Origin: Isurus oxyrinchus
Lineage: Eukaryota
Reading direction: 5' to 3'
NCBI GenBank assembly: GCA_026770705.1
Contig: JANJGN010000150.1
Span: 806,001-870,000, forward strand
DNA length: 64,000 nucleotides
Part shown: one piece after another, positions 1 through 64,000 of the stretch
Layout of the letters: each line of letters starts with the position of its first letter
How positions within the stretch are numbered: the stretch's first letter is position 1
Notes under the pieces: model-generated
What the model saw: only the letters and a program-made list of their open reading frames with translations
Database searches by the model: none
Told to the model about the DNA's origin: nothing
Position numbers and translations under genes: made by a program

Positions 1-859
1 CGATGCTCCATCCTTCTTATAGATTCTTTCTTTCTTACTGGAATATATCTTCATTGGCATTTATGAAAGATCTCTTTAGATGCCTATTACTCCTCATCTA
101 CCCACCACACCCCCCCTTTAACCTGCTGTCCCACTCTACTTGGGCCGACTCTGCTTTTAACCCTTGTAATTGCCTTTAGTTAAGTTTATGACACTAGCTT
201 CAGAACCAAGTTTCTAAACTGAATATTAAATTTCAACACCGTATGATTACTCTTCCCTTGAGGGTCCTTTACAATGAGATGTTAATTAGTCTTGTCTCAT
301 TAAACATTGCCAGGTCTAAAACAGCCTCTTCCCTGGTTGGTTCCATGTTGGATTGTTCTAAAATACTGTCCTGAATACAATCTGTATAATCTCGCTGAAA
401 GCTACATTTGCTAATCTGATTTGTCTAATCGATATGACGATTGAAAACTCCCATGATTAATGTGGTGCCTTTCTCACAGACCTCCTCATGTATTGATTTA
501 TAATCTACCCCTGCAGTGTAACTACTGTCAGGGTGGAGTATAAACCAACCCATCAGAGATTTCTTTCCCTTGCAATTCCTTATGTTCACCCAAACTGACT
601 GTGCATCTTGACATCTGAGCCAAAATCATTTCTCACTATTTTACAGGTCTCATCTTTTATTAACAGAGCGACCCCACCTCCTTTTCATTTTTCCTATCCT
701 TTCAAAGATTCCAAATATCCTTCAATTTTCAATTTCCAACCTTGGTCACCTTGCAACCAACTCTCTGCAGTGTCCATCTTATCGTACCCATTAATCTCTA
801 TTTGTGCTATGACTTCATTCATTTGTTCCAACTTTATATTTTATATATTCATTCTTCCA

Positions 860-1585
860 TGGGAAGTGGGCATCACTGGCTAGGCCAGCATTTATGGCCC
901 ATCCCTAATTACCTTGAGAAGGTGGTGGTGAGCTGCCTTCCTGAACCTCTGCACTCCATGTGGTGTAGGTACACCCACAATGCAGTTAGAGAAGGAAGTC
1001 CAAGATTTTGACCAAGTGGCAGTGAAGGGACGCCAATATATTTCAAAATCAGGATGATGTGTGGCTTGGAGGGGAACTTCCAGGTGGTGGTGTTCCCCTA
1101 TGTCTGCTGCCCTTGTCCTTCTCAATGGTAGAGGTCGTGGGATTGGAAGGTGCTGTTGAAGGAACCTTGCTGAGTTGCTGAAGTTCATGTTGTAGATGGG
1201 ACACACTGCTGCCACTGTGCATTGACGATGGAGGGAGTGAGTGTTGCTGTGGTTGAGGGAGAGCCAATCAAGCGGGGCTGCTTTGTCCAGGGTGGTGTCG
1301 AGCTTCTTGAGTGTTGTTGGAGCTGCACTCATCCAGGCAAGTGGAGAGTATTCCATTCACACTCCTGCCTTGTGCTATGTCGATGATGGACAGGATTTGA
1401 GGAGTCAGGAGGTGAGTTACTCACCGCAGGATTCCCAGCCTCTGAGCTGCTCTTGTAGCCACAATGTTTATGTGGCTGACCCAGTTCAGATTCTCGTCAA
1501 TGGTAACCCCCAGGCTGTTAACACTGGGGGATTCAGTGATGGTGCTGCCATTGAATATCAAGGGGAGATGGTTAGATTCCCTCTT
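860..1585 (-). mobile_element. CR1/L2-clade LINE 3' fragment; related copies at ~8225-8690, 11080-11540, 33900-34930, 40860-41020, 56780-57810 (+)
   Basis: Degenerate ORF2 C-terminal peptide MEYSPLAWMSAAPTTLKKLDT recurs at many loci with stops and frameshifts; boundaries approximate. Confidence 0.75.
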
Positions 1586-1752
1586 GCGTGCATTCAGATT
1601 AAGAACCTATCTGTCTTTACCCCATTTCCCCTACTCTGACCTTATTTGCTGGGATAAAAACAAAGAAAACTGCGGATGCTGGAAATCCAAAACAAAAACA
1701 GAATTCCCTGGAAAAACTCAGCAGGTCTGGCAGCATCGGCGGAGAAGAAAAG

Positions 1753-1791
1753 AGTTGACGTTTCGAGTCCTCATGACCCTTCGACAGAACT
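1753..1791 (-). ncRNA. Minimal hammerhead-ribozyme-like motif (inverted pLTR copy)
   Basis: Exact reverse complement of 4654-4692. Confidence 0.65.
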
Positions 1792-1904
1792 TGATTTCGA
1801 GTCCAAGAAAGAGTTGAAATATAAGCTGGTTTAAGGTGTGTGTGTGTGGGGGGCGGAGAGATAGAGAGAGACAGAGGTGCTTGTGTAGCCCCCAGTTTCA
1901 TTTT

Positions 1905-4263
1905 ATCCTTCGGCTCATCTGACGCCTCAACAAGAAACTTTTTCTCTTTCTCTCAACTGCTAAGGAACGTAAGCTCCAACAACTCATCGACACCAACACC
2001 CATCTAGGACCCTCCACCCCAGCCTGTCCCTCCGTCCCCACCCCATCTTCCAATCCCAGCCCCAGCCGTGTATTCACTATACCCCCTGACCTTCCCCTCT
2101 CCGATGCTGAACGTTCAGTGCTCAGCAAATGACTTAGTTTCATACCCTTACGCCCTCACCTCAATGAATTTCGGGCTCAGCATGATACTGAACTCTTCTT
2201 TCGCCGTCTTCGTCTCCGGGCTCACTTCTTTGGGCAGGAGTCCTCTCCCAGTTCAACGGATCCTTTTACCCATCTCCAATATTCTCCCACCACCTGGACC
2301 CCTCCCTCTGGATTCTTACCTTCTCTTGATCTTTTCATTGAGAACTGTCGGCGCGACATTAGTCGTCTCAATTTCTCTGCTCCTCTCACCCATTCTAACC
2401 TGTCTCTCTCTGAACTTACTGCACTCCATTCTCTCAGGTCCAACCCTGACATTGTCATCAAACCCGCTGACAAGGGTGGTGCTGTTGTTGTCTGGCACAC
2501 TGACCTCTACCTCGCGGAGGCTGAGCGTCAACTCGCAGACACTTCCTCCTACCTCTCCCTGGACCATGACCCCACCACTGAACATCAAGCCATTGTTTCC
2601 AGGACTGTCACTGACCTCATCTCCTCTGGGGATCTCCCTCCCACAGCTTCCAACCTGATAGTCGCCCAACCTCGGACGGCCCGCTTCTATCTCCTACCCA
2701 AAATCCACAAACAGAACTGCCCCGGTAGACCGATCGTCTCAGCTTGCTCCTGCCCCACAGAACTCATTTCTCGTTATCTTGACTCCCTTCTCTCTCCCCT
2801 TGTCCAGTCCCTTCCCACCTACATCCGTGATTCCTCTGACACCTTATGTCACATCAACAATTTCCAGTTCCCTGGCTCCAACGGCTTCCTCTTCACCATG
2901 GACGTCCAATCCCTCTACACCTCCATCCCCCACCAGGATGGTCTGAGGGCCCTTAGCTTCTTCCTCGAACAGAGGCCCGAACAATCCCCATCCACCACTA
3001 CTCTCCTCCGTCTGGCTGAACTTGTTCTCACGTTGAACAATTTCTCCTTCAACTCCTCTCACTTTCTCCAAATAAAAGGTGTGGCTATGGGTACCCGCAT
3101 GGGCCCCCAGCTATGCCTGTCTCTTTATGGGGTATGTGGAACATTCCTTGTTGCAGTCCTACCCCGGCCCCCTTCCACAACTTTTTCTCCGGTACATCGA
3201 TGATTACTTCGGTGCCGCTTCATGCTCTCGTCGGGACTTGGAAAAATTTATTAATTTTGCTTCCAATCTCCACCCCTCCATCATTTTCACGTGGTCCATC
3301 TCTGACACTTCCCTTCCCTTCCTTGACCTCTCTGTCTCAATCTCTGGTGATAGACTGTCCACCAATACCCATTACAAACCCACCGACTCCCACAGCTACC
3401 TCGACTACAGCTCCTCACACCCCGCTTCCTGTAAGGACTCCATCCCATTCTCCCAGTTCCTTCGCCTTCGTCGCATCTGTTCCGATGATGCTACCTTCAA
3501 AAACGGTTCCTCTGACATGTCCTCCTTCTTCCTTAACCGAGGTTTTCCACCCACGGTCGTTGACAGGGCCCTCAACCGTGTCCGGCCCATCTCCCGCGCA
3601 TCCGCCCTCACGCCTTCTCCTCCCTCCCAGAAACATGATAGGGTCCCCCTTGTCCTCACTTATCACCCCACCAGCCTCCGTATTCAAAGGATCATCCTCC
3701 GCCATTTCCGCCAACTCCAGCATGATGCCACCACCAAACACATCTTCCCTTCACCCCCCTTATCGGCATTCCGTAGGGATCGCTCCCTCCGGGACACCCT
3801 GGTCCACTCCTCCATCACCCCCTACTCCTCAACCCCCTCCTATGGCACCACCCCATGCCCACGCAAAAGATGTAACACCTGCCCCTTCACTTCCTCTCTC
3901 CTCACCGTCCAAGGGCCCAAACGCTCCTTTCAAGTGAAGCAGCATTTCACTTGCATTTCCCCCAACTTAGTCTACTGCATTCGTTGCTCCCAATGTGGTC
4001 TCCTCTACACTGGAGAGACCAAACGTAAACTGGGCGACCGCTTTGCAGAACACCTGCGGTCTGTCCGCAAGAATGACCCAAACCTCCCTGTCGCTTGTCA
4101 TTTTAACACTCCACCCTGCTCTCATGCCCACATGTCTGTCCTTGGCTTGCTGCATTGTTCCAGTGAAGCCCAACGCAAACTGGAGGAACAACACCTCATC
4201 TTCCGACTAGGCACTTTACAGCCTTCCGGACTGAATATTGAATTCAATAACTTTAGGTCGTGA
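1905..4263 (+). pseudogene. Penelope RT-GIY-YIG ORF disrupted by a stop near 2130 and a frameshift near 3105
   Basis: ORFs 2898-3203 and 3079-4263 join across the GGGCCCCCAG run; in-frame TGA at ~2130. Confidence 0.85.
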
Positions 4264-4653
4264 GCTCCCTCCCCCATCCCCACCCCCTTTCTGTTTCCCC
4301 CTTTTTTCCCCTTTTTCATCCCTATAAATTTTATAGATTTTTCTTTTCCCACCTATTTCCATTATTTTTAAATATTTTAAAATCTTTTATGCTCCCCCCA
4401 CCCCCACTAGAGCTGTACCTTGAGTGCCCTACCATCCATTCTTAATTAGCACATCCGTTTAGATAATATCACCAACTTTAACTTTAACACCTATGTGTTC
4501 TTTTGTACCATTGTCACTGACATCTTTTGATGATCTGCTTCTATCACTGCTTGTTTGTCCATACAAGCACCTCTGTCTCTCTCTATCTCTCCGCCCCCCA
4601 CACATACACCTTAAACCAGCTTATATTTCAACTCTTTCTTGGACTCGAAATCA

Positions 4654-4692
4654 AGTTCTGTCGAAGGGTCATGAGGACTCGAAACGTCAACT
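4654..4692 (+). ncRNA. Minimal type I hammerhead-ribozyme-like motif in the Penelope pLTR
   Basis: AGTT-CTGTCGA-A-GGGTC-ATGAG-GACTC-GAAA-CG-TC-AACT: stem I AGTT/AACT, stem II GGGTC/GACTC, palindromic ACGT in place of stem III, GUC cleavage triplet; core has U at position A6. Confidence 0.65.
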
Positions 4693-6283
4693 CTTTTCTT
4701 CTCCGCCGATGCTGCCTTATTTGCTGGGACACTGGTTGATGCTGGTTTCAGTCTCAGTTTGTCTCAGTTGGTCACACTCTGGCCTCTGTCTCGAGACTGA
4801 TGTTCCCTCTTGGTAGTGACAGTGATAGGGGTGTTGGGGAGGGTGTGTATATTGACCCCACTGCTCCCCCTCCCCCACTCCGCCATTCTTTCCTGGGAGA
4901 CCCGCCAGGAACCTTGTTCCAGCTGCGATGGGCAGCCCTTCCACACTTTCCTGTGGGCCCCGCACTTCATGTGTAAAAGCGCTAAGTTAGAGCGGGGATG
5001 GGGAAATGAACAGGGGGCATGGGATAAGTGTGGGGGTCTCACAGCCAGAACTGACCCTGCCCTTAACTCTGTGGAGGGGGGGAGGTTTCACCAGCTCTCT
5101 GTCTTAACAATATCGTAAACACAGGGTGAAGATTGTCCCCATTTCCTGTATCTTAATAATATTGTAAAGACAACTGGGAGAAGTCCTGCAGTCTCTGAGA
5201 AAGAATTTGGTGCACCTACAGCACCACCACTGGCAGGAGAGTGTAAGTACAGTGTGACATTTTACATGGGAAATTTTCATGATAAATGTGGACACAGGAA
5301 TTTTTGATAATTTGGTGGGGAAATGCAATGATATGAAATAACAGATTGGAGCAGGAAGGTTGTCCCAGAGTAAGATGTTTAATAAAAATATATCTGTACA
5401 GAGTTGTCTGGGCATTTCAATCCCTTGTGACAATAAATGTAATATTATAGAAAATGCAAAGGCTTCTTGTAATCTATCACAGAATAAACAAGTTGCAGAA
5501 TTCAGAAAGCACTTTCTGAAATGTTAACAAGGTTCAGTGACGTCACATTTCTGCTAATTACTATTCGGCCATGTTGGCTGCACGCAGTCAGGCAGTCCCT
5601 CGGTTGTGATGTGTCCACACAGCAGGACTGGGATGCATCAGCATCAAAGGACATGCTTAGTTGTTGCTGTGCAATGCATTTATTGCGAGCCTGTTGCACA
5701 CATGCCCTGTTGAAGGAGCCTCCGTGTTTCCATTCTGAATCGCGGCAGATCAATATTACTACAACAACTTGCATTTATATAGCACCCATAATGTAGCAAA
5801 CTATCCCAAAGCTCTTCAGGGGATTGTTAACCACATATAAATCCATCTCTGAGACACATAATGAGATATTAGGGACAGGTGACCAAAAGCTGAGTTAACA
5901 AAGCCAGTTAATAAGGACCATGTTAAAGGACGAGAGAGAGAGAGAGAGATAGAGAAGCAGAGGGAGAGAGATAGAGAGATAGAGAGAGAGGGACAGACAG
6001 AGAATGAAAGAGAGATAGAGAGACAGAGAGAGAGAGACAGAGAAGGAGAGAGAGATAGAGAGACAGAGAAGGAGAGAGAGAGACACTGAATTTCTGTCCC
6101 CAATGACTCAGCATCAGGTCGTCACTGGGGAAACATTTCATTCCAAACCACACCATCCACAGATCCATTCAGTCCCTTCCTCCCTCTCTCCCCCTGTCCC
6201 CCAGTGGGTTGTCTCGTGTTCCATGGAATCTTAAGCCCTGCCCCCACCCACAAACATCCTCACCCCCTATCCCCGTTTCACAC

Positions 6284-6532
6284 TCAGTTTGGCTTGAATC
6301 TGATCTGTGCGTATTCCGTCTGCTCTTCCCTGTGGACAGACCCATCACCACTGGGCACCCTGAAGACTTGGGGATTGGCGTAGAGAAGGTCGTTGGGATT
6401 GTCAGGGATTCCATGTCCAGCATCGCCTCCCACTGGACCTTCAGAGAGACCCCGGGGAGCTGGGGTCTCCCCCTCACTAGTTGTGTCTCTGGTTGTTTCC
6501 CGGGGCTCAGTAATCAGCATGTTCTGTTTACC
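6284..6532 (-). CDS. Siglec-like gene A, distal terminal cytoplasmic exon (GKQN...DLLYANPQV...QTEYAQIRFKPN*)
   Basis: Acceptor tttctctgtag, phase 0, ITSM-type TEYAQI; minus-strand AATAAA at 5679-5684. Confidence 0.8.
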   Translation of the reverse strand, partial: GKQNMLITEPRETTRDTTSEGETPAPRGLSEGPVGGDAGHGIPDNPNDLLYANPQVFRVPSGDGSVHREEQTEYAQIRFKPN

Positions 6533-6676
6533 CTACAGAGAAATGGAAACAGAAGACATCCGCACATCATTTACTGGCACTGATAGGGTTAAATTATTGT
6601 GCAGCCTCGTTAGTGTCAGTCATGTCTCAGTGGGTTTAAATTTCTCTCATATCATATAAAAGTCACCACCTATGGC

Positions 6677-6975
6677 AATGCAGCACTCCCTCAATACTGA
6701 CCATCCGACAGTGCAGCACTCCCTCAGTACTGACCCTCCGACAGTGCAGCACTCCCTCAGTACTGACCCTCCGACAGTGCAGCACTCCCTCAATACTGAC
6801 CATCCGACAGTGCAGCACTCCCTCAGTACTGACCCTCCGACAGTGCAGCACTCCCTCAGTACAGACCCTCTGACAGTGCAGCACTCCCTCAGTACTGACC
6901 CTCCCACAGTGCAGCACTCCCTCAATACTGACCCTCAGACAGTGCAGCACTCCCTCAGTACTGACCCTCTGTCAG
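6677..6975. repeat. 33-bp minisatellite CAGTACTGAGGGAGTGCTGCACTGTCGGAGGGT; further arrays at ~9640-9815, 19572-19840, 20050-20480, 20690-21020, 26378-26580, 36140-36900, 43160-43510, 46008-46540, 48606-48975, 54477-54860, 62045-62340
   Basis: 11-aa periodic spurious ORFs (VQHSLSTDPPT); unit resembles part of Deu-domain SINEs. Confidence 0.95.
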
Positions 6976-7129
6976 TCCCGCACCCCCTCGGTAATGTCTC
7001 TGGCGAGTGCTGGCTTAGATTCTGCACTCAGGTGCCTGGTGTGAGGCTCAATAACATGAATCTTGTAATCAGAGAAATGATGAGAAAGAGAGAGAGAGGG
7101 AGAAAGAGAGAGGAAGGATTATGAATCTA

Positions 7130-7873
7130 TTCATGTATGTATTGTAATTGGAAATTGTCTTTTTAAACAGAGGTTTAGTCTGTGGGTGTGTGTGTGTCTG
7201 TTTTAATTGGATTGAAGCCAGCCGGTCTGGGGACTTTGATGTATAGTAGCTTTGAGATGTAAACAAAGAGGTAAAGAGGCATATTGCATTTTTAAAAGGA
7301 GGATTCAAAGCCTGGGAGTGAATTCTTAAACCACTCAATGTTGATATTATTAATAAAATTGATACTATGAAACGGGATTTATTGTTAGAAGAGATGGAGT
7401 TCAAAGGTCCTGATGATACAATGAGAATTTACATTCAAAGAGAAGCATTGGGTATAACTTGAGCAGTTTTGTGTGTGCAGAGCAGAGGCTTGTAACATCA
7501 AAGCAGCTGTAAGCCTACACCTGTCTGCAAAGGCATCAAAGTGAAAGGAACTTCATTTGGAATGTGTCAGGTGAAAATGCTTTGCTTGGAATCTGCTTAA
7601 AGTCTATGGGTTTTCTTAGAGGAGATTAGTTTGGGAATTTGTTATAAAGTTATGATAATACTAGTTTGTAGCCACGTGCATATGTTTAACTTGTGTAAAT
7701 TAATAAATGTCTCATGTAGTTTGATATAAACCCATCTCAAGAACTGATTGTCTTATTCCTGAATTTAAAGATGAATCTCAAACATTCCACTGGGAAATAT
7801 AGGTTATGACAGTTGTTTAAAGTTTCCCTCTGGGATTTTAAACAACAGCCTTTACCAGTTGCTGTGTCATAAC
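7130..7873 (+). mobile_element. Possible solo LTR (second copy ~9967-10725)
   Basis: ~750 bp, internal AATAAA, ends TGTCATAACA; the second copy starts TGACATGA; no clean TSD found. Confidence 0.35.
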
Positions 7874-8009
7874 AGAGAGACAGTGTGATACTGAACCATT
7901 GCTGACTCCACAGGTACAAATCAGTGGGTAACTGGGCAGGGAATCTGGGACATGTGTTGTCTACGCACTGAGATTGAAGCTTTGGAGTGAGTGAAAACAG
8001 CTCCTGTAC

Positions 8010-8091
8010 CTGGTGCTTCACAGAGAGTGGACTGGGGGTCAATGCAATGTCTCTGGTCCCTGAAACTCTCTCCGCCATCGCTGTCTTTCTC
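8010..8091 (-). CDS. Gene A distal 82-nt juxtamembrane exon (RKTAMAERVSGTRDIALTPSPLSVKHQ)
   Basis: ttattgcag acceptor, CAG|gtacag donor; phase 2 to 0 fits the TM and terminal exons. Confidence 0.8.
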
Positions 8092-9248
8092 CTGCAATAA
8101 CACAATATCGAACTGTGGTTATCATATAGCAGAGAGTCAGTGCAGCACAGACACAGAGCCCACTGTAACCTTACACCAACGAATGGGACTGTCTCTTTAA
8201 ACCACTTCTGCACAAAGCACAGAATCAAGAAACTTGACACCATCCAGGACAAAGCAGCCCGATTGATCCACACCCCATCCCCCACATTAAACATTCAGTC
8301 CCTCCACCATGAACACACAGTGGCAGCAGTGTGTGTACCATCTACAAGATGCACTGCAGCAACTCAGCAAGGATCCTTCAACAGCACCTTCCAAACCCAC
8401 GACCTCTACCATCTAGAAGGACAAGGGCAGCAGACACATGGGAACACCACCACCTGGAAGTTCCCCTCCAAGTCACTCACCATCCTGACTTGGAAATATA
8501 TCACCGTTCCTTCACTGTCGCTGGGTCAAAATCCTGGAGCTCTCTCTCTAACAGCACTGTGGGTGTACCTACACCACATGGACTGCAGCGGGTCAATAAG
8601 GCAGCTCACCACCACCTTCTCAAGGGCAATTAGGGATGGGCATTAACGCTGACATCACCAGTGACAGCCACATTCGATGAAAGAATTAAAAATCTCACAG
8701 TTCAATATATTTATTGTGACCCTGCTGCACACACGCCCTATCGAAGGAGCCTTTGAGGTTCCATTGTTAATTGAAGCAGATCAGAGTTACTACAACTACT
8801 TGCATTTATATAGCACCTTCAATGTAGCAAAACGTCCCAAGGCTCATGCGGGGATTGTTAGTCACATCTTCACCTGACTCTGAGGCACATGAGGAGATAT
8901 TAGGGACAGGAGACCAACAGCTGAGTCAAAAAAGTCAGTTATTAACGGGCATCTTAAAGGAGGAGCTGGAGATAGAGAATGAGAGACAGACACAGAAAGA
9001 AAGACAGAGACAGAGAGAGAGACAGAGAGACAGAGAGACAGAGAGAGACAGTGAATCTCGGTCCCCAATGGCTCAGCATCCAGTCCTCTCTGGAGAAGCA
9101 TTTCATTCCAAACCACACCAACCGCAGCCCAATCCAATCCCTTCCTCCCTCTCTCCCCCTCTCCCCCAGTGGGTTGTTTCCTGTTCCCAGGAATCTCAAT
9201 CCCTACCCGCACACCCACATCTCCTCACTCCCACTCCCCATTTCTCAT

Positions 9249-9497
9249 TCAGTTATGCTCGAACCTGATCTGTGCGTATTCCGTCTCCTCTTCCCTGTGG
9301 ACAGACCCATCACCACTGGAAACCCTCAAAACTTGGGGATTGGCGTAGAGAAGCTCGGCGGGATTGTCGGCGTTCCCATGTCCAGCATCGCCTCCCACTG
9401 GACCTTCAGAGAGACCCCGGGGAGCTGGGGTCTCCCCCTCGCTAGTTGTGTCTCTGGTTGTGTTCCGGGGCTCAGTAATCAGCACGTTCTGTTTACC
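9249..9497 (-). CDS. Gene A proximal terminal exon (GKQN...ELLYANPQV...ETEYAQIRFEHN*)
   Basis: Phase-0 acceptor, ITSM-type TEYAQI; minus-strand AATAAA at 8710-8715. Confidence 0.88.
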   Translation of the reverse strand, partial: GKQNVLITEPRNTTRDTTSEGETPAPRGLSEGPVGGDAGHGNADNPAELLYANPQVLRVSSGDGSVHREEETEYAQIRFEHN

Positions 9498-10861
9498 CTA
9501 CAGAGAAATGGAAACAGAAGACATCCTCACATCATTTACTGGCACTGATAGGGTTAAATTATTGTGCAGCCTCGCTAGTGTCGGTCGTGTCTCAGTAGGT
9601 TTAACGCTCTCTCTCATGTCATATGATAGAAACCACATGTGACAGTGCAGCAGAACTCCCTCAGTTCTGACCATCCGACAATGCAGCGCTCCCTCAGTCC
9701 TGACCCTCTGACAGTGCAGCACTCCCTCAGTACTGACCCACCAACAGTGCAGCGCTCCCTCTGTACTGATCCTCCGACAGTGCAGCACTCCCTCAGTACT
9801 GACCCTCTGTCAGTCTCGCACTCCCTCGGTTATGGCTCTGGCGAGTGCTGGTTTGGATTCTGCACTCAAGTGTCTGATCTGAGGCTCATTAACATGAACC
9901 TTGTAATCAGAGAGAGAATGAGAGAGAGAGAGAGAAAGAAAGAGAGGTAGGGATAGAGAGAGAGACTGACATGATGCGATTAATGAATATCATGTTATTG
10001 GAAATTATTTTTATTAAAATAGAGGTTTATTCTGTGGGTGTGTCTGTGTGTGTATTAATTAGATTAAAGCCAGCCAGTCTGGGTACTTTGATGTATAGTA
10101 GTTTTGAGATGTAAACAGGGAGGCAAAGAGGTAATTTGCATTTTTAAACAGCGCATTCAGTGCCTGAGAGCGAAATCTTAAACCAATCAACGTTCATATT
10201 ACTAATAAAATTGAGACAATGAAAGGGGATTTATTGTTAGAAGAGATGGAGTTCAAAGGTCCTGATGATGCAATGAGAATTTACATTCAAAGAGAAGCAC
10301 TGGGTATAACTTGAGCAGTTTTGTGTGTGCAGAGCAGAGGCTTGTAACATCAAAGCAGCTGTAAGCCTACACCTGTCTGCAAAGGAACCAAAGTGAAAGG
10401 AACCTCATTTGGAATTTGTGAGGTGAAAATGCTTTGCCTGGTGTCTGCTTAAAGTCTATGGGTTGTGTTAGAGGAGATTAGTTTGGGAATTTGTTAAAAA
10501 GCCATGGTAATACTAGCTTGTAGCCATGTGCATATGTTTAACTTGTGTTAATTAATAAATGGCTTATGTAGTTTGATATAAACCCATCTCAAGAACTGGT
10601 GGTCTTATTCCTGAATTTAAAGCTGCATCTCAAACATTCCACTGGGAAATATAGGTTATGACAGTTGTTTAAAGTTTCCCTCTGGGATTTTAAACAACAG
10701 CCTTTACCAGTTGCTGTGTCATAACAGAGAGACAGCATGATACTGAACCATTGCTGACTCCACAGGTACAAATCACTGGGTAACTGGGCAGGGAATCTGG
10801 GACTTGTGTTGTCTACACACTGAGATTGAAGCTTTGGAGTGAGTGTAAACAGCTCCTGTAC

Positions 10862-10943
10862 CTGGTGCTTCACAGAGAGTGGACTGGGGGTCAATGCAAT
10901 GTCACTGGTCCCTGAAACTCTCTCCTCCATCACTGTCTTTCTC
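10862..10943 (-). CDS. Gene A proximal 82-nt juxtamembrane exon (RKTVMEERVSGTSDIALTPSPLSVKHQ)
   Basis: Canonical AG/GT, phase 2 to 0. Confidence 0.88.
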
Positions 10944-11916
10944 CTGTAATAACACAATATCACACTGTGGTTATCATATAGCAGAGAGTCAGTGCACCAC
11001 AGATACAGAGCCCACTAAAACCTTACACCAACGACTGGACTGTCTCTTTAAATCAGTTCTATACAAATCACAGAATAAAGAAGCTTGACACCATCCAGGA
11101 CAAAGCAGCTCGATTGATCCACACCTCATCCATCACATTAAACATTTACTCCCTCCACCATGAACACACAGTGGCAGCAGTGTGTGTACCATCTACAAGA
11201 TGCACTGCAGCAACTCAGCAAGGATCCTTCAACAGCACCTTCCAAACCCACGACCTCTACCATCTAGAAGGACAAGGGCAGCAGACACATAGGAACACCA
11301 CCACCTGGAAGTTCCCCTCCAAGTCACTCACCATCCTGACTTGGAAATATATCACCGTTCCTTCACTGTCGCTGGGTTAACATCCTGGAACTCCCTCTCT
11401 AACAGCACTGTGGGTGTACCTACACCACATGGACTGCAGCGGGTCAAGAAGGCAGCTCACTACCTCCTTCTCAAGGGGCAATTAGAGATGGGCAATTAAT
11501 AGCGGCCTCACCAGTGACAGCCACATTCGATGTAAGAATTAAAAATCTCACAGCTCAGGAGGAAGCCACTCAGCCCATCGTGCCTGTGCTGGCCCTTTGA
11601 AAAAACTGTCCAATTAGTCCCAATACCCAGACTGTTCAATCGTTCCTGATGGTTATAACCACCACTCCGGTTGTGTGGAATCACAAGGTGACCTGATACA
11701 ATCCAGGAGTAATCGTGCAGAGTGAGGAATCTCTGGGTCTCGTGATCGTTTAGCTGGATACAGGACAATGAAAGGTTCTCTCCGGATCAGAGTGGACACA
11801 GGGACCACTTACAGAGAGGGACCTGGTGCTGATCCCAAGGGAAACAATCACCGACTTAAGGAAAGAACTTTGAAGTAAATATTTAAATTAAAATCAAGTT
11901 AAATCTTCAGACTTAC

Positions 11917-12013
11917 TTTCTCACACAGATGAAGATGAAGATTCCAGCCAGGAAAACACTCAACATGATCCCAGCCGTGAACAATCCTACTGTCCATTTA
12001 CTGGAGTCTCTAC
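11917..12013 (-). CDS. Gene A TM exon (RDSSKWTVGLFTAGIMLSVFLAGIFIFICVRK), uncharged
   Basis: 97 nt, ttttacag acceptor, AA|gtaagt donor, hydrophobic stretch. Confidence 0.9.
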
Positions 12014-12699
12014 CTGTAAAAACAGCCATTAATTACTGCACTACAGGTTTACAATGATGCTCCGATGTATCTCGAGAAGCGATACACTCACTCAGTGTTT
12101 AAATACTCATTCTCGGGCAATGCTGACATTTATTGTCCATCCCTAGTTTCCCCTTGAGAAGGTGGTGGGGGGTCTTCCTCCTGAACCACTGGTTTGTCCC
12201 AAACTGGGAGACCAGTTCAGAGGGCAGGTAAGAGTTAACCATGTTGGTGTTACAGACTGGAGTCACATACACACCCAGACCTGTTAAAATGGACAGGTTT
12301 CCCTCACTAAATGGACATTAGTGACCTACCCTATACATGTGATCTCAATATACGTATCAAACAACCTCATAAAAATAATACATTATCAGATCACTGCCAC
12401 CTTTGTTTGTGGGATCTTGTTGTGCACAGGTTGGTGCCGTGTTTCCTACATTACAACATGACATTGCTTCAAACATATATCGTTGACTGTAAAGTGTTTC
12501 GTGACGATCTGGTCATTCAATAAATACAGGTCACCCTTTTCAATGTATCATTTATTGATAATTTGATCAAAGAAATATATGAATATTAATCAAACTCCAA
12601 TTTCTGCCTGTTTACTGTTGACTAAAACCTGTCAAGACCCTGAGTCACATGAGGTGATGTCAGGGACAGATGACCTTGTGAAGAGGGTGGAAGGAGGCT

Positions 12700-13560
12700 A
12701 CAAATTGACAGAGAGAGGTTAAGTGAATGGGCAAAAAGTGCACAATGTGGGGAAATGTGAAATTGTCCATTTTGACAGGGAGAATAAAAAAGTAGCTTAT
12801 TATCTCAATGATGAGAGATTGCAGAGCTCTGAGATTCAGAGGGATCTGGGTGTCCTAGTGCATGAATCGCAAAAGGTTAGTGTGCAGGAACAGCAGGTAA
12901 TTCGGAAAGCGAATAGAATGTTATGATTTACTGTGAGGGGCATTGAATCCAAACGTAGGGAGGTTACACTTCAGTTATACAGGGGGCTGGGGAGACCACA
13001 TCTGGAGCTTTGTGTTCAGTATTGGCCTCCTTATTTAGGGAAAGGTGTAAATGCATCAGGAGCAGTTCAGAGAAGGTTTATTGGACCAACACCAGGAATG
13101 GGCGGGTTGTCTTATGAGGACGGGCTGGACAAGTTAGACTTGTATCCACTGGCATTTAGAAGAGGAAGGGGAGACCTGATTGAGAGATTTAAGATCCTGA
13201 GGGGCCTTGACAGGGTGGATGTCGGGAGGATGTTTCCTCTTGTGGAAGAAGCTAGAACTAGGCGTCACTGATTAAAAATAAGGGTTTGATCATTTATGAC
13301 AGAGATGAGGAGAAAATGTTTCCTCTCAGAGGGTCGTGAGGCTTTGGAACTCTTCCTGAAAAGGCAGGAAACAGAGTCTTTGAATATTTTTAAGGCGCAG
13401 CTCGATAGGTTCTTGATTCACAAAGGGGTGAAAGGTCATCAGGGGTGAGCAGGGAATGTGGGGTGGAGGTTACAATCAGGTCATCCATGACCTTATGGAA
13501 AGGTGGAACAGGCTCGAGGGGCTGAGTGGCCTCCTCCTGCTCCTCATTCCTGTGTTCGTA
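12700..13560 (+). mobile_element. CR1 LINE 3' fragment; others at ~21235-21850(+), 39290-39975(+), 41705-42165(-), 44020-44505(+), 58230-58440(+)
   Basis: Degenerate LYKALVRPHLEYCVQFW / RRLRGDLIE motifs and a CR1 3' tail. Confidence 0.85.
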
Positions 13561-13796
13561 TGTTTATTTCACCAAAAGCATTGTCAAAGAGATCGGTTTT
13601 AAGGAGCATCTAAACAGAATGTTTCAACACAGCCCAAAAACCAGGCCAGTGATCCAGAGTGATCCAGTGTGGAACTGAGATATCAGGAAATGTGTGTGTG
13701 TATGTGTGTGGGTGTCTCTGTCTGCTTGTGTGTGTATGCCTGTGTGTGTGTCTGTATGTGTGTGTGTGTGTCTCTGTGTCAAGGTGTGTGTGTGCG

Positions 13797-13926
13797 NNNN
13801 NNNNNNNNNNNNNNNNNNNNNNNNNNNNNNNNNNNNNNNNNNNNNNNNNNNNNNNNNNNNNNNNNNNNNNNNNNNNNNNNNNNNNNNNNNNNNNNNNNNN
13901 NNNNNNNNNNNNNNNNNNNNNNNNNN
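13797..13926. other. Assembly gap; others at 50353-50489, 51265-51447, 59096-59331, 60253-60428, 61653-61788, 63119-63285
   Basis: N runs, mostly next to CA/GT microsatellites. Confidence 1.
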
Positions 13927-13994
13927 ATCGGGGGGTCAGTAGGAAGGGAGCTCTGCAATGTCAGAGGTGAACTATAAAGGGTGTCTGTACTTAC

Positions 13995-14291
13995 CTTGTA
14001 CAGTTAGTACGAGGGTCCGCTCCGATGAAACAGATGGATATCTCACTCTGCAGCTGAGAGTGTGTCCGTGGTGTTTGAGTGATGGGATCAGGGTCAGAAC
14101 AGAAGTATAGGTCAGAGTGACACCATGCTGAGTTACAGTGTTTGAGACTGATCCAGGTACGTCAGTGGGAATGTCCCAGGTTAAGACAGGTGCTGCTGTT
14201 CCATTGCACGTTGTGTTGAAGGTGCAGCTCACATCCACACGCTTTCCTGCAATAATTTCAGCAGGGAATATCGTGGGTTGATCTGTGAAAT
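13995..14291 (-). CDS. Gene A C2-set Ig exon (Siglec domain 2)
   Basis: 297 nt, phase 1-1; CTFNTTCNG with the extra Cys, LTW, LSCRV. Confidence 0.92.
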
Positions 14292-15014
14292 CTAACACAC
14301 AGAGAATGGATCCTTTTAGAGAAATATAACGTGAAGCATCAGTTCAAATAGAAATCACAGTCCCACAAGAGAAAGCACTTTTACAAGGATGATATCAGAT
14401 CTGAGAGATTACAATGATCAGGAGAGAATTTCCTGCTTTGAGACTTTGGTGTTTCTGTCTCCCAGCTTAATACACGTTCACTCCGAGACACTTGAACTGA
14501 TAATAATGGGTGAGGGTGGAGGAGCAGACCAGAGTTTGGAGTGCACTACCCCATCATTCACTCAGCGATCTGGGCCATTTATTACTTTGCAATTTGTGGG
14601 AGCTTGCTGTGCGCAAATTGGCTGCTGTGTTTCTCACATTACAACAGTAACTACAATTCAGGAATCAGCTCATTGGCTGTGAAGTGATTTGGTCCGTGCT
14701 GAGGTGGTGCAAGGTGCTATAGAAATGTGAATCTTCTGTCGATATGTCAGACTTCGAGACAGGATTGGAGAGATCGATGGGAGTGGATAACCTGATAACA
14801 TTGATGGACACAGTCAATATATTTATCATTGATATTAAAGTGAGTATTAGAGGTTGCTTTAGGACTGAACTGGAAGCTATCACCAGGTTATTGAGAATCA
14901 GACATTGTGTTATAATAACCTATGTTTTGTGTTAATATGTAAACGTCACAGTTTGCGTTATTTCCCATTGAGTGTTGAAAGTGAATTGTTGAGTAATTAT
15001 AACACAGCACTTAC

Positions 15015-15380
15015 CAGAAATGTGAAGCTGGGTTACAGGATAGTAGCTATATCTATTTCTGCTGTCAAATTCTATTCTGAAATAATAAGGTCCTGCATCT
15101 TCCCGTCTGATGTTGTTTATAATCAGAGAACAGTCGCCATCTTTCAGGTCTCCAGACAGCCGGGTCCGATGGTGGAACCGTGGTAACTCGTGACTGTGAT
15201 CCTTGGAGTGAAAGGCTATAGACGATGTTCCCCGTTTCTCGTTATTAAACCAGACTCCATTTCGTGGTTGGCTTTCCAAATGTGATGGATAACTGTAATG
15301 ACATGGAATCTGTACACACGAACCTTCCTGCGCTGTCACCTCTCGTGGAGTGTCACCTTTCCACTCTTGTGACAGTCCAA
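15015..15380 (-). CDS. Gene A V-set sialic-acid-binding Ig exon
   Basis: 366 nt, phase 1-1; EGSCVQIPC...GDCSLII...DAGPYYFRIE has the Siglec Cys pattern and essential Arg. Confidence 0.93.
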
Positions 15381-16680
15381 CTGGGGAGAGAAATATCAGT
15401 ATTTAACCCTGGATGTTTTTTTCGATCCACTAGACTTGATATCCACTCCCTCCATCACTGGGGCACATTGGCTGCAGTGTGGACCATCTACAGGACACAC
15501 AAGGAACTCTCCAAGGTTTCACAATGGATGGAAGAGAATCCTGGACGCAGGAGTGGACAAGTTCATTCTACATTGGCTCATGGTCCTCAGATCACTGTTT
15601 AGCCTTTTTTCAAATTATTCATTCATGGGATTTATTACCCATCCCATGTCCATCAGAGGCATTAAAGAGTCAACCACATTGCTGTGGGTTTGGAGTGACA
15701 TGTACGCCAGACTGGGTAAGGGTGGCAGATTTCCTTCCCTATAGGTGATCAGTGAACCAGGCTTTTTAATCCCATTCATCTGCTGTGATGGGATTCACAC
15801 CCAGGGCCCCAGAGCATCACCCTGGGCCTCTGGAATACTAGCCCAGTGACAATACCTCTCTGCTACTGCTTCCCCTTAGTGAAGCCAGTCTTCCACCCAA
15901 CACAGAGTCTACAAGACACACCAACTGAGATCCATTCTGTGCTGATTTACAAGACAGGACAATGGATTAGGAGCCCTCAGAACTCCCCCCATTATCACCG
16001 TCATGAATCACTAATTAGCCTAACATTCCTGTCTGCTCTTCAACACAGCTGATTGGCTAATCTGATTCAATCTGATTGCTGTTCATTCCCTCTTCAATGT
16101 TGAAGGAATCACCAATCACTCGGCCTCTAGTTATTCTCCTGCCCACAAGAGGGAACATTCTCTGTCTACCCAGTCAATCAAAACCTTTCATCTCATCCTA
16201 GTGGTGCTTGAGTATATAGTCGGGAATCCAGGGCAATGGAGCCTCAGGAGAAGAGATGGAAACCCTGTGAGGTGGAACGTCACTGAGGCCATCCGAGTTG
16301 AAGCGACTTTTGGAGAGAATTCCAAGGCAAGATCTTCGAAGTTGAAGATTGGAATCCCTCATGAGAGAAATAGAATTTCAGTGAGATTGGTTGACTGACA
16401 GTGTTCACTGATGTCCGGGTGGGTTGTTGTGAAATCCATGGGCTCTATCTTGGTTGCGTTTACAATTTAATGAGTAGTGTAGCTGTGAGACCACAGTTTG
16501 CCTGTTAATTCACATGAGCTCATATTAATCCAGAATGTTAGGGTATAAGGTGGATATTGTGAATTATTTTATCTATCTGAGCTGGTGCAGTAAATTTATT
16601 TATTTTTTGTTTAAAAGCCATGGAATCTTGTAGCTTTATTCTCTTTGCAGGCGTCTTAAATCTCAAACCTCGTCTACTTG

Positions 16681-16890
16681 AGACAGCCGGGTCCGATGGT
16701 GGAACCGTGGTGACTCGTGACTGTGATCCTTGGAGTGAAAGGCTATAGACGATGTTCCCCGTTCCTCATTATTAAACCAGACTCCACCTCGTGGTTGGTT
16801 TTCCAGACACGATGGATAACTGTAACGACACGGAATCTGTACACACGAACTTTCCTGAGCTGTCACCTTTCCACTCTTGTGACAGTCCAA
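16681..16890 (-). pseudogene. Truncated, frameshifted duplicate V-set exon in a gene A intron
   Basis: Close copy of the 5' part of 15015-15380; 17-nt deletion between GGTGACA repeats; homology stops at TRLS. Confidence 0.88.
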
Positions 16891-18713
16891 CTAGGGAGAG
16901 AAATATCAATATTTAACTCTGGATGGTTTGTGGATCCACTGAACCCGATATTTACAGATGAGGCTGAATTGGGAGGATGGTCAACACTGAGGACGACGAG
17001 ACTAGGAGCGGTGATCGATATTCCACCTCTCACACATATCCTGACGAGGCTTGCCAATAAATTTTGGATTGTGGTCTTTATTGATCTCTCTGGGCACATA
17101 AAATAAACTGAAAATGTCCCCATAGGGGTGGGATTTTCTGGCCCCACCCACTTCCATGATTGTCCGGTCCGGCTGAAAGCCAATGGATTTATGTCTGTCC
17201 CAGTCTCAGAAACTATCCCATCAACTCAGTTCATGACATAACATTGAAATATGCAGAAAGATTCAACAATATTGGCAGTTTCAAGGGAGCTGCAACATTA
17301 CACCTGCAGGAGAATGCAAGTCTGTCAGACTCCTTGCATTAAAATTAATACAATCCAACTTTGCCACGCTATCTTGAGCCTTAAATGGCCAATAATTTCT
17401 ATGCCTTCCAGGTTCATTTGCTCTCTTCTAATTTTGGCTGTGCATCTCTCTCTGTTGAATCTCCTCTCGGGATCCCATCCCCTGCCATATTAGTTTAAAG
17501 CCTCCTCAATTGCATCAAGGGTATAATGTCAATTGAAACCAGGGACAACATCAAAGAATGACAATCACACAGATCAATGTGAGCAATTAAAGAAACCTCC
17601 AGACAATTTTGCCACCACAAGATCTCGACATAACAGCAGGTTACCTCTACGCTTTAGAGAATCAAATATTCAACAGATCTATACACTTATGTAATTGTCA
17701 AGAAATATGAAAATGATACCAGGAACCTCTTGTTCCCTCTCCTTCTCAAAGATCCATCCCTGCAGCAGGAGCCTGAAGAGTTACTGATGTGGGGCTTAAT
17801 TTATCAGATTGTAGAATGATCCGGAACAGAAGGATGCCAGAAGGCCCATCGAGCCTGTGCTGGGCCTTTGAAAGATCTGTCCAATTAATCCCACTCTAAC
17901 CTCTGCTCTCTCCTCCACAGCCCTGCAAAATGTTACCTTCAAGTATTTATCCAGTTCCCCTTCTGAAAGTTCCTGTTGAATCTGCTTCCACCGGCCTTTC
18001 AGGCAGTGAGTCAATGGTCTCTCTCTGAGCTGCAAAGTGCTAATGTTCTGAGAACTTTAAACACTGCAGCAGATCAGAGACAATCATGATAACTCAGAAT
18101 ATTTGACAGTTTTACACACGGACAGCTTTGCCTTCCTTCTCTCTTTCAGTTATCTTGCTCCCTTATTGAAGTATCTAGCAAGGTGAGAATGGACAGGAAG
18201 TGTGACACTGAACAGCCTGTCTATTCTAGGAGCTGCTGTGCTGTCTTCATGGGAAATTCTGACAAAATCAGCAAAAGAGACAAAATTTCAGGGCATTGTT
18301 ATCCGAGTCCCAGCATCAGGATAGACCTCATCCCCCAGTTGGTATCCCTGAATCTCTATTCAGCCGATCGCTCCCCTGTCACTGGCTGAGCTACACTGGC
18401 TCCCAGTCCAGCAATGACTCAAATTTCAAATTCTCATCATTGATTTCTTACCCCACCATCCCCCCTCTACACTCCCGATCCCTGTAACCTGCTCCAACCC
18501 TAAAAACCTCTGAGATCTCTGCTCTCCTCCAATTCTGCTGTCAGACAGGGAGTCAGTGTATACCACTGAGCACAGGGGTGATGGGTGAATGGGACTTGGT
18601 GTGAGTTTGTGCACTGGCTCACTGCTGAATCGGTTCCCAATCACAGCTCAATAAGAATGATCTTTTACAAAGACTATTAGCCATAAACCTGTCCGAGCTG
18701 ACGATGTTATTAC

Positions 18714-18753
18714 CTTGGAGAAGTGACAGGAGGAAGTAGGATTTCCTGATCAT
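18714..18753 (-). CDS. Gene A signal peptide exon (MIRKSYFLLSLLQ); exon extends to 18795
   Basis: CAAG|gtaata phase-1 donor; acceptor ctctttcag at 18796-18797. Confidence 0.82.
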
Positions 18754-19203
18754 TTTCCACTCCCAGATATTTCATAAGCTTCTGACTCTCAAACTCTGAA
18801 AGAGAAAGGAGTTAATGAGACCTCACCTCTTGTCCGACAGCTCTCAAGAGATCAGAACTGCTTTTGGACAATGTCTTGACAGACTAATTTGATTCTCTGT
18901 GGGATGATAGGTGCTCTGCAGAGAGTTACAAGGCTTTTAGAAAGACAAACGTTGAAGGATTTGCATTTCTATAGCACCTTTCACCACCTCAAGACGTCCC
19001 AAAGCTCATGTCTCTGCACTTCCCTCATCCCTTGAGCTAGAAAGATGTTCTGTACAACAGACTTGAGTCTCACACCCAGATCTCAATAATCAGTAGAAAT
19101 CTTTCAAAGGCATGAATCATTGGAATCTGTCTTTATAAAGTCACAACATCAACAAAGGACGGTGTTGGTGGTGGAAGTGAATTCCAATCGTTCCGTTACT
19201 TAC

Positions 19204-19345
19204 CCAGGACCTGTCCGACTGCTCGCCTGGGGAGGAACTGCCCACACGCTCTGCTTGGGCTGAATGACCTCTTCCTGTGCTGCTCCCTCTGTATGTTTAA
19301 TTAGAAAGGGTGGATGTGTCACTGTGAGACAAAATGAGGAAGTGG
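19204..19345 (-). promoter_or_regulatory. Putative promoter and non-coding exon 1 of gene A
   Basis: TGG|gtaagt donor at 19203; PU.1-like AAAATGAGGAAGTG at ~19331-19344; module repeated four times in the window. Confidence 0.55.
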
Positions 19346-21965
19346 GTAACCAGTGAGAAGATCGAGGATGTTTTGTGCTCTCAGCAAAACGTTTACCATG
19401 TGATGATCTGTCAGCTCAAATTTGGGCAGCTGTAGTCATGAAGCTTCTCCATTGGCTCCGTGGGTTTAGACTCCTCCCCCTCACCTCGGAGGCTGAAACT
19501 CAGGCGATAAGAGTTCCCAATACAGGTCTCTGGCCTTATGATACATTTCAACGATCCCTGTTATCATTACGGAGGGAGTGCTGCACTGTCAGCGGGAGTT
19601 TACTGTGGGATTGCTGCTCTATCAGAGGGTCAGTACTGAGGGAGTGCTGCACTGTCAGAGGGTCAGTACTGAGGGAGTGCTGCACTGTCGGAGGGTCAGT
19701 ACTGAGGGAGTGCTGCACTGTCATAGGGTCAGTAATGAGGGAGTGCTGCACTGTCAGAGGGTCTGTACTGAGTGAGTTCCGCACAGGTGGAGGGTCAGTA
19801 TTGAGGGGGTGCCGGACTGTGGGAGGGTTTGTACTGACGTAGAGCGGAGTGCGAGGAGATATCCTTTCATGACAAAGTTTAACTGGAATTTATTTAAACA
19901 CAATTCTTGTACTGTGTGTTATTGCAAAAGAAAGGATTTGAGGAACTAACTCTTGTTCCCGTAAGCCTAAAAATAATTTTCACTGATTTCTATGATTTAG
20001 CATTGAAACCTCCCTCTTTGGGCACCAGTCTTGATTGAAACAACTCGCACAGCACTGTGGGAGGGTGAGTACTGAGGGAATGCTGCACTGTGGGAGGGTG
20101 AGAACTGAGGGAGTGCTGCACTGTGGGAGTGTGAGTACTGAGGGAGTGTTGCACTGTGAGAGGGTCAGTACTGAGGGAGTGCTGCACTGTGGGAGTGTGA
20201 GTACTGAGGGAGCGCTGCACTGTGGGAGTGTGAGCACTGAGGGAGTGCTGCACTGTGGGAGAGTGAGTACTGAGGGAGTGCTGCACTGTCAGAGGGTCAG
20301 TAATGTGGGAGTGCTGCACTGTCACAGGGTCAGTAATGAGGGAGTGCTGCACTGTCACAGGATCAGTAATGTGGGAGTGCTGAACTGTCGGCGGGTCTGT
20401 ACTGAGTGAGTTCCGCACAGTCAGAGGGTCATTATTGAGGGGGTGCTGGACTGTGGGAGGGTTAGTACTGAGGTAGAGTGGAGCGTGAGGAGATATCCTT
20501 TCATGGCAAAGTTTAACTGGAATTTATTTAAACAGAGAGTCTTGTACTGTGTGTTATTGCAAAAGAAAGGATTTGAGGAACTAAGTCTTGTTCCCGTTAG
20601 CCTAAAAATAATTTTCAACGATTTCAATGATTTAGCAATGAAACCTCCCTCTTTGGGCATCAGTCTTGATTGAAACAACTCACACAGCACTTCGGGAGAG
20701 TGAGTACTGAGGGAGGGCTGCACTGTGGGAGAGTGAGTACTGAGGGAGTGCTGCACTGTGGGAGCGTCAGTACTGAGGGAGGGCTGCACAGTGGGAGGGT
20801 GAGCACTGAGGGAGTGCTGCACTGTGGGAGGGTGTGTACTGAGGGAGTGCTGCACTGTGGGAGGGTGAGAATTGAGGGAGTGCTGCACTGTGGGATCGTC
20901 AGTACTGAGGGAGTGCTGAACTGTTGGAAGGTCAGTAGTGAGGGAGGGATACAGTGTCAGAAGATCAGTCCTGTGGGAGTGCTGCACTGTCAGAAGGTGT
21001 GTACCGAGGTAGTGCTGCACACAGCCAGACAATGCCTTGGTTATGATGTGTCCACACAGCAGGACTGGGGAGCACCAGGTATAAGGAAAAGTTTCAGCTT
21101 GCTGAGGAGAAGAAGGAGAATCTCTCGTTCCAGGTTTCTCTCCGTACATTAAGAAGCAGGCATGCCGATGTTTCATTGCACTCTGTCTGCTGATGGGAGT
21201 CCGCTTGGAAATTGCTGTTTGTGCTGATGGAAAGAATAAGCTTTTCATAAATCGAGGGATTGAGTACAAACACAGGGAGGTTATGCTGAACATTTATAAA
21301 GCTCTGGTTAGGTCACAACTAGAGTATTGTGTCCAGTTCTGGTCTCCTCACTTTGGGAAGGAAGTGAGGGTCCTTGAGAGGGTGGGGAGGAGATTGAGCA
21401 GAATGGGTCCAGGGATGAGGGATTTTAGCTACAAGGTTGGGTTGGAGAAGCTGGGGTTGTTCTCCTTGGAGCAAAGGAGATTGAGGGGGGATCTGATCGA
21501 GGTGTACAAGATGATGATGGGTTTAGATACGGTAGACAAAGAGAAGCTGTTGCCATTAGCTGATGGGACAAGGACTGGGGGACACAGATTGAAGGTTTTG
21601 GGCAGAGGGGGATGTGAGGAGGAACTTTTTTACACAGCGAGTGGTAATGAGCTGGAACTCACTGCCTACAAGGATGGTGGAAGCGGAGACGATGAACGAT
21701 TTCAAAAGGAAATTGGATGGACACTTGAGGGGAAATAAACTCACAGGGATACGGGGATAGAGAGGGGGAATGGGACTGAGTGGATTGCTCTACAGAGAGA
21801 CAGCATGGACTCAATGGGCTGAATGGGCTCCCACTGTGCTGGAATGCCTCTCTGATACGACGAAGGTGATTCTAACCAGGACACTGACCAGTTTCATTAC
21901 AACTTAACCCAACATCACACATTATTTGTCCGCACTGACTGACCAGATTGTTGCTGTACAAAGCT

Positions 21966-22105
21966 TCAAACAGTCTGTCGACTTCCTTTCACTGTTTGTC
22001 TCTCCCAGACACAGACTCCAGTGATAGTGATAACCACAGCCACAAGGAATATCACAGCTCGTATTCCCAGGATCAGGATCACGTGCAGAATCTCTCCTCC
22101 ACTGT
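21966..22105 (-). CDS. Gene C TM + short-tail exon with intramembrane Arg (YSGGEILHVILILGIRAVIFLVAVVITITGVCVWERQTVKGSRQTV*), activating type
   Basis: Acceptor gtgttctctag; phase 1 matches the C2 donor at 23767; Arg codon at 22061-22059; TGA at 21968-21966. Confidence 0.85.
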
Positions 22106-23766
22106 CTAGAGAACACACAGAAAGAAATCATCACTGACTCTCCGCTTTCAATCTCTCACTCTGGCTGAACAATCAAGCTTCATATCACTGCAACATTTGC
22201 TGTAATATTGACCCATCCACTGGGATTCAATGTGGAATGAATGTTTTCATTGTAAACACTCCAAGAGTGGACAATCGGAACTTTCCCCTTAGCGTGGAAC
22301 ATTGGTGAGAATGGATCATTGTGCTGTTGGACTCCCTGTCCAATGTTTCTCTCCATCGCTGTGTACAGGATTGTGCTGTAGAAAATTCTGGAAATGTTTA
22401 GTGCAGGGTGGAAATCCATCTCGGATGCGTGTGCGAATCGGGCAGGATCGAGATGGACTCCCCCACGGACTTACACACCCCGCTAAATAAACAGTTCCAG
22501 TCTTTACCCAGAGAGAGGGGAGAATGTGGAACTCACTCCCACTGGGAGTGGTTGAGGTGAACAGTATCGATGTATTTAAGGGGCAAGATGGTCGGTAACC
22601 AGAGGGGCACAGATTGACGAACCGGAGGGGGAGATGAGGAGAATTTGTTTTGACAGAGCGAGTTGTTGTGATCTGGAAGGTGCTGCCTGAAAGGGCGGTG
22701 GAAGCAGATTCAATAGGAACTTTCAAAAGGGAAATTGGATAAACACTTGAAGGAGGAAGATGGGGGCAAAGTGGAGTGGTGGTTAGTGGATCTGATTGGA
22801 TAGAACATTGAAAGACCTGGCACAGGCACAATGGGCTGAATGGCCTCCTACTGTGCTGTATCATTCTCCGCTTCCATGATCTCTCCCCCAGTCAGTAACC
22901 ACTCCAGATCCCTCTTGAAGGTGACAGAGAGACAGCAACCACCACACCCACTGACAGCACATTCCCGAGGATCCCTACTCTCTGGGAAAAGATGAACTCC
23001 CCAACATCCAGCCTATTCCTGCTTCCCAGAGAGTGTAAACACTTCAGGGAGGCGCTGAGGAAGTTTTCAATAAAATGACATCAAATCTACCGTTTGAGAA
23101 ATAATTGAATTCCGATGAACTCCCAGCTTGTGTAGCAAACTGGGAAGTAGATTTGCTTGAAAAGCTGGGAAACACAAGGATTAAGTGCTACAATGCCACC
23201 ACTGGTGGGAGGCTGTAACTACAGTGTGACGTTTACATAGGCAGTCATCATTATAAACAGGGGCTTTGGACATAATGGGCACGGAAATAGTGAGAACAGG
23301 ATGTAAGCTTTTCATCAGCAGGAATTCTCTTACTAAACCTCTCCACCTCTCTCTTACTCTCAGATTCACAAAAAAATCACAGAATCAGATAAAGAGGAGT
23401 TGGGACTAGTTATTCGTCAATGGGTTAGGTTTCAGGTAGCTCCTTAAAGGGAGAGAGAGAGTTGTAGAAGCAGAGAGTATCTATGAGTGCCTCTATGCAT
23501 CTGAGTGTTTGTACGAGTAATTTCCATATTCTTCTATAAATATGAATGGGAACACAAATCCCAGAATTCAGCCCACGCTCCAGTGCAGTACTGAGGGAGG
23601 TCAGGTAACCCATCAGGGAGTCTTGTGCTAGTGTGTTTGTTTGTGAGTGTGTCTTTGTGTGTGGTCATATATGTGTGTCTGCACGTGTCTATTTAGGTCT
23701 GTACGTTTGAGGGTGTTTGTGTAGTATTCGAATCTGAGAGAGATGTTGAAGTCTGTGTACACTCAC

Positions 23767-23919
23767 ATTCCACAGTAATGGTTATGAACCCCTCCACTGC
23801 TCCATGTTCATTCTCTGCCACACACTGATAGTCTCCAGTGTCCCTGGATGTAACGTGAGGAATCACCAACCACAGCTCATTGTTGGAACTTGTTCTATTC
23901 ATTTGGACATTAAGATGTC
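23767..23919 (-). pseudogene. Gene C 5'-truncated stalk C2 exon
   Basis: 3' half (NRTSSNNELW...ITVE) matches the 282-nt C2 family; donor intact, 5' half and acceptor absent. Confidence 0.85.
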
Positions 23920-24442
23920 ATGGCAGGAATCAAGAAGCCCGTTCACAGGATTACCAACAGAAAGTGAACAACAATTTATACTTAATGGGAAGACAGTGCT
24001 GATTGGTTGGCAAGTGGTCTCTGATAGGTGGAGGTGTTGCCGTGGAGAATGCTGTGTGCGAGATGTAAAGTTTAGACAGCTTGTCTCTTCATTCAGCAAT
24101 AATCATATAAAGATCAATTAACTTCTATCGACTGTGAAGCATTTTGAGAGGAATGAGAATGTGGATACTGAGAATGGGCTGCACTGTCAGAGGGTCAGCG
24201 CTGAGGGAGTGCTGATGTAGAATGAAAGATGTCGGTACAGTTAATGCTTTTCATCATTGATATTAAAGTGATTTTTAGAGGTTGCTTTAGGACTGAACTG
24301 GAAGCTATCACCAGGTTATTGAGAATCAGACAGTGTGTTATAATAAGCTGTGTTTTGTGTTATTATGTAAACGTCACAGTTTGTGTTATTTCCCACTGAG
24401 TGTTGGATGTGAATTGTTGAGTAATTATAACACAGCACTTAC

Positions 24443-24816
24443 CAGAAACGTGAAGCTGGGTTACAGGATACTGGCTGTAACTATTCCTGCTGTCAAACTC
24501 TATTCTGAAAAAATAAGGTCCTGCATCTTCCCGTCTGATGTTGTTTATAATCAGGGAACAGTCGCCATCTTTCAGATCTCCAGACAGCCGGGTACGATGG
24601 CGGAATCTTTGATCCCTGTGATTGTGACCCTCGGAGTGAAAGGCTATAGACCATTTAGGCTGTGGGTTCCCATCTATTCCTTTCAACCAGATTATGCACG
24701 TGATCTCCCTACGAAATTTGATAAGTAACTGTAATGACATGGAATCTGTACACATGAACCTTCCTGTGCTGTCACCTCTCGTGGAGTGTCACCTTTCCAC
24801 TCTTGTGACAGTCCAA
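24443..24816 (-). pseudogene. Gene C V-set exon with 1-nt frameshift
   Basis: 374 nt; the frame reaches TAA after ...GRSRA near 24694; the other frame continues IIWLKG...YFFRIE with Arg retained. Confidence 0.88.
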
Positions 24817-25519
24817 CTGGGGAGAGAAATATCAATATTTGACTCTGGATGGTTTGTAGATCCACTAGACTCGATATCCACCCCCTCCATCACTGGGGCA
24901 CAGTGGCTGCAGTGTGGACCATCTGCAGGACACACAAGGAACTCCCCAAGGTTTCACAACAGATAGAAGAGAATCCTGGACACAGGAGTGGACAAGTTCA
25001 TTCTACATTGGCTCATGGTCCTCAGGACCCTCTTTAGTGAAGCCAGTCTTCCACCCAACACAGTGTCTACAAGATAGACAGGGAAACTGTGTAAATATCT
25101 CATCTCTCAACACTGAATGGGCTGAGCTTCAGTTTAACTTTCAGTATTTTTAAATTTCCATATTGTGGTTGCTATGGTGAAACTGTGCAGGAAGTGTGAG
25201 GGCTGGACTCTCTGTCTATTCTCACTGCAGCTGTGATGTGGTCGTGGTGATTCTCAGTAAAATGAAACCCTCTGATCTCCTCCATCGCCGAGGTTTAGGG
25301 AGTGAATTCCAGTGCTCAGGTCCCAGGCAGCTGTAGGCACGGCCGCCGGTATTGGAGTGATGGGAATCGGGGGATGGTCAAGAGGCCAGAATTGGAGTAA
25401 CACAGAGACCTGGGAACTTGATTGGTTGCGTTGCAGGAGGTTACAGAGATAAAGAGATAAGAATGATCTTTTACAAAGACTGTTAAATATAAATCTGTCC
25501 AAGCTGACGATGATATTAC

Positions 25520-25580
25520 CTTGGAGAAGTGACAAGAGGAAGTAGATTTCCCGATTATTGTCCACTCCCAGATATTCCAT
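25520..25580 (-). CDS. Gene C leader exon (MEYLGVDNNREIYFLLSLLQ)
   Basis: Paralog of 18714-18795; phase-1 donor; the ATG used by gene A is ATA here. Confidence 0.6.
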
Positions 25581-26008
25581 CCACTTCTCACTCTCAAGCT
25601 GTGAAAGAGAAAGGAGTTAATGAGACCTCACCTCTTGTCCAGCACCTTTCGAGAGATCAGAACTGCTTTTAGACAATGTCTTCACAGACTAATTTGATTC
25701 TCTGTGGGATGATAGGTGCTCTGCAGAGAGTTACAAGGCTTTAAGAAAGACAAACAATGAAGGATTTGCATTTCTATAGCACCTTTCACCACCTCAGGGC
25801 ATCCCAAAGCTCATGTCTCTGCACTTCCCTCATCCCCTGAGCTAGAAAGATGTTCTGTACAACAGACTTGAGCCTCACACCCAGATCTCAATAATCAGTA
25901 GAAATCTTTCAAAGGCATCAATCATTGGAATCTGTCTTTATAAAGTCACAACATCAACAAAGGACGGTGTTGGTGGTGGAAGTGAATTCCAATCGTTCCG
26001 TTACTTAC

Positions 26009-26150
26009 CCAGGACCTGTCCGACTGCTCACCTGGGGTGGAACTGCCCACACACTCTGCTTGGGCTGAATGACCTCTTCCTGTGCTGCTCCCTCTGTGTA
26101 TTTAATGAGAAAGGGTTGATGTGTCTCTGTGAGTCAAAATGAGGAAGTTG
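26009..26150 (-). promoter_or_regulatory. Promoter/exon-1 module of gene C
   Basis: gtaagt donor; TGAGTCA (26130-26136) next to GAGGAAGT (26141-26148). Confidence 0.55.
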
Positions 26151-26656
26151 GATCAAAGTGACAGAGCAGCTCATGTTTTGAGATGTTGGTGAACTGTTAA
26201 CCCTTTGTGTCCTGACCCTGTGTTGATATTTCTGCTCACAGGTGGACAGTCATTGACCAGGAGTTTCTCCTGTGGGTCAGTGGGTTTCACAGCCAAATTC
26301 AGGGGGTCAGAATGTTGTGGGATTCAAGACCCCATTCAGGGGACGTCTGCCCCACAGAGTAGACTGAAACTGCCCAGTGTCAGTACTGAGGGAGTGCTGC
26401 ACTGTCGGATGGTCATTACTGCACTATTGTAAGATCAGTACTGAGGGAGATCTCCACTATTTGAGGGTGAGTACTGAGGGAGTGCTGCACTGTCAGAGGG
26501 ACATTAATCAGGGAGTGCTGCAATGTTGGAGGATCAGTACTGAGGGAGTGCCGCACTGTTGAAGGGTCAGTATTAAGGTGCTGATTTACAAGACAGGACA
26601 ATGGATTAGGAGCCCTCAGAACTCCCCCCGTGATTTCCAATCATTCCGTTACTTAC

Positions 26657-26800
26657 CCCCGACCTGTCCGACTGCTCGCCTGGGGAGGAACTGCCCACAC
26701 GCTCTGCTTGGGCTGAATGACCTCTTCCTGTGCTGCTCCCTATTTGTGTTTAATTAAAAAGTTTGGATGTGTCACTGTGAGTCAAAATGAGGAAGTGCTT
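26657..26800 (-). promoter_or_regulatory. Additional promoter/exon-1 module copy
   Basis: gtaagt donor; TGAGTCA 26778-26784, GAGGAAGT 26789-26796. Confidence 0.5.
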
Positions 26801-26899
26801 GGTACCAAGTGAGAAAGATGCTCTTTGCCTCGCACTGTTAGAAAACTGTTAACCCTTTGCTTGCCAAGAATGTTTTTGAAGGGTCATTGACTGTTCACA

Positions 26900-28880
26900 T
26901 GCAACAAGCTCGAGGGGTTGACTGGGCCTCCTCCTGTTCCTGTGTAACAGGCTCGAGGAGGGTGAATGGGCCTACTCCTGTTCCTGTGTAACAGGCACGA
27001 GGAGGGTGAATAGGCCTCCTCCTGTTCCTGTGTAACAGGATCAAGGGGACAGAATGGGCCTCCTCCTGTTCCTGTGTAACAGGCTCGAGGGGGCTGAATG
27101 GGCCTCCTCCTGTTTCTGTGTAACAGGCTCATGGGGCACAATGGGTCTCCTCCTGTTTCTGTGTAACAAGCTTGAGGGGCTGAATGGGCCTCCTCCTGCT
27201 CCTGTGTAACAGGCTCGAGGGGCTGAATGGGCCTCCTCCTGTTCCTGTGTAAAAGGCTCGAGGGGCTGAATGGGCCTCCTCCTGTTCCTGTGTAACAGGC
27301 TCATGGGGGCTGAATGGCCTCCTTCTCTCACTGTGTACCAGGCTCATGGGGCTGAGTGGGCCTCCTCCTGTTCCTGTGTAAAAGGCTAAAGGGGCTGAAT
27401 TGGCCTTCCCCAGTTCCTGTGTACCAGGCTCGAGTACATTAGGAGCATCATTGGGAGCAGCATTTCACTTGCACTTCCCTCAATTTAATCTACTGCCTTC
27501 ACTGCTCCAAATGTGGTCTCCTCTACATGGGACAGACCAAACACAGACTGGGTGATCGCTCTGATGAACACCTTCGGTCTGTCCACAAGCATGACCCAGA
27601 CCTCCCTGTTGCTTGCCATTTTAACACCCCACCCTGCTCTCATGCCCACATGTCCGTCCTTGGCCTGCTGCATTGTTCCAGTGAAGCCCAACACAAACTG
27701 GAGGAACAGCACCTCATCTTCCGACCAGGCACTTTACAGCCTTCCGGACTGAATATTGAGTTCAACAATTTCAGATCATGAACTCTCTCCTCCATCCCCA
27801 CCCCCTTTCCAATCTCCCTTTTCCATTAATTTATCATTTTTAATATTTATTTTATTGATATATTTTTCTTTTCCCACCTATTTCCATTATTTTTAAATGT
27901 TTTACATCTGTTGTTGTATCTCTACCTTTTAGCCTATTTCAATCCTTTCCCCCACCCCACCCCCACTAGGACTATCTGTCTCTTGCTCGTCCTGCTTTCT
28001 ACCCTTAATGTCCCCATTAGCACATGCCTCAGATAATATCACCACCGTCAACACCCCTTTGTCCTTTTGTCTATCACATCTTTGGCAACCTCTTCTTTAC
28101 CTCCACCTATCACTGGCCCACAATCCAGCTCTGCCTGTCCCACCCCCTCTACCAGCTAAAACGTCACCTCATTTCTCGATTTCCTTAGTTCTGATGAAGA
28201 GTCATACAGACCCAAAACGTCAAGTGTGTTCCTCTCCGCAGATCCTGTCAGACCTGCTGAGTTTTTCCAGCTATTTTTGTGTTTGTTCCCGTTCATGTGG
28301 AACAGGCTTGAGTGGCTGAATGGAGCCCCTAATGTTCCTGTGTAACAAGCTTGTGGAGGCTGAATGGGCCTCCTGTACCTGTGTAACAGGCTCAAGGGGA
28401 CAGAATGGGCCTCCTCCTCTTCCTGTGTAACAGGCTCGAGGGGGCTGAATGGGCCTCCTCTTGATCCTGTAAAACAGGCACGAGGGACTGCATAGGTTTC
28501 CTATTCTTGTGTAAGAGGGTTGAGAGACTGAATGTGCTCTTCCTGTTCCTGGGTAACAGGCTCAGGTGACTGAATGGCCTCCTCCTGTTCCTGTGTTACA
28601 GGCTCTATGGGGCTGAATAGGACTCCTCCTTTTCCTGTGTAACAGGCTCGAGGGGCTGAGAGTCTCTCCTGTTCCTGTGGAAGGGTGTTGAGGGACTGAA
28701 TGTCCTCTTCCTGTTCCTGTGTAATAGGCTCATGAGGCTGATGGGCCTTCTCCTGTCCTCATGTAACAGGATTGAGTGGCTGAATGGGCCTCCTCCTGTT
28801 CCTGTGCAACAGGCTCGAGGGGCTGAATGGGGCCTCCTCCTGTTCCTGTGTAACAGGCTTGAGCTGCTGAATGTCCTCCT
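26900..28880 (+). repeat. ~43-bp minisatellite (AGGCTCGAGGGGCTGAATGGGCCTCCTCCTGTTCCTGTGTAAC) interrupted by a Penelope fragment
   Basis: Visible tandem units; unit matches the CR1 3' tail at ~13510-13555. Confidence 0.9.
27457..28290 (+). mobile_element. Penelope 3' fragment (GIY-YIG end + pLTR with decayed hammerhead at 28187-28224)
   Basis: Peptide ...LEEQHLIFRPGTLQPSGLNIEFNNFRS resembles the end of the 3079-4263 ORF; CTGATGA-A-GAGTC...GACCC-AAAACGTC. Confidence 0.88.
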
Positions 28881-28885
28881 CTCAT

Positions 28886-29104
28886 TAAAAATAAATACTG
28901 CAGATGCTGTAAATCTGAAATAAACACAGAAAATGCTGCATTAACTCAGCAGGTCTGGCAGCAGCTGTGGAGAGAGAAACAGAGTTTTTGCTTTGAGACT
29001 CTGAAGAAGGGTCATACGGACTCGAAATGTTTATTCTGTTTATCTCTGCACAGATGCTGCCAGACCTACTCAGTTTCTCCAGGATTTTCTGTTTTTATTT
29101 CAGG
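28886..29104. mobile_element. Short palindromic Penelope-pLTR-derived element with central hammerhead core
   Basis: Inverted arms ~28918-28985 and ~29033-29103; CTGAAGA-A-GGGTC-ATACG-GACTC-GAAA at 29001-29027. Confidence 0.7.
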
Positions 29105-30218
29105 TGCTCTCTTGTTCCTGTGTAGCACGCTTAAGGGGGCTGAATGGCCTCCTCCTGTTCCGATTCAATGGGCAGTCAAAGCATGTGCCTGATTTTGGAC
29201 CGCGAACCCAAATCTGTCCTCAGGGCATTGATAGAGGAAATGACCAGTTACAGATCAATGCAGGAGGATTATTTATTTTCCCAATCTTTGAATCAAGTAT
29301 CTCATCAAACACAGAGCGGAACCAGGATCAAGGATGTTGGTCTCTGTAATCTGTAACACATCGCACAGTCCACCCATCCACTCAGCCTTCAGGATGGATG
29401 CTAATTGTACTCTCCAAGTGTGAAGGACTAAAATGGTGGTTTATTGCAGCTCTATTTCATTCTGTTATCAAAGCTGTCTCATCCATCCATGACATATTGA
29501 AGAAGGTAAACCTGCAACCAATTTTTCACATCATGGTTTCCAATGTTCATTGGCAATATCAATGTAAACATGTCATGCTGAAATGATGTCCTCCCACCAG
29601 TGGTGGCACTGTAGCACATCTGTTATCCTCTAAGCTGCAGAGAATTTCTCAACTCTCCAATCAAATTGTTTCCCTGTTTCCCAGATTCTTGTTTGTTTCG
29701 CTGTTTAACGATGAAGTGTAAAATCCAAATATATATCTGAAAATACATTTGACTACAAAATGCTGAGTAAATTTTGCCAATCTCCTCTGCTCCAATTATC
29801 CACCGATCCTGCATTTCCTGAAGTCTGCACTGGCTGATGAATATTCTGTAAACACTGACAGACAGGAAGGTGAATAACAGAATGAAAATTAACTCATAAT
29901 CACAGACACGGGATTGAATTTGTCCGTTCTGTCCTGGTACATCATCGAACGATATCTAAAGATATTTACAATCAGAATGGAGAGAAGGATGTTTCCAACA
30001 GTGAGGGACAATTCTGAAGGAGGATGTTCGAATTGAAACCCACAGACAATCATCCTGGATAGATCATTCCGAAGAAATTCCATCAGATTGTAACAAGAGG
30101 TTTAAATCTATTTCCTGGGAGTGAGTTCCTGTGGATATTAGGAAGGTAAATTGGAGTTTTGAATGATTCTCCCATTCTGTATTCTCCCCACACTGTGTGT
30201 GTCTCATTCTTGCTCAGT

Positions 30219-30335
30219 TTATAAATTCCCATAAACAGAATCCTTGGCAAATTCACAGTTTGCGTAAAGATCATCATCTGTATCAGGATTGACTCCGCGG
30301 TTAGATTTCATTTCCAGATCCTTCTCATCTTTCTT
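30219..30335 (-). CDS. Gene B terminal exon (KKDEKDLEMKSNRGVNPDTDDDLYANCEFAKDSVYGNL*)
   Basis: Acceptor tttctattacag, phase 0, two tyrosine motifs; not in the ORF track. Confidence 0.75.
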   Translation of the reverse strand, partial: KKDEKDLEMKSNRGVNPDTDDDLYANCEFAKDSVYGNL

Positions 30336-30433
30336 CTGTAATAGAAACAGAAATGATCAGAGTGACAATCAGAGTGATCAGTGTTTAGTATTATTGATCC
30401 AAATCAAAAATTCCATCCACAGTAGATACATTA

Positions 30434-32010
30434 ATTATTGATACTGAACGGGGTTTGATTATTGATACTGAACGGGGTTTGATTATTGATCCTGAACGAT
30501 GTTTGATTATTGATTCTGAACGGGGTTTGATTTTTAATTCTGAACGGGGTTTGATTATTGATACTGAAAAGGGTTTGATTATTTATTCTGAATGGGTTTT
30601 GATTATTGAATCTGAACGGAGTTTGATTATTGATCCTGAACGTAGTTTGATTATTGATACTGAACAGGGTTTGATTATTGATTCTGAACGGGGTTTGATT
30701 ATTGATACTGAATGGGGTTTGATTATTGATACTGAACGGGGTTAGATTATTGATACTGAACGGGGTTTGATTTTTAATACTGAACGGGGTTAGATTATTG
30801 ATACTGAACGGGGTTTGATTTTTAATTCTGAACGGGGTTTGATTATTGATTCTGAACGGGATTAGATTATTGATACTGAACAGGTTTGATTTTTAATTCT
30901 GAACAGGGTTTGATTATTGATACTGAACGGGGTTTGATTATTGATACTGAATGGGGTTAGATTATTGATTCTGAAAGGGTTTTGATTATTGAATCTGAAC
31001 GGGGTTTGATTATTGATCCTGAACGAAGTTAGATTATTGATATTGAACGGGGTTTGATTATTGATATTGAACGGGGTTTGATTATTGATTCTGAACGGTG
31101 TTTGATTATTGATCCTGAACGGACTTTGATTATTGATACTGAATGGGGTTTGATTATTGATTCTGAACAGTGTTTGATTATTGATTCTGAACGGGGTTTG
31201 ATTATTGATACTGAACGGTGTTTGATTCTTGATTCTGAACTGGGTTTTGATTATTGATTCTGAAAGGGGTTTGATTATTGATTCTGAATGGGGTTTGATT
31301 ATTGATACTAAACGGGGTTGGATTATTGATACTGAGCGGGGTTTGATTATGTATACTGAACGGAGTTTGATTATTGATTCTGAACGCGGTTTGATTATTG
31401 ATACTGAGCGGGGTTTGATTATTAATTCTGAACGGGGTTTGTTTATTGATACTGAACGGGGATTGATTATTGATTCTGAAAGGGGTTTGATTATTGATAC
31501 TAAACGGGGTTGGTTTATTGATACTGAACGGGGTTTGATTATGTATACTGAACGGGGATTGATTATTGATTCTGTACGCGGTTTGATTATTGATTCTGAA
31601 CGGGGTTTGATTATTAATTCTGAACTGGGTTTGTTTATTGATACTGAACGGGGATTGATTATTGATTCTGAAAGGGGTTTGATTATTAATTCTGAACAGG
31701 GTTTGATTATTGATACTGAACGTGGTTTGTTTATTGATACTGAACGGGGATTGATTATTGATTCTGAAAGGGGTTTGATTATTAATTCTGAACGGGGTTT
31801 GATTATTGATACTGATCGGGGTTTGATTATTGATTCTGAACGGGTTTTATTATTGTTACTGAACGGAGTTTGGTTATTGATACTGAACGGGGTTTGATTA
31901 TTGATTCTGAACGGGGTGTGATTATTGATTCTGAACGGGGTTTGATTATTGATTCTGAACGGGGTTTGATTATTGATTCTGATCGGGGTTTGATTATTGA
32001 TTCTGAATGG
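30434..32010. repeat. 24-bp minisatellite (GATTATTGATTCTGAACGGGGTTT), about 65 units, intronic
   Basis: 8-aa periodic spurious ORFs (IIDSERGL). Confidence 0.97.
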
Positions 32011-32143
32011 TGTTGGGTGTGAGTTTGGTTGGGTTTGGGAGTGACTGTATAAAACATTGCAGATACAGGACTGGAGCAGCCATATCAATAACCAGGCTAC
32101 TGGAGCAGCTGAGAGGCTGGGGATCCTGTGGTGTGTGACTCAC

Positions 32144-32248
32144 CTGATTCCTCAAAGCCCAACCACGCTCACAGTTTTCATAAACAGGACCTCGATATTC
32201 ATCAACACGGTGGTTCGATTTGATTCCTGCTTTCCCCTCACCTCTCTT
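32144..32248 (-). CDS. Gene B internal cytoplasmic exon (KRGEGKAGIKSNHRVDEYRGPVYENCERGWALRNQ)
   Basis: Homologous to the terminal exon (KSN; YENC vs YANC); CAG|gtgagt donor; the expected acceptor reads CGG. Confidence 0.55.
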
Positions 32249-32599
32249 CCGAAATAGAGATGGAAATGGACAGAATGACAATCAACATGATGTGTATTCG
32301 GTGTTGGGTTTGATTATTGGGGAAAGAGTTCCAGATTTCCACTCCCCTTTGTGTGAAGAAGTGCTTCCTGACATCACCCCTGAACGGCCTGGCTCCAATC
32401 TGAAGTTCCAGCCCCCTTGTTCTGGACTCCACCCGACCCCCACCACCCACCCCCACCCGAGGGAATAGCTTCTCTCTATCGACCCTATCGAGTGTTTAAT
32501 CAGTTTGAAACCCTCAATTAGATCCCTCCTTAATCTTCTAGACCCGAGTGAATATAATCGTAGACTGTGTGTAACCTGTCTGCATAATTTAACCAGAAA

Positions 32600-32900
32600 G
32601 ATGTTCTGTACAACAGACTTGAGCCTCACACCCAGATCTCAATAATCAGTAGAAATCTTTCAAAGGCATCAATCATTGGAATCTGTCTTTATAAAGTCAC
32701 AACATCAACAAAGGACGGTGTTGGTGGTGGAAGTGAATTCCAATCGTTCCGTTACTTACCCAGTACCTGTCCGACTGCTCGCCTGGGGAGGAACTGCCCA
32801 CACGCTCTGCTTGGGCTGAATGACCTCTTCCTGTGCTGCTCCCTCTGTGTATTTAATGAGAAAGGGTGGATGTCTCTCTGTGAGTCAAATCAGGAATTGG
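32600..32900 (-). promoter_or_regulatory. Orphan promoter/exon-1 module inside a gene B intron
   Basis: Matches ~19040-19340; donor at 32759; TGAGTCA retained, ETS core altered to CAGGAATT. Confidence 0.55.
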
Positions 32901-33604
32901 GGAACAATTGTGAAAACCCTTTCATTGAAACGTTGGACCTTAGTGTTGTGTTGTAAGCAAACTGTTAACCCTTTGTGTCCTGACTCTGTGACGTGATTCC
33001 TGTGTAAAGCTGAGCAGTCGGTGAGCGAGTTTCAATTCACTGCTCACTCCAGGTGTTGAGGTGGATCTTCTGAAGGAGCAGATGTAGCTCAGCGCTCCTT
33101 AAAAATGTGAGAGACTGAACAACGTGTAAGAGGACGAGAGAAAGAATGAGAAGGAGAGCATTAGTGGAGATTGGAGAGAGAGTGAATGAGAGAGAGAATG
33201 AGAAGGAGAGCATTAGTGGAGATTGGAGAGAGAGTGAATGAGAGAGAGAGAGAATGAGAAGGCGTGCATTAGTGGAGGTAAGAGAGAGTGAATGAAACAT
33301 GGAAAATGGAAAGAGATTGTATTCAGTAACAAAAGAAAGGTTTTCATTTATATAGCACCTTTCACAAACTCAGGAGGTCACAAGGTATCTTATGGTCCGG
33401 GTCAACCCTGCCAGTTACAGGACTGAGTTGTGAAACAGTGAGTGTTGGATGAGATGTTAAACAGTAGGTGAACATCAAAACTCTTCAGGGGCTGTGAAGG
33501 GTTTTGGGTTGTGAAAGGTGCTATAGAAATGAAAGTTCTTTCTATAAGGAGAGAAGGTTGAAGAAAACATTTTCGAAAACAACCAATTAAACCTTCACAC
33601 TTAC

Positions 33605-33701
33605 TTTCTCACACACTTGAAGATGAAGAATCCACTCAGTCCAACACTCAAACAGATTCCAGCTCCAAGCAATCCTGCTTTCCATTCATTGGAATCTCGC
33701 C
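33605..33701 (-). CDS. Gene B TM exon (RDSNEWKAGLLGAGICLSVGLSGFFIFKCVRK)
   Basis: 97 nt, same phases as the gene A TM exon, AA|gtaagt donor. Confidence 0.88.
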
Positions 33702-34967
33702 CTGTAAAATCAGCCAATGAATGACTCCGGTACAGTTTGAGAATGGTTCCCTATGTACATGTAGTAATTCTGAACTTGTGAAGTGATATTGTCTATGCAT
33801 GAAAGGTCTATACAAATAACATTTATCTATGTAATATTTATTGATAATATCCATGTACATGCAGGTTTCTATAAGGAGGATTCACATATAACAGGGGTGC
33901 CAAGCTGCTGAGGTGACACACAGGACTACATACACACCAAACAGCGGAAACAACATGCTATAGACAGAGCAAAGCAATCCCACAACCAACGGGTCAGATC
34001 TAAGCTCTGCAGTCCTGCCACATCCAGTCATGAATGGTGATGGATAATTAAAGATCTAACAGGAGGAGGATGTTCCACAAATATCCCCATCCTTAATGAT
34101 GGGGGAGCTCAGCACATCAGTGCAAACGACAAGGCTGAAGCATTGGCAACCATGTTCAGCCAGAAGTGCTGAGTGGATGCTCCATCTCGGCCTCCTCCAG
34201 AGGGTCCCAGCATCACAGATGTCAGCTTTCAGACAATTCGATTGACTCCACGTGACATCAGGAATCAGCTGATGATACTGGATACAGCAAAGGCTATTGG
34301 CCCTGGCAACAACCCGGCAACAGGAAATAATGTGGTTACAAGAACGGGTAAGAGGCTGGGAACTCTGCGGTGAGTAACTCACCTCCTGACTCTCCAAAGC
34401 CTGTCCACCATCGACAAGGCACAAGTCAGGATTGTGATGGAATAATCTCCACTTGGCTGGATGAGTGCAGCTCCAACAACACTCAAGAAGCTCGACACCA
34501 TCCAGGAGCAGCTTGTTTGATCGACAGCCCATCCACCAGCATAAACATTCATACCCTCCACCACTGGCACACAATGGCAGCAGTGTATGCACCATCTACA
34601 AGATGCACTGCAGCAACTCACCAAAGCTTCTTCGACTGCACCTTCCAAACCCTTAACCTCTTCCACCAAGACAGTTCCAAGTCAGTGAGGTGTGTGACTT
34701 GGAAATCAACATGAGGTGGTGGTCTGCCCTGGGACTTGGAACTATATCGGCCGTTCCTTCACCGTCGTTGGGTCAAAATCCTGGAACTCCCTCCCTAACA
34801 GCACTGTTGGTGTGCCTACACCACATGGACTGCAGTGGTTAAAGAAGGCAGCTCACCACCACCTTCTCAAGGGGCAGTTACAGATGGGCAATAATTTCTG
34901 GCCTTGTCAACAATGCCCACATCCCATGAGCTAATAACAAGAGAATGTTCAATTCTGTGTAACTCAC

Positions 34968-35249
34968 GTTCCACAGTGATGGTTATGAATCCCTCCACTG
35001 CTCCATGTTCATTCTCTGCCACACACTGATAGTCTCCAGTGTCCCTGGATGTAACGTGAGGAATCACCAACCACAGCTCATTGTTGGAACTTGTTCTGTT
35101 CATTGGGACATTAAGATGTCGCCACGTCAGGTTAGAAGCTGGGAAGCTCTCGACAGAGCAGATTATCACTGTAGAATTCCCCTCAATTATATTGATCGAT
35201 GAAGCGTTAATCATATCAAGAGAAGTAATTGAGAGGTTCTGTGGAGCAT
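34968..35249 (-). CDS. Gene B stalk C2 exon (domain 5)
   Basis: 282 nt, phase 1-1, IICSVESFP...YQCVAEN. Confidence 0.92.
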
Positions 35250-35728
35250 CTAAAAACATATAAAGATTTTAGAGTGAGCAAGCACAATGCACATCAAGAC
35301 TCCATGTATCATCTCTCCGTATCTGATGTCTGAATACAATTCCAGGCACCTTCCTCAGCATAAGTTCCTCTGTCACATTTATAATGGACACTGCCTATGT
35401 AAACTGTCACACTGCAGTTGCATTCCCCCACCAGTTGAGGTGCTATCAATCTAGAATGAAAGAAACTTTCATTCACATCCTCAGGATTTCGCCAAGCCTT
35501 TACAGGCAATGAATTGTATTTGATTGATGGAGCACTGAGGGGTAAATCTACAATTCACTGTTCAGGAGTTTGGTCATCCAATTCAGGGTCTTGTTGATCT
35601 GGAGTTTACCTTCGTTCCATCCAGAATTGGAGCTGACACCAAGACTCCAGTGCAGTGAGTGCGTGTGGGAGTGCATTTATGTATATGTGTTCAAATCTGA
35701 GAGAGTTGTTGAAGTCTGTGTAACTCAC

Positions 35729-36010
35729 GTTCCACAGTGATGCTTATGAACCCCTCCACTGCTCCATGTTCATTCTCTGCCACACACTGATAGTCTCCAG
35801 TGTCCCTGGATGTAACGTGAGGAATCACCAACCACAGATCATTGTTGGAACTTGTTCTGTTCATTGGGACATTAAGATGTCGCCACGTCAGGTTAGAAGC
35901 AGGGAAGCTCTCGACAGAGCAGATTATCACTGCAGAATACCCCTCAATTATATTGATCGATGAAACGTTAATCATATCAAGAGAATTAATTGAGAGATTC
36001 TGTGGTGTGT
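35729..36010 (-). CDS. Gene B stalk C2 exon (domain 4)
   Basis: 282 nt, near-identical to 34968-35249. Confidence 0.92.
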
Positions 36011-36904
36011 CTGAAAACAAATAAAGATCAGTTACTTACATTGTCTGTGAAGCACTTTGAGACACCCTGAGAATGTGAAAGGTGTGATATCAATGTAGGT
36101 TCCTTCACCACAAAGCACTTAATTCAGGCAGTCACTACAGCTCAGTATTGAGCGAGTACTTCACTGTCGGAGAATGAGTACTGAGGGAGTGCTGCACAGT
36201 TGGATGGTCAGTACTGAGGGAGTGCGGCACTGTCGGAGGGTCAGTACTGAGGGAGTGCTGCACTGTTGGATGGTCAGTACTGAGGGAGTGCTGCACTGTT
36301 GGAGGTTCAGTACTGATGGAGTGCTGCACTGTTGGATGGTCAGTACTGAGGGAGTGCTGCAATGTCGGAGGATCAGTACTGAGAGAGTGCTGCATTGTCA
36401 GAGGGTCAGTACTGAGGGAGTGCTGCACTGTCAGAGGGTCAGTACTGAGAGAGTACTGCACTGTCAGAGGGTCAGTACTGAGGGAGTGCAGCACTGTTGG
36501 ATGGTCAGTACTGAGGGAGTGCTGCACTGTCAGATGGTCAGTACTGAAGGAGTGCTGCACTGTTGGATGGTCAGTACTGAGGGAGTGATGCACTGTCGGA
36601 GGGTCAGTACTGAGGGAATGCTGCACTGTCGGAGGGTCAGTACTGGAAGAATGCTGCACTGTCGGAGGGTCAGGACTGGAAGATTGCTGCACTGTCAGAT
36701 GTTCAGTACTGAGGGAGTGCTGCTCTGTCGGAGGGTCATTACTGAGGAAGTGCTGCATTGTCAGAGGGTCAGTACTGGAAGAGTGCTGCACTGTTGCAGG
36801 GTCAGTACTGAGGGAGTGCTGCACTGTCGGAGGGTCAGTACTGAGGGAGTGCTGCACTGTCGGAGGATCAGTAATTAGGGAGATCTGCACTGTTGGAGGG
36901 TGAT

Positions 36905-39190
36905 AAGACCATAAGACCACAAGACGTCAGAGCAGAAGGAGGCCATTCGGCCAATCAACTCTGCTCCGCCATTCAATGACACCATGGCTGATCTGACAAT
37001 CCTCAACTCCACTTTCCTGCCTCTTCCCCACAGCCTTTGATTCCCTGACTGATTAAAAAACTGTGTATCTCAGCCTTGAATATAATTAATGACCCAGCCT
37101 CTGCAGCTCTCTGCAGTAAAGAATTCCACACATTCACTACCCTCTGAGAGAAGAAACTCCTCATCTCTGTCTTAAATGGGTGACCCCTTACTCTGAGATT
37201 ATGCCCTCTGGTCCTAGACTCTCCCACAAGGGGAAACAACCTCTCAGCATCTACCCTGTCAAGCACCCTAAGAATCTTATATGTTTCAATAAGGTCAGCT
37301 CTCATTCTCCTAAACTCCAATGAGTACAGGCCCATCCTACTCAACCTCTCCTCATATGAAAATCCCTCCATTACTGAGATCAACCTAGTGAACCTTCTCT
37401 GGACTGCCTCCAATGCCAGTACATCTTTCCTTAGATAAGGGAACCAAAACTGCTCACAGTATTCTAGGTGTGGTCTAACTAGTGCCTTGTATAGTTTTAG
37501 CAAGACTTCCCTATTTTTATACTCCATTCCCTTTGAAATAAAGGCCAACATTCCACCTGCCTTCCCTATTAACTGTTGAACTTGTAAGTTATCTTTCTGA
37601 TGACCCCCAAATTCCTCTATGCTTCAGCTTTCCAATGTCTTTCTCCATTGAAATAATATTCAGCTCCTCTATACATCCTGCCACAGTGCAGCAGCTCACA
37701 TTTTCCCACATTATATTCCATCTGCCAAGTTGATGCCCACTCACTGAACCTGTCTATGTCCCTCTGTAGACTCTTCGTGTCACCCTCACCACTTGCCTTC
37801 CCATCTATTTTTGTGTCATCCACAAACTTGGCGATAGTACATTAATTTCCCTCATCCAAGTCATTAATATATATTGTAAATAATTGTGGCCCCAGCACTG
37901 ATCCCTGTGGCAATCCACAGGTTGACATCCTGAAAATGCCCCCCTTATCTCAAATCTCTGTCTTCTCTTAGTTAGTCGATCCTCTATCCATGCTAATATA
38001 CTGCCCCCAACACCATGGGCTCTTATCTTATTAAGTAGCCTTATATGTGGTAATTTACTGAACAACTTTTGGAAATCCAAATATATTACATCTACTGGTT
38101 CCCCTTTATCTATCCTGTTTGTTATCTCCTCAAGGAATTCTAATAAATTTGTCATGCATGATTTCCCCTTCATGAAGCCTGTGTGTGATTAAATTATGCA
38201 TTTCTAAATAGTCTGCTATTACATCCTTTATAATGGACTCTAACATGTTCCCAATGACAGATGTTAAGCTAACTGGCCTATAGTTACCTGTTTGTTGTCT
38301 CCCTCCCTTTTTGAATATGGGTGTTACTTTGGCAGATTTCCAATCCTCTGGGAGTTTCCCAGAATCTAAGGATTCTTGGAAGATTAAAACCAGTGCATCC
38401 ACTATCTCTGCATCTACTTCCTTTAATATCCTAAGATGCAACCTATCAGGTCCAGGGGACCTATCAGCCTTGAGACCCATGACTTTCCCTAGTATTATTC
38501 TCTAGTGATAGTTACTGTATTTATTTCCTCCCCCCACCCCCCTTTTGCCCCTTGATTATTTAGTATTTTTGGAATGCTATTAGTGTGTTCTACCGTGAAG
38601 ACTGATGCAAAGTATTTATTCAACTCCTCTGTCATTTCCTGGCTCCTCATTATTATTTCCCCAGCCTAGTTCTCTCAGGGGCCTATGTTCACTTTGGTCT
38701 CTCTCTCCCTTTTTATATATTTAAAGAAGCTTTTACTGTCCTTTTTTTATAATTTGCTAGTTTACATAGTTTTCTGCCTCTTTATTTATTTTTTGGTCAT
38801 CTTCTGTTGGTTTTTAAAATGTTCCCAATCCTCTGGCTTACCACTAACCATATTGCATGGTTTCTCTTTCAATTTGACACACACCTTAACTTCTTTGGGT
38901 AACCCAGGTTGGTTTATTCTCTTCCTACAATCCTTCTTCCTCACCGGGATATATCTTTGTTGTGAGTCATGAGATATTTTCTTAAAGATCTGCCATTGTT
39001 CATCCAGCATCTTTTCTGCTAAACCCCTTTCCCAGTCCACTCCAGACAACCCTGTCCTTATTCCTTTGTAATTACACTTATTTAAGTCCAGCACAGTTGT
39101 TTCCGACCCAAGTTTCTCAGTCTCAGAGGGAATGCTGAATTGTACCAGGTTATGGTCACTGTTTTCCAGGGGATCATTTATTCTGAGATA
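36905..39190 (-). mobile_element. CR1 LINE, ~2.3 kb degenerate ORF2
   Basis: SPGPD, NYRPVSLTSV, YLDFQK, LYKALVRPHLEY motifs across frameshifts. Confidence 0.92.
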
Positions 39191-40564
39191 CAGTTCAGAG
39201 GAAAACCACCCATTAATATATCCCGTGTCAGTCACACCGTAGCAATAGAGAATTCAGATGGAATAGGGGCCTTTACCCCAAGGAAGTGGGAATACAAAGA
39301 GGCTCGGAGAGATGCGTCAGGTTATAAATCTCTGCTCAGAGCCCACCTGCAGTTAGTGGCTTCAGTTGTGGGTCCCGCCCCTCAGGGAGGGTATATTGCC
39401 CTCCTAGGGGCTGCAGCCCAGAGTCACCAGAACGATCCCGGGGCTGAAAGGGTTAAATTCTGAGGACAGGTTGCACAGACCAGGCTTGTGTTCCCTCGAG
39501 TCTTGAAGATTAAGGGGTGATCTAATCGAGGGGTTTAAGATGATTAAAGGATTTGATGGGGTCGATAGAGAGAAACTATTTCCCCTGGTGGTGGGGGTGA
39601 GGTGAGGGGGTGGGGGTGAGGGTGGGGGTGGGGGTGGGGGTGGGGGTGGGGGTGAGGACGGGGGTGGGGGGGTGGGGGTGGGGGTGAGGTGAGGGGAGGT
39701 CCAGAACAAGGGGGCAGAATCTTAAAATTGGAGCCAGGCCGTTCAGGGGGTGATGTCAGGAAGCAATTCTTCACACAAAGGGGGGGTGGAAATCTGGAAC
39801 TCTCTCCCCCAGAAAAAGCTGTCGAGCTTGGGAGGGGTCAATTGTAAATTTCAAAACTGACATTGGGAGATTTCTGTTGGGTTGGGGGGTGTTTAAGGTT
39901 TAAGGAACCGAGCTGGGTGGATGGGGTTAATATACAGACCAGCCGTGATCTGATTGAATGGGGGAACAGGCTGATTATTGAATGACTGGGAATGTCAGCC
40001 CAGTGTATGGATCGCCAATCTCTAGAATGGGAGGATTCCTCTTCTACTGGAATTCATTCAGTAATGTGGGCATCACTGGCAGGGCCAGCGTTTATTGCCC
40101 ATCCCTAGTTGCCCCTTGAGAAGGCGGTGGTGAGCCGCCCGCTCGAATACAACTGAGTGGCATGCCCGGCCCATTCAGAGGGGCAGTTAAGATTCCCCCA
40201 CATCGCTGTGGGTCAGGAGTCACATGTAGGCCAGACCGGGTAAGGATGGCAGAATTCCCTCCCTAAAGGAGATTACTGGCCCAGATGGGTTTTTACAACA
40301 ATCTGGTAGTTTCATGGTGACCATCACTGAGAATTGTGAACAAACTGTGGAGAAATGTCGACTTGCCAGCCAATCAGCACGCCCTCTTCCCCCGCATCAG
40401 AAATGGCTGTTCCCTTTGAGATTGGGTTTTCTCGTGACTCTGTCCTGACGAGGATTGAAACCTTCGACAGCATGTTTTCAGCAACACCCAAGGGGAGATT
40501 TGGTTCACCTCGGAGTTTGGACAAGATGTGGAATTGTTTAAAAGTCAGGATTGAAATTACTCAC

Positions 40565-40822
40565 ATTCAGTGGGAATTCTAATGGGCAGAGACTGGGAAC
40601 TGCCCAGGATACTTGTTGCTTCACAGTAGTAGGAGATTTCCTCATCGAATCCATAAGGAACTGTAATAGTTTGACCAGCGAGCGCGAGATTCGTCATCTT
40701 TCCTTGGGAGATCTTAAACCAGGTGAAATTGTGGACTGCTGGATTCCCGTCACTGGAACAACTTAGAGAAATCACCTTTCCTTTTTCCAGTGTCAGCCTG
40801 ACAGACGTGTTGTGAGGAGAAT
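40565..40822 (-). CDS. Gene B C2 exon (domain 3)
   Basis: 258 nt; LSCSSDGNP, FTWFK, YYCEA (CD22/MAG-like C2). Confidence 0.9.
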
Positions 40823-41330
40823 CTTTCAAATACAAAATTATCAACACATTAAACACTGAGTGTGATGGAATTCTCTCCAGTTGCCGGGATGAGTGCGGCT
40901 CCAACAACACTCAAGAAGCTCGACACCATCCAGGACAACGCAGCCCGATTGATTGGCATCCCACCCACCATCTTCAACATTCACTCCCTCCACCATGAAC
41001 GCACATTGTTAGCAGTGTGCAGCATTTTATTAGTGATGATCTTATATTGATGGCCCCTAACTCTTCGTCACTCCGACAAGTGGAGACATCTTCTCCACAT
41101 CTACCCTATCGAAACCCTTTCACCATTTTAAGGACCTCGATGAGGTCACCCCCTCAGCCTTCTCTTTTGTAGAGAAAAGAATCCCAGCTTGTTCAGTCTT
41201 TCCTGATAGCTATAACATCTCAGTTCTGGAATCATCCTTGTCAATCCAACTTGCGCCTTCTCCAATGCCTGATTTAATAGGAGACCGACTCCCCCTCCAT
41301 CACAAGCATGATGTTCTAATCAATACTTAC

Positions 41331-41618
41331 ACTTTACACTCAGAGTAACGGAGCTGACCACTCGATGGCTGGTTTGAGGGTAGTCGCACGTACAGCGGAG
41401 AGTTCGTCCATGATGCTTGAACGAAGGGTTAAAGGTCAGTAGAGCGGAAACCTCACCACCGTTCTCTGTAATGTTGCTGACCGATGAAGTCAGCAATTCA
41501 CTCCAGGTTAGATTGGGGTGGTTATCAGGGCAGGTGTAGAGGCATTTACAGATGATATGTGCAGGAGTCCCCTCCTGTAAATCCTTCAGGAGCACAATAA
41601 CTGGCTTATCTGGAGCAT
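41331..41618 (-). CDS. Gene B C2 exon (domain 2)
   Basis: 288 nt; DAPDKP...CKCLYTCPDNHPNLTW...HHGRTLRCTC. Confidence 0.9.
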
Positions 41619-42179
41619 CTGTAATAGAAAGTTCCAGATGTTAACTGACAAGCAGAAAACAATTTGTATTTGTCCTCTGATTTTTCAATAGGGTCACAGA
41701 CACTCAGAACACAGAAGGAGGCCATTGGCCCATCCAGTTCATGCTGTCTCTCTGTAGAGCAATCCAATCAGTCCCATTCCCCCCGCTCTGTCCTCGTATC
41801 CCTGTGAGTTTATTTCCAATTGTCCGTCCAATTTCCTTTTGAAATTGTTCATCGTCTCCACTTCCACCATCCTCGTAGGCAGCGAGTTCCAGCTCATTAC
41901 CACTCGCTGTGTAAAAAAGTTCCTCCTCACATCGCCCCCCACCCACAACCTTCAATCTGTGTCCCCCGGTCCTTGTACCATCAGCTAATGGCAACATCTT
42001 CTCTTCGTCTACCTTATCTAAACCCATCATCATCTTGTACACCTCGATCAGATCCCCCCTCAATCTCCTTTGTTCCAAGGAGAACAACCCCAGCTCCTCC
42101 AACCCAACCTTGTAGCTAAAAGCCCTCATCCCTGGACCCATTCTGCTCAATCTCCTCTCCACCCAGAAGCAAAAAATCA

Positions 42180-42530
42180 GTTCAGATCAGTACTCTTATC
42201 TCGCAGTTTTACTGGTGTTCTATATTATTCTATACAAGACCAGTTTGGACCAGGACTCTTATCTCGCAGTTTCACTGGTGTTCTATATTATTCTATACAA
42301 GACCAGTTTGGACCAGTACTCTTATTTCCCAGTTTAACTGGTGTTCTATATTAAGCTATACAAGACCAGTTTGGACCAGTACTCTTATTTCCCAGTTTTA
42401 CTGGTGTTTTATATTAAGCTATACAAGACCAGTTTGGAGCAGGACTCTTATTTCCCAGTTTTACCACTGTTATATGTTAAGCTATACAAGACCAGTTTGG
42501 AGCAGGACTCTTATGTCCCAGTTTTTACAG
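42180..42530. repeat. 63-bp minisatellite, about 5.5 units
   Basis: TATACAAGACCAG at 42231, 42294, 42357, 42420, 42483. Confidence 0.92.
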
Positions 42531-43642
42531 TTTTGTCCTCTTGGACACCCTTTCTGAAGCTCTTACATCTTTCCTGAAGTGTGGAGGCCCAGCGTTCTGA
42601 ACAATATTCCAGCTGAGTTCTAACCAGTGATTTATAAAGTTCCCGCATGATCTCTTTGCTTTTAACTCGGTTCCTCAGTCTGTTAACACAAGGAAGACAT
42701 TTTCTTTCTTAATCACCTCAACAAGTTGTCCTTTAATCTTTCAGAATGAGTGCAGAGAGATGCCCAGGTCTCTGCTCACCTACACCTGTCCAAATCATTA
42801 CTGTCCAATATCTGTCTGTATTCATCCTGACAAAGTGCGTCACTTCACACGACACTGCGCTGAACTGCATCAGCCATGTGTCTGCCCACCTCACCCTGAT
42901 CCTGCCCCTCTCATGCCCAATCTCTCCTTATCACTACCCACGGCTTTGCCAAGTTTCATTCCATCAGAAAACATCATCACTGAGGGACACTTAGCGATTG
43001 CCAGCTTCAATGTGTGAGAACAGATTCTGCTCTGCAATTCCACGTAACTCCAGGCTGACATGCTCCAGTTAACACATGGGGATGTGGAGCAGTTGAAGCA
43101 GAAGTGGGAACAACAGTAAAGTTAAAAACGTTTTGATACAAGTGATGATTCTCAGACAGAGCAGCACTCACTCGGCAAAGACCCCCCCAATGGTGCAGCA
43201 CTCCCTCAATACTGACCCCCCAAAGGTGCAGCACCCCTCGGTACTCACCCTCCGACAGTGCAGAACTCCCCCTGTACTGACCCTCCGACAGTACAGCACT
43301 CCATCAGTACTGACCCGGTGACAGTGCAGCACTCCCTCAGTACTCACCCTCCGACAGTGTAGCACTCCCTCAGTACTGACCGTCCGACAGTGCAGCACTC
43401 CCGCAGTACTGATGCTCTGACAGTGTGGCACTCGCTCAGTACTGACCCTCCGACAGTGCAGCACTCCCTCAGTACTGACCCTCTGACAGTGTGGAACTCC
43501 CTCAGTACTGCACCAGATCACATACTGGACTTTGTTCTGACATCTCCTGGAGCAGGAATTCAACCCATGACTGCCTGGCTCTGAGATGAGAACATGACCC
43601 CCTTGTGCTGATAGACTGAGTGTGAAAGGAACTGGGACTTAC

Positions 43643-43999
43643 CAAGAACCTGGAGTTGGACTGGTTGTGTAAAAGTGTGATCTGTGTAGCCCTCCACATC
43701 CACATAAAAGTAATACACATCACTATCTTCAGCTCTGAGACTGTCAATCCTCACCGAACAATTCTTCCCTTCCAAGTCGCCGATTATTTTAGCACGTCCC
43801 ACGAATGTGGCCATCGCATAGTTGGGATCTTTGGTGTATGTGATGGTATATTTCCATCTATACCAATATTTATACCAAGCTCCGTGCAGTGCTGTGTAAG
43901 AGTGGGAAGGAAAGTCAAAGCTACACGGAATAACCACACAAGAGCTGCTGATGGCCCTCCGAGACAGCGCCTTCATAGACCATCCCTCTGACGTCACTC
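43643..43999 (-). CDS. Gene B V-set exon lacking the essential Arg
   Basis: 357 nt; SCVVIPC...NCSVRI Siglec Cys pattern; DSDVYYFYVD where YYFR is expected. Confidence 0.92.
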
Positions 44000-44819
44000 C
44001 TGAAAGGCAACAAGGGAAGAGACAGGACATCAAAAAGCAGAATATTACTTCAATGGAGAGAGGCAGCAGAATGCGGTACAGAGGGATCTGGGTGTCCTTG
44101 TACATGAATCACAGAAAGTCAGCATTCAGGAACAGCACGGAATGAGGAAGGCAAGTGGAATGTTGGCCTTTATTGCAAAGGGATGGAGTATAAAAGGAGG
44201 GAAGTCTTGCAACAGCTGCACAGGGCGTTGGTGAGATTGTATCAGGAGCAGTGTGTACAGTTCTGGTCTCCTTACTTAGGGAGGGATAGACTCTGCATTG
44301 GAGACAGTTCAGAGGAGGATCACTGGGCTGATTCCTGGGATGAAGGGGGTTTGTCTTATGAGGAAATGTTGAGCAGGTTGGGCCCTGTATCCATTGGAGT
44401 TTAGAAGAATGAGAGGTGATCTTATTGAAACATATAAGATTCTGAGGTGGTGGGGGGTTTGACAGGGTGGATGCTGAGGGGATGTTACCCCTTGTGGGGG
44501 AATCCTGTGAAGCAATAAGGATGTTTTACTGCATTAAAGGTGCTATATAAATGCACTGTCATTCCTATTGAAACAAGCTCTCTGATGCACAAACAGAAAA
44601 TGCTGGAAAAACTCAGCAGGTCTGACAGCATCTGTGGAGAGAGAAACAGAGTTGGTGTTTCGAGTCCGTATGAGGCTTTTTCTTTTGCTATATTCTCTGA
44701 CTCGCTATTCGCTCATTCTCTGTGTGATCACTAACCCTGTTCTCTAAAATTAAATGTTCACTTCCTCGCTCCAGGAAAGAATCCAATTCCCTGAGTTCCG
44801 ATCAGTAATGAATTTGTAC

Positions 44820-44865
44820 CTTGCAGCAAGCTGATGAAGATCAATATCAGACCGACCTCTCCCAT
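44820..44865 (-). CDS. Gene B signal peptide exon (MGEVGLILIFISLLQ)
   Basis: Phase-1 donor CAAG|gtacaa; acceptor at 44880-44881. Confidence 0.85.
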
Positions 44866-45139
44866 CTTCAGTTCCTCATCTAAATGGAAAATGATAAAGA
44901 CAGAGACTTTTTCATAAATTGTCCCCAGCGTTTCTTCCTCAAACAACAACTTGTGTTTAAATGGCACCTTTCAGGGAATTAAACAGCCCCAGGGAATAAA
45001 CTAACGTCAAGACAAGGAAGGAGAGATTGAGAAGGGACATCGCAAACTGATTCACCAAAGACGGCAAAAATTCATTGTTCCCTCACTCCCTGTGCTGGGT
45101 GTCCAGCTTTTTCTCTCAGTGAGTTTAGTCCTCACAATC

Positions 45140-45950
45140 TCTATCTATCGCACTCTTCTGCTCTATCTCTCTCTCTCACACACACATTCTCTCTCTAACA
45201 CTGACAATCTGTCTCTATCACACTCTTCTGCTCTATCTCTCTCTCTCACACACACATTCTCTCTCTAACACTCACAATCTCTCTCTATCACACTCCTCTG
45301 CTCTCTCTCTCTCTCACACACACACATTCTCTCTCTAACACTCACAATCTCTATCTATCGCACTCTTCTGCTCTATCTCTCTCTCTCAAACACACTCATT
45401 CTCTCTCTGACACACACATTCTCTCTCTCTCAAACTTTCACCATTTCTCTCTATCTCGCTCTTCTGCTGTCTCCCTCTTTCTCTCTCTCACACACAAGTA
45501 CCCTCTCTCTCTCTCGCACATTCTCTCTCACACACAAGCACCCTCTCTCTCTCAAACACACTCTCTCACACGCACACTCTCTCTCACACACAAGTACCCT
45601 CTCTCTCTCTCGCACATTCTCTCTCACACACACTCTCTCTCACACACACTCTCTCTCACACGCACATTCTCTCCCTCACACACACTCTCTCACACACACA
45701 CTCTCTCTCAAACACACTCTCTCTCACACACACTCTCTCTCACACGCACATTCTCTCCCTCACACACACTCTCTCACACACACACTCTCTCTCAAACACA
45801 CTCTCTCTCACATGCACACTCTCTCCCTCATACACACACACTCTCCCTCACACATGCACACACTCTCTCTATCTCTTTTTCTCTCTCACACTGTCTCTCT
45901 CTCCCTCTCTTTCTCTCTCTCTCTCACACTCTCTCCCTCTTCTCTCTGAT
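45140..45950. repeat. Compound (CT)n/(CA)n low-complexity tract; similar tracts at 48060-48540, 49165-49500, 62400-63118
   Basis: Direct inspection. Confidence 0.95.
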
Positions 45951-47309
45951 ACGGAAGGATTTAAGACCTGCTCATGATTTCAGCTCAAAACCCAGGCAGA
46001 TTCTCCCCAGTGAGGGAGTGCTCAGGGGGTGCTGCACTGTCAGAGGGTCAGTGCTGAGGGAGTGCTGCACTGTCAGAGGGTCAGTGCTGAGGGAGTGCTG
46101 CACTGTCAGAGGGTCAGTACTGAGGGAGTGCTGTACAGTCAGAGGGTCAGTACTGAGGGAGTGCTGCACTGTCGGAGGGTCAGTACTGAGGGAGTGCTGT
46201 ACTGTCAATGGGTCAGTACTAAGGGAGTGCTGCACTGTCAGAGTGTCAGTACTGAGGGAGTGCTGCACGGTCAGAGGATCAGTACTGAGGGAGTGCTGCA
46301 CTGTCGGAGGGTCAGTGCTGAGGGAGTGCTGCACTGTTAGAGGGTCAGTACTGAGGGAGTGCTGCACTGTCAGAGTGTCAGTACTGAGGGAGTGCTGCAC
46401 TGTCAGAGGGTCAGTACTGAGGGAGTGCTGCACTGTCGGAGGGTCAGTACTGAGGGAGTGCTGCACTGTCAGAGGGTCAGTACTGAGGGAGTGCTGCACT
46501 GTCAAAGGGTCAGTACTGAGGGAGTGCTGCACTGTCAGAACTACCGTAATTCAGATGATGTTTGAAATTAGCAACATGCCTCATCTAAAATTCTATATCA
46601 TCAGCTCAATATAAATAGATTAGTCCTGTATGTTTCACTTTACTGCAAATTGTTCATGGTTTCATTTCCTTGTTAACCAGGCTCATGTGATGACTATTTT
46701 TAAATAATGTTTGTTATTTGGAACAAGGGGCCATGCCTGAACAGATAACTGTCGGATCAAGCAGCTGGGATTTTTCTTGAACCTTGCTTCATTCAGATGT
46801 TTGCTGCTGGACATGAGATCATTAATGTGTGAATGTAGAATCGGAGTCACCTCAGTGAACAGCAGCATTGGTTGAACAGCCTGATCTGCAATAAGAACTG
46901 CTGAACACAATGTCCATTCAGAACAGCTCGGTCCCCGATCAGAGAAACAGCCTCAGACAGAACCAACTGACGCTGGAATCCATACAATTCATCAACGTGT
47001 TGGGAGTTAGTTTGATGTCGGAGTTGGAGTGTTACTGGGAAGGATGGAACCCGTCAGGATGAACAGCTCGATGTACGACAAGGAAAGGATGAGCTAAGAG
47101 GGGTTGGTTACGGACAGACAGAGCATGTGAAGACTCAACAAGCTAATGGCAGGTGAAGAGCTGGAAAGGTGTCTTTTCAACACAAGGTTTAGACACAGAA
47201 CTCGATGTTTGATCGGGTATTTCAAACCAGAGAAACTCTTTACAGGGTGAATGGACCTTGTCAATAATCCATCCAGCCAACCTCGCCTGGAGATTAGTCC
47301 AATATTAGA

Positions 47310-47580
47310 CACTAAACCGAGTCCCCCGTCTGCCCTCTCGGGCGGGTGTGAAAGATCCCACAGCCACTATTTGGAGGAAGAGCAGGGGGGAGATCTCCCC
47401 GGTGTCCTGGGACCAGTATTTATCCCTCAACCAACATCACCAAAAACAGATGCTCACATTGCTGTTTGTGGGAGCTTGCTGTGCGCTAATTGGCTGCTGC
47501 GTTTCCTACATTACAACAGTAACCACACTTCGAAAAAAGGGTGTACTCAACTGTAAAGTGTTCTGGGACATCCAGAGACC
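47310..47580 (+). mobile_element. Deu-domain SINE fragment (SacSINE1/AmnSINE1-like); inverted copy at 63745-64000
   Basis: CCCCGTCTGCCCTCTC...AAAGATCCCA...TTGCTGTTTGTGGGAGCTTGCTGTGCG...CATTACAACAGT, recognised from memory. Confidence 0.7.
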
Positions 47581-49178
47581 ATGCTGTACAGAAGAGATTT
47601 GACCGGAGCAGCAAGTGTTTTACTTACAGGAGAATGAGTCCCCAGGGTTGTAGAGTCAATCCTGTCAGATGAATGTCTAACTGGAGACACTTCAGGGAGC
47701 TGATCTAATTCTGGAAATGTTCAGTTTAGCAGGATCGGAGGAGAGATGATCTTCCTCTCCTGACTGCATCGGACACGAGGTGAACTGGCTCTGGGAGGAG
47801 GGTCAGTGTTAACCCAGTTTTTCTGTGTTTGAGGGAGATGTGAAACTGGGGAAGTCACGTGGTTTTTTGGTGTGGTCACTCCATGTCTTTATTTGGTGCA
47901 GCACTCATTTAGTTCATGTCGTTGTTTCAATGCTACAAAACCACAGCGCATTCTGGACTATTCCTGCCTGACCTGCTGTCAGATACACGCAGTCTGACAG
48001 AGAGGCGGAAAAGTGGTCCCTAGCAACGTGTGAAACTGTAAACTCGGCTCAGTCAGAATGCACATGCAGACACACACACACACGTACACACATTTTCTCT
48101 TGTTCATTCTTTTAAACACACACACTCCCTCTCAAATACACACACCCTCTCTCGCACACTCCTTCTCTCAAACACATACACCCTCTCTCTCAAACACACA
48201 CACACACACGCTCTCACGCACACGCTCTCTCACATACACACTCTCTCTTTCACACACACACTATCTAACACCCACAGATTCTCTCTCTTTCTTTCTCTCT
48301 CACACATAAGCTCTCTCTCTAACACAGACATTCCCTTTCTCTCACACACACTCTCTCTCTCACACAATTCAGCTACCTCACTCTCTCATGCGTACACACT
48401 CTACCTCTCTTTTGCTCTCTCACACATTTTCTCTTTCTCTCTATCCTTCTCTCTCGCACACATACGCACTGTCACTCTCTCACACACACATTGTCTCTCT
48501 TTCTCACACACGCACTCACTCTCTCTCTCTCTCTCTCCAAGACAGCAGGTTGGGGTTTTCAAACCGTCTCAAGGTTTCAGCTCAAAACCCAGATGGACTC
48601 TCCCCAGTGAGGGAGTGCTGAGGGAGTGCTGCACTGTTGGAGGGTCAATATTGAGGGAGTGCTGCACTGTCAGAGGGTCAATACTGAGGGAGTGCTGCAC
48701 TGTCAGGAGGTCAGTACTGAGGGAAACCCTGCTCTATCAAAGGGTCAGTACTGAGGCAGTGCTGAACTGTCAGAGGGTCAGTACTTAGGGAGTGCTGCAC
48801 TGTCAGAGGGTCAGTACTGAGGGAGTGCTGCACTGTTGGAGGGTTAGCACTGAGGGAGTGCTGCACTTCCAGAGAGTCAATACTGAAGGAGTGCTGCACT
48901 CTCAAAGCGTCAATGCTGAGGGAGTGCTGCACTGTCAGAGGGTGGACACTGAGGGAATGCTGCTCTGTCAGACCTGCCATATTTCAGATGATGTTTGAAA
49001 TTAGCAACATGCCTCATGTATAATTATATATCATCAACTCAAAATAAATAGATTATTCCTGTACATTTCACTTTACTGTAAATTGTTTGCAGTTTCATCT
49101 CCTTAGAAGCCAGGCTTGTGTGATCACTATTTTTAAATAACGTTGATAATAAAGATGCGACAATCCACATGCACACAT

Positions 49179-49200
<22 letters not shown>
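47324..49200. repeat. Left arm of a large inverted repeat
   Basis: Reverse complement matches ~61810-64000 including unique sequence (47580-48040 vs 63287-63745). Confidence 0.92.
47628..47880 (-). promoter_or_regulatory. Candidate promoter/non-coding exon 1 of gene B (mirror copy on + at ~63445-63697)
   Basis: gtaagt donor at 47627; GGGGAAGT abutting CACGTG at 47848-47861; the gene B leader exon has an acceptor and needs an upstream exon. Confidence 0.35.
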
Positions 49201-49226
<26 letters not shown>

Positions 49227-49929
49227 ATGTGTAGGCACATACATGCACATTTACACACAGTCATACACGTGCAAAAACCTACACAGAAACATACACACAC
49301 TCAACTCACACACACACACTCACACGTGCACACACATACACATACACATGTACACACATTCACTTATGCACAGAAATATACACAAAGACACACGCACATT
49401 TGCGCAAACACATACACACATGCACACACAGACACATGCATGCATACTCACACAAACATACTCACATATGTAGAAACACAAACACATACACATAAACACG
49501 CGTGAGGCCCCTCTTCTCTCTCAGTGCTGCACTGGAGTCTCGGTGTCAGCTCCGATTCTGTGTTGAAGGAAGGTAAACTCCAGATCAACAAGACCCTGAA
49601 CTGGATGAGCAACCTCCTGAACAGAGAATTGTAGATTTACCCCTCAGTGCTCCATCGATCAAATACAATTCATTCCCGTAAATCCCTTGGCAAAATCCTG
49701 AGGATGTGAAAGTTTCTTTCATTCTAGGTGAACAGCACCTCTACTGGTGGGAGAATGTAACTGTAGTTTGACTGTTTACATCGGCAGTGCCCATTATAAA
49801 TTTGACAGTGGAAGTTATATGGAGGGAAGGTATCTGGAAATGCATACAGACATCAGATACAGAGAGATGATGCATGGAGTCTTGCTGTGCAATAGGTTTG
49901 CTCACATTAAACACTTGATTTGTTCTTAG

Positions 49930-50211
49930 ATGCTCCACAGAATCTCACATTTACTTCTCTTGAAATGATTAATGCTTCATCGATCAATATAATTGAGGGG
50001 AATTCTGCAGTGATAATCTGCTCTGTCGAGAGCTTCCCATCTTCTAACCTGACGTGGCGACATCTTAATGTCCCAATGAACAGAACAAGTTGCAACAATG
50101 AGCTGTGGTTGGTGATTCCTCACGTTACATTCAGGGACACTGGAGACTATCAGTGTGTGGCAGAGAATGAACATGGAGCAGTGGAGGGGTTCATAACCAT
50201 CACTGTGGAAC
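49930..50211 (+). CDS. Gene D stalk C2 exon 1
   Basis: 282 nt, AG/GT intact. Confidence 0.8.
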
Positions 50212-50975
50212 GTGAGTGTACACAGACTTCAACATCACTCACACACACACACTCACACATGCAAAAACACTCATGTGTAGACACAAACATGCACGCTTAC
50301 ACACAAACATACGTTCAAACACATACACAGAAACACACACAAACTCAACTCANNNNNNNNNNNNNNNNNNNNNNNNNNNNNNNNNNNNNNNNNNNNNNNN
50401 NNNNNNNNNNNNNNNNNNNNNNNNNNNNNNNNNNNNNNNNNNNNNNNNNNNNNNNNNNNNNNNNNNNNNNNNNNNNNNNNNNNNNNNNNACAGACACGCG
50501 CATACACACAAATACAAACTCACGTGCAGAAGTACACACACAAGTGTGAGCTCCCTCTCCTCTCTCAGTTCTGCACTGGAGTCATGGTATCAGCTCCCAT
50601 TCTGTGCTGAAGGAAGGTAAACTCCAGATCAGCAAGACCCTGAATTGGATGAGCAACCTCCTGAACAGAGAAATGTAGATTTAGCCCTCAGTGCTCCATC
50701 GATCAAATACAATTCATTGCCTATCAAGCCCTTGGGGACATCTTGAGAGTGTTAAAGGATGTTTCTTTCATTCTAGAGGGTTAGCAACTCTACTGGTGGG
50801 AGGAAGCAACTGCAGTGTGACAGTTTACATAGGAAGTGTCCATTATAAATATGACAGTAATTTTTCCTGAGGGAAGGTACCTGGAAAAGCATTCCAACAT
50901 CAGATACAGAGAGATGATGCATGGAGTCTTGCTGTGCACTATGCTTGCTCACATTAAAATCTTTATTTCTTTTAG

Positions 50976-51256
50976 ACGCACCCAGAATCTCTCAATTAAT
51001 TCTCTTGATATGATTAACGCTTCATCGATCAATATAATTGAGGGGAATTCTGCAGTGATAATCTGCTCTGTCGAGAGCTTCCCAGCTTCTAACCTGACGT
51101 GGCGACATCTTAATGTCCCAATGAACAGAACAAGTTCCAACAATGAGCTGTGGTTGGTGATTCCTCACGTTACATCCAGGGACACTGGAGACTATCAGTG
51201 TGTGGCAGAGAATGAACATGGAGCAGTGGAGGGAGTCATAACCATCACTGTGGAAC
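50976..51256 (+). pseudogene. Gene D stalk C2 exon 2 with 1-nt deletion
   Basis: 281 nt; ACGCACCCAG vs ATGCTCCACAG; spliced frame stops after ~12 codons. Confidence 0.75.
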
Positions 51257-52115
51257 GTGAGTTANNNNNNNNNNNNNNNNNNNNNNNNNNNNNNNNNNNN
51301 NNNNNNNNNNNNNNNNNNNNNNNNNNNNNNNNNNNNNNNNNNNNNNNNNNNNNNNNNNNNNNNNNNNNNNNNNNNNNNNNNNNNNNNNNNNNNNNNNNNN
51401 NNNNNNNNNNNNNNNNNNNNNNNNNNNNNNNNNNNNNNNNNNNNNNNATAATTATCCACACACAGTCATACACATACAAGCACATACACAGGAAAATACA
51501 CACCCATCTCAAACACACACACACATTCTTGCCCACACATAGACACACACATGCACATACTCTCACTCATGGACAGACCTAGACACACAGACACATGCGC
51601 ATGCGCACACACAGACACATGTGTGCATACACACACAAACACACTCACATGTGCAGAAACACAAACACACAGATACACACACGTGAGTTCCCTCTCCTCT
51701 CTCAGTGCCGCACTGGAGTCTCGGTATCAGCTCCGATTCTGTGTTGAAGGAAGGTAAACTCCAGATCAACAAGACCCTGAATTGGATGAGCAACCTCCTG
51801 AACAGAGAATTGTAGATTTACCCCTCAGTGCTCCATCAATCAAATACAATTCATTGCCTGTCCAGCCCTTTGCGAAATCCTGAGGATGTGAAAGCAAGCT
51901 TCTTTCATTCTAGATGGACAACACCTCTACTGGTGGGAGAATGCAACTGCAGTGTGACAGTTTACATAGGCAGTGTCCATTAAAAATGTGGCATAAGACG
52001 TTATCCTGAGGGAAGTTACCTGGAAATGCATTCAGACATCAGATACAGAGAGATGATGCATGGAGTCTTGCTGTGCAATAGGTTTGCTCACATTAAACAC
52101 TTGATTTGTTTTTAG

Positions 52116-52397
52116 ATGCACCACAGGATCTCTCATTTACTTCGCTTAATATGATTTACGCTTCATGGATCAATATAATTGAGGGGAATTCTGCAGTGAT
52201 AATCTGCTCTGTCGAGAGCTTCCCAGCTTCTAACCTGACGTGGCGACATCTTAATGTCCCAATGAACAGAACAAGTTCCAACAATGAGCTGTGGTTGGTG
52301 ATTCCTCACGTTACATCCAGGGACACTGGAGACTATCAGTGTGTGGCAGAGAATGAACATGGAGCAGTGGAGGGGTTCATAACCATCACTGTGGAAC
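52116..52397 (+). CDS. Gene D stalk C2 exon 3
   Basis: 282 nt, AG/GT intact. Confidence 0.82.
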
Positions 52398-53207
52398 GTG
52401 AGTGTGGAGATACATTTGTTTGTTTGTTGTCTCCGTGGTCTCCGTGGAGCCATTGGGATCGTGTTGTTTTTAATCCAGTTTTCTTCAATCCTCGCTCAAC
52501 CTACGTTATCCACACACCCAATTTTTCCTCTCCCTTTCTGTTTTTGCTCTCGGTTTCTCCTTCAATGGTTGTGAGGACAAGGCTGTCAGGTCTTCGTTTC
52601 CAATCTCCGTACTTGACGACCTTTCTCTCTCTAACTGTCGTGAACAACCCTTTTAATTGCTGAACTTCTCATTCTTTAATTGATAAATATTATATATAAA
52701 TGTTACATGTTGAAATGCAACACCTGTATTCATAAATTGCTTAGAAATTACTAAACATTCAACAGCCAGTGAAGTATTATCGAAGTGAGCTCACTGTTGT
52801 AATGTAGGAAACACAGGTACTGATTTGTGCACAGCAAGATCCCGCAAACCACCGTGTGATAATGAGCTGATAGTCGATTATTTCAGTGAGGTTGGTTGTT
52901 ACATGTGTAGAGACTACATACCCTTTAGGGAGGGAAGCATGTCTCGATGTAGATGTGACTCCAGTCTCAGACACCAGCATGGTTAACTCACACCTGCCCT
53001 CTGAACTGGTCTCCCAGTTTGGGACAAACCAGTGGTTCAGGAGGAAGACCCCCCACCACCTTCTCAAGGGGAAACTAGGGATGGACAATAAATGTCAGCA
53101 TTGCCCGAGAATGAGTATTTAAACACTGAGTGAGTGTATCGCTTCTCGAGATACATCGGAGCATCATTGTAAACCTGTAGTGCAGTAATTAATGGCTGTT
53201 TTTACAG

Positions 53208-53304
53208 GTAGAGACTCCAGTAAATGGACAGTAGGATTGTTCACGGCTGGGATCATGTTGAGTGTTTTCCTGGCTGGAATCTTCATCTTCATCTGTGTGA
53301 GAAA
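53208..53304 (+). CDS. Gene D TM exon, same sequence as gene A TM
   Basis: Reverse complement of 11917-12013. Confidence 0.88.
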
Positions 53305-54181
53305 GTAAGTCTGAAGATTTAACTTGATTTTAATATAAACATTTGCTTCAATGTTCTTTCCTGAAGTCGGTGATTGTTTCCCTTGGGATCAGCACCAGGT
53401 CCCTCTCTGTAAGTGATCCCTGTGTCCACTCTGATCCGGAGAGAACCTTTCATTGTCCTGTATCCAGTAAACAATCACGAGACCCAGAGATTCCTCACTC
53501 TGCACGATTACTCCGGGATAAATATTTGCTTCAATGTTCTTTCCTTAAGTCGGTGATTGTTTCCCTTGTGTTAAGCGCTAGATGCCTCTCCGTAACTGGT
53601 CTCTTTTGTCCCTTACGATCCAGACAGTGTTTTTCATTGCCCGTTATCCAGATGAATAATAATCAGTTGCTGTGATCTGGAAGGTGCTGCCTGAAAGGGC
53701 GCTGGAAGCAGATTTAATAGGATCTTTCAAAAGGGGAATTGGATAAATACTTGAAGGGGGAACATTTGAAGGGCTATGGGGGGAAGAGCAGGGGTGGAGG
53801 GGGGGTCAAAGATATGGCGTGTCATTATAATGATATTATACCTTAGGCTTATTTATTGTACAAGAAACAAAGCACCAATGGCTCACAGGGATTGGGTGAG
53901 AATGTTAATGATTTGTTTATCAAGACTCGGCACGAGAACAGTTATACATATGGAGAAAGATTGAAGGCATCAGAGCCATGAGTGTGTGTTCTGCTCAAAG
54001 CAAAAGTCAAACTAAGATTGGATCACATGACACACTTCCATTATAGTGATGTCACGCTGATACCCCTTATTGGAACTAGAGACAGTCCAGTCGTTGGTGT
54101 AAGGTAACACTGGGCTCTGTGTCTGTGCTGCACTGACTTTCTGCTATATGATAACCACAGTGTGATATTGTGTTATTGCAG

Positions 54182-54263
54182 GAGAAAGACAGCGATGGAG
54201 GAGAGAGTTTCAGGGACCAGTGACATTGTATTGACCCCCAGTCCACTCTCTGTGAAGCACCAG
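54182..54263 (+). CDS. Gene D 82-nt juxtamembrane exon (RKTAMEERVSGTSDIVLTPSPLSVKHQ)
   Basis: Phase 2 to 0, canonical sites. Confidence 0.86.
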
Positions 54264-55307
54264 GTACAGGAGCTGTTTACACTCACTCCAAATCTTCTAT
54301 CTCAGTGTGTAGACAACACATGTCCCAGATTCCCAGCCAGGTTACCCACAGATATCTAACTGTGTAGTCAGATATGGCTCAGTATGTAGCATTGTCTCTC
54401 GCTCCCTCCCCCTCTTCCCTCCATCACTCGCTCTTTGACCAGAAACCTGAACGCAATAATGACAAGGCACCTGATGTCAGTAGTGAGGGAGTGCTGCACT
54501 GTCCTAGGGTCTGTGCTGAGGGAGTGCTGGAGTGTCAGAAGGTCAGTACTGAGGGAGTGTTGCACTGTCAGAGGGTCTGTACTGAGGGAGAGCTAGACTG
54601 TCAGAGGGTCAGTACTGAGGGAGTGCTGCGCTGTCATAGGGTCAGTACTGAGGGAGTGCTGGACTGTCGGACGGTCAGTACTGAGGGAGTGCTGCACTGT
54701 CGGAGGGTCAGTACTGAGGGAGTGCTGCACTGTCGGATGGTCAGTACTGAGGACAGTACTGAGTGAGTGCTGCACTGTCAAAGAGTCCATTTTCAAGGGG
54801 TGCTGCCCTCTTGAAGGGGCAGTTCCGAGGGAGTGCTGCACTGTCAGCAGAGAGCACTGAGAGAACATTGCAGTGTTCGAGGTGCCTCTTTCAGAATAGT
54901 TGTATAATGCTGACCATGTTTACCATCTTATCTGGTCCCATGGCCACATTTCCAACACTGTAGCAGTGTCGCCCTTCAATAAAATTCCTTCATTGGCGTG
55001 AGGTACTTTGTGTGTCTGTGTTTGTGAATAATGGGGCACAAATCTCATGATTGGGATGGTAACATAGGACTTCAAGACTCAGGTCTGCGATAGCGAGAGA
55101 GATTACATGATAAATAGAGAAAGCAAGAGAGAGAGAGAGAAAGAGACACAGAGAAAGAGATTGAAAAAAAGGAGACAGAGAAAGAGAGTGAAAAAGAGGG
55201 TTAAACCCACTGAGACATGACTGACAGTAACGAGGCTGCAGAATAACTTAACCCTATCAGTACCAGTAAATGATGTGAGGATGTCTTCTGTTTCCATTTC
55301 TCTGTAG

Positions 55308-55556
55308 GGTAAACAGAACGTGCTGATTACTGAGCCCCGGAACACAACCAGAGACACAACTAGCGAGGGGGAGACCCCAGCTCCCCGGGATCTCTCTGAA
55401 GGTCCAGTGGGAGGCGATGTTGGACATGGGAACCCCGACAAACCCGACGAGCTTTTCTATGCCAACATCAACTTTTCAAAGCTGCCCAGCGGTGACAGGA
55501 CTGTGCACAGGAGCGAGGACACGGAATACACACAGATCAGGTTCCAGAAAAACTGA
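55308..55556 (+). CDS. Gene D terminal exon with ITIM (LFYANI) and ITSM (TEYTQI)
   Basis: Phase-0 acceptor tttctctgtag; typical CD33-related Siglec tail motif pair. Confidence 0.88.
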   Translation, partial: GKQNVLITEPRNTTRDTTSEGETPAPRDLSEGPVGGDVGHGNPDKPDELFYANINFSKLPSGDRTVHRSEDTEYTQIRFQKN

Positions 55557-58500
55557 GTGTGAAACAGGGAGCGGGGCTGTGGGGTGTGTGCAGCCAACAT
55601 GGCCAAATAGTAATGAACAGAAATATGATGTTGCTCAACTTTTTTTTATTGGTTTTAACTGAGCTTTCTGAATGCTGCACCTTTTTCCATGCTGTAAAAG
55701 ATTGTGAGAAGCTTATGAATTATGTATAATTTAACATCTGTTAATACAAGGTGAGGTGAGAGTGACTGCCTTTGACATCAAGTCTGCATTTGACCGAGTG
55801 TGGCATTTAGGAGCCCGAGTAAAACTGGAGTCAATGGGAATCGGGTGGTGCGAAAGTATAATAATTTGCTTAATATTTTCCTGGTTTGTTGTAAACTAGG
55901 TTTATGGGTGTGAGTGTAGATGGGTCTGTCTGTGTGGTTTAATTACATCTGGAGTCAGGTACACTGCAAGTTTGAGATTATCAAAAGAAGCTAGATGTAG
56001 AAATGTACTTGAAATGCTAATGAGAACACATGGAGGCTGTGTTAACATGTAAGGTGTGAAGGGGCTGTTTAGATTTCAAAGGGATGTTGGTCTGTTTAGG
56101 ACAAGCCCAATAAGCAAAGCTAAGGAGTTTTTTTTTAATTTTACCCAAACTTCATTGACAATATTGGCAACATGAAAGTTTATATTATGGGAAAGGTACA
56201 GTTCCAAAGAATTTACACATCAAAGAGAGAGAAACATGTATAAAGGAGAATGAAAGGCTATGTTGGGGGACATGTAAGATCTAACAGGAGTGTGTGAAAT
56301 AGACTTGAAGAAGCCTCCAGGCATTTGTGCATAAGTCTGTTATGTTCAGTAAATAAAGTTGGAAAAATCCATTTAGAATTCCAGTGTCAAGTGTGTGCTG
56401 TGTTAACTCGCTGGGTTTGTTTTTAATCTAAAATCTTATTTTGGACTGTTGCCTTAAACAGGCTCTGTAACTGGGAGTCAGGTTAATTAGGAATTTGAGA
56501 ATTTATTTTAGCTGTAACTAACCGTGGTATTATGTCTGTGCTTGAAATCTTTTATTTTGTTAATAAATATCTTAATTGAATTTTTAAAATCTCTAAAGGT
56601 TGTGGTCAACTCATTACTCCTGAATTCAGTGCACGCTTCTTGTAATAAATACAAATTGCAAAACTATTGTGATAGCATGACCAATTTTCCCTTGTGGATT
56701 TGGAGCACCAAGCACACATCATCTGCCATGTCATGTTACAGGGAAAACTCTCCACTCGTTGGATTCATACCAAGTACAAAGGAAGGTGGTTGTGGTTGTT
56801 GGAGGTCAGTCAACTCAGTTCCAGGACATCACTGCAGGAGTTGCTCAGTGTAGTGTCCTAGGCCCAACCATCTTCAGCTGCTTCATCAATGACATTCATT
56901 CTATCGGATGGTCAGAATTAAGGAAGGTCGCTGATGATTGCACAACGTTCAACATCATTCATGACTCATCAGATGCTGAAGCAGTCCATGTCCAAATGCA
57001 GCAAGACCTTGACAATATCCAGGCTTGGCCTGACAAGTAGCAAGTAACATTCATGCCACACAAGTGCCAGGCAATGACCATCTCCAACCAGAGAGAATAT
57101 ATCCATCTCCCCTTAATGTCCAATAGCATCACCATTGCTGAATCCCACACTATCAACACTCTGGGGGTTACCAATGACTAGAAACTGAACTGGACTAGCC
57201 ATATAAACACTGTGACTATAAGAGCAGGCCAGAGCCTGGGAATCCTGTGGTGAGTAACTCACCTCCTGACTCCCCAAAGCCTGTCCACCAACCTCAAGGC
57301 ACAGGTCAGAAGTGATGGAATACTCGCCACTTTCCTAGATGAGTGCAGCTCCAACAACACTCAAGAAGCTCGACACCGTCCAGGACAAAGCAGCCCCGTT
57401 TGATTTGCGCCCCGTCCACAAACATTCTCTCCCTCTACAACTGACGCACAGTGGCAGCAGTGTGTGTACCATCTACAAGATGCAATGCAGGGAGTCACCA
57501 AGCCTCCTTAGACAGCACCTTCCAAACACATGATCACTACCATCTAGAAGGACAAGGGCAGCAGACACATGGGAACACCACCACCTGGAAGTTCCCCTCC
57601 AAGTCGCTCACCATCCTGACTTGGAAATATATCACCGTTCCTTCACTGTCGCTGGGTCAGAATCCTGCAACACCCTCCCAAACAGTTCTGTGGGTGTACC
57701 TACACCACAGAGACTGCAGTAGTTCAAGAAGGCAGCTCACCCCCATATTCTCAAGGACAATTAGGGATGGGCAATAAATTCTGGCCTAGCCAGTGTCAGT
57801 GAATGAATACAAAAAAGAAGCAATTAAAATGCCCTGACATTTCTGTACATTTTTATCAAATTAAATACGTACTCTAGTGAATAATTCCATTCTCCAAGGC
57901 ACCACTTCCTGTTGTCACATGTCCTTCTGATTATTTAAATTCCTGTGTCATTGGTAATGGAACATTCCCATGTAAACATGTCACACTGTAATTACAGCCT
58001 CCTGCCAGTGGTGATGCTTTAGTATCCTAGTTTTGCTTCTCAGAGACTGGAGGAGCTGGAAACGTTGTGTTTACAATATAAGTAACACTCAGGAGTGACC
58101 AGGGGGATTCTTTTGGCCAAGTTTATGATGTTGCTAAGATACAATGGCCCCGTAGGATTTTTCCTACTGCGTTTACAAGGTTGAATTGAAGAGATTTTTG
58201 AAGTGTCTGGCACAGTTTTATTAAGGTCCCCTCACACCCAATCTGGAGTCACTGAGTTCAGTTCTGGGTCCAGCAGCTTAGGAAGGATATATTGTCCTTG
58301 GAGGGGCTGCTGTGCAGAGTCACCAGAACGATCCCGGGGCTGAAAGGGTTAAATCCCGAGGACAGGTTGCACAGACCAGGCTTGTGTTCCCTCGAGTCTC
58401 GAAGATTAAGGGGTGATCTAATCGAGGGGTTTAAGATGAGCCGTCTCTGTGACCTGCTTCAACCCTGTGAGTCAGCAATGACAACATGAGTTGATGTTAG

Positions 58501-59464
58501 CCTGATATGTAGTGCATGGAGGGATATTACTCTCCAGGGTGTGTGTGCATCACAGTGCTCATTCACATGTGTTCCATGTGCACCTACATCAGCTGTGTAG
58601 ACATACAAGCCTCAATGCTGCATCCGGGGAATGTGCCATGTCTCACACCTTAGCTGCAGCACGACCCTTCCCTTGGAGCTCTGTGTGCTCGAGACCTATT
58701 TTGTTATTTTTTCCTGCCGTCTCTGTGTCCCCCGACCCGGGAGTGAAAATCCGGCCTTAACTTCCACTTTCTAGTGTCTGAGACAAGAGGCAATGAGTGA
58801 GTGGGCTGACGGTCAGGATTAATGCTGTTAATCTGTGTTTGAGGGGCTGTGAATTCTCGGGGGACTAGTTACTCTCTGAGCTGCAGCTTCCAAATCCTTA
58901 TTTGATGCCGTGCATGTGGGGTTGGAAGATTTTTTTTAAAACCACAGGCAGTTCACAGAAACCCACAGGAAACCCACAGAGAGACAGTCACTGAGAAAGT
59001 CACTCACTCCTTGTGGTTTCACCTTTTAACCACATCCTGTCTGTGTGGCTTAAATGTTAAACACAGTGGCCAGACTCAAGGAGGTTTCACTCTGTNNNNN
59101 NNNNNNNNNNNNNNNNNNNNNNNNNNNNNNNNNNNNNNNNNNNNNNNNNNNNNNNNNNNNNNNNNNNNNNNNNNNNNNNNNNNNNNNNNNNNNNNNNNNN
59201 NNNNNNNNNNNNNNNNNNNNNNNNNNNNNNNNNNNNNNNNNNNNNNNNNNNNNNNNNNNNNNNNNNNNNNNNNNNNNNNNNNNNNNNNNNNNNNNNNNNN
59301 NNNNNNNNNNNNNNNNNNNNNNNNNNNNNNNCAGACAGACACAAACACACACATTCACACACACACACATATTCACTCACACACACACATTCACTCACAC
59401 ACTCATTCACACACACAAACACACACACAAAGACAATATCCCAATGACAACAAACTGTGATTAA

Positions 59465-60497
59465 GAGCTTCCTACAACTTAACTAAGAGACCAAAGACAT
59501 ATTGAACTGTCTAAAAGCGACCTGATTTTCAAAGAAATACAAGATTGTACACAGATCAAAAATGGCTGACACAAGTCACCTGATTGCTGATACTGTGAAG
59601 TTGATCACTTCTCTGGAAAGGTTCAAATGAATTGCACTGCAGACCTGTTGCATGGAAGTTCACGCCTGGGGTGTGTCAGGGTCCACTTCAAATAGAGACA
59701 CTCTTAAAAGGAAGGCATTAAAATGTAAAGTGCTGGACTTTGATCAGCTGTAGTTCAATCAAAACATTGGGAACTTCTCACCAAGCGGATAATCATCAGC
59801 CATTCAAAACCCCCTGTGGAGGATACAATGCCCCCGTCTCCTGTTGATTTATATCTTGAAATGCATCAAAGGTTTCAGAGATGCAAAGATAAAAAAATGG
59901 GAATACTTGGTCTATAACAATGAATGCAAAACATGCTGATCGAATTGACTTCAGGGATATACAGACAGGAGTTTAACAAATGGTTCTGCCAAGCAGATAT
60001 AAGAGAAAGGAGGGGAAAAAGAAATATGGCAGTCTTCCACAAACACTGCTGGAAAAGAGCAGAAATGATTTCTCCCTCTCTCTCTCTCTGTCTGAAGCTA
60101 ACAGAATGTCTTCAACAATGTGCAAGTCTGAGCCAGATAAAATACAGGAATCTACAGAAAACCAACTATTTTAAAACAGCTTCAAACTTCACAGCCTACG
60201 CTGTAGTACAAGCAAACGACTCCTTTAATTTTTTATTGGACTCTATAATTATNNNNNNNNNNNNNNNNNNNNNNNNNNNNNNNNNNNNNNNNNNNNNNNN
60301 NNNNNNNNNNNNNNNNNNNNNNNNNNNNNNNNNNNNNNNNNNNNNNNNNNNNNNNNNNNNNNNNNNNNNNNNNNNNNNNNNNNNNNNNNNNNNNNNNNNN
60401 NNNNNNNNNNNNNNNNNNNNNNNNNNNNTGCATGTGAGCCTGTCTGTGTGTATCTGTCTGTGTGTGTATGTCTGTGCACCTATCTGTGTGTATGTGC

Positions 60498-60532
<35 letters not shown>

Positions 60533-61652
60533 CATTTGTGTGTGTGTTTTGTCCCATTTTAATTATTTTTCCTCCAGTTAGGTAACTAATAAACTTACTC
60601 TTTCTTTGACTCCACCAAACGTGGTTTAATTGGTTCATTCTTAACAATCAAAGAGACTTGCTTTGGAAATTGCATTTGGGGGAAAATATATTTTAAACCC
60701 TTTTTTTCAACCAACCATAATTACCTCTTAAACATCTTAATCTCATTACTACTGAATTCAAAGCCCACATCTCAAAACATACAAGTTGGAAATTAGTTGA
60801 GACAGTTGTTTCAAGTTTCCCTCCAGGATTTGAACAGCTCAGCATTTACCATCTGTTATGTCATAACAGAGCTTCCTTCAACTTAACCAACGAGCCAAAA
60901 ACGTATTGAACTGTTTAAAGGAGACCTGTTTTTCAAAAGTACAAGATTAGGCATTGATCAAAAATGGCTGTCCCGAGTCACCTGATTGCTGATACTGCAA
61001 ACTTGATCACTTCTCTGGAAAGCTTCAAATGAATTGCACTACAGACATGTTGCATGAAAGTTCTCACTGAGGTGTGTCAGGGTCCACTTGAAACAGGGGC
61101 TCCATTAAAAATGCAAAGCGCTGGACTCTGATCACTGTAGGTCTATCAAGCTAATGGGACCTGCTCACCATGCAGATATTCATCAGTCATTCAAAACCCC
61201 TTGTGGAGGATGAAATGCCTTCATCTCCTGTTGATTTATATCTTGAAATGCATCAAATGTTTCAGAGATGCAAAGATCAAAAAAGGGATTACTTGGTCTG
61301 CGACAATGAATGCAAGACATGCTGATCGAATTCCCTTTGGGAATATACAGACAGGAGTTTAACAACAGGTTCTGTCAAGCAGATATAAGAGAAAGTAGGA
61401 GGAAAAAGAAAGATGGCAGTCACTCAAAAACACTGCTGGAAAAGAGCAGAAATTCTCTCTCTCTCTCTCTCTCTTTCTGAAGCTAACAGCGCATCTTCAA
61501 CAAAGTGCAAATCTGAATCAAATCACCACCAGGATGCCACAGGAAATCAATTAACCTTGAACAGCTGCAAACGTCAACAATCTACACCTCAAAGACAAGC
61601 AATTGTATTAATCATATATTCTTTTAAATTTTTATTGGACTCTAACTTTTTA
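59465..61652. repeat. Diverged ~790-bp direct duplication (~59465-60252 and ~60868-61652)
   Basis: Both start AGAGCTTCCT..CAACTTAAC and end TTTTATTGGACTCTA. Confidence 0.85.
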
Positions 61653-61809
61653 NNNNNNNNNNNNNNNNNNNNNNNNNNNNNNNNNNNNNNNNNNNNNNNN
61701 NNNNNNNNNNNNNNNNNNNNNNNNNNNNNNNNNNNNNNNNNNNNNNNNNNNNNNNNNNNNNNNNNNNNNNNNNNNNNNNNNNNNNNNNGTGAGTGTGTGT
61801 CTGTCTATG

Positions 61810-64000
61810 TACCCTTGTGAGTGAGTGTGTGTGTGTGTGTACATGTGTGCGTGTGGATTGTTGCATCTTTATTATTAACGTTATTTAAAAATAGTGATCA
61901 CACAAGCCTGGTTTCTAAGGAAATGAAACTGCAAACAATTTACAGTAAAGTGAAACATACAGGAATAATCTATTTATTTTGAGCTGATGATATATAATTA
62001 TACATGAGGCATGTTGCTAATTTCAAATGTCATCTGAAATATGGCAGGTCTGACAGAGCAGCATTCCCTCAGTGCCCACCCTCTGACAGTGCAGCACTCC
62101 CTCAGCATTGACCCTTTGAGAGTGCAGCACTCCTTCAGTATTGACCCTCTGGAAGTGCAGCACTCCCTCAGCACTGACCCTCTGGGAGTGCAGCTCTCCC
62201 TCAGTACCGACCCTCTGGAAGTGCAGCACTCCCTCTGTGCTAACCCTCCAACAGTGCAGCACTCTCTCAGTACTGACCCTCTGACAGTGCAGCACTCCCT
62301 CAGTACTGACCCTCCAACAGTGCAGCACTCCCTCACTGGGAAGAGTCCGTCCGCATTTTAAGCTGAAACCTTGAGACGGTCTCAAAATCCCAACCTTCCA
62401 TCTCAGAGACAGAGAGTGCGTTTATGTGAGAGAGAGAGACAATGTATGTGTGAGAGACTGAGAGTGTGTATGTGTGAGAGAGCAAAAGAGAGGTAGAGTG
62501 TGTGTGCATGAGAGAGGGAGGTAGCTTGTGTGTGTGAGAGAGAGAGTGTGTGTGAGAGAAAGAGAACGTCTGTGAGAGTGTGAGAGAATTTATGTGTGAG
62601 AGAGAAAGATAGAGAGAATGTGCGTGTGAGATAGTGTGTGTGCAAAAGAGAGTGTGTGTCTGTGAGAGAGTGTTTGTGTATGTGAGAGTGTGTGTGTGAG
62701 ATCATGTGTGTGTGTGTGTTTGAGAAAGAGGGTGTGTGTGTTTGAGAGAGGGAGTGTGCGAGAAAAAGTTGGTGTGAGTGTTTGAGGGAGGGGGAGATTG
62801 TGTGTTTGAGACAGGGAGTGAGAGAGAACATGTGTGTGAGAGAGAGAGTGTGTGTGTATGTGTGTGTGTGAAAGAGAAAGTGTTTGTGCAAAACAGTGTG
62901 TGTTTGAGAGTATGTGTGCATGTGTGAGTGTGTGTGTGTGTGTGCTAATGTTTGTGTTTGTGTGTGTGTGAGGGTTTGTGTGTGAGTGAGTTTGTGCGTT
63001 TGTGTGCATGTGTGTGTGCATGTGTGTGCGTGAAAGAGTGTTTGTGCAAAAGAGTGTGTGCTTGAGAGTATGTGTGCATGTGTGAGTGTGTGTGTGTGCT
63101 AGTGTTTGTGTGTGCGTGNNNNNNNNNNNNNNNNNNNNNNNNNNNNNNNNNNNNNNNNNNNNNNNNNNNNNNNNNNNNNNNNNNNNNNNNNNNNNNNNNN
63201 NNNNNNNNNNNNNNNNNNNNNNNNNNNNNNNNNNNNNNNNNNNNNNNNNNNNNNNNNNNNNNNNNNNNNNNNNNNNNNNNNNNNNACAGTTACACACGTT
63301 GCTAGGGACCACTTTTCCGCCTCTCTGTCAGACTGTGTGTATCTGACAGCAGGTCAGGCAGAAATAGTCCAGAATGCGCTGTGGTTTTGTAGCATTGAAA
63401 CAACGACATGAACTAAATGAGTGCTGCACCAAATAAAGACATGGAGTTACCACACCAAAAAACCACGTGACTTCCCCAGTTTCACATCTCCCTCAAACAC
63501 AGAAAAACTGGGTTAACACTGACCCTCCTCCCAGAGCCAGTTCACCTTGTGTCCGATGCAGTCAGGAGAGGAAGATCATCTCTCCTCCGATCCTGCTAAA
63601 CTGAACATTTCCAGAATTAGATCAGCTCCCTGAAGTGTCTCCAGTTAGACATTCATCTGACAGGATTGACTCTACAACCCTGGGGACTCATTCTCCTGTA
63701 AGTAAAACACTTGCTGCTCCTGTCAAATCTCTTCTGTACAGCATGGTCTCTGGATGTCCCAGAACACTTTACAATAGAGTTCACCCTTTTTTCGAAGTGT
63801 GGTTACTGTTGTAATGTAGGAAACGCAGCAGCCAATTAGCGCACAGCAAGCTCCCACAAACAGCAATGTGATCACCTGTTTTTGGTGATGTTGGGTGAGG
63901 GATAAATATTGGTCCCAGGACACCGGGCAGATCTCCCCCCTGCTCTTCCTCCAAATAGTGGCTGTGGGATCTTTCACACCCGCCCGAGAGGGCAGACGGG
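61810..64000. repeat. Right arm of the inverted repeat, running off the window end
   Basis: Reverse complement of 47324-49200. Confidence 0.92.

What the first reader, a model, noticed from the sequence alone, without database searches (positions are those of the whole stretch)
6284..55556. Paired inhibitory/activating Siglec-like receptor cluster built from shuffled exon modules in a probable shark
Seen: four gene units with compatible splice phases. A = V(Arg+)-C2-neutral TM-ITSM tail (376 aa if no exon hides in the 13.8 kb gap). C = A-like leader and V, B-like stalk C2, Arg-TM with a short tail. B = Arg-less V, four C2, different TM, YxN tail. D = B-like stalk C2s, A-identical TM, ITIM+ITSM tail. 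Each module therefore recurs with different partners. Known: mammalian SIGLEC5/14 and SIGLEC11/16 are inhibitory/activating pairs kept alike by gene conversion. Inference: a lineage-specific, mix-and-match paired-receptor system in cartilaginous fish. I cannot confirm that it is undescribed.
Basis: partly seen in the sequence, partly recalled or inferred. Interest (0 to 1): 0.9.

Follow-up and report, generated by a model that had tools for sequence, protein, structure and literature searches.

The report
Shark Siglec-type paired receptor gene cluster
This stretch of shark DNA holds a cluster of Siglec-type immune receptor genes that reuse the same exons with a 'hold back', an 'act' or a third kind of signalling end. 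Databases label such genes automatically, but I found no paper on the family, and published work says fish lack one kind of them.

Summary

- **Gene A** is intact: 376 codons, all junctions AG/GT. It matches a white-shark RefSeq model exon for exon. Its last two exons are duplicated in tandem.
- **Gene B** is intact: Arg-less V, four C2, its own TM, a three-exon YxN tail.
- **Gene C** is doubtful. Its V exon is 374 nt, so it is frameshifted in the assembly. Most read contigs carry one extra base that restores the frame. Its "stalk C2" is only half an exon, cut by a repeat. Its Arg-TM exon is intact.
- **Gene D** has three stalk C2 exons (one 1 nt short), a TM exon identical to A's, and an ITIM+ITSM tail. 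It has no leader and no V exon in the window. It is probably a fragment.

Module sharing is real. Identity between genes changes sharply from module to module. The same cassettes occur in other combinations in RefSeq models of about 15 sharks and rays. The Arg-TM cassette is conserved in two other shark orders.

All three N gaps lie in introns, so exon counts there stay uncertain.

The same scan has already noted similar clusters elsewhere in this genome. I found no paper on the family. Sugar binding and signalling are inferred.

The parts
18714..18753 (-). Gene A leader exon (MIRKSYFLLSLLQ, phase-1 donor)
   Evidence: 12/13 identical to the leaders of white shark and basking shark RefSeq models. 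GT donor.
16666..16890 (-). Decayed 5' part of a former first V exon in intron 1 of A
   Evidence: 87% nt identity to the V exon of A, with an internal deletion and truncation.
15015..15380 (-). Gene A V-set exon, 366 nt, phase 1-1, with the strand-F Arg (YYFRIEF)
   Evidence: Pfam V-set and Ig_CD22. The best-scoring PDB sequence hits are Siglecs; MAG scores E 3e-16 with its ligand Arg aligned. AF2 pLDDT 88. Every Foldseek match listed down to rank 47 is a Siglec V domain.
13995..14291 (-). Gene A C2 exon (Siglec domain-2 type, three Cys), phase 1-1
   Evidence: Pfam C2-set_2. PDB hits to domain 2 of MAG and CD33. 96% identical to the white shark model.
13797..13926 (.). Assembly gap inside the C2-to-TM intron of A
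   Evidence: The white shark model joins C2 directly to TM. A hidden stalk exon cannot be excluded.
11917..12013 (-). Gene A TM exon, uncharged membrane span, phase 1 to 2
10862..10943 (-). Gene A cytoplasmic exon 1, proximal copy, phase 2 to 0
9249..9497 (-). Gene A tail exon, proximal copy (LLYANP, TEYAQI, stop)
8010..8091 (-). Gene A cytoplasmic exon 1, distal tandem copy
   Evidence: Tandem duplication 5669-8704 against 8700-11557, blocks 79-91% identical. ORF and splice sites intact.
6284..6532 (-). Gene A tail exon, distal tandem copy (LLYANP, TEYAQI, stop)
25520..25580 (-). Gene C leader exon (MEYLGVDNNREIYFLLSLLQ)
   Evidence: An RNA-like run shows a GT..AG joint from 25520 to 24816.
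24443..24816 (-). Gene C V exon, 374 nt in the assembly (frameshift); Arg kept (YFFRIEF)
   Evidence: Read contigs show one extra base after 24696, which gives 375 nt and an open frame.
23767..23919 (-). Gene C relic: the 3' half of a stalk C2 exon, with no usable acceptor
   Evidence: A high-copy repeat abuts the break (depth table).
21966..22105 (-). Gene C TM exon with Arg in the membrane span (LILGIRAVIF), short tail and stop
   Evidence: 78-80% identical to the C-termini of S. torazame XP_072326180 and Chiloscyllium XP_072409577, with the Arg conserved.
44820..44865 (-). Gene B leader exon (MGEVGLILIFISLLQ)
   Evidence: Basking shark P0173 has a near-identical leader.
43643..43999 (-). 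Gene B V exon, 357 nt, Arg replaced by Tyr (YYFYVDV)
   Evidence: 89% identical to basking shark P0173, which also has Tyr at that position.
41331..41618 (-). Gene B C2 exon 1 (homologous to the C2 of A)
40565..40822 (-). Gene B C2 exon 2
35729..36010 (-). Gene B stalk C2 exon c (282 nt)
34968..35249 (-). Gene B stalk C2 exon d (282 nt)
33605..33701 (-). Gene B TM exon (66% aa identity to the A/D TM)
   Evidence: 97% identical to white shark XP_041037180.
32760..32844 (-). Gene B cytoplasmic exon 1, phase 2 to 0
32144..32245 (-). Gene B tail exon (VYENC), weak acceptor, possibly optional
   Evidence: Present in the Chiloscyllium model, absent from the white shark model.
30219..30335 (-). Gene B last exon (LYANC, SVYGNL, stop)
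49930..50211 (+). Unit D stalk C2 exon a
50976..51256 (+). Unit D stalk C2 exon b, 281 nt (1-nt deficit); an N gap starts 9 nt after its donor
52116..52397 (+). Unit D stalk C2 exon c
53208..53304 (+). Unit D TM exon, 97/97 nt identical to that of A
54182..54263 (+). Unit D cytoplasmic exon 1
55308..55556 (+). Unit D tail exon (LFYANI ITIM, TEYTQI ITSM, stop)
   Evidence: 88% identical to the basking shark P0004 tail.

Best explanation
The window is part of a large shark multigene family of Siglec-type receptors. Each gene is assembled from phase-compatible exon cassettes:
- a leader;
- one or two Siglec V domains;
- a Siglec-type C2;
- a variable number of near-identical stalk C2 exons;
- one of three signalling ends.

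The three signalling ends are:
1. An uncharged TM followed by a tail with ITIM and/or ITSM. This is the inhibitory type and occurs in A and D.
2. A related TM followed by a tail ending in YxN. This occurs in B, and relatives in bony fish and a turtle end the same way.
3. A TM with a buried Arg and a short tyrosine-free tail. This is the activating type, expected to signal through a separate ITAM adaptor chain, and occurs in C.

Tandem and inverted segmental duplication, unequal crossing-over and local gene conversion move cassettes between neighbouring genes. As a result A and C share a V domain but have opposite signalling ends.

In this window A and B are intact genes. C is a V-only activating gene whose integrity at this locus is uncertain. 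D is most likely a 5'-truncated copy.

Shown here: exon anatomy, Siglec fold and motifs, discordant identities, and conservation of the cassettes across species. Inferred: sialic acid binding, SHP recruitment, adaptor pairing and the exchange mechanism.
For: **Siglec identity**
- The V of A gives PDB sequence hits in which the best 17 sequences are all Siglecs. MAG scores E 3e-16, and its ligand Arg aligns with the Arg of A.
- The AF2 model (pLDDT 88) matches only Siglec V domains among the Foldseek matches listed down to rank 47, with TM-scores 0.80-0.89.
- Across 22 relatives the three Cys of the Siglec pattern are conserved (two invariant, one in at least 90% of rows), and the Arg is conserved in at least 90%.

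**Gene models**
- A reads as 376 codons with all junctions AG/GT. It matches white shark XP_041037177 (377 aa) exon for exon.
- The B ectodomain is open and in phase. Its tail exons match white shark and Chiloscyllium models.

**Discordant identity between modules**
- A against C: flanking introns 93%, V framework 93-98%, then no homology downstream.
- A against D: TM block 96.7% (exon 97/97), cytoplasmic exon 1 block 91.9%, tail block 87.6% (Fisher p = 9e-8), and no shared ectodomain.
- Stalk exons of B, C and D: 94-98%. B TM against A/D TM: only 76% nt.

**The same cassettes elsewhere**
- RefSeq models show V-V-TM(A/D type), V-C2-TM(B type), V-C2-four stalks-TM(C type), V-V-two stalks-TM(C type), and a model with eight stalk matches.
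- The Arg of the C-type TM is conserved in Scyliorhinus and Chiloscyllium.

**Selection and expression**
- dN/dS for the V of A against the V of C, outside the divergent patch, is 0.17.
- An RNA-like run shows the GT..AG joint from the C-type leader to the V exon.
Against: - No binding, signalling or adaptor data exist.
- RNA evidence is one joint with 25 nt on its shorter side, in a run whose RNA label is a guess. At 90% likeness it could come from a paralogue.
- C has a frameshift in the assembly and a dead stalk exon.
- D has no leader or V, carries a 1-nt deficit, and its comparisons give dN/dS near 1.
- The AU test rejects monophyly of V domains that carry the C-type TM for only one of two groupings (p = 0.003 and 0.079). 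Those groups were named after I had seen the tree.
- The V tree is poorly resolved.
- The A join across the N gap rests on scaffolding plus the homologous model.
Confidence: 0.8

Rival explanations
1. Only A and B are working genes. C and D are decaying by-products of duplication, so this locus holds no working inhibitory/activating pair, even though the family has such pairs elsewhere.
For: - C's V exon is frameshifted in the assembly. One low-depth RNA-like contig also lacks the extra base.
- C's stalk exon is cut in half by a high-copy repeat.
- D lacks a leader and a V and has a 1-nt deficit in stalk b.
- dN/dS is 0.7-1.6 for stalk pairs that involve D and 0.8-1.1 for the D tail.
Against: - The only contig of DNA run X1 over the site has the extra base that restores C's frame, and so do most contigs of X7 and X8.
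- The V framework of C gives dN/dS 0.17 against A.
- The C TM exon is intact and 78-80% identical to models from other orders.
- A V-only ectodomain occurs in a sawfish model.
- The D tail keeps both motifs and is 88% identical to a basking shark tail.
Confidence: 0.35
2. The mosaics are assembly artefacts: misjoined haplotypes or collapsed or misoriented repeat copies.
For: - There are seven N gaps in the window, three of them inside the finding.
- D's stalk array is interrupted by two gaps.
- Two exons have single-base deficits.
- An inverted repeat brackets D.
Against: - The mosaic joints of C (V to half stalk to TM, 24816-21966) and of D (stalk c to TM, 52397-53208) lie in gap-free sequence.
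- B and D stalk a sit head-to-head on one gap-free stretch.
- Paralogue divergence of 3-12% is far above what two haplotypes would show.
- Independent assemblies of other species show the same kinds of mosaic.
Confidence: 0.05
3. The proteins have the Siglec fold but do not act as sialic acid receptors. They bind protein or other ligands.
For: - B has Tyr in place of the ligand Arg, and so does its basking shark counterpart.
- A and C differ sharply (63% nt) in the middle of the V exon. By alignment to MAG and from memory, this region includes the C-C' loop.
- No binding data exist.
Against: - The Arg is conserved in at least 90% of 22 relatives, including gar and gobies.
- The Cys pattern and the fold are those of sugar-binding Siglecs.
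Confidence: 0.2

Closest known systems
Mammalian CD33-related Siglecs, including the paired receptors Siglec-5/14 and Siglec-11/16
   Same: - N-terminal Siglec V domain with the strand-F Arg, followed by a Siglec-type C2.
- Tail with a membrane-proximal ITIM and a distal TxYxx[IV] motif. D has LFYANI and TEYTQI; human Siglec-5 has LHYASL and TEYSEI (PMC2722167).
- An activating partner with a charged TM residue and a short tail.
- Shared ectodomain exons between partners of opposite sign.
   Different: - Orthology is not shown. PDB sequence scores rank MAG and sialoadhesin at or above Siglec-5, Siglec-8 and CD33.
- The partners differ in a central patch of the V exon instead of being near-identical.
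- There is a third, YxN-type signalling end.
- Tandem V-V forms occur, and the stalk exon varies in copy number.
- The host is a shark, whereas published work states that fish genomes lack CD33-related Siglecs (PMC7226832, which covers teleosts).
RefSeq gene models in sharks and rays named Siglec-8/10/11/12/13/14/15, CD33-like or MAG-like (for example white shark XP_041037177 and XP_041037180, basking shark XP_078389734, S. torazame XP_072326180, Chiloscyllium XP_072409577)
   Same: Same family and same cassettes. White shark XP_041037177 has the exon order of gene A at 83-96% identity per exon.
   Different: - These are automatic predictions with arbitrary mammalian names. I found no paper that analyses them.
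- The combinations in this window differ from those models: B's Arg-less V with four C2, C's V-only form, and D.
MAG (Siglec-4), CD22 and the 'MAG-like' or 'CD22-like' genes of bony fish
   Same: - MAG is the best PDB sequence match for both the A and B V domains.
- Relatives in gar, goby, catfish, arapaima and a turtle end in YxN[VM], like the tail of B.
   Different: - V identity to those genes is only 35-44%.
- None of those I inspected has the ITIM plus TEY tail or the Arg-TM cassette.

Membership tests
Siglec family (I-type lectins) | N-terminal V-set domain with the Siglec fold | tested here: met
   - Pfam V-set and Ig_CD22.
- The best-scoring PDB sequence hits are Siglecs.
- The AF2 model of the V of A matches only Siglec V domains among the Foldseek matches listed down to rank 47.
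Siglec family (I-type lectins) | Conserved Arg on strand F that binds the sialic acid carboxylate | tested here: met
   - Met in A and C: the Arg aligns with the ligand Arg of MAG and is at least 90% conserved in relatives.
- Not met in B: Tyr occupies that position, and also in basking shark.
Siglec family (I-type lectins) | Unusual Cys pattern: a Cys-x4-Cys pair in strand B, its partner in strand E (DCSL) rather than strand F, and a third Cys in the following C2 | tested here: met
   - The sequence pattern is present in A, B and C.
- Of the three V-domain Cys, two are invariant and one is at least 90% conserved.
- The C2 of A has three Cys.
- The bonds themselves were not shown.
Siglec family (I-type lectins) | Binding of sialylated glycans | not testable with these tools
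   This needs a glycan array or cell binding with V-Fc and an Arg mutant.
CD33-related Siglec subgroup | Tail with a proximal ITIM and a distal ITIM-like/ITSM motif | tested here: met
   - D has LFYANI plus TEYTQI.
- A has only TEYAQI, because LLYANP fails the +3 rule. The white shark model has the same state.
- Motif definitions come from PMC2722167.
CD33-related Siglec subgroup | Phylogenetic grouping with mammalian CD33-related Siglecs rather than with MAG, sialoadhesin or CD22 | tested here: inconclusive
   - PDB scores: MAG 62.7, sialoadhesin 58.8, Siglec-5 58.2, Siglec-8 56.8, CD33 54, CD22 27 bits.
- No mammalian sequences were available for a tree.
- A search with the tail exon found nothing in the allowed length range.
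CD33-related Siglec subgroup | Conserved synteny with the mammalian cluster | not tested
Paired activating immunoreceptors (coupled to DAP12 or FcR gamma) | Basic residue inside the TM plus a short tail without tyrosine | tested here: met
   C TM exon...HVILILGIRAVIFLVAVVITITGVCVW ERQTVKGSRQTV, then stop. The Arg is conserved in two other shark orders.
Paired activating immunoreceptors (coupled to DAP12 or FcR gamma) | Ectodomain closely similar to that of an inhibitory neighbour | tested here: met
   - A against C: leader block 93.7%, V framework 93-98%, flanking introns 93%, but a 120-nt central patch is only 63%.
- Integrity of the C exon at this locus is uncertain.
Paired activating immunoreceptors (coupled to DAP12 or FcR gamma) | Physical association with an ITAM adaptor | not testable with these tools
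It needs co-expression and co-precipitation.

The most novel reading that the evidence does not exclude
Siglecs with the CD33-type signalling design were already present in the common ancestor of sharks and rays, and possibly of all jawed vertebrates. That design is an ITIM plus a TEYxxI tail, paired with an Arg-TM activating partner. They would then have evolved as a combinatorial cassette system with three interchangeable signalling ends, and the reported lack of CD33-related Siglecs in fish would reflect loss in bony fish, not late origin in mammals.
Probability: 0.3. Interest if true: 0.7.

Novelty: new member of a known kind. Interest (0 to 1): 0.5.

Why it matters
Paired inhibitory and activating Siglecs are treated as a fast-evolving feature of mammals, shaped by pathogens that mimic host sialic acids. 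Published work on fish states that CD33-related inhibitory Siglecs are missing (PMC7226832). A large shark and ray family with the same logic would push that design back by hundreds of millions of years. It would also give a natural system for studying how exon cassettes are exchanged among tandem immune receptor genes. The practical lesson for this window is narrower. Only two of the four units are clearly intact, and the assembly has single-base errors and gaps exactly where the interesting mosaics lie.

Tried and rejected
- **B tail at 33040-33369.** An ORF with 'YINEN' there looked like B's tail but sits in repeat-like sequence with no splice sites. The real tail exons were found by homology.
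- **'TM' at 7.9k, 10.9k and 54.2k.** The region I first took for a TM exon is in fact cytoplasmic exon 1. The TM exons lie at 12.0k and 53.2k.
- **A/D-type tail exons downstream of B.** None found.
- **Leader or V exon for D on the + strand.** None found.
- **The search for homologous proteins with the D tail exon.** No candidate in the allowed length range, which says nothing about longer relatives.
- **V-domain tree.** Mostly unresolved. The AU test was mixed.
- **Literature.** Searches for Siglec with shark, cartilaginous fish or elasmobranch found no description of this family.
- **Not done.** Complex prediction was not used because no adaptor sequence was available. I only computed their length, phase and stop count in a script, without printing them. 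I did not fill or look up the N gaps.

Full report
**Source and layout**

The window is vertebrate DNA rich in LINE and SINE copies and in a 33-nt satellite. It has seven N gaps. The closest annotated proteins are from sharks, best of all white shark and basking shark. The 'probable shark' call is therefore right. The V exons lie at 15.0-15.4k, 24.4-24.8k and 43.6-44.0k, with a fragment at 16.7-16.9k, all on the minus strand. C2 exons lie at 14.0-14.3k, 41.3-41.6k and 40.6-40.8k. A near-identical 'stalk' C2 exon occurs at 35.7-36.0k and 35.0-35.2k on the minus strand, and at 49.9-50.2k, 51.0-51.3k and 52.1-52.4k on the plus strand. A half copy lies at 23.8-23.9k.

**Siglec identity**

The V domain of A gives PDB sequence hits in which the best 17 distinct sequences are all Siglecs. 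The ligand-binding Arg of MAG aligns with the Arg of YYFRIEF. The B V domain behaves the same way but has Tyr at that position. In an alignment with 21 relatives, two of the three Cys of the Siglec pattern are invariant, the third is at least 90% conserved, and the Arg is at least 90% conserved. An AlphaFold model of the A V exon reached pLDDT 88 and pTM 0.82. Every Foldseek match listed down to rank 47 is a Siglec V domain. The C2 of A matches domain 2 of MAG and CD33.

**Gene A**

- The exons are leader 18753-18714, V 15380-15015, C2 14291-13995, TM 12013-11917, cytoplasmic exon 10943-10862 and tail 9497-9249.
- Together they make 376 codons with no internal stop and AG/GT at every junction.
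- White shark XP_041037177 (377 aa, 'CD33-like') has the same exon order. Its leader matches at 12/13 residues and the other exons at 83-96% identity. It joins C2 directly to TM. The N gap at 13797-13926 is therefore intronic and no hidden exon is needed, although one cannot be excluded.
The last two exons are duplicated in tandem, and both copies are intact. A decayed V fragment lies in intron 1, which suggests a former V-V gene like those of basking shark and Mustelus.
- The tail has LLYANP, which is not an ITIM, and TEYAQI, an ITSM. The white shark model has the same state.

**Gene B**

The leader, the Arg-less V, two C2, two stalk C2 and the TM are all in phase and open. A lead from the scan's own note s1-864092, together with homology to white shark and Chiloscyllium models, located three tail exons at 32844-32760, 32245-32144 and 30335-30219. 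The tail ends in SVYGNL. Relatives in gar, goby, catfish, arapaima and a turtle also end in YxN[VM]. Basking shark P0173 has an 89% identical V with the same Tyr, so the loss of the Arg is old and the domain has been maintained.

**Gene C**

The leader block is 93.7% identical to that of A, and the V exon resembles that of A. However, the V exon is 374 nt and reads into a stop.

I laid public contigs on 21900-25700, with these results:
- The only contig of DNA run X1 over position 24696 carries one extra base there.
- Two of three contigs of run X7 carry it, and so does most of the depth in a sister species (X8).
- With that base the exon is 375 nt and open.
- One low-depth X7 contig lacks the extra base.
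- At 90% likeness, paralogues cannot be excluded as the source of any of these contigs.

I put about 60% on the exon being intact at this locus. Outside a central patch, the A and C V exons give dN/dS of 0.17. The patch itself is only 63% identical, against 93-98% around it.

The 'stalk C2' of C is only the last 153 nt of the exon. It has a stop directly upstream and no phase-1 acceptor, and it abuts a very high-copy repeat. It is a relic. Splicing from V straight to TM would be in phase.

The TM exon (22105-21966) is intact and has an Arg in the membrane span. It is 78-80% identical to the C-termini of Scyliorhinus torazame and Chiloscyllium models, which keep the Arg. Run X7 shows a GT..AG joint from 25520 to 24816, which is the predicted leader-to-V splice, with 25 nt on its shorter side. 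Runs X5 and X7 also show joints from the end of a V exon to the start of a V exon. These fit V-V transcripts of paralogues.

**Unit D**

- It has three stalk exons. One is 281 nt.
- N gaps begin 142 nt after the first stalk exon and 9 nt after the second.
- Its TM exon is identical to that of A at 97/97 nt.
- It also has a cytoplasmic exon and a tail with LFYANI and TEYTQI.
- No leader or V exon lies on the plus strand anywhere in the window.
- Comparisons that involve D give dN/dS near 1.

I read D as a 5'-truncated inverted copy. The copy number of its stalk exons is unreliable.

**Shuffling**

Identity between genes changes sharply from module to module.
- A and C share the leader and V, with introns at 93%, and nothing downstream.
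- A and D share the TM block at 96.7%, including introns, the cytoplasmic exon block at 91.9% and the tail block at 87.6%. The heterogeneity is significant (p = 9e-8). They share no ectodomain.
- The stalks of B, C and D are 94-98% alike, while the B TM is 76% identical to the A/D TM.

This excludes simple whole-gene duplication. The mosaic joints of C and D lie in gap-free sequence, and divergence of 3-12% excludes haplotype duplicates. Independent assemblies of other species show the same cassettes in other orders. In Scyliorhinus, an inhibitory-tail model and an Arg-TM model have V domains that are each other's closest relatives, position by position, with support of 100/98. The AU test on V domains that carry the Arg-TM gave p = 0.003 and 0.079 for two groupings.

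**What is known**

NCBI's pipeline names these genes as various Siglecs, CD33-like or MAG-like in about 15 elasmobranch species. I found no paper on them. One paper on teleosts states that fish genomes lack CD33-related Siglecs (PMC7226832). The ITIM and ITSM motif pair matches that of human Siglec-5 (PMC2722167), but orthology to the CD33-related group could not be tested.

The scan has already noted similar clusters on other pieces of this genome, and an earlier follow-up reached the same general reading. Those are unchecked notes, not evidence.

**Limits**

I did not send joined spliced models to any search or fold tool. I did not fill the N gaps.

Noticed in passing
32595-32905, 25844-26151, 26630-26794, 19039-19350: A block of about 310 nt holds an intact B-type cytoplasmic exon with AG and GT kept. 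It occurs four times at 90-97% identity: once inside gene B, and as orphan copies just upstream of the leaders of C and A. This suggests that the duplication units spanned gene boundaries.
   Followed up: partly
6679-6969, 9642-9827, 19572-20946, 26435-26572, 36142-36901, 43193-43510, 46024-46539, 48618-48972, 54476-54752, 62049-62335: Arrays of a 33-nt satellite lie in many introns and next to several cassette junctions, for example just 5' of B stalk c and about 1 kb 5' of D stalk a. They could serve as substrates for unequal crossing-over. I did not test this against chance.
   Followed up: no
46253-49227 versus 64000-61790: A large inverted repeat, 88-98% identical, brackets unit D and runs off the end of the window. 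It could mediate inversion of the D segment.
   Followed up: partly
24443 to 24815 (joints in runs X5 and X7): Contigs join the 3' end of a V exon to the 5' start of a V exon. This fits transcripts of V-V paralogues, such as the basking shark and Mustelus models. A back-spliced circular exon is also possible.
   Followed up: no
23932-24312: A very high-copy repeat, with contig depth about 100 times that of its neighbours, abuts the break that removed the 5' half of C's stalk exon.
   Followed up: partly
24696 and about 50984: Two Ig exons have single-base deficits in the assembly. Read contigs contradict the first one. The assembly may therefore carry indel errors, and frameshifts in it should not be taken as pseudogene evidence without reads.
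   Followed up: partly
2133-4260 (+), 37006-39253 (-), 27443-27778 (+): ORFs of LINE reverse transcriptase type and fragments of them lie between and inside the receptor genes.
   Followed up: no
13653-13796, 49137-49502, 51452-51754: TG/CA-rich microsatellites border the N gaps directly. This probably explains why the assembly broke there.
   Followed up: no

What the first reader, a model, noticed from the sequence alone, without database searches (positions are those of the whole stretch)
21966..22105. Hidden TM exon with intramembrane arginine and tyrosine-free tail: activating Siglec
Seen: a phase-1 exon missed by the ORF track encodes ILHVILILGI-R-AVIFLVAVVITITGVCVW followed by ERQTVKGSRQTV*. 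It is unrelated to the other TM exons. Known: a basic TM residue with a short tail marks receptors that pair with DAP12 or FcR-gamma (Siglec-14 Arg; Siglec-15/16 Lys). Inference: this is the activating counterpart of gene A, whose leader and V exon gene C shares.
Basis: partly seen in the sequence, partly recalled or inferred. Interest (0 to 1): 0.85.

Follow-up and report, generated by a model that had tools for sequence, protein, structure and literature searches.

The report
Shark Siglec activating membrane-anchor exon
This is a real, expressed shark exon that gives Siglec-type immune receptors a membrane anchor with a buried arginine and a 12-residue tail, the usual mark of an activating receptor. 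The gene copy it sits in here looks broken, and the same exon type was already known from automatic annotation and from this scan.

Summary
On the minus strand an AG acceptor opens a phase-1 exon at 22105. It encodes a 29-residue hydrophobic stretch with one Arg, then a 12-residue tyrosine-free tail and a stop at 21968-21966.

It is not a chance ORF. A search of 1.84 billion proteins found 8 real hits, all at the extreme C-terminus of shark Ig-superfamily gene models from Scyliorhinus, Chiloscyllium, Hemiscyllium, Rhincodon and Mustelus. The ILGIRA core and the Arg are invariant in 12 of 12 sequences, and no tail has a tyrosine. S. canicula models already named Siglec-13 and Siglec-14 isoform X2 are leader-V-C2-this cassette.

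Contigs of public runs that hold spliced RNA use the predicted acceptor. They also use a donor at 21944 leading to a 3'UTR exon at 21223.

The upstream gene C V exon is 374 nt, frameshifted, with a premature TAA. Only half a stalk C2 exon lies between it and the cassette. The RNA joins the cassette to a C2-set exon that does not lie upstream of it in this window.

The most likely reading is a recently disabled or polymorphic-null activating Siglec copy. The adaptor (FcR-gamma or DAP12) is untested. This scan had already found the same cassette on other pieces of this genome (s1-300793, s1-868598).

The parts
21966..22105 (-). Coding part of the cassette exon. It starts in phase 1 and encodes the membrane helix with Arg (ILGIRA core), the 12-residue tail ERQTVKGSRQTV, and the stop at 21968-21966.
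   Evidence: sequence and translation; C-terminal homologues, Arg 12/12
21944..22105 (-). The full exon as used in RNA, 162 nt. The acceptor AG is at 22107-22106 behind a pyrimidine tract. The donor is TCTG|GTCAGT after 21944.
   Evidence: loose ends at 22107 in X1 and X2 and at 21944 in X1; for the sequence
21224..21943 (-). A 720-nt 3'UTR intron (GT..AG) that holds a LINE fragment.
   Evidence: the loose letters at 21944 match 21194-21223 exactly, and the acceptor is ccatcAG|CACAAAC
21194..21223 (-). Start of the 3'UTR exon joined to the cassette exon. Its 3' end was not determined.
25520..25580 (-). Leader exon of gene C (MEYLGVDNNREIYFLLSLLQ), with a phase-1 donor AAG|GTAATA.
   Evidence: In one search the joint 25520 to 24816 (GT..AG) is seen in X1, but it cannot be told apart from gene A's transcript.
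24443..24816 (-). Siglec V-set exon of gene C. It is 374 nt (not a multiple of 3), frameshifted near 24697, with an in-frame TAA at 24694-24692. It keeps the YFFRIE sialic-acid arginine motif.
   Evidence: One search shows a window-like version in X1 record 7 and an in-frame variant in X2.
23767..23919 (-). The 3' half of a stalk C2 exon (HLNV...ITITVE plus its donor). The 5' half with the first Cys is missing.
   Evidence: 97% identical to 52245-52405, homology stops at 23919
13995..14291 (-). C2-set exon of gene A. It is the only exon in the window whose 3' end matches the exon joined to the cassette in RNA (1 synonymous mismatch in 27 nt). It lies 3' of the cassette.
15015..15380 (-). Intact V-set exon of gene A (366 nt), the paralogue of gene C's V exon.

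Best explanation
The 22105-21944 exon is a genuine copy of a conserved shark 'activating cassette'. This is a phase-1 exon that can follow any phase-1 Ig exon. It supplies a membrane helix with a buried arginine (invariant ILGIRA core), a 12-residue tail without signalling motifs, and the stop codon, and it is followed by its own 3'UTR exon. Receptors that end with it most likely cannot signal alone. The arginine would pair with the membrane aspartate of a dimeric ITAM adaptor, and ligand binding would then activate the cell through Syk-type kinases. This is the opposite sign to the tyrosine-motif tail of neighbouring gene A. The Arg sits 18 residues from the cytoplasmic boundary, which slightly favours FcR-gamma-type geometry over DAP12, but this is inference. 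In this window the cassette itself is undamaged. The gene body in front of it (gene C) is a mosaic of an A-like leader and V exon with a frameshift and stop, followed by half a stalk C2 exon. This copy is therefore most likely the 3' end of a recently disabled or polymorphic-null activating Siglec. The productive V-C2-cassette mRNA seen in the RNA most likely comes from a near-identical paralogue or haplotype. Shown here: the exon, its conservation, use of its splice sites, and the damage in gene C. Inferred: adaptor pairing, activating sign, and which copy yields the mRNA.
For: Sequence, frame, acceptor and stop. Homologues: 8 real hits, all at the C-terminus, E down to 3e-13. They are NCBI models from five shark genera named CD33-like, Siglec-12/13/14, sialoadhesin-like, CD22-like and SLAMF9-like. 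The Arg and ILGIRA are invariant in 12/12 and no tail has a Tyr. P0011 and P0012 are leader-V-C2-cassette, with Pfam V-set, Ig_CD22 and C2-set_2 and best solved relatives Siglec-5 and CD33. In RNA, contigs of X1 and X2 stop matching at the acceptor and continue into the end of a C2-set exon, which gives ...SERTLVLTVQ-D-SGGEILHV... in frame. An X1 contig joins 21944 to 21223 across a GT..AG intron, with an exact and unique match in the window. Unspliced contigs 99.4% identical to the window cover the intron upstream of the exon (record 10). Damage in gene C: 374-nt V exon with TAA, half a C2 exon, and no C2-set exon upstream. The rule relating basic-residue position to adaptor comes from PMC8102735. 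High-frequency null alleles of human activating Siglecs are described in PMC6288428.
Against: No binding or signalling data exist, and human Siglec-14 uses an Arg with DAP12, so geometry does not decide the adaptor. The hydrophobic stretch is 29 residues, so the depth of the Arg in the membrane is ambiguous (position 5 to 11). The RNA evidence comes from assembled contigs of runs whose RNA label is a guess. They cannot separate this copy from near-identical paralogues, and the scan reports the same cassette on other pieces of this genome. An in-frame version of the gene-C-type V patch is expressed in the same sample, so a functional gene C allele may exist. The window-like frameshifted version is supported independently only by one contig of depth 4.6.
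Confidence: 0.6

Rival explanations
1. Gene C is an intact activating Siglec (leader, V, then directly the cassette, a V-only receptor), and the frameshift is an assembly or single-individual artefact.
For: The V donor and the cassette acceptor are both phase 1, so a direct splice is in frame. The whale-shark model P0006 is V-only plus cassette. An in-frame variant of the C-type patch is expressed in X2.
Against: No frame is open through the V exon. The lesion is one missing base plus two substitutions outside any homopolymer, and X1 record 7 reproduces the window's version. No 24443-to-22105 joint was listed. The listed junction at the acceptor is to a C2-set exon.
Confidence: 0.12
2. The locus is functional, but the assembly misrepresents it through collapsed or mis-joined haplotypes or paralogues. 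The true locus would carry a C2-set exon, and perhaps full stalk exons, between the V exon and the cassette.
For: RNA joins the cassette to a C2-set exon that differs by one synonymous base from gene A's. The same transcripts use the 3'UTR exon of this locus. The region is full of near-identical duplicated modules and LINE fragments.
Against: Contigs of X2 match most of the window's stretch between V and the cassette piecewise at about 98.5-99.4%. The homology breakpoints at 24237 and 23919 are clean. The N runs sit in simple repeats, not at these breakpoints.
Confidence: 0.18
3. The membrane arginine does not recruit an ITAM adaptor. The cassette would make a decoy or non-signalling receptor, or it would pair with a different partner chain.
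For: No adaptor was tested. Siglec-1 is an example of a Siglec without its own signalling module (PMC13358205).
Against: An unpaired Arg conserved in 12 of 12 sequences across two shark orders, and in three receptor types, implies a conserved membrane partner. Short tail plus basic membrane residue is the standard adaptor-coupling signature.
Confidence: 0.08
4. The feature is a chance open frame in repeat-rich intergenic DNA.
For: It is flanked by LINE fragments on both sides.
Against: E = 3e-13 to C-terminal ends of shark receptors, and both splice sites are used in RNA contigs.
Confidence: 0.01

Closest known systems
Automatic NCBI gene models of catsharks: S. canicula 'sialic acid-binding Ig-like lectin 14 isoform X2' (P0012) and 'lectin 13' (P0011); S. 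torazame 'CD33-like' XP_072325011 (P0001)
   Same: They have the same cassette, 78-82% identical, with an identical ILGIRAVIF core and the same exon junction ...TVQ-D/Y-SGGE. Their V and C2 domains are 77% and 87% identical to the window's gene A exons.
   Different: Those models are complete leader-V-C2-cassette genes. The copy in this window follows a frameshifted V exon and half a stalk exon. They are predictions without published functional work.
Human paired Siglecs: activating Siglec-14 (with inhibitory Siglec-5) and Siglec-16 (with Siglec-11)
   Same: A Siglec V domain very similar to a linked receptor with a tyrosine-motif tail, a basic residue in the membrane helix, a short tail, and frequent null alleles of the activating member (PMC6288428; PMC13358205). 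P0012's best solved relative is Siglec-5.
   Different: Orthology to mammalian CD33-related Siglecs is not established, and the membrane exon shows no detected similarity to mammalian ones. The adaptor (DAP12 in humans) is unknown here. The shark cassette is also found on non-Siglec Ig receptors.
FcR-gamma-coupled receptors with an outer-leaflet Arg: KIR2DL4 and macaque activating KIR
   Same: An Arg near the extracellular third of the helix, about 16-18 residues from the cytoplasmic boundary, and a membrane-and-tail module spread by recombination between receptor genes (PMC8102735).
   Different: The sequences are unrelated. The shark helix has 10 further hydrophobic residues before the Arg, so its depth is ambiguous. 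Pairing was not tested.
Activating/inhibitory IgSF multigene families of fishes (NITR and LITR of teleosts, MDIR of skate), recalled from memory and not checked here
   Same: Clustered Ig receptors occur in versions with either ITIM tails or charged membrane residues.
   Different: They have different Ig domain families, and no shared cassette with this sequence was detected (one search found only galeomorph shark hits).

Membership tests
Adaptor-coupled activating Siglec (Siglec-14/15/16 type) | Basic residue inside the membrane helix | tested here: met
   There is a single Arg in a 29-residue hydrophobic stretch. It is invariant in 12 of 12 homologues.
Adaptor-coupled activating Siglec (Siglec-14/15/16 type) | Short cytoplasmic tail without ITIM, ITSM or any tyrosine | tested here: met
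   The tail is 12 residues, ERQTVKGSRQTV. No homologue tail has a Tyr.
Adaptor-coupled activating Siglec (Siglec-14/15/16 type) | Intact Siglec V-set domain with the sialic-acid-binding arginine, encoded by the same gene | tested here: not met
   The V exon 24816-24443 keeps YFFRIE but is 374 nt, with a frameshift and a TAA at 24694-24692. The feature is met in homologues P0011 and P0012.
Adaptor-coupled activating Siglec (Siglec-14/15/16 type) | The exon is spliced into mRNA after Ig exons | tested here: met
   The acceptor at 22105 is joined to a C2-set exon end in X1 and X2, and the donor at 21944 is joined to 21223 in X1. The copy of origin cannot be assigned.
Adaptor-coupled activating Siglec (Siglec-14/15/16 type) | Physical association with DAP12 or FcR-gamma through the basic residue | not testable with these tools
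An unchecked note (s1-869613) reports an FcR-gamma-like gene elsewhere in this genome.
Paired receptor (activating/inhibitory twins) | Ectodomain nearly identical to a linked receptor with a tyrosine-motif tail | tested here: inconclusive
   The V exons of C and A are 84% identical overall and 95-100% outside a central patch of about 150 nt. Gene A has a TEYAQI motif tail. However, C's ectodomain is broken and lacks the C2-set domain.
Siglec family (V-set with C2-set_2, CD33/Siglec-5-like fold) | Sequence similarity of V plus C2 to solved Siglec structures | tested here: met
   P0012 against the PDB: Siglec-5 at 3e-28, CD33 at 4e-26, then MAG, Siglec-10 and Siglec-8. Window exons hit Pfam V-set, Ig_CD22 and C2-set_2.

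The most novel reading that the evidence does not exclude
Galeomorph sharks own a portable 'activating cassette': a membrane helix with Arg, a 12-residue tail and its own 3'UTR exon. Exon shuffling has attached it to Siglec-like, SLAM-like and possibly CD22-like receptor genes. This would have created paired activating/inhibitory lectin receptors independently of, and long before, the mammalian Siglec-5/14 and 11/16 pairs. This window would catch one such activating Siglec as a segregating null allele, paralleling the common human SIGLEC14 and SIGLEC16 null alleles.
Probability: 0.3. Interest if true: 0.6.

Novelty: new member of a known kind. Interest (0 to 1): 0.42.

Why it matters
Paired activating and inhibitory Siglecs are discussed mainly as a primate and mammalian answer to pathogens that mimic sialic acid. 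The cassette is conserved across carcharhiniform and orectolobiform sharks. That shows the same design (lectin head, buried arginine, no tail) exists in the oldest jawed-vertebrate lineage with adaptive immunity, and that one membrane module is reused by several receptor families. The cassette gives a concrete handle for asking which ITAM adaptor sharks use. This particular copy adds a possible example of the birth-and-death, or null-allele, dynamics typical of activating immune receptors. In practice, gene predictors miss or mis-join this 162-nt exon in dense receptor clusters.

Tried and rejected
No shark genomic DNA outside the window could therefore be read.
- The window was searched for a second cassette copy or a second C2-set exon of the right type. 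There is none.
- The search of earlier findings by sequence came back blank.
- No joint from the gene C V exon (24443) or the half stalk exon (23767) to 22105 appeared among the listed joints. Contigs show presence, not absence, and about 100 loose ends were not displayed.
- Depth figures were not used to rank exons, as the tool warns against it.
- The leader-to-V joint (25520 to 24816) cannot be credited to gene C, because the flanks are at least 95% identical to gene A's.
- Hit P0008 (10 short stretches, 47% identity) was set aside as low-complexity.
- The two search for homologous proteins region searches found no protein encoded by this window, so no public gene model for this copy was seen.
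- Literature searches for shark or cartilaginous-fish Siglecs with DAP12 or FcR-gamma found no study of such receptors.
- N runs were left untouched.

Full report
**1. What is at the coordinates**

The feature lies on the minus strand. Behind a pyrimidine tract and an AG at 22107-22106, the exon starts at 22105 in phase 1.
- It reads (x)SGGE, then 29 hydrophobic residues with a single Arg (…ILGIRAVIF…), then WERQTVKGSRQTV and TGA at 21968-21966.
- Among non-repetitive sequence it is the most hydrophobic 21-residue segment in the window.
- Its DNA (21842-22624) is single-copy in the window and is flanked by LINE fragments.
- It is unrelated to the membrane exons of the neighbouring genes (11984-11922, 53237-53299 and 33977-33915).

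**2. It is a conserved exon, not a chance frame**

The 45-residue translation, given by reference, was searched with phmmer against 1.84 billion representative proteins. There were 9 hits, 8 of them real, and each matched at its very last residues (E from 3e-13 to 4e-5). All are shark proteins:
- S. torazame: CD33-like, Siglec-12 and a SLAM-like hypothetical protein.
- Chiloscyllium punctatum: Siglec-13 and CD22-like.
- Hemiscyllium ocellatum: CD22-like.
- Rhincodon typus: sialoadhesin-like.
- Mustelus asterias: SLAMF9-like.

Two region searches added S. canicula 'Siglec-13' and 'Siglec-14 isoform X2', and a further S. torazame model. The alignment of the cassettes shows the following:
- The core ILGIRA-x-IF and a G-x-CV motif are invariant.
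- The Arg is present in 12 of 12 sequences.
- No sequence has a tyrosine after the Arg.
- The cassette always begins one residue after the end of an Ig exon, as expected for a phase-1 exon.

The S. canicula models are complete: leader, V-set, C2-set, cassette (272-273 aa). They hit Pfam V-set, Ig_CD22 and C2-set_2. Their best solved relatives are Siglec-5 (3e-28) and CD33. The window's gene A V and C2 exons are 77% and 87% identical to P0012.

**3. Expression and splicing**

Contigs of four public runs were laid on 21500-25700. The RNA label of these runs is only a guess. X1 nevertheless holds spliced molecules: it shows a joint from 25520 to 24816 with GT..AG on the minus strand, exactly the predicted leader-to-V splice.

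*At the cassette acceptor.* Contigs of X1 and X2 stop matching the window and continue with letters that are the 3' end of a C2-set exon. That exon end matches 14023-13997 with one synonymous difference. The junction reads …SERTLVLTVQ-D-SGGEILHV…, the same junction as in the catshark models.

*At the other end.* An X1 contig leaves the exon at 21944 (TCTG|GTCAGT). It continues with 30 letters that match 21223-21194 exactly and uniquely, behind an AG acceptor. The exon is therefore 162 nt (22105-21944). The stop lies 22 nt before a 720-nt 3'UTR intron, and a 3'UTR exon follows.

*Upstream intron.* Unspliced contigs 99.4% identical to the window cover the intron upstream of the exon (record 10). 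The runs are therefore from the same or a very close organism.

**4.

Gene C has a good leader exon (25580-25520). Its V exon is 84% identical to gene A's overall, and 95-100% outside a central patch. Three problems remain.
- **Broken V exon.** The exon is 374 nt against 366 nt in gene A. No frame is open through it, and the frame set by the leader ends at TAA 24694-24692.
- **No complete Ig exon before the cassette.** Homology to gene A stops at 24237. The only Ig sequence before the cassette is the 3' half of a stalk C2 exon (23919-23767), 97% identical to the stalk modules of genes B and D, with its first half missing.
- **The RNA partner exon is not upstream.** The C2-set exon that RNA joins to the cassette is not present upstream of it. 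The only such exon in the window is gene A's (14291-13995), which lies 3' of the cassette.

In the same sample, two versions of the C-type patch occur. One is the window's frameshifted version (X1 record 7, depth 4.6). The other has one more base and is in frame (X2), reading …FVGRSRVGIWLKG…, which resembles the bamboo-shark protein at this point. Whether these are alleles or paralogues cannot be told from contigs.

Earlier notes of this scan report the same cassette on other pieces of this genome. One of them closes a complete two-domain gene with a 12-residue tail (s1-868598, s1-300793). I could not read those pieces, so I treat the notes as leads only.

**5. Most likely mechanism**

*Shown.* This is a conserved, spliced terminal coding exon that provides a membrane anchor with an invariant Arg and a tail without motifs.

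*Inferred from established knowledge of paired immune receptors (PMC13358205; PMC8102735).* The Arg pairs with the membrane Asp of an ITAM adaptor dimer, so receptors that end in this cassette activate the cell.

*Which adaptor.* If the helix is anchored at the cytoplasmic W-ER boundary, the Arg lies 18 residues from the cytoplasm, at about position 5 of a 23-residue helix. That is the geometry described for FcR-gamma partners such as KIR2DL4 and macaque activating KIR, and not the central Lys of DAP12 partners. Two facts weaken this reading. Ten further hydrophobic residues precede the Arg, and human Siglec-14 pairs an Arg with DAP12. My odds are FcR-gamma-like about 0.5, DAP12 about 0.3, and other or none about 0.2.

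*This copy.* The simplest history is an activating Siglec of the V-(C2)-stalk-cassette type, as in S. torazame P0002 and C. punctatum P0003. It later lost the stretch from the intron after V to the middle of the last stalk exon, and acquired a small frameshifting lesion in V. The cassette itself carries no lesion, and its sequence and downstream splice are seen in RNA. The damage is therefore recent, or confined to one haplotype, or the assembly misrepresents the locus.

**6. Comparison with what is known, and novelty**

The kind is known: adaptor-coupled activating twins of inhibitory Ig receptors, including the human pairs Siglec-5/14 and 11/16, whose activating members are often null (PMC6288428). 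The shark cassette is already present in automatic NCBI models, and this scan has described it twice. I found no paper on it in the searchable library.

I therefore file it as a new member of a known kind. Two points are of moderate interest:
- One membrane module is reused by several receptor families.
- This copy may be a decaying or null activating gene.

One caveat on the reuse. The CD22-like models that carry the cassette also begin with the Siglec-type first exon read in another frame. They may therefore be chimeric predictions. The SLAM-like ones carry a more diverged cassette (68-71% identity) and look independent.

**7. Limits**

- All RNA evidence is from assembled contigs.
- N runs were not touched.
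- No adaptor sequence was available for a complex prediction.

Noticed in passing
window 21194-21943 (minus): The cassette exon is followed by a 720-nt GT..AG intron in the 3'UTR that holds a LINE fragment, and by a 3'UTR exon that starts at 21223. The stop codon lies 22 nt before this last junction.
   Followed up: yes
window 22008 and 24868 (run X1): The same 27 foreign letters follow both places, one inside the cassette exon and one in intron 1 of gene C. Both lie at possible cryptic GT donors. The letters are not in the window at up to 3 mismatches. This could be a cryptic splice to an exon outside the window or a library artefact.
   Followed up: partly
window 18775-18714 and 25580-25520; proteins P0004, P0005: The A-side leader exon has one extra base, so its upstream ATG reads MKYLGVENDQEILLPPVTSP in another frame. 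The bamboo-shark and epaulette-shark 'CD22-like' models start with this alternative-frame reading and end with the Arg cassette. This suggests chimeric gene models spanning a Siglec gene.
   Followed up: partly
window about 24712 (minus), run X2: One RNA contig joins the leader donor (25520) to a cryptic acceptor inside the V exon (tttcgtAG|GG). It skips the first ~105 nt, including the first Cys. The same contig carries the in-frame version of the C-type patch.
   Followed up: partly
window 16681-16951 (minus): A truncated V exon, cut after ...HHRTRLS and carrying a 17-nt deletion near its start, lies between the A-side leader (18753-18714) and gene A's intact V exon. It is another relic of duplication in the cluster.
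   Followed up: no
window 13797-13926, 50353-50489, 51265-51447, 59096-59331, 60253-60428, 61653-61788, 63119-63285: All seven N runs (130-236 nt) sit inside TG/CA-rich simple repeats. They look like masked repeats, not scaffold gaps. They were left untouched.
   Followed up: no
window 14292-14303 and 22106-22120 (minus): The acceptor regions of gene A's C2-set exon and of the cassette exon share the string tctgtgtgtt...tag. This may be chance or a trace of common origin.
   Followed up: no

Follow-up and report, generated by a model that had tools for sequence, protein, structure and literature searches.

In inhibitory Siglecs, ligand binding leads to phosphorylation of the ITIM and recruitment of SHP-1/2. 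Recognition of sialic acid itself depends on an arginine of the V-domain F strand: in MAG (Siglec-4), whose glycan site is made up of the C-C′ region together with strands F and G, the R118A change abolishes ganglioside binding (PMC5150538; this and the other PMC sources are cited from the parts of their text that were available). Primate Siglecs mutated at this arginine do not bind sialic acid (PMC6288428, PMC7379906), and one orangutan Siglec-14 carries an Arg to Tyr change (PMC7379906). A review whose available part does not mention sharks describes the Arg as present in virtually all Siglecs, and also records sialic acid binding by some bacterial Siglec-like proteins that lack the canonical Arg (PMC13358205). 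Siglec-5 binds the GBS beta protein without sialic acid (PMC6288428). In their available parts, a paper on fish Siglecs does not mention sharks (PMC7226832), PMC8455134 mentions Siglecs once, and PMC7916940 has nothing on skate MAG. Here we describe a Siglec-like gene of Isurus oxyrinchus with Tyr at the arginine position, and the subfamily of ‘Tyr-type’ domains to which it belongs. Our literature search, with most subscription journals outside its reach, found no published description of this subfamily.

A Siglec-type V domain with tyrosine at the arginine position

The window, as we call the whole stretch of 64,000 nucleotides that was analysed, contains an intact V-set exon with the following features:

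43643..43999, minus strand: V-set exon, 118 residues in frame 43997-43644, with AG and GT splice sites
43836..43877, minus strand: aromatic C-C′ hairpin W41-Y54 (WYKYWYRWKYTITY), strands predicted, segment invariant
43704..43706, minus strand: Tyr98, codon TAT, at the essential-Arg position (the Arg of MAG YYFR, R118)

The encoded domain matches Pfam V-set (1.6e-07) and carries the motifs AWYKYWYRWKYTITY and YYFYVD. Its only three cysteines, Cys20, Cys25 and Cys80, form the Siglec pattern and, together with the Phe (F97) that occupies the usual F-strand Cys position, are invariant in 25/25 close V domains. By analogy with MAG C37-C165, they would provide a B-E intrasheet pair and a V-C2 link. 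The closest solved structures by sequence are MAG (E 6e-15) and sialoadhesin (Siglec-1; E 7e-12), and the F-G alignment is gap-free, placing Y98-V-D-V-E-G-Y-T-D-H107-T108 on MAG R118-G-D-L-G-G-Y-N-Q-Y127-T128. A structure model built from an 89-row alignment (pLDDT 88.8) predicts strands C at 36-45, C′ at 48-54 and F at 93-102; it superposes on MAG with Z 18.9 and rmsd 1.4 over 114 aligned residues, and on sialoadhesin and MAG with TM 0.89-0.90 and Z 18.8-18.9. A first fold from 20 full-length rows was discarded (pLDDT 67.6, with a helix where the C strand was expected). A homodimer prediction scored 0.06 against a mark of 0.32, and we draw on it neither for nor against a dimer. Splice sites, MAG alignment and predicted fold thus bear out the preliminary description of an intact Siglec-type exon with the Siglec Cys pattern and YYFYVD rather than YYFRxE.

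The same description noted an aromatic-rich strand. The aromatic excess is beyond chance: 8 aromatic residues per 14 positions were reached by 1.0% of 20,000 shuffles of the domain, and positions 41-54 hold 8-10 aromatics in all 25 Tyr-type domains as against at most 7 in 260 other Siglec-type V domains. The single strand, on the other hand, becomes two strands and a tight turn in the predicted fold. The segment includes W45-x-x-W48, present in 25/25 Tyr-type domains and in 1/260 others. This is also a C-mannosylation sequon, in which large residues at +1 are disfavoured (PMC10154233); the residue at +1 to W45 is Tyr, His, Asn or Phe across the 25 domains, and we set C-mannosylation of W45 aside as a minor lead.

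The window domain resembles MAG and sialoadhesin, at ~30% and 24% identity respectively, in the Siglec Cys pattern and, in part, in the G-strand aromatic and Thr. It differs in having Tyr for Arg, no MAG-type N-terminal WxxW, an invariant Trp/Tyr C-C′ hairpin and a tandem YxN tail. Judged by strand register and the usual V-set geometry rather than by model coordinates, the side chains of A40, Y/F42, Y44, K49, T51, Y96, Y98, D/E100 and H/Y107 would point outward on one sheet, and K43, W45, W48, Y50 and D93 would brace the hairpin from the other side. On these grounds part of the aromatic run is probably structural, and another part a newly formed surface for binding that lies over the former sugar site.

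Such a surface could still belong to a lectin or lipid reader, with a neutral glycan, a glycolipid or a choline-type head group stacked on the Tyr/Trp cluster. Aromatic residues do stack on sugars and trimethylammonium groups, and the excess of them at positions 41-54 is a constant of the family. The cluster also lies in the C-C′ region, part of the MAG glycan site (PMC5150538). Against this, about half of the aromatics are expected to face away from the binding side. The TIM and CD300 lipid receptors, moreover, are marked by a WFND motif in the FG loop or by extra C-C′ disulfides; the FG loop here reads DVEGYTDH, the domain has only three cysteines, and no TIM or CD300 entry is among the structure and sequence matches listed for the V domain. 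We regard recognition of a neutral glycan or lipid as unlikely.

Gene structure and cytoplasmic tail

The V exon belongs to a gene model of 10 exons running from 44865 to 30219 on the minus strand, with an open frame of 637 codons. Besides the V exon, its parts are:

44820..44865, minus strand: exon 1 coding part, with ATG and a signal-peptide-like stretch (tblastn to P0001; GT donor; covered by RNA-like contigs)
41331..41618, minus strand: C2-set exon with an extra Cys (TCP) as the expected partner of V-domain Cys20
40565..40822, minus strand: Ig domain 3 exon
35729..36010, minus strand: Ig domain 4 exon
34968..35249, minus strand: Ig domain 5 exon
33605..33701, minus strand: transmembrane exon, hydrophobic core without charged residue
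32760..32844, minus strand: cytoplasmic exon 1
32144..32245, minus strand: cytoplasmic exon 2 (PVYENC), with weak acceptor CGG-AAG
30219..30335, minus strand: last exon, with DLYANC, terminal SVYGNL (ITIM consensus) and stop

After a signal-like stretch, the predicted protein thus has the V domain, four further Ig domains and an anchor without charged residues, and its tail carries YENC and YANC and ends in SVYGNL. This is the Siglec architecture of V domain, C2-set stalk, single transmembrane segment and Tyr motifs. Among named proteins, those of white and basking shark come nearest to it; exon order is the same as in P0009 of white shark, which has a V domain 92% identical to that of the window. 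Cytoplasmic exon 2 is missing from this white shark isoform, and the frame is kept whether the exon is used or skipped. Its CGG-AAG acceptor recurs in 7 of the 9 like paralogs examined and was not located in the other 2. An intronic minisatellite lies at 30434-32014 of the window, with 66 copies of a 24-base unit.

The membrane anchor, AGLLGAGICLSVGLSGFFIF, contains no Lys or Arg, as would be looked for in an activating Siglec coupled to DAP12 or FcR-gamma. The ITIM consensus is S/I/V/L-x-Y-x-x-I/V/L, which the C-terminal SVYGNL matches; the YxN pattern within it is also a Grb2-type motif. Signalling through SVYGNL is likely to be inhibitory, as far as the motif indicates.

Conservation among sharks, rays and skates

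Database searches returned a tight group of proteins at 62-95% identity to the window domain, with the next matches at or below 40%. None of the matches above 40% identity came from a holocephalan or a bony fish, which is weak as evidence of absence. The group gave 25 close V domains (isoforms included) from 14 named species, covering lamniform, cat, carpet, saw and sevengill sharks, sawfish, rays and a skate. Tyr98 is invariant in all 25, as are W41, Y44, W45, W48, K49, Y50, Y54, Y60, M62 and D93, and the segment W[FY][KE]YWxxWKY is kept throughout. The same motifs, including YYFYV, occur in six further skate and ray proteins, and a partial Tyr-type domain left out of the 25 (P0025) also reads YYFYV. 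Among 188 Arg-type domains, each family-invariant residue except W41 is found in at most 5%. The conservation of Tyr98 in orthologs, which the preliminary description proposed to check, therefore holds across sharks and rays.

The Tyr-type group forms one clade with support of 100/99 in all four IQ-TREE analyses. Since Tyr98 and the family residues are common to a single clade spanning sharks and rays, the Arg-to-Tyr change predates the shark-ray split. That split took place more than 250 million years ago. In 16 cross-species comparisons of identity, the V domain was more conserved than domain 2 in 12, tied in 1 and less conserved in 3; among four batoids the V domain keeps 64-70% identity against 55-58% for the next domain, and in carpet sharks domain 3 is more conserved than V.

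This age sets the family apart from the primate mutants. Human Siglec-XII (R122C) and ape Siglec-5/14 (Arg to His) are alike in having lost the same residue and kept the signalling tail. In the available parts of the sources, however, the primate changes are recent, single-site and often polymorphic, and Siglec-XII is also gaining null alleles (PMC6288428, PMC7379906), whereas the Tyr-type change is fixed throughout sharks, rays and skates, in a family with about ten further invariant residues of its own. Siglec-XII, offered earlier as the parallel, is consequently the wrong model: it is a recent loss heading for pseudogene status, and the Tyr-type domain has long been conserved.

Other conserved residues raise the question of whether sialic acid or another anionic glycan is still bound, the place of the Arg being taken by invariant Lys49 or by Lys43. 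Lys49 is present in 25/25 Tyr-type domains and Lys43 in 24/25 (Glu in one protein); the counterparts of MAG Y127, T128 and W22 are also largely kept, as His107 in 21 and Tyr107 in 4 of 25 domains (His being an unusual residue there), Thr108 in 22/25 and Trp6 in 24/24. The bacterial Siglec-like proteins offer a precedent for binding without the canonical Arg (PMC13358205). However, Lys49 sits on C′, two strands from F in the predicted model, positions 89-118 of the window domain contain no Arg or Lys, and the Arg mutants of MAG and of primate Siglecs lose binding (PMC5150538, PMC6288428, PMC7379906). Anion binding of this kind is, in our view, quite unlikely.

Phylogenetic placement

Loss of the Arg is not rare in itself: among 285 V domains cut from search matches, a sample skewed toward the query, the position is Arg in 188, Tyr in 26, Trp in 35 and another residue in 36, so that 97/285 are Arg-less. 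A second Arg-less clade, mostly with Trp at the Arg site, was recovered at 99/93 and 99/96, though not from C2 alone; it has ten labelled members, from turtles, frogs, caecilians and teleosts, and one member that retains Arg. Sequences assigned to it are P0100, P0105, P0130, P0027, P0029, P0037, P0039, P0085, P0096, P0112, P0152 and relatives. The ‘CD22-like’ Arg-less domains of these animals, which are uncharacterised database proteins and no described family, resemble the Tyr-type domain in Siglec fold residues, a W[YF]xY C strand and C-C′ loop length, and differ in their C-C′ and FG sequences (YP on C′, no WxxW).

With all columns, the Tyr and Trp clades are sisters at 89/86 (FastTree 0.90). 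Once the C-C′ and Arg columns are removed, this union appears in 0% of bootstrap trees; it is unresolved in C2-only and V+C2 trees and is not rejected by the AU test (p 0.40). We did not accept a single Arg-less clade across jawed vertebrates. A tandem YxN tail, found in 8/17 Tyr-type proteins, 4/21 bony Arg-less proteins and 3/45 others, is not diagnostic as a marker of such a clade. It is a tentative and rather doubtful proposal that the two branches would be one undescribed Arg-less lineage as old as the jawed vertebrates, its aromatic face reading non-sialyl self ligands from the start.

Removal of the trait columns instead joins the Tyr clade to MAG at 87/68, a position that the AU test does not reject (p 0.25). 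The same test marginally rejects descent of the Tyr clade from the Arg-type genes of the shark cluster (p 0.043, with one Arg-type row). MAG is also the top structural and sequence match of the window domain, and three whole-genome searches, two of which scored only part of their candidates, revealed no clear MAG orthologue in the assembly; the best V match is 44% (an Arg-type Siglec-like gene on contig C8) and the best Ig5 match 38-40%. The gene might accordingly be taken for a diverged MAG orthologue, or for a glial or epithelial adhesion molecule rather than an immune receptor. Yet the Arg and the N-terminal WxxW of MAG are both absent from the window domain, and the gene lies within a duplicating Siglec cluster and has tails in common with its Arg-type neighbours. 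We consider this reading very unlikely.

Copies in the genome, selection and splicing

The genome as a whole contains 16 intact Tyr-type V exons, with Tyr in 16/16 (encoded by TAT or TAC), and 94 copies, in two sub-variants, that all break off immediately before Phe97; this single junction points to one break amplified by duplication. These truncations also account for about 100 genome matches that end at residue 96-98, which might have suggested a hypervariable FG loop. Arg-type V exons number at least 150 at 85% identity or more, mostly on the same contig set. The Siglec-like cluster is very large, extending over contigs C52, C71, C121, C150, C189 and others with ~110 Tyr-type heads.

We read each of the other 15 intact heads 20 kb downstream. 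Nine have the stalk and tail design of the window gene (one without domain 2, one broken), four have a five-repeat stalk and an LLYANI-type tail (two with a frame break), and two have a stalk of at least 10 repeats. The tail type of the window gene is also found behind an Arg-type head on another contig. Within the window itself, an Arg-type Siglec gene occupies 6287-18762 on the minus strand. Its V exon is 15016-15372 (YYFRIE); a partial V lies at 16681-16885, and the tail exons are present twice, at 9252-9497 and 6287-6532. The minus-strand interval 19204-26761 holds a broken Arg-type V (24366-24838), half an Ig exon and three orphan cytoplasmic exons, and similar debris follows most like paralogs. 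On the plus strand, 49932-55553 has three Ig exons, an anchor and an ITIM-type tail, with no V exon upstream within the window.

CD33-related inhibitory Siglec clusters are alike in being large and duplicating, with mixed heads, stalks and tails, ITIM-type tails and many broken copies. The Tyr-type head differs from theirs in being nearly constant on its presumed binding face, and it is found in the genome with two anchors, neither of which has a charged transmembrane residue.

Variation among the 16 intact V exons amounts to 10 synonymous and 11 replacement variants (ratio ~0.32, p 0.01), none of them at positions 41-50 or 98, a weak signal of selection within the genome. The corresponding ratio for the 30 best-matching Arg-type exons is 0.45, and the 14 truncated copies that are the best protein matches of the 94 have 8 synonymous and 6 replacement variants.

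Splicing was seen in four RNA-like runs, which represent one sample and whose RNA nature is guessed rather than on record. Their contigs span the V exon from end to end as well as exon 1, and leave the adjoining unique intron parts uncovered. The joint 41618-43643, from V to C2-set exon across a CT..AC intron, is present in 3/4 runs, 40822-41331, from C2-set to Ig domain 3 exon, in 2/4, and 40822-43643 in 1/4. As the runs are one sample and the contigs with splice joints carry paralog variants, they demonstrate splicing for the family rather than for the window copy; at that level, they speak in favour of transcription of the exon. Depths are unequal between runs and permit no tissue ranking. 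Contigs in all four runs join the 40565-40822 exon type to itself (back 258), as is expected from the tandem stalk repeats of paralogs.

The excess of 94 truncated over 16 intact V exons, the five other intact exons that are letter-identical to that of the window, and the stops or frame breaks of paralogs L010, L012 and L015 could be read as signs of a gene without function that segmental duplication carried along as a passenger. Redundancy is possible for the window copy alone, not for the whole family: invariance across sharks and rays, the open 637-codon frame and the spliced contigs make the passenger reading extremely unlikely. Given Tyr invariance and splicing, a kept, repurposed receptor is far likelier than neutral decay.

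Ligand and signalling

We therefore favour an old shark-and-ray branch of Arg-less Siglec-like proteins, likely an inhibitory receptor, whose remodelled aromatic face we predict to recognise a host molecule that is conserved and non-sialyl, with a protein the likeliest candidate; taken together, we consider this reading evenly balanced between right and wrong. The earlier proposal of a receptor repurposed for a non-sialic ligand such as a neutral glycan, lipid or protein is strengthened in its first half, the gene having been kept rather than decayed, while the non-sialic ligand continues to be a prediction from sequence.

In the proposed mechanism, Tyr in place of Arg would remove the salt bridge to the sialic acid carboxylate. 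From species to species and from paralog to paralog the exposed face stays the same, whereas stalks and tails differ; a host ligand that is itself conserved is therefore likelier than a microbial one that changes fast. Receptors of the Ig superfamily usually bind proteins by a flat, Tyr-rich face such as this, and for this reason we rank a protein as the most likely ligand; a neutral glycan or lipid comes behind it, as does anion binding by way of Lys49. Ligand binding would then lead to phosphorylation of SVYGNL and recruitment of SHP-1/2, and the one head would be presented at different heights, on stalks whose further Ig domains number from 2 to at least 11.

Significance

The Tyr-type subfamily is real, conserved and apparently undescribed. 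Its members probably share the build and the signalling of inhibitory Siglecs, but lack the Arg expected of a Siglec, and the automatic names ‘MAG-like’, ‘CD22-like’ and ‘sialic acid-binding lectin’ are probably misleading for these shark genes. As the binding unit is a single small domain for which a revertant and surface mutants are clear, the ligand is directly testable. Known Arg-less Siglecs read as recent losses; a Tyr and an invariant surface kept since before the shark-ray split would instead represent a Siglec-like receptor selected for a different ligand.
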